Assembly (NCBI GenBank): GCA_030704615.1
Contig: CM060733.1
Span: forward strand, 45,384,001-45,448,000
DNA: 64,000 bases
From: Takakia lepidozioides
Lineage: Eukaryota; Plantae; Bryophyta
Direction of reading: 5' to 3'
Part shown: positions 1-64,000 of the stretch, piece after piece
How positions within the stretch are numbered: the stretch's first letter is position 1
How the letters are laid out: every line of letters begins with the position of its first letter
Program-made: the position numbers and the translations under genes
The notes under the pieces: model-generated
Database searches by the model: none
What the model was told of the DNA's origin: nothing
Seen by the model: the letters and a program-made list of their open reading frames with translations, nothing else

Positions 1-95
1 CACTTCGTTCTCCATTACTCTTTCCGTTTCTCCTGGGAGATTCGTTTCAGGCACGCTGCTCATCAAAATCGCAAAGAGCTCATCCGGCGTTTATC

Positions 96-1319
96 ATGAG
101 GACAATCAAAGTAATTCTCCTGGCACAGTTCTTGCATGTTGTTTTACAGGCTCAGGAGCAAATATTATTATGCCATGATGTTGAAAATGAGCAGTTGAAC
201 TTGTGCCATGACCTCGGAGATGAGAACAGATCAAGTTTTGAAGCCATGCGAAATGCAGTCATTTTGCATCAATACAGATTGTCATGCATTTATGAACTAC
301 TCATGAGTCGAGAACTAGGAGACTGGGTAAAGGCACAAAACACTACCTGATATTCTCACTTCCTTGTGACACAATATGACAACCAAAGGTGGATTGAGCA
401 CTTCCGCGTGACCAGGGAAGTAGTTGAGCAGATTACGCAAAAAGTGAAACCATTGATTGAGAAACAAAACACAACATACAAAGCAGCAATTCCTGTAGGT
501 ATCAGGGTAGCGTGTTCCTTGTATAAACTTTCTCATGGAGCGGAATATCTCCAATGCAGTGAAATGTTTGCAATTGGAAAATCTTCTGTGAATATGGTGT
601 TACATGAGTTTGTCGAGGCTGTGAATGTGGTCTTTAGAAACCAAATTCGTTGGCCTCAAGGTGATGACTTGCTTCACGTCATGAATGGTTTCAAACAGTT
701 TTGTGGTATGCGTTCCATACATGGTGCTATAGATTGCACGCAGATTCATATACAAAAACCAAGAGGTCCATTCGCCACAGATTATTACTCTTACAAAAGC
801 AAGGCATACAGTATGCAATTGCAGGCCATGGTAGACCATGACAAACGTTTCAGGGATGTGTACGTAGGCATGCTTGGGTCAATGAACGACTCAAGAATTT
901 TGAGGTTGTCCAATCTTTATCAGAAGGCCACGTACGAAGGATTATTCAATCTTGATCGGGGTTCTCAGGACGGCATCCAGCCTTATATCATTGGCGACAA
1001 AGGTTACCCCTTGTTGTCATGGCTCATGATTCCCCATAAGTACAATGCGGCTATGAACCATACGGTTGTGGAAGTGCTATATAACAGACACTTGTGAAGG
1101 GGCAGAAGCGTTGTTGAAAATGCATTCGGTATACTCAAGAAGACATTTCGGGAATTGTTGCACAAAGGCAACCTTAACGTCCACTTTCTTCCCAATGTTG
1201 TAATTTCGAGCTGCATGCTGTATAATCTAATTCTAGATGGTAGGGACGTGGACGTTGATGCTCTAATGCACCAGTTGGAGCAAGAAGCTCAACCTGAGGA
1301 ACTACAAGGTCGACCATAA
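96..1319 (+). pseudogene. PIF/Harbinger transposase (HARBI1/DDE_Tnp_4-like), interrupted by in-frame stops
   Basis: One reading frame runs through TGA stops at 348-350 and 1095-1097. Motifs: GAIDCTQIHI, YSYK..YSMQLQAMVD, GSMNDSRI, IIGDKGYPL, and after the second stop RSVVENAFGILK..F...SCMLYNLI. Confidence 0.9.
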
Positions 1320-1732
1320 GGTGCCAGAAGACGCCTACAAGTGAATAATAATATGGTAGATCAAGAAGCATTGTTAAATGAAGTGGAACCCATTCTGGAA
1401 GGCATCGAATTGTTAGGATTAAACCAACGTGAGGCACTGGAAACATTTTTGGGCAACAGACGGCCACGCAGAGATCATGATAATGCTTGAATTGAGCAAC
1501 ATTGAACTACATTTTTTTGAAAATTGAAGTTCACATCATTGTTTGACAGATGAATTGCATGATCTGGGACAAAAGTGGAAGTGCGTAGCTGGACATTTGA
1601 GTAAGCCTGGAATGTAGAATGAGCCTGAATCCAAAAGAATGGAAAGCCACCTAGCTAAATTGCAGAACCCAGTTGAATTGAATTGAAGTGTAGAGCACTG
1701 GAGCTAATCTAGTAACCTTCAGAAATGCGTAG

Positions 1733-2060
1733 CTAAATGGTATTTGTCGCTGGACGTTTTGTTTCATCGTCAGATGATTCGGACAAGTGAACTGCTGGAG
1801 GTATTAATGCTGGATCTTTAATGAATGCGTGACACATCGCAGTACTCAAATTTGCAAGGACACCGATCATCTTGTTGCTCATTTTCCGAGTCTTCTTGTC
1901 TCTGTTCTTCATGCAGTTCAGGTTCTCCTTGAAGGTTTCGACATTCACCTTTGTCCTATTATTATCAATGTCAACCTGGGTAGAATTGATCCGATCGATC
2001 GCATCCAGAAGCACTTTACTATTTTTATCTGTTGCTTCAATGACTGGCATAAAACTGAGG
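1733..2060 (-). pseudogene. Probable C-terminal fragment of the PIF/Harbinger second (Myb/SANT-type) ORF
   Basis: Helical, coiled-coil-like 105-aa ORF convergent with the transposase, as expected for the two-gene PIF layout. The N-terminal Myb domain is not visible because it is replaced by the CACTA fragment. Confidence 0.45.
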
Positions 2061-2479
2061 TTCGTTTCCTTTTGATCTCGTTGTCAGAAAGAAGACATAA
2101 CAAAATACATAGGGAAGTATAACTTACAAATCGCAAGATAAAATCCTTGGATCCGCTCGTGAGGATAGCTATGAGTCCTCCTCTGAGGATGAGGATGAGG
2201 ATGAGTAGTCCTAGTCCGTGTAGGTCCCAGGGTCAGCCTACTGAACCCTTGTGAGCAAAGCATTTCAACTCATTGCTTATAAATATATTTCCATCTTTCC
2301 ATCTTTCATCTTATTCATGTGTCGCACCTGCCTCACCCTCGATTCATGCTTGCTCAATTGTGTACCTACTAAATCAGAGCAATGGAAGCTCTAAGGTCTC
2401 ATAACACCCCAAAACAAAACCAGGGAAAAAACAAAAACCACCCCCAATTCACCCCCAAAATCAACCCCCAATCCCCCCC

Positions 2480-3144
2480 CCCCCACCACGTTGGCCTTGC
2501 GACGGAAGGGCGTTGCTAAGACCAGCGCCCTTGCGATGGGTTTTTTTGGCGGGGGTCGCAAGCAGCGACGGCCGGGCGTCGCAAGAACCCATGCCGGTAG
2601 CAACGCCTAATCCCCCCTACGACGGGTTTTTTTAGTCCGGGGGTCGCTAGCAACGACGTCGTGGCATTGCTGATCCAAAACTTTGCCTGCGCCATGTGTT
2701 TTTATTTTTTGATTGAAAATCTAGACAGCGACGCCAGCGCGTCGCGGGAACCCACGGCTGAGTGTCGCACCGCCCAACTCTAGTGGCGACGGGTGTTTTT
2801 TCTTTGCCACGCCCAGGAGTCGCTAGCAGCGACGCAACAGCGTCGCTTATCCTACCACCCGGCTTACGCCATGTGTTTTTTGTTTTTATGATGCGACGCT
2901 CGGGCATTTTAGAAAAAAACTTGGTTGCGACGCCGAACCATCGCCCCTCCAATGCCGTCGGCTGGAGGGTAGCGACGGCCGAGCGTCGCTAGCAGGAGGC
3001 CCCTGCCATCGCCATGGACCGCCCGGAAAGCGACATCCGGGCGTCGCTGGAAGGGGGGCGGGGGCTTGCGACCCCCATTCGTCGCATATTTGCGACGCTG
3101 CGGCGTGGCCGGGGCGTCGCAAACCCCCGCCTTTTCCTGTAGTG
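2480..3144 (-). mobile_element. CACTA (En/Spm) element terminus with subterminal repeats
   Basis: The minus strand begins CACTACAGGAAAAG at 3144, followed by many GCGACG/CGTCGC motifs in both orientations. No matching other end is seen in the window. Confidence 0.75.
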
Positions 3145-3149
3145 TAGTG

Positions 3150-5310
3150 TGGAACAAACTCATTCGGCCTAAGCAGGATTTATTAAGAAGCGTTCTTGGA
3201 TAATATCCTGTTGGTTAACGAAGCCCGCATCATGCTCAAGTTTCCAATCAACCCCTGGCCCTTCTCATGCTTGACTTTGAGAAGGCTTTTGATAACATAG
3301 GTTGGGACTATCTCTTTGCTGCAATCGGAAAATGCGGCATTTGTGGAGGATTCTTGACCTGGGTTAAGATCCTGCTTACTTCTTCCACAAGCAAAATCAT
3401 GGTCAATGGGGCCTTATCCAAGCCTTTTCGGCTTTTAGACAGGGCTGCCCCCTCTCCCCTTTTCTGTTCCTTATTGCGGCTGATGGTTTGGGTCACCTTC
3501 TGCAAAGTCATGACCACTTTCTGGGTTAGAGAGTGCCTTGCCCTCCCTCCTACAGTATCAAAACCACGCCATACAGTGCTTCTTATGGACAACAGCTCTG
3601 CTGATAATGTGGTTCGATCTCGATCTTTGGATCCTGGACAACGTTCTGCGAGGCTTCTAGTCTCAAGGTTAACTGGGGAAAATCAGTGGGAATTCTGTCT
3701 AAGCTGGCGGCTGATGCCTCTTCTTCGCACTGCCCGCCCTGGGGTCAGAATTTCAATTTGAAATGGTTGCAGGTCGGAGAATCTCATGTTCTTTTAGGGC
3801 GCCAGATTGGCCATGATTTGAGTGACTCCAACAGATGTGAAGCCTTTTTTGTTAAGCTTAAGAGGAAGTTTGCGTACTGGAGCTCGCTGCATCTCTCCAT
3901 TGTGGGAAGGGCGCTGATTGCAAACCAGGTCCTGCTAGCTTCATCCTGGTTCTCCTCTTCAGTTTGGTCTCCTGGAGCATCGACTATCAAGAAAATCAAA
4001 TCGTTGACTCGTAACTTCATTTGGGGGGCTTCTGAGACTAGACCAAACAGACGGGCTCTGGTGAGCTGGGCACAGATCACCCAAAAGAAGAAGTTCGGGG
4101 GTCTCGACATTTTGGACCCAGATTTGTGTCCTCCAGGCCCCTGCTACTTCTTCAGTTTGATCCCGGCGAATGGAGCTGGAAAGATAAAAAGCGCAACTCT
4201 TTTTTTAATTACACCGTGAAGCTAGGAGCATCCCTTCTTAAGCCTGCACTGACCTTGGACTCGAAATGGTCTGCGAAGTGATCTCACCTTCCAGACAGCC
4301 CCTCTTCATGGGCTATGGAAAGATGTTTGGAGAAATGACGGATCCTCGACAATCGGTGGCTTCTTATGGAAATTTGTTAATAGGATACTGCCCGTCTCTG
4401 CTAATTTCCAGATGGTCTGTTCATTCTGTCACCCGCAGGTGCAGGAAACAATTGAGCACTGCCTATGTACCTGCCCCCTGGCTACGGCCGTGTGGTTCAA
4501 AGTTATTCCTTCTACAGCACCTGGAAAGCACTTGCTGCTCCCTTTCCCTCTGTTCTCTTTTTGAACTTCTCTCTTGGGCAAATCTGGTCTAACTGACCAG
4601 TGTGGTCAGCTCTTCGAGCTCATACGCTGTGGCAGATCTGGAAGGCCAGATGTGCGCGTATCTTTGCAGGGAAACCAAGCAGTGCTAGAGTGGTTTTGAG
4701 CTTGATTCACTCAGAATTGTTGTCTGAGGCCCGAAAGGCTTGGTGGGTGTTGAGGGAAGCTGTTTGCAGGTGCAACAACAGAAGGGGGAGACAATTGCTC
4801 GCTCAGTTTGACTCCACTTGGGGGCAGGGAGCTCTCCTCTGCTTTCGAGATTCGTCAACGTCGGGAATTCATTGGAACGACGCCATCCCTCCAGGCTGGG
4901 AGCTCATTCAGTAATCTTTCCCCAGCAGGGGGTGATGAACCGGAAGTGAATTGGCGTCACCAGCGATCTCTTAGGAAGACTAGATCAAGAACTCATCTTT
5001 CCTTCCAGCCTTACAAATCTAAGCGCGGTAGCTGCTAGTTCAGATGCAGTCACCCTTGCAGGCTCTTAGTGTACCTGTTTTTTGGGCCTCTTGGTTGCCT
5101 CGTAGTTTATGTACCCTCTCGGTACCCCCTTTTCTCTTCAGACTTCTTGTTTTGATCACGAAGCATAGCCATCCTGGTTTAGCCTCTATGGCACTTATGG
5201 CAGAGGTTATTTTTTCCTCTATGTTCTCCTCGGGATATTTACATCCCTCACATTTATAAAGATCTGAGGCCAAAACAAAAAATAAAAATAAATAAAAATA
5301 AAAATAAAAT
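3150..5310 (+). mobile_element. 5'-truncated, frameshifted L1-type LINE (RT + zf-RVT + A-rich tail)
   Basis: DNILL, LDFEKAFD..W, (RQ)GCPLSP, LSIVGRALIANQVL, VSWAQIT..K..GGL, ETIEHCL..CP and LWQIWKARC, spread over several frames. A-rich (AAAAT)n tail at about 5272-5310. Confidence 0.85.
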
Positions 5311-5877
5311 ATTAAACGGATGGAAACTACGAAACTACCTAAGTAAGGAACTGAAAATAGACAAAAGAAAATAAAACCAGAATATAGAAGAGGCCGAATT
5401 ATGATAGAGTGCATGGGAAAAAAGAAAAAGAAAAAAGAAAAAGAGAGTGCATGGAACTTATCTGAGTGCTGCCAAAAATGGGGGCGTGACCAAAGTTAGG
5501 GCTGGAAGTAAGGGCGACACGTGGCGGAGCGCATATTCTGCGGCAGAATGGGACTAGGTCCGGAGCTTTGCAAGTCTTGCTACGTCTGTGTATTATCATG
5601 CGCGTGTGTTGTTGTTATTATTTGCATGTGTGAGGCACGGCAGTGTCGTTATTGCTCAAGAGAATTTGTTTTGGTGGCGTCGGATTTGAGAATGAGGCCT
5701 GCATTGGAGTCGCGATGTTAGGGAGAATGCGCAAGAAGGAGGGGATTTGAGGTGTTGGATATGCTAGAGAAAAGCGGAAGGGATTTGGAGCAGATTTGAG
5801 AAGCGGAGGAGATCGGGATCAGGAGGGAGGTTTTGATTGGCAATTGTGGACTTGGGGGTTGAAGTATGCCGAGAGAG

Positions 5878-10870
<4,993 letters not shown>

Positions 10871-11123
10871 TGGCTTCTCAATTGAAAATCTTTGCTGTCT
10901 GTAGTTAATACGTCCAACCGATTTGTTGCTGCCCTCTTTATTGTGCAGTGAATATACATTTTTGGTGCAACTATTGAACCCATCCATTTCTTGAACAACG
11001 TCCCATCATGTAGTCATCGCTCTTCCGTGTTTGTAGATGGAAGGTGGTGAGCATTATAGGCGGTCTTGTTCTTCTGACCATAGAAGGTTAGTTGAAAGTA
11101 AAAGAGATAGGGAGGACAGATAG

Positions 11124-11508
11124 TATTGAAAATACTGATTTCACTGCGCTGTTTACAGAGTAGCCAGTAAGTTATGAAGAAGCTATCCAACACTATTGAA
11201 ACACTAAGAAGTACGCGGCTTATCAATCTACAAGGCAATCCATGGAATCAATGATGCTCACGCATTTGCAAGTTTTTACTTACCACCCTATAAACATACA
11301 TAAAAACTAACTGAGTACGATCGTCTGCCACCAAAAAAAATACATGTGCTACTAAGTGCGGGAGATCCAACTAGCTAGAGATTCAAAATGTGACTGACTG
11401 GCATTTGTGATTGTGACTGCTCGGTGGACTGCCACCTATTTGCTGACTATGACTATTCGACCAACATGGTCTAGATGTCAAGGAAGGACTGGATCTTCGA
11501 TTTCAACA
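11124..11508 (-). repeat. Copia 3' LTR (385 bp)
   Basis: Direct repeat of 15816-16208, preceded on the minus strand by the PPT ACTGAGTGGGAG (11509-11520). Confidence 0.92.
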
Positions 11509-11599
11509 CTCCCACTCAGTCCGACATTGTATGCATGCTTCAAAGATCGCTTGCACAGAGATTGCTTGCTGGGGAATGCAACCCAAGCATGGAGCGAAA

Positions 11600-14500
11600 A
11601 CGAAGGAACTTGTCTGGACCAAGAGCCTTCGTAAAAAATATCGGCAATCTGATCGTTCGTGTGAACATATTGAATGTCAATTTCTCCCTTCGCCTGGTTC
11701 TTGCGAATGACATGGTACTGAACGTCTATGTACTTTGTTCGACGATGGTACTCTGGATTGTGAACCAGTCTGATGCAACTCTGGTTATCGATGTGAAGTG
11801 GGGTGGGTGTCTTCTGTGAATGTCCAATGGAGTCCATGAGTCTCCGTAACCAAATAATCTCCCTCATAGCCATGTGAACCGCAACATACTCCGATTCAGT
11901 TGTCGATCCAGCAGTACACGCTTGTTTCCGACTGCTCCAAACAATTGCTCTTTGGTTCAACATAATGATATCTCCGGATTTGGATTTTCTATCATCTATG
12001 TCACCAACATAATCTACGTCGCAAAATCCTGTGAGCAGATTTGTGTCTTGCTTCCCATTGTAGGTCAGAACAAAATGAGATGTTCCCTTCAAGTATTTCA
12101 TGATCCGTCTCACAGCGTTGCAGTGCACAGGACTGTGTCTTGATGCGTATTTCGCCATTGTACTCACTGCATATGAGATGTCAGGACGACTCCCGATGCT
12201 TGCAAACATCAAGCTTCCAACCATTTCCTGATATGGAAATTGGTAATCCATGATGTTTTCCTTTTTTTCTTTCTCTGAGTCACCCGAAAGATAGTAGAAA
12301 CTCATTTGAGTATTAGGGTCAGCAGGAGTAGTCACTGCCATTGCATTTTCGAAACCATACTTCGTGATCATCTTCTCAATGTAGACTTGCTGATCGATTG
12401 AAATAGTCCTGAGTTGCCGATCTATTCGCAAACCAACATAAGAGTCTGTCTCTCCCACTTTGGTTTCAAATTCCTTGCCCATGTATTCAAACATGTTGTC
12501 AAGCCTTGCTGACTCAACGCAACAGGCCAGTCCATCATCCACGAAAAGAGATGTGATGATTTTGGGCTTCTCCTTACTGTAGTAAATGCAAGGATCTGCC
12601 GCACTTGGTACCAAATTGTTCCTAAGCATAAAATTGTCAAACTTCGCATTCCAAACTCGTGAAGCCTGCTTCAGTCCATACAGACATTTTTTCAAACTGC
12701 ATACCATGTGCTCTGTGCATGGTGCTATGAAGCCCGACGGCTGGATCATGTAGATCTCTTCTTCGAGTTTTCCATAGAGAAACGCGGTTTTAATATCAAA
12801 TTGCATGATATTCATATCCTCAGATGCTGCAATGGCAAGAATGGTGCGAATGGAGTCATATTTGGCGACAGGAGAAAATGTTTCTGCATAGTCAATACCA
12901 TACTGCTGTGAGAATCCCTTGGCAACTAATCGTGCCTTGTATTTCTCAACTGTTAGATCTGATTTTGTTTTTAGTTTGAAAACCCATTTACATTGCACTG
13001 CTTTACAATCACGAGGTAGTTCTGTAAGCAACCATGTCTCGTTTTGAGTGAGAGAGTTGAATTCCTCGTCCATCGCTTGCTGCCATTCGACTCTCTGTTC
13101 TGAGTTGATTGCAGTTCAATAATCATGGGGCTCTTCCAATGAACTCGCTACTCCACCAAAAGACTGCACCTCGGCAAAATAAGCCCAGTCACCATACCTC
13201 GTTGGTGCTTGCCGTGATCGAGTTTCGTATCATGTCATTTGCCCATATGGTTTTTCCACACATCCATCAAGGACCACTTCAAGCTGAATTCCCACTGGTT
13301 CATATACCGCTTGCTCATTATTTCGTCCTTCTTGAGCTCCCATCAATTCTTCTGTTGCCTCAATTGTATCCACTGTTCCCTGCATTGCTCCCACTGGTTC
13401 AGGTACTTCCACTGAGTCCTCAAGATCATCATACAGATCCATGATGGAGACTCCACTTTGAGTTTGCAATGACTGTATTGTAGAGGTGTATGATCTCTCA
13501 TCAAACACAACATCTCGGCTGATTATCACCTTCTTAGTGTTATTGTGCCAGAGCCGATATGCTTTGCTCTCGGTGCAATATCCTATGAATGCACATTTCT
13601 TGCACTTAGGATCAAGTTTGGATCTCATCTGCTTTGGAATGTGAGAATAGGCATCTGATCCAAAAATCTTGAAATGAACAACAGATGGTCTTGCGCCTGA
13701 CCATGCTTCGATTGGTGTCTTCCCATCCAGTAATCGTGTTCCTGTTCTATTCAGGATGTAAGGATGTAAGCACTCGTTAGTACCGCCTCTGCCCAGAATT
13801 CCAGGCCAATATTGCTTGTATGCAACATACTCCTTATTGACTCCATGATGGTTCTATTTTCTCTCTCGGCAACACCGTTATGCTCCGGGTGTATAAGGAG
13901 CTGTCAGCTCATGGCGGATTCCCTCTTTCTCACAAAGCTCTTTAAAAGCTAAACTCATAAACTCTCCCCCTCGGTCACTGCGAACTATCTTGACATTGTT
14001 CTTTGTTTCTTGTTGTGTCTGCCTAAGGACCTTACGAAAGTGCTCTATGACTTCAGACTTCTTCTTCATGCAGAATACCATTCTGTACCCTGAGAAATCA
14101 TCTTTGAAAACTACATAATACCTTGACCCTCCGATGGAATCTATTTTCATCGGTCCACACACATCCGTGTGTAAGAGATCTCCAGCTTTCTCAGCTTTTA
14201 CTCTCTCATCATTGACAGGAAAGCTCTGTCTATGGCTCTTGCCATAGGCACATCCTTCATAGAAGGTAGATACCTCACTCAAATTGCCTATTTTCAGACC
14301 TTCTACACTTTGTGATGCCTCCATTTTCTTGATCATAGCATGATTTAGATGTCCCAAATGACAATGCCAGAGATGTAGATTGCTAGGGTTTGACTCACTC
14401 AAGAAAGCGATGCTCTCATTTTTGCCACTTAACAATCCCTTGTCGATACTCTTAGGTATAATGACCTTCAACTGCAGCTTATACAGTTTCCCTTCACGCA

Positions 14501-15743
14501 AACCTACCATCACAATTCTTCCTCGTCCCTCATTGCAAATTAATTTGCAACTCTCTTTGTTATAGATAGTGACAATTCCTTTGTCTGCTGCCTGTCCGAT
14601 TGAGAATAGATTCTTTTTCAACTTAGGGACATACAAAGCCTTTGTAATCACTCCTATCTCCCACCTGTCTCCAACAAGACTCAGAATCTCGATATCCCCA
14701 ACTCCCTCAACCCACACAGACTCATTGTTAGCGACCACGACAGGCCACTTCCCCTTAGCTATTGGTTCCAAATTCTTGAACCACTCTCTCTTATCGGTCA
14801 TGTGCTCACTTGGACCGCCATCAGCATACCAACAGTTACTCTCAGCCATGGTAACTCTAGAAGATTGAGCCCCGTGAACAGTGTATGCAGTGCTAATATT
14901 GACCTCTGGAGACATACTCTCCACTTGATTTGCTTGACTTGTCTCTGCTGCCTTCTTATCAGGACACTCGCGCTCCCAGTGTCCTCTTCTTCCGCAACCA
15001 TTGCAATGAGTTCGTTTCTTCAATTCCTCGATTCTCCTTCTCTTTTCCTGACGTTCAGCATACGTCAATCTTGGCTTACCATCACCGCTTCCGCTGCTAT
15101 TCATATTACCTGGCTGACCAACAAAAAATGCCTTATCTCTAGCTTCATCAAATGCTCCTCGTTCTTTATTCAGGGTTTCTTCTTTTAGCAGTCTTACGGT
15201 AAGTTTCTCGATTGTCTGCTCATCCTTCGGAACACTGTCCCACGCTGAGATCACGTGTCAGTATGAAAGAGGTAAATTGCAAATAATCTTGGTGATTACT
15301 GTTCAATCTGTTGTGGCCTCCCCAAGATCGTTAAGCTGGCAGACCATGGACTCTATGGTGCTAATGTGTTCAACTACATCATCACCATCACTCATCTTGT
15401 ATTCAAAAAAATTCTGCTGTAGCATATGGATATTTTCGCTTACGCACTGCTCATGAGTGGTGATGAGACGACTCCACATCTCTGCCGATGTCTTGCATGC
15501 AATGAGTTGCTGCATGCGCTTCTTGTCTACCGACCTGCAGATATACAAAGAAGCACAATTATCCTTGTCATCCCACTCATCCTGATCCAAAGCTTCTTCT
15601 CTCAATTCTATTCTCTCAACAACACGTAAAAGCTTATTTGCTCGGAATAGCACTTGCATCTGGAACTTCCATAGTTGGAAGTTATCTCCCGTGAACTTCT
15701 CAATATTCGTCATGTTCTTAGAATCTGTCTTCACTGACGCCAT
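11600..15743 (-). pseudogene. Copia gag-pol polyprotein, broken into ORFs 15303-15785, 13878-15254, 13230-13628 and 11478-13073
   Basis: In-frame stops near 15301 and 15258, frameshifts near 13880 and 11625, and a short duplication AGGATGTAAGGATGTA near 13754-13769. Confidence 0.9.
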
Positions 15744-15802
15744 TTCTTCTATCACCCTTACTTCTACAGAAAGAAAACCTCTCACACAGCATTAAGCGAT
15801 TG

Positions 15803-15815
15803 TGGGCCCATAACC
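15803..15815 (-). promoter_or_regulatory. Primer-binding site, half-tRNA-iMet type (GGTTATGGGCCCA)
   Basis: Directly abuts the 5' LTR and matches the internal tRNA-iMet-fragment PBS known from Drosophila copia/Ty5-like elements. Confidence 0.8.
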
Positions 15816-16208
15816 TATTGAAAATACTGATTTCACTGCTTGCTCATAGTTGTTTACAGAGTAGCCAGTAAGTTATGAAGAAGCTATCCAACACTATTGA
15901 AACACTAAGAAGTACGCGGCTTATCAATCTACAAAGCAATCCATGGAATCAATGATGCTCACGCATCTGTAAGTTTTTACTACACCACGCTATGAACATA
16001 CATAAAAACTAACTTAGTATCGTCTGTCACCAAAAAAAAATACAGGTGCTACTAAGTGCGGGAGATCCAACTAGCTAGAGATTCAAAATGTGACTGACTG
16101 GCATCTGTGATTGTGACTGCTCGGTGGACTGCCACCTATTTGCTGACTATGACTATTCGACCAGCATGGTCCAGATGTCAATGACGGACTGGATCTTTGA
16201 TTTCAACA
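15816..16208 (-). repeat. Copia 5' LTR (393 bp)
   Basis: Direct repeat of 11124-11508 with scattered substitutions and small indels. Reads TGTTG...CAATA on the minus strand. Confidence 0.92.
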
Positions 16209-17417
16209 TAGATAGGAAGGGTACAGAATCTAGGAAATTCATCTGGAGTTTGCACATACATTTGTCATGATGACTCCCATTCTTTGTACATGATAGAACC
16301 ATTGGACTTTAGGTCTGCAGCTCAGTATCCAGAACTTGAGGAAACAATAAAGATGAATGCAATTGCAGCTTTCATTTCTCGTCTATGCAGATGGCATGTT
16401 GGGGCAACCTGAAGCAGCTGTGTAAGGGAAAACTGTATGTGTGAGGATTGATGTGGCACACCATATCGTCATTGTCACAGTATGCTTTGATCTGTCGTGC
16501 ATTCTATGTTTCTGCTCTTATGAGTCCTCTTTCCCTTGTTGAAATGGACTCCACTTTTGCAGTGTTGTTCATACATGCAAGATATAAAGTAACTATAATT
16601 GAAAGGTCTGCTTTGTCGAAATGGGGATGGCATTCTGTACGGAAATACTTGGCTCCCATGGAATAACGTGATAGGACTCTGGTCCTCTGGTCCTGTTCAG
16701 GGACCAGTCCTCTTCGTTGATCTTCCTTGGTCTTCTTCAAAGCCTCATTTTCTCAAATTGTTTTCGGTTGTCTCATTTAATGAGGCATGCAATCTAGAAT
16801 TTGCATGTAAATGAGGCATGTTCTCGTTTTCACTCTGCTCTGAATTGCTCCTTCTTCCAGGAGTGGGTTTGAAGTGTTTAGAGCTCATCATGAGGACAAG
16901 AAGATCTTGTAAGATACATAATCTTGTCATGCAAGGCTACAACAATTCGTAGAATGCTAGGACGAAAAAAGTTTCAGTTTCTCTGAAAGAGCGAATTTGC
17001 GCATGGATTCACGTAGAATTTGGCCCAAATGGAAATCTATGCATGTAGATTGGTTAGAATGCTTCCAAATTTTTTATGGTAGTGAGTTTCCACTGGAACA
17101 ATATGACCAGAAGAATTCACATTGTGATGAAAATTTGTACACATTTGAGATTTAGGGTCAATTGTAATAGATGGTATTTTTGACCCACATTCCACAATGG
17201 TACTTCAACCAGGCTTGAGATAAAGCTGACTCAGTGTGCATGGCACAGGTGCCCTGAAGTCAGGTAGAGCAAAGTCTTAAGTCTTGTAAGTGTCTATTAA
17301 AAAAGAAGTGTAAGTTGTGAGATGGGGATGTGGAAAGGTTGTTGTTGTCACACACTACTTAACCTTAAGTGTTCAACCCTTTACAATGTCAATTTATCGT
17401 CCAGCAAAGTACCCACA

Positions 17418-18430
17418 TAGGGAATTCCAAAAAGGCCTTGATGTGAAATGCATTGCAATTCACTTGATCGCCCCCCTAAAAGTGCGCAATTCAATTGAAC
17501 TGCTAAAACTAGCTTGAAAACAACCCTAATTTGCAATTCAATTGAATTGTAATCTATAATTTTTAACTTATTTCTGTATATAATATATAATATATATGTA
17601 TATGTATATATTCAAATCATACTTATACACATATAAGAGTATAAGCTAAAAATACATGTTGCCCGTCTATTCTTGCTGCCGCTCTTTCTTGTGCCCTTGA
17701 GGAAATTGTGGAGTTGTGAAGCCAGCCTCAGCCTCAGCCTGAGCGAGAAAGGGAGAGCCAGAGAGGGAGAGAGGTCAGCAGCTTCCTGTGATTCACTGGC
17801 AAAAGAAACATGGCTGGCTCTGAAAGAAACAGACAAAATCAAACCTGACAATTGATGAAAGGCTTCCCCTGCATCATCATGTAGTCCCCTAACACTAGTG
17901 TCTGGCCCAGGACAAAGAAAACAAATGATATGTTCATCTTGAGAATTATCAAAAATAATATTCGATACCCTTACAAAGGTATCATGTTGAAGTTGGGATG
18001 TGTGTTCCATATAAAGTTTAATATATCAAACTCTTACCCGTTGATACTCTTACATTGGTATCATGTTTGGTATATGTATATAGCCATATATTGGCACCAA
18101 CATCCACAAAGAGGGACAATCCCGCTTGTACAAGCGCTTCGTGACTTCCTCTCTCTCTCTCCCTCTCTCGCTCTCCCTTAGGCTTATCTCGGGCTCAAGC
18201 CTTACCATGGGCAAAGGATTGACAGACGGACAGCAAGAATAGATGGGCGACAGTATTCAATTGAATTGTCAACTAGCAATTCAATTGAATTGCAAATTAG
18301 GGTTGTTTTCAAGCTAGTTTTAGCAGTTCAATTGCACTGCCCTTGCAATTCAATTGCATTGCGCACTTTTAGGGGGGTGATCAAGTGAATTGCAATGCAT
18401 TTCACATCGAGGCCTTTTTGGAATTCCCTA
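17418..18430. mobile_element. Non-autonomous TIR element (MITE), TAGGG...CCCTA, ~130-170-bp imperfect TIRs, flanked by CCCACA
   Basis: TAGGGAATTCCAAAAAGGCC... at 17418 and its reverse complement ending at 18430. CCCACA at 17412-17417 and 18431-18436. TIRs contain the palindrome CAATTCAATTGAATTG. No coding capacity. Confidence 0.9.
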
Positions 18431-19611
18431 CCCACATTATGTCTGAGTTTCAGTGCAGTGTGGTACATTTGCATTTAGAATGCTTCCATCCCAGCTGATT
18501 CACTGAGGACTCAACCAAAACCAATCACAAGGGCAGAGGTCCTGTTGTGTTGAGACAAGAATCATGCCCACCTTCATCACTCCGTGTCTGTGTGTGTGTC
18601 CCTCTCTCTCTCCAAACACGAGGCAGTCTTCTTGGTAGACTCCACATGGCCTTAGCGATGAAGTTTTCCTTCTCCGTTCGTCTCTAACTTCACAGGGTTG
18701 CAAACCTGTCGGCGTCCATCTCAGAAGCATTGCTTTTACAACCCAACAGTCCCAAGCTCAGCTCAGCACAGGTCTACTCCACATTCTGCAGAGTCCCAAG
18801 CTACTTAAACTTACTGCTGTCACTTCCCGTCCCCACCGAGCTGAGACTGATGATCAGCGCTTCTTCGGCAGCTTCCCTCGGGTTTGATGAGGGGAGCGGG
18901 TGATTGGCGTTCACTGCCGATCGTCGAGCTCAGCAGCCATGGTTGGCCGGATGAATTAGCGGTGGCGCCAACGCCGTAGTCGGATTGTGTATCTGTATAT
19001 CCGAACTCCCCTGCCGCGGTTGGTGCATCTGGCGTCTTGTAGGCTGTAGCCTTGACTTCACCAAAGTAACTTGTGCCTTGTATTATTATCTTACACCAAG
19101 ATTCACTTCAGTGGAGTGTTAATGAGCTTCGGATGTGAAGCATATACAAGAGGAGTCCAATCACCACGATGAGGAGGACGAGCAACGTGATGCTCTTCAC
19201 TTAAGACAAGCCACGTCTAACAGATCGTACCCAATACGGAATGCTGACTTGATTTAGGAACCAATCCCTCCTGCAGCCTGCTTCCAGGCAACTTTACGAC
19301 CAAATCATTGGTGGCAAATTTGATCAGGGATTCAGGGCCGAAATAAGTGAGCTGCACATGGGTTCCACTTTGTCTGTTGACATACTCAAGTAACGCTCGG
19401 ATGAAAGTGTGTGAAAACGTGCCTTAAACTGAGGCGGACTGCAGTTATTATTAGGGCCACGTTACAAAGCTTGTGGCCATACTCGCCATTGTCGTGAGCA
19501 TCTAGTCTTCCCCCTTTCCACAATATCTAACCTTGGGCTTTGTGTGGAATGCAACTCTGCAAGCACCAAAGACTGATGAACCTGACAACACCCACCACCA
19601 TGGCTCGACAT

Positions 19612-19715
19612 GCTTGGCTCATTCTAGCACCTCTTTCCTCACACATGCATCCCCCTCTGCCAAGCTTGGCTCATTCTAGCACCTCTTTCCTCACACATGC
19701 ATCCCCCTCTGCCAA
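19612..19715. repeat. Perfect 52-bp tandem duplication
   Basis: GCTTGGCTCATTCTAGCACC...CTCTGCCAA occurs at 19612-19663 and 19664-19715. Confidence 0.95.
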
Positions 19716-19757
19716 ATAAAAGCTGTGAGCCATGTCCACCCATTCATTGTTGGAGCC

Positions 19758-20020
19758 TAGGGAATTCCAAAAAGGCCTTGATGTGAAATGCATCGCAATT
19801 CACTTGATCAGTGCGCAATTCAATTGAATTGCAAGGGCAATTCAATTGAACTAACCCTAATTTGCAATTCAATTGAATTGTAATCTATAATTTTTAACTT
19901 ATTTTTGTATATAATATATAATATATTATCATGTATATGTATATGTATATGCATCGTATACACATATACATACGAGAGCATAAGCTGAATATACATGTTG
20001 CCCGTCTATTCCTGCTGCCC
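19758..20020 (+). mobile_element. Second copy of the MITE-family left end (no partner end in window)
   Basis: TAGGGAATTCCAAAAAGGCC... aligns with 17418-17680 up to GCCCGTCTATTC.TGCTGCC, then diverges. Confidence 0.85.
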
Positions 20021-20099
20021 ATCCATCCTTTGCTTGTCGTAAGGCCTAAGTCACGAGATGAGTCGCGTAGCCTAAAGGAGAGAGATGAGAGAGAGATAT

Positions 20100-20320
20100 A
20101 TACTAGTAGAGGTATCGTCATTAGGTTGTAGCCTTGTTTGATATATCTACAGAGGTATAATATTTCATTTTACAAGAAAAGTTGGCCAAATTAATCTATA
20201 TTTATGCGGAGGTATCGTCATGAGACAGTAGCCCTGTTTAGTATACCACCAGAGGTATAGCGCCTGACTTACAAAGAAACTTGGTCAAATCAGCCTATAT
20301 GCAGGTTGAGGTATCGAAAC
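20100..20320 (-). repeat. About 2.3 units of a ~98-bp repeat, inverted relative to 21745-22150
   Basis: GAGGTATCGTCAT..G..GTAGCC.TGTTT..TATA recurs and is the reverse complement of the downstream array unit. Confidence 0.75.
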
Positions 20321-21744
20321 CAGACCGGGATAAAAGAGAGGAAGTGCAAGGATTCCCCGAAGCTCAGTCCCAAACATTACATCCAGAACATAATCAAAAC
20401 AAGACCTTGTCAATTCCTGAAGTTCGCATAGCAATGGACTTACAATTGCATCTATCTCGCCAACAATATGCCGCTCCGTCATATCTCCTCAATGCAAGAC
20501 CAGCAAGCACAAATCTGCATTGTGGGTTGAAATCTCACCTAAGGTTAAGTTGGCAAAATAAAAAGGGTGGAAATAGATGGAAATACATAACATAATTTTG
20601 GATGGCTGTTAGGGACAACTTAACACACCAAATTACCGTTATTATGGTTATTTTGAAGATGTTAGAAGGGGAATGGAGCCCATTATTGAAAGCCCATTAA
20701 TATGCTAATAAGCCTGTTAAGAACCTAAAAAGATAACCACCATGAAGCCCATTATTGAAAGTGAACGAACGGAACACGCGCTAGAAGTTTAGGAGATCGT
20801 GCCATAATGACAGCAGCCAAAATTGAATCGAAATGATACCATTGTTTCTCAATAACTCCAAGGAAGTCAGCAACTCACTTCCTAGTGATGGAAGCATAAG
20901 GAAGGAGACTTCTCTCGTGTTCTTTTCAGCGAGTGAAGCCAAGTGATAATTCTTGGTCCATATCTGTTGAATTACAAAGACAGCGCACACACACCAACAA
21001 AGGCATTTCAAGGAAGGTGTCTCATTAGCATAACTCGCCCTGAACTCATTGACAGCCATACTACCCACCCTAGCTTTCACTTCACGCTGCAACTACAAAA
21101 GTAAGTCTCCCGGGGACCTCTGTGCTTCTCTGCGAATTTACCACTTCCCTCTGCTCCCCCCTTCAACTCATCATGATGTCAATTGCATCCCCTCTCTCTT
21201 CTCCCATACCATAACCTCTCTCAATTTTCTATGTCAACGAGAGAGGAAAGAAGGAAAGAGAAAGCAGAAGTTTGTTGCGACCACAGGAGTGCGTCACAAT
21301 GTAACCCCCAATCTAAGAAACCCAAACATTGCTTGGCGATGGAGTGCCTCATGCAGGTAGAATGCTAGTCAATTTATTCCTTGTAACTGAAGCCCACTGC
21401 CAGGGAATTTCTCTACACTATCGTTTCTTATATATCATAGTTACAGTATCTTCATTCAGACTGCCGGCGCTCTCTGAAAAATGACAAGCATTTATGCTCA
21501 CGTGTATAGTGTATCTCTAAAGTGGCCATATTGTATACCTCAAGTAAGCCAATCCGGGTGTTTTTTTCAGAAGTTTAGAGCTCAAGTAGGTTACTGAAGA
21601 ATTAAGCCAGCACACAATGGAAGATTGCTAACCGTGTGACACTTGAGCATTGGTGACAAAACCCTGCCAATTCCTCACAACGTGCAGGGAATTCCAAAAA
21701 TTCCCATTGTTTAATGGATCTCAACTCACAAATGCACCAACCTC

Positions 21745-22150
21745 TATAGGTATACCAAAGAGGATCACTACTACATAACGACGATACCTCTACTAGCATA
21801 TATAATTAAGTTTCTTTGTAAATCAAGCGTTATACCTCTATTGGTATACTAATCAGGGCTACTACCTCATGACAATACCTCCACATAAATATACACTGAT
21901 TTAGCAAAATTTATTTATAAATCAAACGCTATACCTCTGTAGGTATACCAAACAAGGAAACTACCTCATAACGATACCCTTACCTACATATAGTCTAGTT
22001 TTGACTAAGTTTCTTTGGAATCAAGCGCTGTACCTCTGTGAGTATACCAAACAGGGCTAGTACCCAATGACGATACCTCTACCTGCATATAGACTAATTT
22101 ACCAAAACTAACTAAGTTCCGTTGTAATCAAGTGCTATACCGCTACACCT
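21745..22150 (+). repeat. About 4 units of a ~94-99-bp tandem repeat
   Basis: GTATAC(C/T)AA...CTAC...A(T/C)GAC(G/A)ATACCTC...AAGTTTCTTTG..ATCAAGCG.TATACCTCT, with units starting near 21750, 21844, 21943 and 22042. Confidence 0.8.
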
Positions 22151-22859
22151 GCGCAAAGGGCGTCCATTCAGTAGAGGTTGAAACTTGACTTGGGCATCTC
22201 AAAGTAGACTCCTAACCTATCATGCCAAGTGATACCATTCATCATCATACCTGTCATACCTATCATCATCATGCCAAGTGTAAGGTTGTTGACCACTTAT
22301 GTGAGAAAAACAAATGTTACATGGAAGCAAAAAAATTCCACTTTGTGGTTGTATAGGCTACAGGAGTGTTCGAGAACCTGGAGAGATAGACCTCTCGGTG
22401 GCTATGGAAGCTATACAGCAGTTGGAGAAACCATGACTCCAATCAACAAAACACAAGTTATCAGATTTTAAACTCAAGCTACATGACATATAAGAGACAA
22501 GGGTGCAGCTATAAGTCCTGGTTGAATATTCGTGTCTCCATGAGTGTATATTCAGATTTTTATTACTCTATGCAAAATTCTTAGATTATGAATAGAGGGT
22601 TCTTGAAATTGAGGCAAGTTGGTCATCATTGTCTCATATGTGGGGCAGACAAAGATTGTTGGAGATAAAAGGCAGCCTCATGAGCCTCACGTTGTGCACT
22701 TCCCAATGAAACCCAACAATTTCACAACCCTCCAGAGATCGTACAACCCAGGCCCTGCCCCCAAGTAGTATGGTTGGGGGATGATAATGGTTTAGGGTGT
22801 ATGGTTCAATATGGACAATGGATATGATGAAGGGAAAAGATGACATTTATTTAACAGAA

Positions 22860-24660
22860 ATCCTCAAAGTACGTGACATAAAACAATTATCTTTGAATGT
22901 GATTGTCCCACTTATTCACTTAATCACAATTACATACAAGAGCTTGTGTAATTAAAAGTTGGAGAGCTTCCCTACTTAACACGGTATTACCAATGAGGTC
23001 CAATTGATCAAAATATCTATGTTCATGTGTTGTCAAACCACAATACCGAGACATGTAGTAGTGGAGATGAAAACAAGAGATCGAATCCTTCCCAACCTTT
23101 CCAATTTCATAAGCTTGTGCACGGACACGAACCATGTCAGGAATGAGTTCAGCTCCTTTGGTGGGAAGGTCATGCAAACCACCTGCACATCGCCACCTTT
23201 GATTCCCACGAGGCCCCAAGTCTTGGTTACCAATGTGTTGGGGGTCTTCCCTAAATCGTGGGTCATCAATAAGTTGGCTGGTCCATCTACATGATCAAAC
23301 ACATCACCACATTAGAATAACATTCCAATGTAAATTGTAGCTTAAGAATGAAAGTACAAACAAGAGAAAACCATGAGCTTACCCATGCAAACGTTCATAC
23401 TCGCGAAAGAAACGAGCAGGAACATGTGATCGACGATATCGACCGTTTTCATTAATCGTGCGAACTCGATGTCCATTCCAAATCTTCACATATTCATCAA
23501 CAGCTTCTTGTACTATGGGCATATATACGTCAATAAAAGATTATCGTTGCCACGGATTGTCCATATCCAATAATCCATCATTGACCATTGCTTGGAAGCA
23601 ATTTTTGTAGTAGAACATTACCTTCTCCCATAGATGCCGCCAAAAGTGTTCAATCCTCTAACGTGGTGATTACACCACACAAAATATTAGAAATATGCAC
23701 AATATTACACACTCAATGATTAATAAAGATGAACCAAGAAATATGACAGAAACGTAAAGTTGATATGCAAGATAGAATTGTATAGAACACTAACCTGATT
23801 GTGTGTGGAAGACCCAGTCAAGTACGGATTGGGTATTTTAGAACGTGTGGCTTCAATGTGTTGTTTTATAAGAGAGTACTCTAATGCAAAATCAGATCGA
23901 ATTCGTAAAGATGCTCCAAACTTGCAAACTGCATCGTGATATCATTTGAAAATGGTTTTTTCTTTCTTGTTTCTTGCAACGTTCGCCCATAAAACAAAAT
24001 GAGAGGCCCCATCAATGCCAGCATGTACTCGAAGACCAAACATAACCAATTTGTCATAAGCTACACCACGAATTGCATACATGTTTTAGTTTGCCTACAA
24101 TTTTGTGTGATATGTAATGCAAGAAAACGTCTTGCATGTGCATCTTCAAAGAACATTAAGATGCATGAGATAAAATACTTACAGTCAATGTGCCATAGAG
24201 CCATAGGCATTGTCACATTATACTGAGTCCTCCGAATTGCCTGTGCCCTTCTCCTACGCTCATAATGGTAGGGTGAGATGATTTTCAAAGCTTCCCCCAC
24301 CTTCCTTCGAGGAATCCGCCAATTTGACCTCCTTAAGGCAGATTGCACTGTTCTCATTCCCCAATTTGTCCCATTCTCTTCAATAGGAAGTAACTCTTGA
24401 ATCTTTTCACACAAGCGTTGGACACTCAATTGATGATGAATTTTGAAAAGAGACCCTTGGACTTCTGATAGCAATCTTCTATTGGTCGTACATCATCAAA
24501 AGAAAGGGCAGTGGCGATTGATTTCATTGTGGCATCCTCATTCAACATTGCTTCCACATAAAGTACTAAATCATCCACTACTTTGTCACCATCCAAATGG
24601 TTGTTTTCTATGCTCACATGATCTGTCTTATCTCTGCTTAATAGCCCCAGTGCCAATGCC
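22860..24660 (-). pseudogene. Intron-containing DDE integrase-core transposase, IS3EU/IS481-like
   Basis: Exons at about 24660-24184, 24060-23795 and 23657-23382 splice (GT-AG) into ...YNVTMPMALWHIDSYDKLVMFGLRVHAGIDGASH...RIRSDFALE...TGSSTHNQRIEHFWRHL...WNGHRVR. The D-D-E triad is intact. There are two in-frame stops and a frameshift near 24490. Confidence 0.8.
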
Positions 24661-24899
24661 TTCGACCTTGCCCTTGTTGTAATTGTTTGCTGTTAATTCT
24701 GTAGTCACTGCATCCACTCACACACTCCCCATAGGACTTACGTCACCAAAGTTCACATAGGCTATCAAGTAGATGAACCAAATGTACTTTGAAACAACAA
24801 CTACTCTATCCTAAAATGTATTAGCAAACCACAGTACACAGTGTGGGCGGGTTGAAGACAAACCATGTGATCAAGCTCTTTCTTTCAGTGTGTGTGTTG

Positions 24900-25967
24900 A
24901 GGAGCGTTTATCAACCTCGATATTGTCTCAACACTCTCCCTGTAATCCCCCTTCGAGACAGGATGGTTATGGAATCCAAAATGCACACAAGCTCTCGTCA
25001 TTGTATTCAAACGGTGGACAACATAGTACATTCTTGCTCCGTAGAGCGCCAAGCAGGATGGCACAAGTTTGCAGAATTTGCAGACGAAAGTGTTTGCCGG
25101 TGGAGGGGCAGTCCCAGGCTGAAATGGATTTTCCGCCAGACCCTCCCATTCGCTTTGATTATGAACACCAGACTGAAGAAAGTGTCTGCAATTCAAATTA
25201 TCACACCTAAGGTGTCCATTGCAAACTGTCCTCCTGAAAACAAGCTTGTCATCATTCTGAATATTGGATGTTTTTGTTCTGCACCACGGGTGCCCGTCGT
25301 GTTTCTTGTCTATTCCATGCATCATGATTGTTACACCTCCAACTCGCGGAGGAGGAGGCAGCTCGAATAGGATATCGCCATCAAAAGTCTCCGGCAAGAA
25401 CTGCACAGGCACCTGCTTCAAAGATTCCCAATCAATTCCCCGCAACTCACTTTTGAATCCAGCCATTCCTCCCATCGCCCGCAATTTTGGAATGACACTA
25501 CAAATCTCTTCTTCATCAGCTTCTGCAACCACAGTAGGAAGGACTGGATTTGGAATTTCACTTATGTCATCATCGGAAGAATCCGAAAGCTCAACGATTG
25601 GAGTGGAGGAAATCTGTTCTTTTTTCACCACCACTTCCCTCTTGTCTTCAACGACCGAAGCAGCAGTCCCGGGCGTCACATATGACCCAAGGGACTTTCG
25701 CCGAGGCTCTCCAAGTACTCTGTATCGACCAGGACGCACTCTCCACTGGCTGATATGAGCCGTCTCATCACGGTTTTGGAAAGAATATTTCACCAACTTC
25801 CCTTTCAGATCGTAAACCTCTTTCTCCAAAAAGATGGAGCCATTCTGCAGCTGAAAACGGGTAGCCAAGACATGTTCCAGAACAATTGCAAATCCATTGT
25901 CAAGGACTTCCTGGGAGAACGGCACTGGTTTGTCGTCTGAGAAGAACTCCGCTTCAGAGGAAGCCAT
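24900..25967 (-). pseudogene. 5' half of the MULE transposase, with a WRKY/GCM1-like zinc-finger region
   Basis: DGHPWCRTKTS..C.GHLRC...C...CKFC..C.ARMYY...ACVHFGFHNHPV. The ORF breaks after ETISRLI. Confidence 0.7.
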
Positions 25968-26821
25968 CTTCCTTCCTCGAGTATGTTTGTACCTTGCTAT
26001 CGCAGATCTAGTGTAAATCGGTTTACTGCTGTCTCCAGAACACAGTTGAAGAATGAGCAGAGAATATGGCGGAGGAAGCTCAGATAACGACTGTGCATAT
26101 TCTGTTATTCATTCCAGATATGCAGCCGTCCATTTTAATTACTTTTCTTGTGGGCCCAGTGGTCAGAGTATCCCTAGGGGCAGTGTCGGCAACTGTTAAA
26201 CCGTTAATCAGAACCTCATCAATAAACCCAATAACAAAGTCGACTTCCTGGAAGCATGCCACAGGATCTGAGAATGGGATTGCAGATTAAGTATATGTAT
26301 CTATATACTACTACCAATGATCATGCGCACCTGGAAAGTTCCAAATGTGAAACGAATGTGGGGTTTGGATAACAAGGATGACCGTGTATGATATTCCAAA
26401 ATTTGTCATCAAACTCTCGTTCATTTATATTTATTTGTTTAAGACTGCGCATCAATTTCTGGGATTCGCTGTTCTTTTTAAATATTGAACCCGTTATAAT
26501 AAAGAACACGTCGGTTTTTTTGGGCGGCACACGTCAGACATCCATAACTGAATACGAACAGCTGTACACCAATTGCTGGCATGTGCACTAATAAGGAAAC
26601 GACTATGTGTAACGGTCACGCGGGAGGGAATCCGATGCTTCTAGAGACATGCAAGAACACAGGCAATCCCGCAAGAAATCGGGAGTCACTGCGTTTTTCT
26701 ACTTTTCGCGCTTAGAGGGAGAGTGGTAGTCAAGCTGGAGAGGGTTCCTTCTAGAATACGAAAGAGAAGAAAGTCTCTTTATTTTACTTCCCTTAGAGAG
26801 AGACGCAAAGCAAGAGAGAAA

Positions 26822-29800
26822 ATGACGAGGCGTCGTTTGTTGGAGAACACAGGGCCAAGGCAGCAGGTGAACGCGGAGACTGATTCACAAGAGCAGACGG
26901 AGACTGAGGCAGCGGCTGCGACACAGTCGGCGATAAGAGTGCGCCAGCCTGTGGAGGCAGAGATGATTCGCAGGGACACTGAAGAAGGTGGAAGCACGCG
27001 GAACGCCGAACCTGAAGAAGGTCAAGAAACCCTTGCGCAGACAGAAACTCCAGCAGATGTGAGAGGGAAGAGGAAAGCTGCAGAAGGGGATCAAATTTCA
27101 AAACCTAAGAAGGTGCCAGTAAGTTTTATCATATAGTCTGTCTGATTGCCTTTCAAGGAGTCCTTCCTCTTCCATTCTTTAGCAGGAACTACTGAATCGC
27201 AAGCGTCGTTAACGCCATTCGATTCTCCTCATGAGATTTATGTACCTATGTGTTTGAAGAGAGAGTCTGCACTTACTATTCTCCCTAAACTACACTGAAT
27301 GTCGTTGCCCGCCAATCAGTTGCACATGTATGTCATTACACAACACCGATCCGGCAGGTTGTTATCTTTTGTGATTGTCGTTAACGTCGTTCGCTATCGC
27401 TCTCGCTTTTGTTTTGAATACGGCAGTCTCGGCTTTGCATGTGTAGATTGTGCTGAATTCTTTCACACCATTCATGGTGAGTTTCCTTGATACAGAGTGA
27501 TGGTCGTTACCGCCATTCACTATTTGCAAATCACTTAGTCAGAACTGAATGGCATCGTGCAGAAAACTGTGAGGTCGAAGCCTACAGGATCAGAGGGGAA
27601 AGGATCTGGAGATGGGGACGAGTCCGCAAAAAGCTCAGAGAATACAGATGAAGCAGATGAATCCGAAGTGCACTACCTTGACAAGGTGAAAGAACTCATG
27701 TCATTCCAGAAGGTAAACTCTCAGGAGGTTATAAGGGACATGCTCGTATCTGGAGGGCGTCTGGACATACCTCTGTGCCGGATGATATCAATGCCTATTG
27801 TGCGTCCACCTCTTTCCCATGACATAACAAAATTGGAGAGTGATTTTGTGCATGGATATAGACTTGGTGCACAAGTTTTTTATGTGTCACTGACGGATAT
27901 AAATGGGAAAAGCACATTAGTTTCTCCAGAGATCAGTGATAACTGGGATGAGTGCTGGAAAGATGCAAATGAGGAGTTCGAGCTGGGCCTCATGATGGGA
28001 AAGAACACCCAGCAATTCTGCAACCACATGTTCTACGTCTGGGACGGCAACCACCGATTGCTGGCATGGATGGGATACATTCAGAAACACCATTCGAAAG
28101 ACAAAGACAAGCATGTTGCTGTGGAGGCAATGGTTTTGGATCCAGGAAACGACATCGCTAGGCTTCTTACAGCTATGCACGACGTGAACAAGTAAGTCAT
28201 CCAGGAGATTTCATTCCCTCTGTAGTGTCTTGTTAATCCTCAAAAAACAGTGTTAAGGAATGCAATGTTTCCAATGTTTTTGCAGATCGACAGAGAAATC
28301 GCATGTGACAACAAGCTTGGTTCACACACTATTCCGAATTCAGAGGATTGGTCTGATGAAGCTGGATGATTTTCGGACAGTACTACCACCCAATATCATC
28401 AAGAAGTGCGAAACAGGAAGAGCTGCAGGCACTTGGTATTCTTTGACACGAGAGGCGTTTCTGGAATACATGTATGCGGTAAGCCCGAGTCTGTAATCTG
28501 TTTACTTTTCGAATACATATTTGTAGTCCCTTCGGAGCTAATCACTACTTGAATGAATGCAGCAAGAACTGGCAGAGGCAGCTGAGAAGGGAAAATCCGA
28601 ATATTACCGCACTACACCAGAGGAACTAAGGACATCAAAGGGTGTGGAAGCTGCAATAAAGAAGGAGTTTGAGATGCGAAGAACCAAATTGATGTCAGCC
28701 TTCGGAAAGCAGCTTAGAATAGTAGATCCTGACGACATTCACTTCTATGTCTGTGTCATTTCTACACGATTATTTGCATTCACCTGGATTAGGATGTATT
28801 TACAGTGTCATGGAATGGAATGTTCTGAATGGCGTTGACGACATTCATATCTGGAGCAGTAGTGTGGTCCTGAAAGGTCCTTGGAGCAGTTGTCAGAGCC
28901 ATTTCAATCTATGTTTTATTCTTTCTGTTCTACTTGCATCTTACTCACTGAGCGCTTTTGTGGGTTGGGATTTATCTCCTTTTTTCAGGTACACGAAATA
29001 TGTGCTTATGGAAGGAAATCACCTGAGCGGAATTCCCGACTATCTTGACATGTGGTCGGACCCTGCAAACGATCCAACCATGTATACTGCAGGGATATTG
29101 AAGGACTGGAGTCCTTCTCACTTCAGAGACTATGGGTGGTACCTTGACTGCCCACCTGAGCACACGACCTTTCAAGAACAGCATATGAAATACTTGAACA
29201 ATAACGCTGAGATGCTGGCGCCTTTGACTGACGAAGAGTATCAACGAAACATAGCAACCTTGGCTGCCAAGGAGCCTGATGCTCAGGGAACGCCGCAGAA
29301 GGGAAAGAAGGCGGGCCGCAAACCAAAAGACAAGGCTGTTGATGTCATAGCCATCTCACCAGCAAAGCCAAAGGACAAAGACAAGTCCAAAGAGAAGGAA
29401 AAGGACAAGGGGAAGGAGAATGAAAAGGAGATGGAGAGTGGGCAGGACTTTAGTGCTGGAAGATATACCCGCACTCTTCAGTGCGTGTTCGATGCCAAGC
29501 CACACCCTTCCCGTTCTGATTCAGCAGGAGAGATGAAAATTGTTAATGAGGGTTGGCTTTCGATGATGCAGAGTCGAAAGAGAGGATACACTGGGGTGCC
29601 ATCCCCTACCTGGGACAATATAATCTCATTCCTCAATCTGGTGAGAATTCCAGTTTCTTTCCTTTTTCTCTGAAAGTTTCGTTGGCAGTATTTCAGTCTC
29701 GTTCTTTGAAAACATTCTTGCCATCGTTCTTATAAAAAACATGTCTGTTGCAGGTGAGCACAGGTCCCACCTTCGTGTGCGGTGTGCAGAAAACTTATGC

Positions 29801-30900
29801 AGCCGACATTGTCATTCTCGACATCCCGGATGGCCAGGCTGTGCCAGAAGTTCTTCCAAAGGGCAAGACGCCAGGCTGGAACAAATTCGAGGACAACTAC
29901 TGGAGTTGGGTGTTCGGGTTCTGTAACAATTTCCTCTCTGATGCAGGGACACTTCTGCTTTTTCAGTCATGTGACAATGATAGTCGTCGGGCATTGGCAT
30001 CATACCTCAAGTCTTCAGGGTTTGAAGTTTTGCGCACATGGAATTGTGTGAACAGCCTCTACCTTGTGAAAGGGGGTTTCCCTGGTCAGCTGGTATGCCG
30101 TCTCCCTTCTGCTTGTGCTTTGATCATGAGTTTCAATTTTCTCTGCAGCTCCACTCTAGTAGAATGTTTTATGATCGACACCGATCATCAACGATTCATG
30201 ATTTTTTTGTGTCAGAGTTCTGAATAGCCTATGTACACACTTCCACTATAGATTGTGTTTACCACACTAACCTGCTATCTTTGCCAGACGAGGATGTTCG
30301 AGGCGATCTGCCTGCGGAGGATTCGCACATCAAAGACACCATCCTCCATCCACAGCTTTGAGATTTCTGACCAGGGTTGTTTCGTCAACCCCCCCTATGA
30401 GCCCCATGTCGATGACATTTTGTACAACTTCATGCACTCCAGTCAGACTCTGAAGAGACCAGATGGCACTCCCTGGAGAGGTGCAAAGGAAAAGTCACCA
30501 GCATTCATGCAAATACTGCTGGAGTCATGCAGCCACCGCTCTGCACGGGTGGTCGATCTTTCTGTGTCCACAGGTTCGTTTTTTCCCTTCCGAATTGGTT
30601 TCCTTTCAACAGTTTCATCTGCTTAAATCCCCCCCTCCAAACTGTTCATGTTCTCCTGTCTGGTGCAGGAGCAACTTACCACGCATGCAAGGCAGGCGGA
30701 AGAAGCCTTTTTGGCATGGAGGGTGATTCTGACCTCTACAACACCGTGCTCCTCCCCCTTTTGTCTGGCTCCACTTTAGGCACACAGACTGATCGGATTC
30801 AAATTCGAAATGATGACGATCCCGAAGATAAGCAGGTCGACAACGACTTTTCATGTGAGTAAGTGCTAAACCCTCTTTGGGAGTCATACTCAATTTCTCG
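26822..30900 (+). CDS. Multi-exon ParB/Sulfiredoxin-like domain + beta-class N6A/N4C DNA methyltransferase-like protein (TE cargo, possibly damaged)
   Basis: Exons at about ...-28191, 28286-28478, 28563-~28793, 28989-29640, 29754-30092, 30288-30573 and 30669-~30855, phase-consistent where checked. ParB motif VWDGNHRLLAW (DGNHR at 28043-28057). MTase: DIVILDIPDG (DIPD at 29820-29831), FLSDAG, W, EKSPAFMQILLESCS..ARVVDLSVSTGATYHAC..GRSLFGMEGD..LY. The 5' and 3' exon limits are uncertain, and one donor near 28793 looks mutated. Confidence 0.7.
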
Positions 30901-31319
30901 ATAACATCAAAGTTACAGTAATAACTTTTTCAGGCTGTCTTTCAGGAAAGGCAGCGGTGGATCTTCAGGAGATACAGTCATTTCTGGCGAGTCTGTTTTC
31001 GACAGCCCCCTTTCCAATTTTCTGCTCCCTGTTTATGCCGAAGCAATGGCACTTCACGCGGCCGAGTCCCTATCCCCTGACTTTTTAGTGGCCAGCCGTA
31101 GGTGTATCCAGTGTGGATCCGGTGTTCTAAAATACTTAGACTTAGATGCAGAGGAAGAGGGGATACATTGTACTGACTCTGAGTCAGACTGAACTGTATT
31201 CTTTTAATATTCATTTTCATATTATCTGGAAAACGTTGAATCCCCTTCCTCCACCGTAGTTGTTCCTTTAGAACAAATAATAATCACAGAATCAACTTTC
31301 GTTTAAATTGCTATATGTA

Positions 31320-31680
31320 TGAATCCATCTCACAAACCTTCCTGACTCTTCTCATATCCATTGTGCATTCATCTACACTGTATTCATGCGTGCTCCATTC
31401 ATGAAAGCTTCATTTGTACAACATCCATTGTACATTCATCATCTGTACTCTTTAATCCACCCCACAAACCTTCCACACTCATTTCATATACTTTGTGCAT
31501 TCGTCAAAAGATTTGGTCATGCATCTTCCTGTCATGAATTTTTGTCATTGCTCAACATCCATTATACATTCATCCATTTTACTCTTATCCATCCGTCATT
31601 CATCCATCTACATACATTTTTCACACTCATCCATCTGTTTATCATCCAACTGTACATTCATCCATCCTTTATTCAATGCC
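31320..31680. repeat. Degenerate CATC/CATT-rich low-complexity tract in the MULE subterminal region
   Basis: Recurrent CATTCATCCAT-like words. Confidence 0.6.
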
Positions 31681-31900
31681 TTTTATTATGTCGTCCAGCT
31701 TGTTTCCGCGGTAAAGGATGCCAATCCGCGGGAATACACTCCACTTCTTTCTGGGCGCGTGGTGACTCGGCCTTCACGTGTGATGACGTGGACTGAGCCC
31801 CGTGACGTGGCATTTGCGCAAGGTGACGTGGCGTGAGCGCAGTTGCGCTCACGCGCTCACGTGACCAGGCTCACGCCGAGGCATCCCTGTTAACAAAGAG

Positions 31901-34900
31901 ATGTTGGGAAGAGTCAATGCTAATAAGTTGAAGGGGTACAGTGGTATCCATGACAAACCATTGCAGCATGATTTGCATGTTGAAAAGCAAAAGCAGTCAC
32001 AGGGTGCACCAGTGTTACCAAAGGAGTATGGAGCACTTGACGCTAGGCCGAGCATATATGACCAGGGCGGGCAGAACAGGTGCGACACAACCTATCACAG
32101 CCCATCAAGGCGCGACACAGCCTATCACAGCACATCAAGGCGCGACACAGTCTATCACAGCCCATCAAGGCACAACACAACCTATCACAGCCCATCAATG
32201 CGCGACACAGCCTATTACAACCCATCAAGGCGCGACACAGCCTATCATAGCCCATTATGGCGCGACACAGAATATCACAACCTACCACAGCGTGTCACAG
32301 CCTATCACAACTTACCACAGTGTATCACAACCTATCACGGCGTACCACAGTATGACACAGCCTGTCACAGCTTAACACAGCCTACTAGGGTTACACCATC
32401 CATAGAATCAGTGACAGGTGGACGCAGGATAACTTCAGGAAAATGGCCGGCGGAAGAAAGGACGGAAGCCAGTTTAGAAAGGGACACGTGGAAGTCAGGG
32501 CGCAACACACAGCTGAGAAGAAAGTGCAAGAACAAATGTCATCAAGAAAGAGGACAAGAATGGCCGTCAAAATACCTAATCAGCGCGTCAATTTGGATGA
32601 AAGGCGGGCCCATTAATGAATACGGAAAAGGGGCAACAGAACAAACGGCAAGTACAGAAAAGCGAAATTCTTGTCACATGTGTTATCCTAGTGGACAGTC
32701 CAGTAGGGAAAGTCCACTAAAGAAAATTAAATCTAAAATCCAGTCACAGCGCTTACAGCCAATAGAAAGCCAGAGAAGGGATCAAGAAATTGGAGGGAAA
32801 TTAAGCGCAAGAGTCGGCGTCGTTCTAAGTAACGAGCGTCTCGACGGAACAAACCATCAATGCGATAGCTTGGAAGCTATGGAGGAACTAACTGACTATA
32901 CGCTCGCAATATTACTTACGCAGTGGCATAGGGACAAAAGAATAGAATGGATCTTTTCTCTTGATCGATGCTCGCAAGCCCCGCAGGCTTACAAGAAATT
33001 ACCCATAGCTTTTTGTGGCAACCATATGTTTATGCTTTGTGCACTACAGGCATTTCTTCAATTGTTACAACCAAAACATTTCTGTGGGTCTAGAATGAAG
33101 AGAGTGAGAGGAATGGAGGAAATCAGGGTGAAGAGCACCATAATCCTGCAGAAACAAACGATTGCTACTCCACAGGCGGTGAAGTTACTGAAAGAGCTGC
33201 GATTGGAAGGATTGCAAAGCAAAGACTGGACATTGCACCATAGACAGTACATGTTACAATTCTTGCAAAACTTTGAGCCAATGACAGGAGCAACCACGGT
33301 GAAGGGAGTTGAATTAGTAATTACTCCCCTATACCTACAGCAATTGTTTCGATTGCCAGCAGGTCAAGTGCATGTGGAGGAACACAGGGCAAGACTGCAA
33401 ATAGGGGACTTATTCCAAGAAGGAAGTTTCTTTAAAACTCAGGGTTATGCTTGTACCAAGGCCGTGTACCCAGGGCTAAGGGAGGTAGGCCAGGTATTGA
33501 ACGTTTTGTTTGCCATGAAACAAAACCAACAATATTTGAGCAGATCATTCACAGAAAAAATACTCAAAGCCCTGAGAGGACAAGAGGTAGAATGGGCAGA
33601 CATAATGTACAACGCACTGGTAGAGGAGATGAAAAGATTACAGGGTACTGCCGCAAAGTCTCCTATCATAGTGTCTGGCCCAATCATTGCTCAAATAATT
33701 CTTGATTCTGGCATACTTGATGCGCAAGAAAGAAAGGAGATGAGAGTGTTTGAGCCAGAAACCACTGCAATGGAAGACCAAGGCTCTTCACACAGTGAGG
33801 ATGGACTGGCAGGGCAACCCAAGACTAAGAGGCAGAGACGGGGAAAGACTGTAGTGGCGGATCCACTGGCTTCACGGATTCCGCTTGATAATGTTTCCCA
33901 AGCTCATGTGCAGGAAGGGGCACAGCAGCACAGAGAGCTGCTATTACTGGAAGCAGGACCTTCAGAGAGGGAAGAGGAAGTTACTTCAGTATCACAGCCA
34001 TCACAGCCAGATGATCGGCTTGTCACAAAGTTACCACAAGTTGTCCATGCAGTTCAACCAGAAATAATTGATTTAGAAAAAGAAGAATTAGATATTCCAA
34101 CTACAGAACAGGTGGTGGCAGAAATTGAGAAGGGGGACCTTCTCTATGAATATTCTAGTATGGTCAAGGACACAGTGATTCCGGAGGTGCAACGGTTGTC
34201 CAGGGCAAACCCTACGGCACATATAATACACACACCTGTGACGGAGGTACCACAGGTAGAATGCCAAGACACTGCAGCACCAGTGACGAATGAAGTGGTT
34301 CAGGAAGAAAATCTGGTGGGGCAATGGCCTGAATGGTTCGTAAGGCATCACACTGTTGAGGATCAGGGAGAACAGCAGCAAGCTCACCAAAATGACCCTC
34401 AACGGGCTATGCTTATGGGTTTCATAAGCAGGACACTGAATTTGTTGGGTACTTATGTCAAATCCCATGTTCCCACTACTCAATTGGCAGCTTTGAGGGA
34501 GGAACTCAGGAAAGAGTTTGAGGCTCGACTTGCCACAGAGTGTGCAAACAAGGTCGATGAAGAGGTCACTCTCAAAATGCAGCAAGACTTGGAGAGTACA
34601 GAAGCGGCTTTGCAATTGGCCAAGGAACAATTGATTGAGGCAGGCCTCGCACAAGACCACTTGCACGAAGCACATAAGCAACAGCTGTACCAAATGCAGG
34701 TGAAGCATGAAAGCAAGTTGCAAGAAGTGAATGCACTACATATGGAGTTGCAGACAGTGCATGATAGGATGGCCATACAATGTGCTACACTCACAACTAT
34801 GCTTGACCAATCTACAAAAGAAATAAACAGTCAAGCGGAAAAATGTACGAAGGCAGAGGAAGAGAATGTTGAGCAAATGAAACTCATTGTCGATATGAAG

Positions 34901-36652
34901 AATACAATCTGTCGCAATGAGGATACTTTCAAGCAATACAGGCAGGTTGAAGCTGACCAAGAGAGGCACATCCTGGAGTTGCAACAAACGATGATGGCCA
35001 ATAGAAATGAAATCTCGGTCAGTAACAAGGCTTGGAAGGAAGCCAATAATCTGCTTGCTACCTATGCGAATTTGGTTGAACCTCATGCGAAGCGCATGGA
35101 GGCTTTACAACAGCAGTTAGATGTGTACAAACTCAGAGAGGAGCACACTCTCAGAGGAACCATAAGCAACTTGGTGGATAACCACCTTATGCAGGTCTGG
35201 TTAGCACAAGGGCCAGTGGAGGGCAAAGCACCACGAAAGCTCACCCAAAACGAGATGAATGAGCTCAGGCTGCAAGTGCAGAACATTGCCACAACTACTA
35301 TAGACAATGTCTATAGTAGGATAGCGGAGTTACAAGAGGATGTAGACGGCCTGCAGACTCAAGTGGAGGACCTCACTTCAAATATCGACAAAAGAGTCTA
35401 TATATCAGAAGAACAACTAAGGGCTTCTTATTTACAAGCCAGAACTTTGGCTTTTCAGTCTTCTTCACAGGAGGTGCAGGAGATGCCAATGGTACAAGAG
35501 CCAGTGTCACCAACACCACAACAAGTCACTGTGCCAGTAGCTGACCCTGTTGTTACTACAGCCAGACCACAGCCACCACAGCCTGAGGTATGGGGCAATG
35601 CTGCTTTTAACCCACCTAAAACTCCAGCTGCAAGGGAGTACAGTAGGGCTATGATTATGCCCTTCAACCAAATTCCCATTATGTTAGACTTGGCTTGGAA
35701 AGAATTTAGTCCTCCGCAGTCATTGGCACATTACTATCAAATCATGCGCATTTGGCTGCCAGTGGCAACTAGGACTAAAGTTCTTCCAAACAATCGACCA
35801 ATTGAGGATCATCACTTTGCACAGTACTGGCATGAGGCATGTACCATGTTGAAGGAATTAATTGCCTTCCAAGTTGTACATGGATTCATTCATACCAAGA
35901 CCAAAGAGGTAGCAAATATTGTCATGGGATGCGGGTTATACTACGCTGTTTGTTTTCTGGTATGTTACCACATTGAGCAGCACAAGATGCAATCACGCTT
36001 TCTGAGTTATTCTAGTGGGGATCATTGGGTTTTACCTTCAGTGCCACCTCATATGTACCTATATGAGGCAAAAGTTATGATGCAAAAGGATTCTCAAATT
36101 CATTCATGGTTTCAAGCGGCCTGGAACAATTTGTCAACACAAAAATTCGGCATGGATGATATTTTCTATAAGGGCCATGAGGCATGGAAATACTTGCACA
36201 ATTCAAAAGTCATTGGTACACCACTCACCTGGACAGACAAGGAGCTCAGGGTCTTCACCAATTTTGCCATTCAGCGTTTACACCAAGTTTTAAAGTTTAA
36301 ACTTCCTGACATGGTAGGACAACATTGTATGCCCCAGAGGATTCCACAAAAAGTTCGACAATTAAAACACCTGAGAGGGGATGAGGATTCTGATACAACT
36401 GTTTCTTCAGCGGATTCTTTTGACATGGGAGAAGACTATGCAATTCAGATGGCAGAGAAGGAGCGACGGGGGTCTCCTATGCCTGAAAGGTTACCTCAAT
36501 ATCAGCCTCCCGAGGGCCTCACATATCTAGGTAGTGTTCAATCATCTCCGTCAACCAGTGACAGACCTCGGGCTCGTACACACAGTCCGCCACGAAACTC
36601 TCAACGTCATAAAGGTGCTCGCTCACAAAGGTTTCTTAATCCCCAACAGTAA
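31901..36652 (+). CDS. 1583-aa open extension downstream of and in frame with Gypsy integrase (10-aa repeats, helical domain, long coiled coil); function unknown
   Basis: Uninterrupted ORF whose first residues match the integrase C-terminus of copy A. E/Q/L-rich heptad region at about 34450-35400. Confidence 0.75.
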   Translation: MLGRVNANKLKGYSGIHDKPLQHDLHVEKQKQSQGAPVLPKEYGALDARPSIYDQGGQNRCDTTYHSPSRRDTAYHSTSRRDTVYHSPSRHNTTYHSPSMRDTAYYNPSRRDTAYHSPLWRDTEYHNLPQRVTAYHNLPQCITTYHGVPQYDTACHSLTQPTRVTPSIESVTGGRRITSGKWPAEERTEASLERDTWKSGRNTQLRRKCKNKCHQERGQEWPSKYLISASIWMKGGPINEYGKGATEQTASTEKRNSCHMCYPSGQSSRESPLKKIKSKIQSQRLQPIESQRRDQEIGGKLSARVGVVLSNERLDGTNHQCDSLEAMEELTDYTLAILLTQWHRDKRIEWIFSLDRCSQAPQAYKKLPIAFCGNHMFMLCALQAFLQLLQPKHFCGSRMKRVRGMEEIRVKSTIILQKQTIATPQAVKLLKELRLEGLQSKDWTLHHRQYMLQFLQNFEPMTGATTVKGVELVITPLYLQQLFRLPAGQVHVEEHRARLQIGDLFQEGSFFKTQGYACTKAVYPGLREVGQVLNVLFAMKQNQQYLSRSFTEKILKALRGQEVEWADIMYNALVEEMKRLQGTAAKSPIIVSGPIIAQIILDSGILDAQERKEMRVFEPETTAMEDQGSSHSEDGLAGQPKTKRQRRGKTVVADPLASRIPLDNVSQAHVQEGAQQHRELLLLEAGPSEREEEVTSVSQPSQPDDRLVTKLPQVVHAVQPEIIDLEKEELDIPTTEQVVAEIEKGDLLYEYSSMVKDTVIPEVQRLSRANPTAHIIHTPVTEVPQVECQDTAAPVTNEVVQEENLVGQWPEWFVRHHTVEDQGEQQQAHQNDPQRAMLMGFISRTLNLLGTYVKSHVPTTQLAALREELRKEFEARLATECANKVDEEVTLKMQQDLESTEAALQLAKEQLIEAGLAQDHLHEAHKQQLYQMQVKHESKLQEVNALHMELQTVHDRMAIQCATLTTMLDQSTKEINSQAEKCTKAEEENVEQMKLIVDMKNTICRNEDTFKQYRQVEADQERHILELQQTMMANRNEISVSNKAWKEANNLLATYANLVEPHAKRMEALQQQLDVYKLREEHTLRGTISNLVDNHLMQVWLAQGPVEGKAPRKLTQNEMNELRLQVQNIATTTIDNVYSRIAELQEDVDGLQTQVEDLTSNIDKRVYISEEQLRASYLQARTLAFQSSSQEVQEMPMVQEPVSPTPQQVTVPVADPVVTTARPQPPQPEVWGNAAFNPPKTPAAREYSRAMIMPFNQIPIMLDLAWKEFSPPQSLAHYYQIMRIWLPVATRTKVLPNNRPIEDHHFAQYWHEACTMLKELIAFQVVHGFIHTKTKEVANIVMGCGLYYAVCFLVCYHIEQHKMQSRFLSYSSGDHWVLPSVPPHMYLYEAKVMMQKDSQIHSWFQAAWNNLSTQKFGMDDIFYKGHEAWKYLHNSKVIGTPLTWTDKELRVFTNFAIQRLHQVLKFKLPDMVGQHCMPQRIPQKVRQLKHLRGDEDSDTTVSSADSFDMGEDYAIQMAEKERRGSPMPERLPQYQPPEGLTYLGSVQSSPSTSDRPRARTHSPPRNSQRHKGARSQRFLNPQQ
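32084..32371 (+). repeat. 30-bp coding tandem repeat x10 (DTAYHSPSRR-like)
   Basis: GACACAGCCTATCACAGCCCATCAAGGCGC units. Copy A has 8 units at 47109-47340. Confidence 0.95.
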
Positions 36653-36900
36653 ACCGTGAGGACACGGCTTTTTGAGAGGGGATGGGGTAATGTTAGAGGA
36701 CTGTCTGGGACTTAGACACTTATACGGGATCTGTGGGGTACCCTTGATTTTTGCACAGACTGAGACCAACAGGAGCCTTAGGGGTGACAGCAACGCACTT
36801 TAGAGGGGGGTTACACGGCCCGTCACAGTCCGTCACAGCCAACACAGCCGTCACAGCTTCGCACAGCCAACACAACCCGTCACAGCCGACACAGCCAGTC

Positions 36901-37888
36901 TGGCTTCCCCTTGACAAAATGAAATAGACATGTCGAGGTACACAAAAGAAGCGTCATAGCAATTTTGTTCCAAAAAACATTGTACCACTGGAAACAACAC
37001 ATCCAAACGGGCTGTTTTCTTTTGGTTTTATTCGGGGCCAAATTGGAAATGGGATGGTTGTGTGTCCTTGTTGTCCTGTTTGCAATGTGTGCGTGGGATG
37101 CAACTTCATGGGAACAAACTATTATTGGAGATGGGGGTTGCATGGACTGCCCGGATTGTTCCTTCAATCTATTTAGAGTTTTGTGGACCTCACAGGCTTG
37201 AGTGCATTTCAAAAACAAACAATCGACTTTGGTTCGTGTACAGCATTCTCGCATCATTTGCTCGCTTGTCTCCAAACCATTCCTGCTAGAAGAATGCTTG
37301 GTGAATCCATCGAGGTGAAGTCCACGTGATCAAAGATCGTTCAAGCATTCTCAAATCTGGTGAGCATCCATGATGCTCCCGCACATACTTGGCATGTTCG
37401 CAAAGGTGGTGAGTAAGAAAAGATTTTGCAGGGATCCGCTTTAGATGATGTCAGTGTGCACCTCCTCACGACATACCCACATTCCAATGCAGAGTTTGGT
37501 TTTCCGTCCTTAAGCTCCCGATAGTCTCGAGGCTGAGCCAAAAGCCCAGGCCCTCCTGAGGCCTAGTTTTTGGGCAAATTACACACAGCAGATTGATGCT
37601 TGTGTGAAGGGATTTCTAGAGGATATCTGGAAAACCCGGATTAATTCTTTATATGAAGGAAAGTCTTTGATAACGTCTAGATGGATGCAATGGATACAAA
37701 GGATGGATACAATGGATGTAATACATCCAGTCTACATTCCCGGGAAATGGCTGTTCAACCCGCGGTAATAGGTGACACCCGCGGAAATAGGCCCTGTATG
37801 CATGCTGACGTGGTGTGAGCCTGTGCTGGGCTCACGGTTTCCTGGGCTCACAGGCTCCCGCCTCCGGACTCACGGAATAGCACCCCCC
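36901..37888 (-). mobile_element. Fragment of a related MULE-like element with one terminus
   Basis: Minus strand begins GGGGGTGCTATTCCGTGAG and carries CGTGAGC/GCTCAC and CCGCGG.AATAGG motifs shared with the ends at 31.7 and 52.1 kb. It truncates both an LTR and an RT. Confidence 0.55.
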
Positions 37889-39419
37889 TCGGCATGGCAT
37901 ACCTATTGGACTTGGTCTGACGATTTACAGGCCGGTAATCACCGCACATACGTCTCTCCGTCCAATTGCCATAGACATCCTTCTTGGCTGGCATCACTGT
38001 GGCTGAAGCATACTCTCCCCCAAATAGCTCCACCAACCCAGTCTCCCAAAGGTCCTGAGTTCTCATCTGAATCAAGGACCTCTCCATGTCACTGTATCTA
38101 TAGGGTCTCCGAAAGATTGGCGTGTCAATAGCCAATTCAATGCGAATCTCTTGACCTTTCAGTGCTCCTAAGTCCTTCAAACTGAAGGCAAAGCAGTTCC
38201 TGTAAACCCTCAAGAACCGCCGTATACGTCGTCTCTCTCCTCCGGTGACTATAGGTCCAACATTAGGCTCCCAGTTGTCCTTCGTGACCGCAACCTTGAG
38301 TCCAGCAAGCTTAGAGGTAGAAGACGCGTCTCATGGTTGCTATGCTGCAACCTCTTCAGCAGTGACCACTACCTCCTCTGTCAGTGACAATTTCTCATCC
38401 TGCCCCATCATCCCATCCTTGAGGACCTCCTCAACCCGAGAAAAACCCCAACCTCATCCATCACAGTTGCCTTGGCTGCCAACTCCCTCTGAACCTCGAG
38501 CATCTCCCACGTGTGCCATGGATGTCTATACCCCGTGGTCCTCACCGGCTCGCCCCCACTCACTGTCTGTATTGGCTCGGTAGGCAGAGAGACTGTCAAG
38601 GGAAGTGCACTCCGCACTCTACGTTGCTCAGCCATAGCCAAGCTAATAATCCAGGTCAAGCAATTGAGATCCATCGCTTGCCCCAACACCTGACAACGTG
38701 ATGCCTCAGAAAGAGAAGGCACCGCCGTGGTCCCAGTGGAAAAACCCATAGCCCTCTCTCTTTCGTCGGCATTAGGCTCCACTAACTACTGCAACTGAGC
38801 ATCCCACAGGAGGCCAGGTCCACTATCCCGGAAAGCATGTGATCCTGGGAAGCTGAGCAGTGTAGGTAATGCTGCTCCTGGTTGACCCACCCTGTTGACC
38901 ACTTCCAAAGGCAAACGGTCATCATGTCTCACATGTTGAGACTGCCTCCCTGTGTCCAAAATGCTATCCACTGTGAGGTGTGCTGGTTGCTGCACCCCAT
39001 CGAATGCACGCTTGAGCAGTGCGGGTGGCATCAAGTTAGTCCACCATAGCCGTGGACGATGAGCCCGTGACCCCACTGCAGCTGCATCCAGCAACACTGC
39101 TGACCCAAGCCACGACCGGACTTGATGCATACTGGCCATCACCCTGGCCTGAGAATCGCCCATTAGTGGCACATTCTCCAAGATGTATGCTGGAGATACA
39201 GCTTGATGAAGCTGCAAGTGGCGCAAAACCCGCACCATCTCCCAAAACAGACCCACAGTGGCCGGTACCTCTTGCCTGCCGGTCCACTCAAAGAGAAATG
39301 TCATCCTGGTTGTCTAACAAGACAACTCCAGGTGTCACCATGACGCGCTCAAAGGCTGGCCTAGCTGGCAGCTCCATCAACCTGGCAGCTGCAGCTTACC
39401 ATGGCGCAGCCGTGGCAGT
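37889..39419 (-). mobile_element. Gypsy fragment with a C5-cytosine methyltransferase domain upstream of RT
   Basis: GLFWEMVRVL..YILENV (motif VI), AHRPRLWWTNL (VIII), EPNADERERAMGF (IX), RCQVLGQAMD (X), then RT N-terminus FAFSLKDLG...RRPYRYS...RMCGDYRPVN..YAMP. Confidence 0.85.
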
Positions 39420-42400
39420 TGTTAGAGGACTGTCGGGGACTTAGACATTTATACGGGATCTGTAGGGTACCCTTAATTTTTGCACAGACTGAGACCAAAA
39501 GGAGCCTTAGGGGTGACAGCAGCGCACTGTAGAGGGGGGTTACACAGCCCGTCACAGTCGTCACAAACAAGCCAACACAAGCCACACAGCCCTCACAGTC
39601 GACACACAGCCGACACAGCCGACCAGCAGTCACAGCCCCGACACAGCCAAACACAGTCGCACGCCAGTCACCACAGCCCGTCACAGTTTCCACAGCCAGT
39701 CACTAGCTTGACACAGCTGTCACGATCATAGGGAACGAAGAGTAGGACAGGGAACGACTGTGGGACAAACACCTACGAAGGAACGAAGTGTGTGGGAACA
39801 CACCGTACGAAGGGACAGTTTAGTTCACAGACACACGGTTTAGTGAGGGAACGGTTTTAGAACCGCGGATACGGAAGATAAAGGGAGAAACGGGGAATGA
39901 AGGACCCCATTCAGAGAGGACTTCTTGGTGATTAGAGGAGAGGGGATCGGGCAGAGATGAAGAACGGAAGTGAATATAGGAGATGAGGAGTAGATGTTGA
40001 TATAGCAAACAGGGCTGTAATGATAATTGTAGATAGATTAGAGACCAATGGCTTCGGCCTGATACCTTCTAAATCATAATCGGATCTTTTACGATACAAA
40101 CACACTGTGTAGAGAGATCTGAGTGAAGCTTTGGAATGAATGGATGAGTTGATGGAATCCCATAGATTGATAAGCAAACTGATACTTAATTATAATGGTA
40201 GATAGTTAACATGAATACCAAAGGGAAACACATAGGAAACACCCCCATGAATACACTAGCTGTAGGTCATGACTGATTGTTCTGCGCGGGCTGAGTACTT
40301 AGAGATTTCCAACTCTTCAATCTTGGAGTTTCCGCCTCGAATAGCGAAGGGATGGGTGAGTAAAGCCGCGCGACATTTGGCGACCATACTGGGGACTGGG
40401 ACATGAACAACCAGATGTGACAGGCATCTGGTGGGATCATGGTGGTTTGACCATTAAAGAATTTGAAGTGAATCAAATTCCCTGTGGAACGAAGGAAGAA
40501 AGATTGTCCAAACAATTCTTTCAAAGGTTCTTGGAATTGCCAGACGGTTGTAAAGAAAATATTCTTAAACGAGTGCATGATGCTGATCCAGAATGGGGTC
40601 TGGAGAAAGGAGTGATAAAGATTTATCAGGTAGCCTGTAGAGGAAGAGCACGTTGGTTACCAACATTGGTTTATGTGATAGCATTGCTATCCATTAAACG
40701 AGTAGAGTTTGAAGGCTGGGAAGAAAGAAAGGTGAATGTTTATACTCATATGCATGAAGAGCTTGTACTGGTAAAGAATTGGATTCCAAAGGATATTTTG
40801 TGGATCAAACTCACACCAAGAACAGCTTTTCAGACTTGTTTGCCATATGGTTATATGGTAACGGAGACTTCAAGTATAGCCAGGGTGCATTGAAGCTTGA
40901 AAGAAACCCAGGCATATACGAGAGATATTACAGAAGAGAGTTTTGGTTATTGCCACATTAAAAGAAATGAAAGACATGGGACATGAGTGATGAAAGAGAA
41001 GCTAGACGACAGAGATATTCAGCAAAAAGAGAAAGCTATCTGAAAGCTAATTATCCATATCTTTGGGAGAGAGGAATAGACATAGGGGAATCATCTGGAC
41101 CTCTCACACCATCAAGATCAAAGAGTGCATCACTATACCGGAAGAACTAGAGTTGGATGCCACTCCTTCTGTTTCTTTGCAAGAAAGATTAAGGGAATTG
41201 GTACAGGGAAGAAGATCAATCACGAGGTGAAAGATCTGAGGTACATCCTTGGATAAAAGACTTGACAGAAATCTTTGATAAGAGTTGGCATGGAACACCA
41301 AAAGCAGGAACTCCAGTTTCTGAAGCAGAAGGTGAAGAAGGAGAAGAGGATGTGGCAGAGCCAACGGAGAGTTCAGACTCTCCAACACCATTACAGTTGA
41401 GTTACATGAGTGAAGAAGAAACCCAAGGGCAGAACTTGGAGGATGAAAACAGAGAGAAGAAATTAGAAGAGGAAGAATATGAAGAAGTAGACCCAACAGC
41501 TGAGGTTGAGACTACAACCAGGACATCCCAACCCGTTGGACCTGGATCAAGTGGAGCACTTGGATCACAGGCCAACGAAGGTGTCGGCTCAGGGGGATCA
41601 GGCGGGCTGCCTGGATCTGGCTCTGGGGGGACAGGGAGTGTGGGAAGTAGTGCAACTGAAGCTGGGAATACTGTGAATATCGTGGGGCCAGAAGCAGGGA
41701 GTGCTCAAGGGCCACCACTTGGTGGAAGATCCACCACAAAAACAACAGGTCCAGAAGGACCAGCACCAGCAAGGGTGCCAGCACCTGTCAGTGGGCAGAA
41801 GGTAGGGCCACAGATGGCGTTACAACCAACACGGGCAAAACCACCCTTTCCAATATATTCAGGAAAAGGGGATCCCGATGTACACATTAGCCAATTTGAG
41901 CACATGTGTATAGTGAACAATGATGCCAAGATGAGACTGTTTCCTTGTTCACTTATCAAGAAAGCAAGTGAATGGTATGCAAGATTTCCTGATAATCATT
42001 TCCTAACCTGGAATGGCTTGAATACAGCATTTTGAAATAGGTTCAGGACAAGTAAAACTGAGGATGAAGTGTATGGAAGTTTACAACAGCTGAAGCAGAA
42101 GAAGCATGAAACTGTTGAAGAGTATATGGAGAAGATGGAATTGATGATGAAAAAGCTGGCTGCAGTACCAGCGCCCGTTTACAGAAGACTTGGTTTGTGA
42201 GTGGACTAAGACCAGAGTTGCAAAAGAAAGTGGATATGTTACCCCATAATACAGTGGAGGAGGCATTTGAAACTGCGAACAGAATTGAGCAATTGGGAAT
42301 GCTCAGGAGAGAGAAAAAAGAAGATGAGGACTCTGAGGATGAGTCAGATGAAGAAGAAGAGCAAGAACTAAAAGGAAAGAGTAAGAGAAAGGAGAAGTTG

Positions 42401-45400
42401 AAGAGGGATAACTATGAAAAAAATTGGAAGAAATCTTGAAGAAGTATGCCACAGAGGCTGCAACACATTGGAGGAAGGGTGTATGGTGTGCAAAGTGCCA
42501 GAATGAAGGCCATACCACCACAGAATGCCACATGAAGGAGAAACACTGTACTATCTGTAAAATGGATAACCATTCTACTGAGAATTGTTACTACAACAGA
42601 AGGACAGCTGCAAGAGAACCTAGGCAAGTAAGGGTGCATCAGGTGCAGCCCCAGCCAAGAAGAAACAATGATCAGGACCACTATGGTAGGTCTGGTGGTT
42701 ATAACAATGGCATGGAAGGGAGAGGTAATTCAAGAGGGAATTACCAAGGAAATTCCAGAGGCAACTATCAGGGTAATCCAAGGGGGAATTACCAGCCGGG
42801 AATCAGGATTATAGAAATAATCCAAGAACAGACCAAGGGCGAGGACCCAATGGTGAAGAGCTATGTTACTATTGTAATCAGCCAGGACATCGCAAGGCAG
42901 CCTGTTCATTCTGGATAAGACACCAGAATGAGATGAGAGCTCCTGTGAATGAGGCCCAGTGGTGGCAGCTCACATGGTTAGGCCATGTGTTGTACCAGAA
43001 GTAAGTACAATGATAGTAACAAGAAGTAAAGCCAAACTAATACCTCCAGTAGAAGAGGAAGAAGATGAGACTGGAAGTGGCAATGATATGCCTGAAGATG
43101 AAGAGACTTGGAAAGATGAGAAGGAACTGCACAAGGAAGTGGCAGATACTATAAGGGAAATGCAAAAGAGTACTGATATTCCTGTGGCAGATTCCTCTGA
43201 TTCGGATGGAGAAAAAGAAGGGAGTGAGGAAGAAAGGAAAAAAGAAGATGCAGACATGCAAAGTAATGAAGAGACTTTGGCTGAAGTAATATGTCAGACC
43301 AAAGCAGAAATTACCATTGGACAGCTATTAGCTGTGGCACCTTATTGTAGGCACAGGCTGTATCAAGCAATCAATCGAATTGCCCAAGAGACAGGAAACA
43401 CAGACCTGAACAGCAAGGTGACCAGTTATAATGTGAAGCCGGAAGGGCGAGAACCAGTCATGGACTTTGATGATTCTATGCCAGTAATCCAATTGAGAAT
43501 TGGAAGCACAGAACTAACTGATGTACTGATAGATGGTGGTTCTGGAGTAAATATCATGACAGACCAATTAAGGAAGAAGCTTGGTCTAAGTAACATGAAA
43601 CCAGCCCCATTTACAGTAACAATGGCAGATCAAAGAAGTGTACAGCCATTGGGATTAATAAGAGGAGTTAAGATACAGATACAGAAAATGATCTTTATGA
43701 TCACAGTAACTGTATTAAAAATGGATGAAGTCATGGAGGCTTACTCCTTATTATTGGGACGTCCGTGGCTGAAACAGGCCAGGGTATTCCATGACTGGAA
43801 TTCTCAGTTACTAACCGTGCATAATGGGATACACGAGATACAAATTACCACAAAGAAATCTAGTAGATTACCTGCTACAAGAAGACCTCGAGGAGTCAGA
43901 GAGTATGACTGGAGAGGAGGACTGGATGAGGAGCAGGAAGCTACCCTATTTGCTGCACACCCAGAGTGGGAGCAGGTTGCAGAGATGCGGCTGGAAAGCC
44001 TAAGTTGTTTGAGAGGTATCTGCTGTGGTGTAGTGACAGCAACACCAACTGAAGAGGAAACCAGCATTTACCCATCACATTTCTATGAAGAAAGAGAAGG
44101 AGAAATAGAAATCCTAGAAGAACCAGCCACTGTGAGCTTACAGGATGAAGTGGTGACTGGTTGGACAATCACAGCTGATGATGAGCAGGTGAGAGAAGTA
44201 AATGTGGGAACTAAAGAGGAACCGAGGATGGTGAAAGTAGGAGCTGATTTGGAGCCGGAATTCTTCGAAGAAGCTAAAAGCTTGTTCATCAAATACAGAG
44301 ATGTATTTGCTTGGAGCTATGAGGATCTAAAAGGGATACCACCTGAAGTCTGTCAGCATAAGATTGAACTGGAACCAGGGTCAGTACCAATCAAGCAGGC
44401 GAGGTATAGAATGAATCCCAACTACGCACAGAAGGTTGGAGAAGAGATAAAGAAGTTGGCTGAGGCTAAGTTTATATACCCAATAGAGTATACAACTTGG
44501 TTGTCACCCATTGTTATAGTTCCCAAGAAGAATGGCAAACTAAGAGTATGTGTGAACTATAAGAAGCTGAATGCTTGTACGAAGAAAGATCCTTTCCCTT
44601 TGCCATTCACAGAAGCAGTATTAGACACTGTGGCAGGCCATGAGATGTACTCATTCATGGATGGCTTCAGTGGTTATAATCAAGTGCAAGTGGCAGAAGA
44701 AGACCAAGGGAAAACAGCTTTCATCACAGACTGGGGGCTTATGCATACAAAGTCATGCCCTTTGGACTTTGTAATGCACCAGCGACCTTTCAGAGAGTGA
44801 TAAGTGAATCTTTTCATGAGTATCTGGATGATTTCATGCAGGTATTCTTGGATGATTTCAGTGTGTACAGCTCTAAGAGTGAGCACTTGCATAAATTGGA
44901 GTTATGTTTGGCCAGATGCAGGATGAGAGGTCTGGGCCTGAATCCAGAGAAGTGTACTTTCTGTGTGAACTCAGGGGTGCTTCTGGGACACATTGTGTGT
45001 AAGAAGGGACTCCTTGTGGATCCCAAAGACAGAGTCCATTAAAGCCTCTCCACCACCAGTGAATGTTAAAAGTCTACGGAGATTCCTTGGGCAAACCAGT
45101 TATTACAGAAGATTTGTCAAAAGGTATGCACAAATAGCAGCACCATTGAGCAAACTACTGAAGAAAGATGCAGTGTGTTTGCCTGGACAGCTGAATGTCA
45201 ACAGCGTTTGAGGAACTTACACTGTCAGTAACAACTACACCTGTGCTGATTAACCCTCACTGGCATGTAGTATTCCATGTTCACTGCGATGCATCAGGAG
45301 AAGCGTTGGGAGCGGTGTTAGCCCAGAATGTTACAGGGAATATAGATTCACCTGTGTACTATGCTAGCCGGTTGATGAACAGTGCTGAGAGGAACTATAG

Positions 45401-48400
45401 CACAACGGAAAGAGAAGCATTGGCAATGATTTATGCAGTCAAGAAATTCAGGCATTACCTATTGGGAAGAAAGTTTATGTTTTATGTGGATCACCAGGCT
45501 CTGATATATCTGGTGAACAAACCTTTGATAAGTGGAAGGATAGCGAGGTGGTTAATAATCTTGCATGAGTTTGAGTTCGAGGTTATTTACAAGCCTGGCC
45601 GTTTGCATCTTGTGGCAGATCATTTGTCACGACTAACAACAGGAGAGGCCGCCACAGGAGTGGACGATCAGTTACCTGATGCGAGTTTATTTGTAATGGA
45701 GGTGCAAGGAAGTGCAGATGAATGGTTAGATTGGCAGTGGCCAATCAGATACTACCTTGCTCATGGTCAGTGCCCACCTAGTTATGGTAAGGAGCAGAGG
45801 AAGAGAATCGCTATCAAAGCTTTACCTTATACTATGGTAGGAAGCAGAATGTATAAGTTAGGACCTGATGGAGTACTAAAACGATGCTTGTACCACCATG
45901 AAGTAAATAAAGTTTTGGCGGAAGTTCATAAAGGAGTGGCTGGAGGTCATTTTGGAGAAAGAACTACCAGTAGAAAGATACTACTTACTCGCAGGATACT
46001 GGTGGCCTACTTTGTTCAAAGATGTACACGAGTATTGTCAGAAGTGTGATGAATGTCAGAGGCTAGGACCTTTGCAGAGATCTGGAAGGATGGCCTACAA
46101 TGCCTACGGAACCATTTCAGAAATGGGGACTAGACTTTGTTGGACCAATTAACCCACCATCCAAGAATACACGAACAGGTACATAATTACAGCCACCTGA
46201 TTATTACTAACAAAGTGGGTGGAAGCTAAAGCTTTGAGGGACAACACAGCCAAAGTCCACAGCAAGTTCCTGTACGAGAACATACTTACACGATTTGGCT
46301 GTCCCTTAGATTTATCAGTGATCAAGGAAGTCACTTCATGAATGAGACCATTGAATTGTTGACTAAATAGTTCATGATTGTGCATAGGAAGAGTACAACA
46401 TATTACCCACAGGGTAATGGACAGGCAGAGGCTACCAACAAAATACTATGTACTGTCTTGGCTAAGATAGTCAATGCAAATAGAACGGATTGGGATACAA
46501 AGCTGCTGACAGCTTTGTGGTCATACAGGACTTCATATAAAGTCACCACTAAGTATACACCATTCCAATTAGTTTATGGTATGGAAGCCTTACTTCCAGT
46601 GGAATTCCTGTTACCTACCATGAGAACGGAATGGGGAAAGAGAATAGAATTGCAAGATTCCATTAAGGTCAGGAAACATGAATTATACCATGTAGAAGAA
46701 GTACGTGCTGATGCAGCTGATAATATGACCAGAATTCAGATGAAGAGAAAGGAACAGTTTGATGAAGGCAAGTTAAAGACTTTTAAGACGGGGGATTTGG
46801 TTCTATGGTTGCAGAAGAAAGGAAAGATTAAAGCTTCTAAGCTTAAATCACCATGGAAAGGACCTTATGTCATACAAAAGATGTATGATAACAACACCGC
46901 CATGTTACAAACCATTAACAAAGAGATGCTGGGAAGAGTCAATGCTAATAAGTTGAAGGGGTACAGTGGTATCCATGACAAACCATTGCAACATGATTTG
47001 CATGTTGAAAAGCAAAAGCAGTCAGGGGCTGCGCCAGTGTTACCAACGGAGTATGGAGCACTTGTCGCTAGGCCGAGCATATATGACCAGGGCGGGCAGA
47101 ACAAGCGAGAAACAGCCTATCACAGCCCATCACGACGTGACACAGCCTATCACAGCCCATCACGATGTGACACAGCCTATCACAGCCCATCACGACGTGA
47201 CACAGCATATCACAGCCCAGCACGGAGCAATACAGCCTATCACAACCTACCACAGCGTGTCACAGCCTATCACAGCTTACCACAGTGCATCACAGCCTAT
47301 CACAACGTACCACAGTATGACACAGCCTGTCACAGCTCAAAACAGCCTACTAGGGTTACACAATCCATAGAATCAGTGACAGGTGGACGCAGGATAACTT
47401 GAGGGAAATGGCCGGCGAAAGAAAGGACGGAAACCAGTTTAAAAATGGACACGTGGAAGTCAGGGCGCGACACACAGCTGAGAAGGAAGTGTAAGAGCAG
47501 GTGTCATAAAGAAAGAGGACAAGAATGGCCGTCAAAATACCTAATCAGCGCGTCAAATTGGATGAATGGCGGGCCCATTAATGAATACAGAAAAGGGGCA
47601 ACAGAACAAACGACAAGTACAGAAAAGCGAAATTATTGTCACATGTGTAATCCTAGTGGATAGTCCAGCAGGGAAACTCCACTAAAGAAAATTAAATCTA
47701 AAATCCAGTCACAGCGGTTACAAGCCAGAGAAGGGATCAAGAAATTGGAGGGAAATTAGGCGCAAGAGTCGGCGTCGTTCTAAGTAACGGGCGTCGCGAA
47801 GGGACAAACCATCAATGCGATAGCTTTGAAGCTATGGAGGAACTATCAGACTATACGCTTGCAATACTACTTACGCAGTGGCATAGACACGAAAGGACAG
47901 AGCGGATCTTTTCTCTTAAGCGATGCTTGCAAGCCCCGCAGGCTTACAAGAAATTACCCATAGCTTTTTGTGGCAACCATACGTTTATGCTTTGTGCACT
48001 ACAGGCATTTCTGCAGTTGTTACAGCCAAAACATTTCTGTCGGTCTAAAATGAAGAGAGTGAGAGGAATGGAGGAAATCAGGGTGAAGAGCACCACAATT
48101 CTGTAGAAACAAACGATTGCTACCCCACAGGCGATACAGATACTGAAGGAGCTGAGATTACAAGGATTGCAAAGCATAGATTGGACATTGCACCAAAGAC
48201 AGTACATGTTACAATTCTTGCAGAACTTTGAGCCAAGGACAGGAGCAACAACGGTGAAGGGAGTTGAATTAGTAATTACTCCCCTATACCTCCAGCAATT
48301 GTTTCGATTGCCAGCAGGTCAGGTGCATGTGGAGGAGCACAGGGCAAGACTGCAAATAGGGGACTTATTCCAAGAAGGGAGTTTCTTTAAAACTCAGGGT

Positions 48401-48471
48401 TATGCTTGTACCAAGGCCGTGTACCCAGGGCTAAAGGAGGTAGGCCAGGTATTGAACGTTCTGTTTGCCAT
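39420..48471 (+). mobile_element. Gypsy copy A (non-chromovirus-like): LTR, 5' extra ORF, gag-PR-RT-RH-INT, start of 3' extension; frameshifted and 3'-truncated
   Basis: LTR TGTTAGAGG at 39420. Gag from 40983 with three CCHC knuckles, PR LIDGGS, RT MDGFSGYNQ/FLDD, RH HCDAS..EREALA..DHQAL, INT GHF..C..C/DFVG..SDQG..GQAE. Confidence 0.95.
40268..40960 (+). pseudogene. Extra ~230-aa ORF upstream of gag (copy A, frameshifted)
   Basis: Homologous ORFs occur at 59012-58318 (-) and 59945-60200 (+). No recognisable domain. Confidence 0.6.
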
Positions 48472-49276
48472 TGTCGTGCGCATACATATCGCTACACAAC
48501 TACATCGCTGTCCAAACCACACCACACATATATGCACAATAAAGTAGTCTAGCACAATCGCCCCCTAGCTGGTGGATAGGTCCCCTACCTCCAGATAGCT
48601 ACAAGATGTAATAGCCACAGCCGTACTAAGTCCTCTATCACTGTCTTTATCGAGCTCAAACTCTATCAACCAAGAGGCCGGGTACAAGAGTAGCCCCATC
48701 GTTAGTCGCCGTCTTGCAATCTATGAACTTGAGCCAAGATCTCGTGTGTTCAAGGTCTCCTAGTAGCTGGGCCTTGCATTTCTTGTTAGCCTCCCATGGT
48801 TGTATCCACTCCCACTATCCAATGCAATGTGGACATAACCAATCCCCATCCGGAACCATCTCAAGAGGTGGAGTTAAGCATCCCATATGCCAACCTCTAG
48901 AGCACCGATCACATACCAGCATGGTGGCTGCCCCTTTAGCAGACCCACACAACATGCACCTCAAACCTGCAGATACCACTGCCAAGTTTGGGTCAATCCT
49001 GCCATCGACATTCGGAAGGTGACATGGCGCACAATTACGCACATGGTCCTTCCAAGTGATGCCATCCCGACCCTCCAAGACCAAGACGCCTGAGGGCAAG
49101 ACCTCTCGAACCCTCAAAATAACACGTCCTGCAGTCACATCCAGGGTCGTAGGAGCAGTCTGCTGCAGATAGACATAGTCACCAGGGTTGAATCTCCGAA
49201 CCCCAGGACGATAGCCCCCACCACGTATGGTAGCATACCTCAACGTATCACGGTGTTGTGCAATGGCAAGGTTCTC
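48472..49276 (-). mobile_element. Gypsy 3' end: integrase tail + PHD finger, PPT and ~85-bp LTR, inserted in copy A
   Basis: NLAIAQHRDTLRY...F.PGDYVY...HVRNCAPC then the PHD CMLC..MLVCDRC..WHMGCL.PPL..VPDGDWLCPHC. PPT TAGGGGGCGAT. Segment 48472-48556 is bounded TG...CA. Confidence 0.85.
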
Positions 49277-51716
49277 GAACCCATCCGCAACAACATCTGC
49301 AATTGCTCTTGGCGCAAGCAAGTCCTTCTTGGAAAGCCATATTTTGAGTGAAGGAGATTCTGTGGGGACTAAACTTGACGGTGTAGCATTGGACCTGGTC
49401 ATGGATCATTTCTCCACTTTAAGTTCACCTAACATTCGGCATCAGATCAATGCATTGAGAATGGGCTCTGGGATCAGAGGCTACATAGACAATATTTTGG
49501 AATTGAAACGAGTGAGCAAGTACGATTACATCCAGGACAATGTATTCCCAGGTCAAGGTGCCATCAAAGTTTTTCTTTTCAAAATGTCGACTGTTGGGGA
49601 GGGCAGTGGGGTTAGCCTCGTGAAGAGGATGCAGAAGACTGGGGACTTGCAGAACTGTTTTCTTATGTTTGATCATGTGAAACGAGTGAAGGATTGGACG
49701 ACAATGGCTTGTCATGTCTACGATCCAGTGTACCAACGAGTTATGACAATTGCAGTTTGTGACATGCAATCCGAGGATACGGAATCCTAGAAGCTCATGT
49801 GGAATTCCCTGATACGTGTCATGGGCTGCCATGGGCTGCCATCTCCAAATTTCGCAGGTTTCATGGCGGATAGTGCTCAAGCAAATTTCAATGCTGTTCG
49901 TATTGTCTTCGGATCGGGCGACCCACAAGTGCCTATGCCAGGAAGAGAGCGTACATGTCTATTCCATTGGACACAATCTCTGGAAAAACATACAAAGTCG
50001 GACATCAAACCAGAGATGCAGACTCAGCACCGTAAATTGTGCAAAGAGTACAAAGATGCTAGAACAATGAAGGAGGCGGACACTTTGTTCCAGACAATTC
50101 GTGCCTGGTGGTTCTCTTCTGGAGCTGCATCACTTGAGAGTATGAGAGCATTGGAAGATTGGCTGGCGTTTTGGCACTTCCGGTATAGACAGTGGGGAGC
50201 AGCCATGACAATGGGACGAGGCTTCTATTTCATGCTTTATTCATACATTTGCTTTCCATATTTTTGACTCATTGCTTTCTTTATGTTGTTTTCTGTGCAC
50301 TATTCTGAAGTGTGGTTATCCTCTTTGCAGAACATGTCCATTGAGGAAATGGCGGACATGTCATCTTGCAATTTGGCAGAAACTGCGCACAATGCATGGT
50401 TGCAGCAGTCTGGGAAACGAGGTCGGGATTTGTATGTGGCAACAACAGATGATTTGATACGTGCCTTGCAACAACAAACCCGATACCGTGATTTCTTACG
50501 AGGTGGGGTTGGTGGCAAGGGTCCGGACAAATGGGAATTGATGTTGCGTGCTGCAAACAGATCTGGGGATCCAATCAAGATAGCACGGGCGGTGAGCATG
50601 TATGCCCAGGGAACGCCACTTGTTTCTAGAGTTCCACATCTTGAAGGGGAGGAGAGATTCGGCTCCTGTAAGAGGAAATTGAACACTCCACCTGGTTCGG
50701 ATTCAGATTCCCACAGGGCAGACCGTGATAACTTCTCGAAGCCTCGTGTTCCCCTGCATGACAGCTCCATGTCCGGAACCTCCATTGTGGAGGAACCTCC
50801 AACACGACGGCAAGCTCCAGCATCAAACCGTGCCACTGAAATGGTGCAGGAGAGAAACAACCCCCTTGATGTGCTTGAGTCCGCATGCCCCGACCACGTT
50901 TGGCACATAGAACGCACAAGTGTCGGGTCTCGTGTGAAATGTACAGCGATCAGGGCAACTAATTTCGAGAAGTGCACTTCATCTATATCCAGAGGTGGTG
51001 CCCGAACTCCTGCTCCGACTTTCACGGGCTTGATGCGTCCATACGGTCAACCAGAAGCCAAGAACCACAAGTTCTGGTTCTGCGCAGATGATTGTGCCAG
51101 ATGTGTGCATGGAACTGTGCGTCCTTCCGTAGTGATGAAGCTATCTCCTCCAACCGTTTGGCCCGTGAAGGTGGGAACACATCTCAGCTTTCAGGAGATT
51201 GAAATGCTGGAGGAGGCAGGTTTTTCCCTTGCGAGACAACCCCAACTCCATGCATGTGCTACTACTTCTGCGTCCTCCCGGGTCCCCCCGGCAAATCCTG
51301 ACTTGTGGCCAACCAAACGAGATGGAAAGCTCGTTCGGCGTTTCCCTCCAACCGCTGAACACTTTGGCAAAGTGAAGTCCACAAGAATGCTCCAAGCTCG
51401 TGTCGGAAGCACCACGGAAGTACCCGATCCAGGATATGGTCGGGTATTCACAATCATCACTTCCACATCTGCTGTTCATGACAGGACCTACGACATCACG
51501 GTTTCCAATTTCCCCAATTGCACATGTCTTGATTTTGTGAATATGCTATCAACCAGTTTGGGCAAGAGAGGTAAATTCATACCCTGCAAACATTTGTATT
51601 TCATATTTTTGAGGAGGATGGTTTGCGATCCCAAACGTGACAACTTCATTCACCAGGCCACTATGAGTTTCAACGAGGTCGATACTCTTTTGCAGCGGGA
51701 TACAACACATGGGTAG
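49277..51716 (+). pseudogene. 3' half of the MULE transposase (DDE + SWIM zinc finger)
   Basis: MFDHVKR (D), FMADSAQ (D), CLFHW (CxxH), NLAETAHN (E), and SWIM CTCLDF...CKHL. In-frame TAG at 49788-49790. Probable intron at about 50214-50330 with a GG instead of GT donor. Confidence 0.85.
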
Positions 51717-52315
51717 CATGAACTATGTAATGTGGTATGTGGATGACCATGATTTGAAATGTGTAATTCACATCAATTCGTCGGCTGTGCAATGATATGG
51801 CCTCCAACTATACAGAGTGAGGTCTGAGTGACAACTTTTAGGTAGTGCACATTTGTCATTGCACCGTTCGAAGTCTACATGTCTTACTGTCGCTATGCAC
51901 ACAATCATCTTTTGAAGATGATCATAACTCTCATTGTTATTTGAGGAGGGAGGAAGTCTTCTCGTGGCAGCCTTTATGGCGCACACTTTGTGAGGATATT
52001 TTGTCGTCTTCGTAATTGTAAAAGTGAAACAAGCATTTGTAATTGCACAATGTTGGATGCTGCAATTGTAGGCCTCAACGCTCGTCTTGATTCTATTTAG
52101 GCAAGATTCCCTGCATTAATTCCACGGTAATAGGACCATCCACGGTTATAGGCGGCGCATGTTAATGCTGACGTGGCAGTTGACGGACAGTGCCACGTCA
52201 TCATTTACCGCCACATCAGCATGCTGACATGACGCTCACGCCACGTCAGCGTGTGTGCAGGCTCACGCCACGTCAGCTGGCGTGAGCGTACGCTCACGCC
52301 ACGTCACTCCTGCGT
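49277..52315 (+). mobile_element. Right part of the Mutator-like element with subterminal CACGTCA/GCTCACGCC repeats
   Basis: Repeat-rich end at 52120-52315 resembles 31706-31889. Confidence 0.75.
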
Positions 52316-53998
52316 CAACTACATCTGTGCTGATTAACCCTCACTGGCATGTAGTATTCCATGTTCACTGTGATGCATCAGGAGAAGCGTTGGGAGCGGT
52401 GTTAGCCCAGAATGTTACAAGAAATATAGATTCACCTGTATGCTATGCTAGCAGGTTGATGAACAGTGCTGAAAGGAACTATAGCACAACAGAAGGAGAA
52501 GCATTGGCAATGATCTATGCAGTGAAGAAATTCAGGCATTACCTGTTGGGCAAGAAGTTTATGTTATATGTGGATCACCAGGCTCTGATATACCTGGTAA
52601 ACAAACCTCTGATAAGCGGAAGAATAGCAAGATGGTTGATAATCTTGCACGAGTTTGAGTTCGAGGTTGTTTACAAGCCTGGGAGACTGCATCTTGTGGC
52701 GGATCACTTGTCACGGTTATCAACAGGAGAACTAGCCACAGGAGTAGACGATCAATTACCTGATGCGAGTTTATTTGTAATGGACGTGCAAGGAAGTGCA
52801 GATGAATGGTTAGATTGGCAGTGGCCAATCACATACTACCTTGCTCATGGTCAGTGCTCACCAAGTTATGGAAAGGAGCAGAGAAAGAGAATTGCTATCA
52901 AGGCTCTACCTTAAACTATGGTAGGGAGCAGAATGTATAAGCTAGGACCAGATGGAGTGCTGAAACGATGCTTGTACCACCATGAAGTAAATAAAGTTTT
53001 GGAGGAAGTTCATAAAGGAGTGGCTGGAGGTCATTTTGGAGAAGAGACTACCAGTAGGAAGATACTACATGCAGGTTACTGGTGGCCTACTTTGTTCAAA
53101 GATGTACACAAGTATTGTCAGAGTTGTGATGAATGTCAGAGACTAGGACCTTTGTAAAGATCTGGGAAAATGTCTTTGCATCCTACAATGCCTACTAAAC
53201 CATTTCAGAAATGGGGACTAGACTTTGTTGGACCAATTAACCCACCAGCCAAGAATACACAGAACAGGTACATAATTACAACCACTGATTATACTACAAA
53301 GTGGGTGGAAGCTAAAGCTTTGAGGGACAACACAGCCAAGTCCACATCAAGGTTTCTGTATGAGAACATACTTACACGATTTGGCTGTCCCTTGGAATTT
53401 ATCAGTGATCAGGGAAGTCACTTCATAAATGAGACCATTGAATTGTTGACTGTAGAGTTCATGATTGTGCATAGGAAGAGTACAACATATTACCCACAGG
53501 GTAATGGGCAGGCAGAGGCTACCAACAAAATACTATGTACTATCTTGACTAAGATAGTCAATGCAAACAGAACGGATTGGGATACAAAGCTGCTGACAGC
53601 TTTGTGGTCATACAAGACTTCATATAAAGTCACCACTAAGTATACACCATTCCAATTAGTTTATGGTATGGAAGCTTTACTTCCAGTGGAATTCCTGTTA
53701 CCTACCATGAGAACGGAATGGGGAAAGAGAATGGAATTGCAAGATTCCATTAAGGTCAGGAAACATGAGTTATACCATGTGGAAGAAGTACGTGCTGATG
53801 CAGCTGATAATATGACAAGAATTCAGATGAAGAGAAAGGAACAGTTTGATGAAACTTTTAAGACGGGAGATTTGGTTCTATGGTTGCAGAAGAAAAGAAA
53901 GATTAAAGCTTCTAAGCTTAAATCACCATGGAAAGGACCTTATGTCATACAAAAGATGTATGATAACAACACCGCCATGTTACAAACCATTAACAAAG
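52316..53998 (+). mobile_element. Gypsy copy B, middle piece (RNase H + integrase), inverted
   Basis: Colinear with 45232-46923 of copy A. Resumes about 3 nt after the point where the RT piece stops (54036) and ends at the TSD TTAACAAAG. Confidence 0.9.
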
Positions 53999-54035
53999 CA
54001 ACGACGCAATGGCGTGAGCGTTGCACGTGAGCGCG
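53999..54035. repeat. Displaced outer TIR of the MULE element (CAACGACGCAATGGCGTGAGCGTTGCACGTGAGCGCG)
   Basis: Imperfect inverted match to the last ~38 nt before 31889, adjacent to the 9-bp TSD. Confidence 0.8.
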
Positions 54036-57000
54036 CTGACAGTATAAGTTCCTCAAAAGCCTGTTGACATTCAGCTGTCCATGCAAACACTGCATCTTTC
54101 TTCAGAAGCTTGCTCAATGGTGCTGCTATTTGTGCATACCTTTTGACAAATTTTCTGTAATAACTGGTTTGCCCAAGGAATCTCCTTAGACTCTTAACAT
54201 TCACTGGTGGTGGTGAGGCTTTAATGGCCTCTGTCTTCCTGGGATCCACAAGAAGTCCCCTCTTACACACAATGTGTCCCAGAAGCACCCCTGAGTTCAC
54301 ACAAAAAGTACACTTCTCTGGATTCAGGCCCAGACCTCTCATCCTGCATCTGGCCAGACATAACTCTAATTTATGCAAGTGCTCATTCTTAGAGCTGTAC
54401 ACACTGAAATCATCCAAGAACATCTGCATGAAATCATCCAGATACTCATGAAAAGATTCACTTATCACTCTCTGAAAGGTCGCTGGTGCATTACAAAGTC
54501 CAAAGGGCATGACTTTGTATGCATAAGCACCCCAGTCTGTGATGAAAGCTGTTTTTCCTTGGTCTTCTTCTGCCACTTGCACTTGATTATAACCACTGAA
54601 GCCATCCATGAATGAGTACATCTCATGGCCTGCCACAGTGTCTAATACTGCTTCTGTGAATGGCAAAGGGAAAGGATCTTTCTTCGTACAAGCATTCAGC
54701 TTCTTGTAGTTCACACAAACTCTTAGTTTACCATTCTTCTTGGGAACTATCACAATGGGTGACAACCAAGTTGTATACTCTATTGGGTATATAAACTTAG
54801 CCTCAGCCAACTTCTTGATCTCTTCTCCAACCTTCTGTGCATAGTTGGGATTCATTCTGTACCTTGCCTGCTTGATTGGTACTGACCCCGGTTCCAGTTC
54901 AATCTTATGCTGACAAATTTCAGGTGGTATCCCTTTTAAATCCTCATAGTTCCAAGCAAATACATCTCTGTATTTGATGAACAAACTCTTAGCTTCTTCA
55001 AAGAATTCTGGCTCCAAATCAGCTCCTACCTTCACCATCCTCGGTTCCTCTTCAGTTCCCACATTCACTTCCCTCACTTGCTCATCAGCTGTGATTGTCG
55101 AACCAGTCACCACTTCATCCTGTAAACTCACAGTAGCTGGTTCCTCTAGGATTTCCATTTCTCCTTCTTTTTCTTCATAGAAATGTGATGGGTAACTGCT
55201 GGTTTCCTCTTCAGTTGGTGTTGCTAACACTACACCACAGCAGATACCTCTTAAACAACTTAGGCCTTCCAGCCGCATCTCTGCAACCTGCTCCCACTCT
55301 GGGTGTGCAGCAAATAGGGTAGCTTCCTGCTCCTCATCCAGTCCTCCTCTCCAGTCATACTCTCTGACTCCTCGAGGTCTTCTCGTAACAGGTAATCTAC
55401 CAGATTTCGTTGTGGTAATTTGTATCTCGTGTATCCCATTATGCACGGTTAGTAACTGAGAATTCCAGTCATGGAATACCCTGGCCTGTTTCAGCCACGG
55501 ACGTCCCAATAACAAGGAGTAAGCCTCCATGACTTCATCCATCTTCAACACAGTTACTGTGATCATAAAGATCATCTTTTGTATCTGTATCTTAACTCCT
55601 CTTATTAATCCCAATGGCTGTACACTTCTTTGATCTGCCATTGTTACTGTAAATGGGGCTGGTTTCATGTTACTTAGACCAAGCTTCTTTCTTAATTGGT
55701 CTGTCATGATATTTACTCCAGAACCTCCATCTATCAGTACATCAGTTAGTTCTGTGCTTCCAATTCTCAATTGGATTACTGGCATAGAATCATCAAAGTC
55801 CATGACTGTTTCTCGCCCTTCCGGCTTCACATTATAACTGGTCACCTTATTGTTCAGGTCTACGTTTCCTGTCTCCTGGGCAATTTGATTGATTGCTTGA
55901 TACAGCCTGTGCCTACAATAAGGTGCCACAGTCAATAGCTGTCCAATGGTAATCTCTGCTTTGGTCTGGCATATTACTTCAGCCAAAGTCTTTTCATTAC
56001 TTTGCATGTCTGCATCTTCTTTTTTCCTTTCATCCTCACTCACTTCTTCTTCTCCATCAGAATCAGAGGAATCTGCCACAGAATATCAGTACTCTTCTGC
56101 ATTTCCCTTATGGTATCTGCCACTTCCTTGTGTAGTTCCTTCTCATCTCTCCAAGCCTCCTCATCTTCAGGCATATCATTGTCACCTTCATTATCATCCT
56201 CTTCCTCTACTACTGGAGGTATTAGTTTGGCTTTACTTCTTGTTACTATCATCGTACTTACTTCTGGTACAACACATGGCCTAACCATGTGTGCTGCCAC
56301 CACTGGGCCCTCATTCACAGGAGCTCTCATCTCATTCTGGTGTCTAATCCAGAATGAACAGGCTGCCTTGCGATGTCCTGGCTGATTACAATAGTAACAT
56401 AGTTCTTCACCATTGGGTCCTCGCCCTTGGTCTGCTCTTGGATTATTTTTGTAATCCTGATTCTCGGGCTGGTAATTCCCCCTTGGATTACCCTGATAGT
56501 TGCCTCTGGAATTTCCTTGGTAATTCCCTCTTGAATTACCTCTCCCTTCCATGCCATTGTTATAACCACCAGACCTACCATAGTGGTCCTGATCATTGTT
56601 TCTTCTTGGTTGGGGCTGCATCTGATGCACCCTTACTTGCCTAGGTTCTCTTGCAACTGTCCTTCTGTTGTAGTAACAATTCTCAATAGAATGGTTATCT
56701 ATTTTACAGATAGTACAATGTTTCTCCTTCATGTGGCATTCTGTGGTGGTATGGCCTTCATTCTGGCACTTTGCACACCAAACACCCTTCCTCCAATGTG
56801 GTGCAGCCTCTGTGACATACTTCTTCAAGATTTCTTCTAATCTTTTCTCATAGTTATCCCTCTTCAACTTCTCCTTTCTCTTACTCTTCCTTTTCAGTTC
56901 TTGCTCTTCTTCTTCATCTGACTCATCCTCAGAGTTTTCATCATCATTTTTCTCTCTCCTGAGCATTCCCAATTGCTCAATTCTGTTTGCAGTTTCAAAT

Positions 57001-59888
57001 GCCTCCTCCACTGTATTATGGGGTAACATATCCACTTTCTTTTGCAACTCTGGTCTTAGTCCACTCACAAACCAAGTCTTCTGTAAACCTGGTGCTGGTA
57101 CTGCAGCCAGCTTTTTCATCATCAATTCCATCTTTTCCATATACTCCTCAACAGTTTCATGCTTCTTTTGCTTTAACTGTTGTAAACTTCCATACACTTC
57201 ATCCTCAGTTTTACTTGTCCTGAACTTATTTCGGAATGCTGTATTCAAGCCATTCCAGGTTAGGAAATGATTATCAGTGAATCTTGCATACTATTCACTT
57301 GCTTTCTTGATAAGTGAACAAGGAAACAATCTCATCTTGGCATCATCGCCATTCTCATTGTTCACTATACACATGTGCTCAAATTGGCTAATGTGTACAT
57401 CGGGATCCCCTTTTCCTGAATATATTGGAAAATGTGGTTTTGCCCGTGTTGGTTGTAACGCCATCTGTGGCCCTACCTTCTGCCCACTCACAGGTGCTGG
57501 CACCCTTACTGGTGCTGGTCCTTCTGGACCTGTTGTTGTTGTGGTGGATCTTCCACCAAGTGGTGGCCCTTGAGCACTCCCTACTTCTGGCCCCACGATA
57601 TTCACAGTATTCCCAGCTTCAGTTGCACTACTTCCCACACTCCCTGTCCCCCCAGAGCCAGATCTAGGCTGCCCGCCTGATCCCCCTGAGCCGACACCTT
57701 CGTTGGCCTGTGATCCAAGTGCTCCACTTGATCCAGGTCCAACAGGTTGGGATGTCCTGGTTGTAGTCTCAACCTCAACTGTTGGGTCTACTTCTTCATA
57801 TTCTTCCTCTTCCAATTTCTCCTCTCTGTTTTCATCCTCCAAGTTCTGCCCTTGGGTTTCTTCTTCACTCATATAACTCAACTGCAATGGTGTTGGAGAG
57901 TCTGAACTCTCCGTTGGCTCTGCCACATCCTCTCCTCCTTCTTCACCTTCCGCTTCAGAAACTGGAGTTCCTGCTTTTGGTGTTCCATGCCAACTCTTAT
58001 CAAAGATTTTTGTCAAATCTTTTATCCAGGGATATACCTCAGATCTTTCACCTCGTGATTGATCTTCTTCCCGTACCCATTCCCTTAATCTTTCTTGCAA
58101 AGAAACAGAAGGAGTGGCATCCAACTCTAGTTCTTTCGGTATGGGTGATGTATTCTCTGATCTTAATGGTGTGAGAGGTCCAGATGATTCCCCTATGTCT
58201 ATTCCTCTCTCCCAAAGATATGGATAATTAGCTTTCAGATAGCTTTCTCTTTTTGCTGAATATCTCTGGTGTCTTGCTTCTCTTTCATCACTCATGTCCC
58301 ATGTCTTTCATTTCTTTTTAATGTGGCAATAACCAAAACTCTCTTTTGTAATATCTCTCGTATATGCCTGGGTTTCTTTCAAGCTTCAATGCACCCTTGG
58401 CTATACTTGAAGTCTCCGTTACCATATAACCATATGGCAAACAAGTCTGGAAAGCTGTTCTTGGTGTGAGTTTGATCCACAGAATATCCTTTGGAATCCA
58501 ATTCTTTACCAGTACAAGCTCTTCATGCATATGAGTATAAACATTCACCTTCATTTCCTCCCAGCCTTCAAACTCTACTCGCTTAATGGATAACAATGCT
58601 ATCACATAAACCAGTGTGGGTAACCAACGTGCTCTTCCTCTACAGGCCACCTGATAAATCTTTATCACTCCTTTCTCCAGACCCCACTCCGGGTCAGCAT
58701 CATGCACTCTCTTAAGAATGTTTTCTTTACAACCATCTGGCAATTCCAAGAACCTTTGAAAGAATCGTTTGGATAATCTTTCCTTCTCAGTTTCACAAAG
58801 AATTTGATTCCATCAAATTCTTTAATTCTCCAACCACCATGATCCCACCAGATGCCTGTCACATCTGGTTGTTCATGACCCAGTTCCCCAGTATGGTCGC
58901 CAAATGTCGCGCGGTTTTTACTCACCCATCCCTTCGTTATCCGAGGCGGAAACTCCAAGATAGAAGAGTTGGAAATCTCTAAGTACTCAGCCCGCTCAGA
59001 ACAATCAGTCATGACCTACAGCTAGTGTATCATGGGGGTGTTTCCTATTTGTTTTCCTTCCCGCATTCATGTTAGCTAGTTACCTTACTGTTGGTAATTA
59101 AGTATCAGTTTGTTTCATCAATCTTTCGGATTCCATCAACTCATCCATTCATTCCACAGCTTCACTCAGATCTCTCTACACAGTGTGAGTATGAAGTGTG
59201 TATCAAATTAATATCTATCAAGTATCAGGCTGAAGCCATGGAGTCTCTAATCTGCTCTATATTACAATTATACTGCCTGCATTCATTAAGCATCAACAGA
59301 TCCTCCTCCTACTCCGTGCTCTCCCTCTTTCTCCTCAGTGATACGCTCTCTCCTCCTTTCCTCCCGGTGATGTCCGAAGTTCCTCCCCCCCCCCAGTGTT
59401 CCAAGAATCGATCATTTTCCAATCCTTGCTCCTCGCTTTATCTTCTTACCCGTTGTTCTAACCGTTTCCCTCACTAACCGTCGTCCGTGAACTAACATGT
59501 TCCATTCGCAGGTGTTGTTCCCCACAGTCGTTCCCTGTCTTGCTATCCGTTCCCTATGGTCGTGACAGCTGTGTCAAACTGTGACTGGCTGTGTGAAACT
59601 GTGACGGGCTGTGACTGGCTGTGTTGGGCTGTGTCGGGCTGTGTCGGCTGTGACGACTGTGTCGGACTGTGACGACTGTGTCGGACTGTGACGACTGTGT
59701 TGGCTGTGTTGGACTATGACGGGTTGTGTTGGCTGTGACGGCTGTGTTGGCTGTGACGGACTGTGTAACCCCCTTCTAAAGTGCGTTGCTGTCACCCCTA
59801 AGACTCCTGTTGGTCTCAGTCTGTACAAAAATTAAGGGTACCCCACAGATCCCGTATAAGTGTCTAAGTCCCAGACAGTCCTCTAACA
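54036..59888 (-). mobile_element. Gypsy copy B, 5' piece (5' LTR, extra ORF, gag, PR, RT)
   Basis: LTR begins TGTTAGAGG at 59888 (-) and shares diagnostic bases with the 36691 LTR rather than with copy A. Gag starts at 58295. One stop (~57291) and one frameshift (~56080). Confidence 0.93.
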
Positions 59889-60844
59889 GAAGGCAAGAAG
59901 AAATACGAACCGAAAACACAACCATGATTCACTAGCTGCAGGTCATGACTGATTGTTCTGAGCGGGCTGAGTGCTTAGAGATATCCAACTCTTCTATCTT
60001 GGAGTTTCCACCTCGGATAGCATAGGGATGGGTGAGTAAAAGCCGCGCGACATTTGGCGACCATACTGGGGAACTGGGTCATGAACAACCAGATGTGAGA
60101 GGCATCTGGTGGGATCATGGTGGTTGGAGAATTAAAGAATTTGATGTGAATCAAATTCCTTGTGGAACTGAGAAAGAAAGATTGTCTAAACAATTCTTTC
60201 TCTACACAGTGTGATTCTCTCGAATAAGCATCAGATTAAGATTTATCATATGTCAGGCCCAAAGCCATGGTGTCCCTAGCCTGCTCTACAGTACATCACT
60301 ACAGCTTGCATAAATCCCACATCCTCTTGTCATATCTCCTCCTCTGTGTAATCATCATCCCTGTGCTCCAAGATCGTGCCATCTGTCTAACCTCCTCCCG
60401 TGATGTCTAAGAAGTGATCCCTCTTAAAAATCCCCGCTCTTGGCTTTATCTACCTACAAGTTGCTCTAACCGCCTGGCTCACTAACCGTCACCCCTGAAG
60501 TAACATATTCCCTCCGTAGATGTCGTTCCCTCATAGTCGTTCCCTGTCATGAGAACTGTTCCCCATGTACTGTGACAGCTATGTCAAGCTGTGCCGCCTG
60601 TGACAAGATGTGACGGGCTGTGTATAGCTGTGTTGGACTGTGACTGGCTGTGACGAGCTGTGTGAAGCTGTGACTGGCTGTGTCAGACTGTGACGGGCTG
60701 TGTCTGACTGTGTAACCCCCTTAAAGCCTGCGCCTGCCACCCCTAAGGCTCCTGTTGGTCTCAGTTCGTGTAAAAATTAAGGGTACCCCACAGAACCGTA
60801 AAAAAATGTCTAAGTCCCAAGCAGCCCCAAGCAGCCCTCGAACA
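59889..60844. mobile_element. Diverged third copy (C) of the same Gypsy family: LTR region (-) plus inverted extra-ORF fragment (+)
   Basis: 60844 down to ~60200 resembles the LTR on the minus strand; 59889-60200 resembles copy A 40215-40520 on the plus strand. Confidence 0.75.
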
Positions 60845-62750
60845 CCTATAATGGCAGGGTAAGGGCGTTACACGCTTTAGTCACCATTGGGGATTATCAG
60901 GTCATGGGACAGGTGGATACTGGAGCCATGATCTCTGTCATGGCAACAAGTACGGTCCATGATCTTGGACTGATGAAGTCAATGATTGTGGACAAGGAGA
61001 TGTCTTATAGAGTTGTTTCAGGAGCAATGGAGATTGCCATGGGCAGGTTGGATGACATAAGCATCACAGTGGGTAAACTAACAAATAAGGTCTCATTCAT
61101 GGTGGTCAACACAGATACTTACAACATGTTATTGGGCCTGGACTTCCTAAAGAAGTTTGGTGCAGCAGTGGACACTGAAATAGACACTCTAAGGGTCAGG
61201 TATGGGCCTGGTGATGACGTAGAGTTCTTCCCACTACATACAGTGAATCAGGTGGATGCAGGGCTGACCAGATTTCAGGAATTCAGCATCTAAGGGTAGA
61301 GCCACAGGAGAATGAAGCTGCTGACATCAATTCCATATTATTGACCAACCATGAAGCAATGACTACTATGGTTCCAATAGATGAGGAAGGGTAGAGCAGC
61401 TCACAAGATGAAGACAAAGAAAGCACGTCAGATGACAGTCAGCAACAGGAAGCATCAGATGATATCACTGGCATAGAGGAAATTGAAGAGTTCCTGGACA
61501 AGCTAACATCTGCAGAAGAAGAGTTGGCTGATGATGGCTCTATTGAACGGATAGAGAAGGAAGCATATGATGCTATGGCACAGATGCTTATCAGAGGAGC
61601 TTATGCCAAGGCTTATGAAGCAGAAATGTTGGATGAGGCTGACTCTGACGATGACTACATGGACTGGCAGAAAACGATTGGACACCAAGAGCAAGAAGCA
61701 CAAAGGATATTTCTGGCCGCAAAGTATCCAGAAGAAAGCATAACGTGTATGGCTGCCACTACAAGCTATGAAGATGACCGTTGGGATCAGCTGAGGAGGA
61801 GGTTGCAAATTAACCCAAGATTAAGTCAAGAGCAAAAGGAGGAGCTGTTGAAGGTGCTAAAGGAGAATGAAGCAGCCTTTGCCTTGACAAAGGCAGATTT
61901 GGGAATATGTAACCAGGCTGAACACTCAATCAACACTCAAGGCTTTCCACCTTGTAGAAGCCAACCAAGCCGATTGTCAGAATGGGAAGAGGAAGAAGTG
62001 CAAAGGCAGATTGAGGTGTTGATCCAGCAAGGGAAAATAAGGGAGAGTTCCTCGGAATATTCATGCCCTGTCACCTTTGCTCCAAAAAAAGATGGCAGCA
62101 AACGATTTTGTGGAGACTTTAGACCATTGAATGCACAAACCAGACGAGACTCGTATCCAATGCCACTGGTGCAGGATGTACTACAGCAGCTTGGAAACTC
62201 GCAATGGTTTACGGCATTGGACTTACAAAGTGGGTTTTGGCAGATAAGGATGAAGGAGGATGATATCAAGAAGACAACAATCATAACAAAGAAGGGACTT
62301 TACGAATGGCTTGTCATGCCTTTTGGTTTAAAGAACGTGACCATAAGCCACTAGAGTGGCTGGCCACTGTAAGTGATGCTTACGGAAGGAGGGGCAGGTG
62401 GATCATGATGCTACAAGACTTTGACTTCAAGATCCAACACAGGCCAGGTATGAAGCACAGCAATGTAGATGCCCTCAGTAGATTTCCAGTGGAAAGGAAG
62501 GAAGAGAGAGTTGACCCAAATATTTTCTTCAACAATCAGCATGCAACAATCAAACAGAGAGTGATGGGAAGAGAATCTTATCTTGAATTGGAGATTACAT
62601 TCACTGCAGGGATAGCTCGGGCAATGTTGATGAGAGTAGAGGGCACTGACAGCACTATAATAGCCATACATGAGAGAAGGGTTATTGACAACAAGATAAG
62701 AGAGGCAGAGGTGCATTACTATCTACTGGTTTGGGCTCTTTGGCAATAAA
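60845..62750 (+). mobile_element. Fragment of another Gypsy family (PR, RT N-half, RH C-end; internal deletion)
   Basis: VDTGA...LLGLDFL; RFCGDFRPLN..YPMP, LDLQSGFWQI, MPFGLKN, then a direct jump to DHKPLEWL..RW...HRPG..HSNVDALSR. Confidence 0.85.
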
Positions 62751-62968
62751 AAAAAAAACTAACTGGTGTACTTTTCAGAGTCAGGACTGACTTGAGGCCC
62801 TTGGTATGGAGAGACATGGGAAGAATCAAGGGAACTGACCTTATGATAGGTTTTGATTTTGAGCTAATCAACACGAGTGATCAAAAGACCAAGAAAGAGA
62901 AAGAGCATGTAGTAGCACAAAGCAGCTACATTGATGAACAGCGAGAAAGCAAAAAATAAATAAATAAA

Positions 62969-63907
62969 ATGAGGTTTGAGCTACTGTTGGGGGTCAATAC
63001 TATACAGCATGAGAGAGATATGTTTGAGTTCATTACTGAAGAAAAGAGAGACAGAGAAAGGATGAGTGATGAAAGGCAAAACAGAAAAGGGACAACAGAG
63101 GACTTAGCTTTTGAGTTGAGTGGCGAAGAGGAGATTTGTATGAAGAACCAGCGAATGAAAATGAGTACAAAGCAAGTTTGTCCTACACTACTCCAACAAA
63201 GGGATCAGCCAGTAGAAAGTGCAGCAAAAACAGGGAAGAAACAGCCTAAGGGTGAAGCAACAAACGAAGGAGAAATTGATACCACCACTGGATCTGAGGA
63301 GGAGTTAAAAGGCATGAGCAAAGGAAGGGAAGTAGAGGAAGAACACTTATTTTTTGTCAGGCTGACTAAAAGCAGCGGTAAAGGGCAAGATCTGCAAACA
63401 AAAGAGACACCATTGGGTGAGAAGGTGAATGAGGATAAGGAGTGGCCACTGGAGAAACGAAGGTGGTTAAAAGGAGGAGGCAGCCATGAAGCTAGCCGTA
63501 TCGAGGATGAACAAAACAGCAGAAGGGAGCAGGATCAAAGAAAGACGCCAGAAGACCTAGCTGTTTTCAGGTGTGGCAACGACAATGAGAAGAGCTGCGG
63601 GTGGCAGGCTGTAAGAATTCATCAAGAAGGAGGGCTGACTCAGTCTGTGACTAGGCCAAGGACGGGAGGACAGCACGCCAATGATGACAAGCAACAGGTG
63701 AGATCTGCACTTGTGACAGAAGGGGACCAGGATGCACCACTAAGAGTGTTGGGAACACTGGAAGCATCTTGGTGGAATAACGAGCAAGACAAGGTAGTGA
63801 AGCAAGGGCGTGACATAAAGCTTTCAGGTAAAGGCACAACGAGAAGAAATGGGACAGGGCCACCAGGATACAGCCTGCACAAGCAAAGAACGCGTGTCAA
63901 ACAATAG
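62969..63907 (+). CDS. Charged, low-complexity 312-aa ORF of unknown function, probably retroelement-derived
   Basis: Open frame rich in E/K/G with no recognised motif. Confidence 0.25.
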   Translation: MRFELLLGVNTIQHERDMFEFITEEKRDRERMSDERQNRKGTTEDLAFELSGEEEICMKNQRMKMSTKQVCPTLLQQRDQPVESAAKTGKKQPKGEATNEGEIDTTTGSEEELKGMSKGREVEEEHLFFVRLTKSSGKGQDLQTKETPLGEKVNEDKEWPLEKRRWLKGGGSHEASRIEDEQNSRREQDQRKTPEDLAVFRCGNDNEKSCGWQAVRIHQEGGLTQSVTRPRTGGQHANDDKQQVRSALVTEGDQDAPLRVLGTLEASWWNNEQDKVVKQGRDIKLSGKGTTRRNGTGPPGYSLHKQRTRVKQ

Positions 63908-64000
63908 CAAGGAGTGTGGAAACAGAAGGAGATCAGCTTCTGATTGAGATGACAACAAACAATGACACTGGGGGTGGTGAGAAAGAGAGAAAGAAGTTGG

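Follow-up and report, generated by a model that had tools for sequence, protein, structure and literature searches.

Mutator elements, among them MuDR of maize, Jittery and the non-TIR Mutator-like elements (MULEs) of Arabidopsis, generate target-site duplications (TSDs) of 8–11 bp, typically 9 bp. Their transposases have a Cys/His-rich N-terminal domain, a D/D/CxxH/E core and a C-terminal SWIM finger. MuDR has long (>100 bp) TIRs and two genes that are transcribed in different directions; MULEs of the non-TIR type are also known. In the alternative transposition of Ac/Ds, which produces inversions and deletions, the breakpoints coincide exactly with the ends of the transposon and a new TSD arises. 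Non-homologous or microhomology-mediated end joining is expected to leave junctions with 0–3 nt of homology or loss.

We analyzed a 64,000-nucleotide stretch of the moss Takakia lepidozioides (GCA_030704615.1, contig CM060733.1, positions 45,384,001–45,448,000), hereafter the window, and all positions below refer to it. The original prediction was that a MULE of about 10 kb could be rebuilt from three scattered pieces in the window by undoing two inversions. The rebuilt MULE is a further example of the Mutator-type elements, and the rebuild is backed by relatives from other genomes. It resembles these elements in its 9-bp TSD, its C-terminal SWIM finger, its D/D/CxxH/E core (recognized by eye) and its Cys/His-rich N-terminal domain, and its two genes are divergently arranged as in MuDR. 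Unlike Mutator elements in general, it has very short termini that are mutually unlike (15/21), and Pfam PF10551 gave no score. In contrast to MuDR, the second gene is not mudrB but a putative ParB-like/amino-methyltransferase cargo gene.

Host Element and Target-Site Duplication

Two LTR elements in the window, Gypsy A and Gypsy B, have the LTRs, the polypurine tract and the protease-RT-RNase H-integrase order that characterize Ty3/Gypsy elements. Pfam matched RVT_1 and RT_RNaseH in them, whereas the integrase-like sequence was recognized by eye only, and the integrase-region ORF at 46374–47402 had no Pfam match. The LTR start (TGTTAGAGG...) occurs in three copies, and a purine tract precedes the 3′ copy. 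Self-BLAST resolved Gypsy B into three pieces that are colinear with Gypsy A (Table 1), in which B 59253 to 54036 (minus strand) corresponds to A 40035–45228 and B from 52316 onward (plus strand) corresponds to A from 45232 onward. This alignment agrees with the proposal that the RT of Gypsy B stops at 54036 and resumes about 3 nt later at 52316 on the opposite strand; the bases TAA of Gypsy A, between 45228 and 45232, have no counterpart at the breakpoint. The LTRs of Gypsy B are 88% alike over 215 bp, and A resembles B at least as closely, so the identity of the LTRs is not enough by itself to assign the 5′ and 3′ pieces to a common element. Self-BLASTN, self-tblastx and tblastn (E up to 1) did not recover the missing ends of either Gypsy copy in the window. 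The prediction of a continuous Gypsy B holding one insert of about 10.1 kb stands as to the insert but not as to full continuity, because the 3′ LTR is truncated at about 36897.

Table 1. Positions of the transposon pieces, duplications and breakpoint features in the window
Feature	Position	Strand	Description
MULE right arm	24909..31889	+	N-terminal transposase half, cargo region, subterminal repeats, terminus
Transposase, Cys/His-rich N-terminal half	25967 to 24909	−	
Divergent cargo gene region	about 26800–30900	+	In the MULE right arm
Cargo-side terminus, ...GGCATCCCTG	31869–31889		End of the MULE right arm
MULE left arm	49278..52315	−	Element orientation is the reverse complement
Transposase, C-terminal part	49278–51716	+	DDE-like core, SWIM finger
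Subterminal GACGTGGCGTGAGC repeats	52150–52315		In the MULE left arm
Transposase-side terminus, 37 bp, CAACGACGCAATGGCGTGAGC...	53999..54035	+	Split off by the small inversion
TSD copy 1, TTAACAAAG	53990..53998	+	End of the Gypsy B middle piece
TSD copy 2, TTAACAAAG	31890..31898	+	Start of the Gypsy B 3′ piece
Gypsy B 5′ piece	54036..59888	−	LTR begins at 59888; gag/protease/RT as far as the counterpart of A 45228
Gypsy B middle piece	52316..53998	+	RNase H and integrase; equals A 45232–46923
Gypsy B 3′ piece	31890..36897	+	Integrase end, 1583-aa extra ORF, polypurine tract, initial ~207 bp of the 3′ LTR
Gypsy A, reference copy	39420..48471	+	Empty MULE site at 46915–46923; truncated at 48471
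Fragment of another LTR element, 806 bp	48472..49277	−	Integrase C-terminus and PHD finger; stop at 48815
GTT (reverse complement AAC)	24906..24908		Same 3 nt at 49278–49280; microhomology at the MULE breakpoint

Gypsy A provides the empty site of the insertion. The window contains three copies of the 9-mer TTAACAAAG (at 31890, 46915 and 53990), each on the plus strand. In Gypsy A it is single (46915–46923) and both flanks are continuous, whereas in Gypsy B it is doubled beside the two proposed termini, as originally claimed and as seen here by word count and self-BLAST. The left flank of Gypsy B together with TTAACAAAG adjoins CAACGACGC... at 53999, and ...GGCATCCCTG adjoins TTAACAAAG and the right flank at 31890. 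In BLASTN, B 52316–53998 aligned with A 45232–46923 and B from 31890 onward with A from 46915 onward, which overlap in Gypsy A by exactly 9 bp. Compared with the empty site, the duplication therefore has an exact length of 9 bp, within the Mutator range.

Rebuilt Element and Its Termini

Abutting the three pieces of the MULE in silico for BLAST with zero letters added (the Gypsy B pieces being placed by their BLAST coordinates) gave an element of 10,056 bp, in the order 53999–54035, the reverse complement of 49278–52315, and 24909–31889. At the first join it reads ...GAGCGCG (position 37) and then ACGCAGGAG.... The two terminal 21-mers, CAACGACGC... on the transposase side and CAGGGATGCC..., agree at 15 of 21 positions, and the likeness reaches about 38 nt with one indel, which reproduces the earlier comparison. 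The ends are thus inverted terminal sequences of a short and imperfect kind; they lack the long (>100 bp) TIRs seen in MuDR. All seven occurrences of GGCGTGAGC fall at the three proposed ends (expected number, 0.19). The similarity between the termini ends exactly at the breakpoint of the small inversion, so bases may have been lost at MULE position 37|38.

Relatives from other genomes support the joins. In the closest relative (Logan contigs L001 and L002), a single 3,075-bp HSP runs across the rejoined transposase at 73.4% nucleotide identity, and the alignment with L002 crosses the join with just a 3-nt gap. In tblastx, the abutted MULE is colinear with L001 over both the cargo and the transposase. 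Eleven protein homologues read through the join as ...ISLI-(4–11 aa)-PSAT.... Both transposase halves are therefore joined in the relatives, at the nucleotide as well as the protein level, and only a few residues separate the two motifs. The intact relative L003 (11,918 bp) keeps both unlike termini, placed relative to the genes as in the window MULE: the cargo-side end reads CAGGATTGC... and the transposase-side end CAACGACGC, and the element is flanked by two copies of AGCTCGGTT, a 9-bp duplication. The contig L004 has the same transposase-side terminus as L003 in a different flank, and the first 9 nt of the terminus at 53999–54035 are identical to those of both. Each kind of terminus is conserved in a relative that shares 33% identity in the N-terminal half of the transposase. 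A literature search on the MULE family and SRR327433 found nothing relevant. We consider it strongly supported that a single MULE of about 10 kb, with a 9-bp TSD, resides inside Gypsy B and that its transposase halves were formerly contiguous.

Transposase and Cargo Genes

The transposase had been proposed to break after ETISRLI at about 24900 and to resume at (N)PSATTSAIAL near 49278. We confirmed the break and refined its position to 24908|24909: on the minus strand ETISRLI runs to 24909, and on the plus strand (N)PSATTSAIAL begins at 49278. In the C-terminal part, a TAG stop codon occurs at 49791, and a gap resembling an intron spans about 50240–50330. Reading by eye reveals the core pattern D...D...CxxH...E (MFDHV, FMADSAQ, CLFH and SLEKH). 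The SWIM finger (PF04434) scored 21.2 bits in the relative L001 (7274–8614), above the Pfam cut-off of 19.6, and 13.5 bits (E 0.052) in the window copy, under the cut-off. PF10551 (MULE) was unmatched at E up to 5 in the N-half, C2 and C3 ORFs of the window and in the relatives; it was also unmatched in the C1 ORF, which contains the first aspartate motif, in a scan at E up to 0.01 only. The nearest named clusters in the ESM Atlas were all PF10551 MULE, with a best score of 0.95. In the N-terminal half, Cys, His and Trp columns are invariant across 14 homologues. Pfam gave no match to this half, in which a WRKY/GCM1-type zinc finger was looked for, and an AlphaFold model of the domain from the 14-sequence alignment (pLDDT 52.9) was too poor for a fold search. 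Across the transposase ORFs, the homologues and the cargo ORFs, Pfam scans detected SWIM alone; no MULE, FAR1, ParB or methyltransferase match was obtained in the window.

The cargo region, a putative ParB-like/amino-methyltransferase gene, contains the motifs NPPY (at 30387) and DGNHR. A weak PF01555 match was obtained in the relative L005.

Two Rearrangements of the Nest

The small rearrangement is a clean reciprocal inversion at both junctions. The inverted segment, 52316–54035 (1,720 bp), consists of the Gypsy B middle piece and the 37-bp MULE terminus. Inverting it restores the order as claimed: the Gypsy junction is recovered to within 3 nt, three Gypsy bases being absent there, and the terminus rejoins a MULE subterminal region that bears the same repeat motif. 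The breaks of this inversion lie 37 bp from the MULE end and at the border between RT and RNase H in Gypsy B, and they were probably repaired by end joining.

Undoing the large event (24909–49277; 24,369 bp) restores the transposase junction, and here the two-inversion history holds only in part, since the reciprocal junction is not restored. At that junction (24908 to the reverse complement of 49277), AT-rich non-coding DNA meets mid-integrase sequence. The integrase/PHD fragment at 48472–49277 had no partner left of 24908 or elsewhere in the window by self-BLASTN, self-tblastx or tblastn (E up to 1), and a repeat search detected no repeat or transposon terminus ending at 24908. Because the far junction is unrestored, a simple inversion is insufficient; explaining the locus takes DNA loss, an event with three breaks or, with lower probability, a misassembly. 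We discarded the possibility that an LTR element had inserted into the transposase, as the junction at 49277 falls in the middle of an integrase rather than at the end of an LTR. Self-BLAST showed no inverted homology flanking either segment, so recombination between inverted repeats was discarded too.

The history that we consider likely is as follows. An autonomous Mutator-like element of about 10.06 kb, with a transposase, a divergently transcribed cargo gene and two short termini unlike each other, would have inserted into the integrase end of Gypsy B and made the 9-bp duplication TTAACAAAG. It would then have decayed through a CAG-to-TAG-type stop in the transposase, and the MULE is now a dead, divergent element. 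Two end-joining rearrangements with no breakpoint in common would have followed. The larger was presumably of the inversion type: one breakpoint, in the transposase gene, would have been joined through the 3-nt microhomology, and the other, which now adjoins the 806-bp integrase/PHD fragment, would also have lost or gained DNA.

Alternative Explanations

The MULE model would be retained if the large event were a rearrangement with three or more breaks rather than an inversion. The block 49278–59888 might have been excised and re-inserted in the inverted orientation, or local shattering or template switching might have occurred, which may also explain other nearby breaks. Such a history would suit the single restorable junction, the 3-nt microhomology at the MULE break, the further mid-element breaks (the B 3′ LTR at about 36897, an RT at about 37860 and Gypsy A at 48471) and a fold-back junction at about 60200. 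However, the 5′ LTR of Gypsy B starts at 59888 with its natural end intact, exactly where an excised block would require a break, and inversion followed by deletion accounts for the same data by ordinary events. We regard a multi-break origin as unlikely. An assembly error in one or both rearrangements is improbable: although the region is repeat-dense, misjoins arise within shared repeats, whereas here unrelated sequences are joined with 0–3 nt of homology, neither segment is flanked by inverted repeats, and the small inversion is reciprocal to within 3 nt.

The pieces might instead derive from two oppositely oriented copies of a duplicated Gypsy B::MULE unit, each truncated independently, which would fit the mere 88% likeness of the B 5′ and 3′ LTR fragments. 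Independent truncations would, however, have to fall at the identical nucleotide of the transposase, whose halves abut with a 3-nt overlap, and again at identical nucleotides of the Gypsy RT/RNase H border; moreover, the window holds no duplicated MULE or Gypsy B sequence. Two such copies seem extremely improbable. The breaks might also be non-random, with the MULE family acting as an inversion hot spot, possibly by aberrant transposase action at terminus-like words. The Gypsy breakpoint of the small inversion adjoins CAACTAC (compare CAACGAC of the terminus), and 3 nt from the MULE breakpoint of this inversion is CAGGAGTGACGTGGCGTGAGC, which resembles the other terminus more closely (16/21) than any other sequence in the window does. 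The placement of these words points toward a hot spot, which we nevertheless hold to be very doubtful. An inversion-type event with DNA loss or gain at its far junction remains our preferred explanation of the large rearrangement.

Implications

As in other studies of nested plant transposons, a host copy and an empty-site copy permit a rebuild at the base level. Unlike the usual cases, this 10-kb element was broken by each of two rearrangements, of which the larger is non-reciprocal. The inversions lie adjacent to or inside a cut-and-paste element, as do those of Ac/Ds alternative transposition, but here the breakpoints fall within the MULE, at 37 bp and about 3 kb from its end, and no new duplication is seen. 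On our reading, the rearrangements are ordinary end-joining products.

The locus illustrates at base resolution the scrambling of a transposon nest once an insertion has taken place. Both scattered halves of the transposase, together with the cargo gene and the two dissimilar termini, are now assigned to one element; this is chiefly an annotation matter, in that the pieces, if not rebuilt, would count as three unrelated fragments. The termini and the TSD also provide a solid basis for addressing the putative cargo gene, which is a question of its own. Most of the value lies in the side results, namely that the boundaries of this MULE family are defined by two termini conserved across genomes and a 9-bp TSD.

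Insertion site and termini of the MULE

The window is a nest of transposons of a land plant. Protease, RT and RNase H domains were confirmed with Pfam in Gypsy A, which is the continuous reference for the related, scattered copy Gypsy B (Table). The LTR start TGTTAGAGG occurs at 39420, 36691 and 59888 (the last on the minus strand), and a purine tract lies before the 3′ LTR copy. The 9-bp word TTAACAAAG is found at 31890, 46915 and 53990. Gypsy A runs uninterrupted through its single copy, whereas Gypsy B has two, and B pieces 2 and 3 overlap on A coordinates by exactly these 9 bp. Both B-side copies adjoin foreign DNA, which begins with CAACGACGCAATGGCGTGAGC at 53999 and ends with GCTCACGCCGAGGCATCCCTG at 31889, so that the predicted target-site duplication (TSD) beside both termini was indeed observed. 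The two termini are identical at 15/21 positions and alignable to ~38 nt, in agreement with the likeness originally claimed. GGCGTGAGC occurs seven times in the 64 kb (0.19 expected), with sites only within 31830-31877, 52234-52300 and 54011-54019, and both subterminal regions carry the longer word GACGTGGC.

Features of the window and their coordinates
Feature	Position	Strand	Remarks
Gypsy A, reference copy	39420-48471	+	self-BLASTN
Gypsy B piece 1	59253->54036	-	equals A 40035-45228, 94.7% identity, self-BLASTN
Gypsy B piece 2	52316-53998	+	equals A 45232-46923, 92.6% identity, self-BLASTN
Gypsy B piece 3	31890-33516	+	equals A 46915-48471, 86-91% identity, self-BLASTN
Open frame downstream of integrase in the Gypsy A/B family	31901-36652	+	1583 aa; array of a 30-bp (10-aa) repeat, and long stretches resembling coiled coils; no Pfam match
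MULE second (cargo) gene, divergent from transposase	26800-30900	+	NPPY (30387) and WDGNHRLL motifs
Integrase C-terminus-PHD finger fusion	48815-49279	-	part of a stray 806-bp LTR-element fragment
Further mid-element break, B 3′ LTR	~36897		
Further mid-element break, RT	~37860		
Further mid-element break, Gypsy A	48471		inside the counterpart of the 1583-aa frame
Fold-back right of Gypsy B 5′ LTR	58758-60833		plus-strand 59889-60200 (equals A 40213-40522) adjoins minus-strand 60199-60833 (equals A 40115->39436)
Fold-back junction	near 60200		
Cytosine-5 methyltransferase-like motifs	37848-39304	-	ILENVP, RPRLWWTN, ERERAMGF; directly upstream of Gypsy-type RT start, this RT being the one broken at ~37860
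Copia element, complete-looking	11124-16208	-	gag, protease, integrase, RVT_2; ~390-bp LTRs, 92.7% alike
MITE-like unit 1	17418-18430		inverted ends 86 nt, 95%
MITE-like unit 2	20111-22100		inverted ends about 140-190 nt, 73-83%; made of 99-bp tandem units

Continuity of the transposase

The minus-strand ORF 25967->24885 reads ...ETISRLI up to 24909, and the plus-strand translation from 49278 opens with NPSATTSAIAL. Twenty-one homologues came out of a word search that had the N-terminal ORF as query. In 11 of them, the residues aligned to ...RLI are followed by 4-11 further residues and then by a PSAT/PTAK...SAI... segment, which aligns to the second transposase half of the window; the alignment of the best homologue, P0004, extends over the next ORF too. 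Abutting 53999-54035, the reverse complement of 49278-52315, and 24909-31889, with zero letters added, gave an element of 37 + 3,038 + 6,981 = 10,056 bp. Against the Logan contigs with the closest relative (L001/L002), BLASTN returned a single 3,075-bp HSP of 73.4% identity that spans the join, where only a 3-nt gap separates the window (RLI-N-PSAT) from L002 (RLI-RQ-ELET). In tblastx, L001 and the rebuilt element are colinear over the cargo gene and on to the transposase end. Both halves predicted for the broken transposase are therefore present and run on across the join in 11 proteins and L002, but the break lies at 24909 rather than at ~24900. Because AAC stands at 49278-49280 and its reverse complement at 24906-24908, the join has a 3-nt microhomology; possibly, no bases at all were lost there.

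A reciprocal and a non-reciprocal rearrangement

Within 52316-54035 (1,720 bp), the RNase H-integrase part of Gypsy B and the TSD are followed by a 37-bp MULE terminus. Once this segment is turned back, Gypsy B is continuous at A 45228/45232 except for 3 absent nt (TAA of A lacks a counterpart in B), and the MULE terminus comes to lie beside the subterminal repeat region. Both junctions are thus explained, the break proposed for Gypsy B at 54036 (-) and 52316 (+) is accounted for, and the small rearrangement is a clean, reciprocal two-break inversion. Neither a duplication nor a flanking inverted repeat was found at this site, and the inversion would have been repaired by end joining. Base loss is possible at MULE position 37|38, exactly where the terminus similarity stops. 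The best window-wide match to the cargo-side 21-mer, CAGGAGTGACGTGGCGTGAGC (52292-52312, minus strand, 16/21), lies within the element, 40 nt from its transposase-side end and 3 nt inside the MULE breakpoint; the Gypsy breakpoint adjoins CAACTAC. We place little weight on this match because 9 of its 16 matching positions come from the repeated subterminal word, and aberrant transposition at terminus-like words has a low probability of having produced the breaks.

Reverting 24909-49277 (24,369 bp) restores the transposase. In a simple inversion, 24908 must also run on into the reverse complement of 49277. Left of 49277 is a minus-strand sequence starting in mid-integrase (FENLAIAQHRD...GDYVYL), followed by a PHD finger (Pfam 3.4e-11) and a stop at 48815. 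On the left side of 24908, the sequence is rich in A and T, has stops throughout all plus-strand frames, and showed no similarity (E up to 1) to this integrase/PHD fragment or to the pol and integrase-region ORFs of Gypsy A; no repeat or terminus ending at 24908 was found. Because the far junction is not restored, an extra step is needed: either DNA was deleted there, or a third break occurred, or the 806-bp fragment was captured as filler. Therefore, the large rearrangement is an inversion-type event but a non-reciprocal one, and the proposed two-inversion history stands in full for the small segment and only at the transposase junction for the large one.

That the pieces represent two independently truncated copies is very unlikely: in the transposase and in the Gypsy element alike, the halves meet with nucleotide precision. 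Misassembly, which would make the rearrangements artificial, is unlikely in view of the junctions, where unrelated sequences meet with homology of at most 3 nt. One interrupted Gypsy B that was subsequently rearranged is the favoured reading. All four sequence items originally reported are confirmed, and the rearrangements themselves are ordinary.

Superfamily assignment and intact relatives

The evidence on superfamily is mixed but points to a divergent MULE. The 9-bp TSD is present. The SWIM finger scores 21.2 bits in L001 (Pfam cut-off, 19.6), whereas that of the window copy is below the threshold. PF10551 had no match at E up to 5 in the window transposase ORFs N, C2 and C3 or the relatives, and none in C1, for which the threshold was E up to 0.01. 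The nearest named ESM Atlas clusters all carry PF10551 (top score 0.95). Read by eye, the transposase core has MFDHV, FMADSAQ, CLFH and SLEKH in that order, which presumably fits the D-D-CxxH-E pattern expected of the superfamily. The N-terminal domain has Cys, His and Trp columns invariant across the homologue alignment; its structure model has a pLDDT of 52.9, too low to judge the fold. Judged by its sequence, the window copy is dead; the CAA of L002 is replaced by a TAG stop at 49791. What looks like a short intron is a stretch of poor alignment with TTGCAG at its end, shared with the ORF break of L001. Pfam gave no match for the second gene in the window ORFs. On the counterpart side of a relative, L005:1888-2337 (-) has a weak match to PF01555 (N6_N4_Mtase).

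L003, a contig of the ENA assembly ERZ25073694, encodes P0005, whose identity with the N-terminal transposase half of the window is 33%, and holds an intact 11,918-bp element (2397-14314) colinear with the rebuilt MULE. Its cargo-side end is CAGGATTGCTAGTTTGTGAGC (window, CAGGGATGCCTCGGCGTGAGC), its transposase-side end is (A)CAACGACGCTAGTTTATGAGC (window, CAACGACGCAATGGCGTGAGC), and AGCTCGGTT borders it on each side as a 9-bp duplication. The original prediction had named two refuting outcomes, relatives in which the transposase halves are not joined and relatives lacking either terminus; on both counts the model was not refuted. A second copy in this assembly (L004:14035-14044) has the same transposase-side end with a different flank, which fixes this boundary. 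The subterminal repeats in L003/L004 read (A/G)ATGAGC in place of GGCGTGAGC, TGAGC alone being common to both families. On this comparison, the family is characterized by two unlike termini, each at a set place with respect to the genes, and by a 9-bp duplication. The element model is supported by these independent sequences, and its chief value is that the ends and gene order of this MULE family are now fixed.
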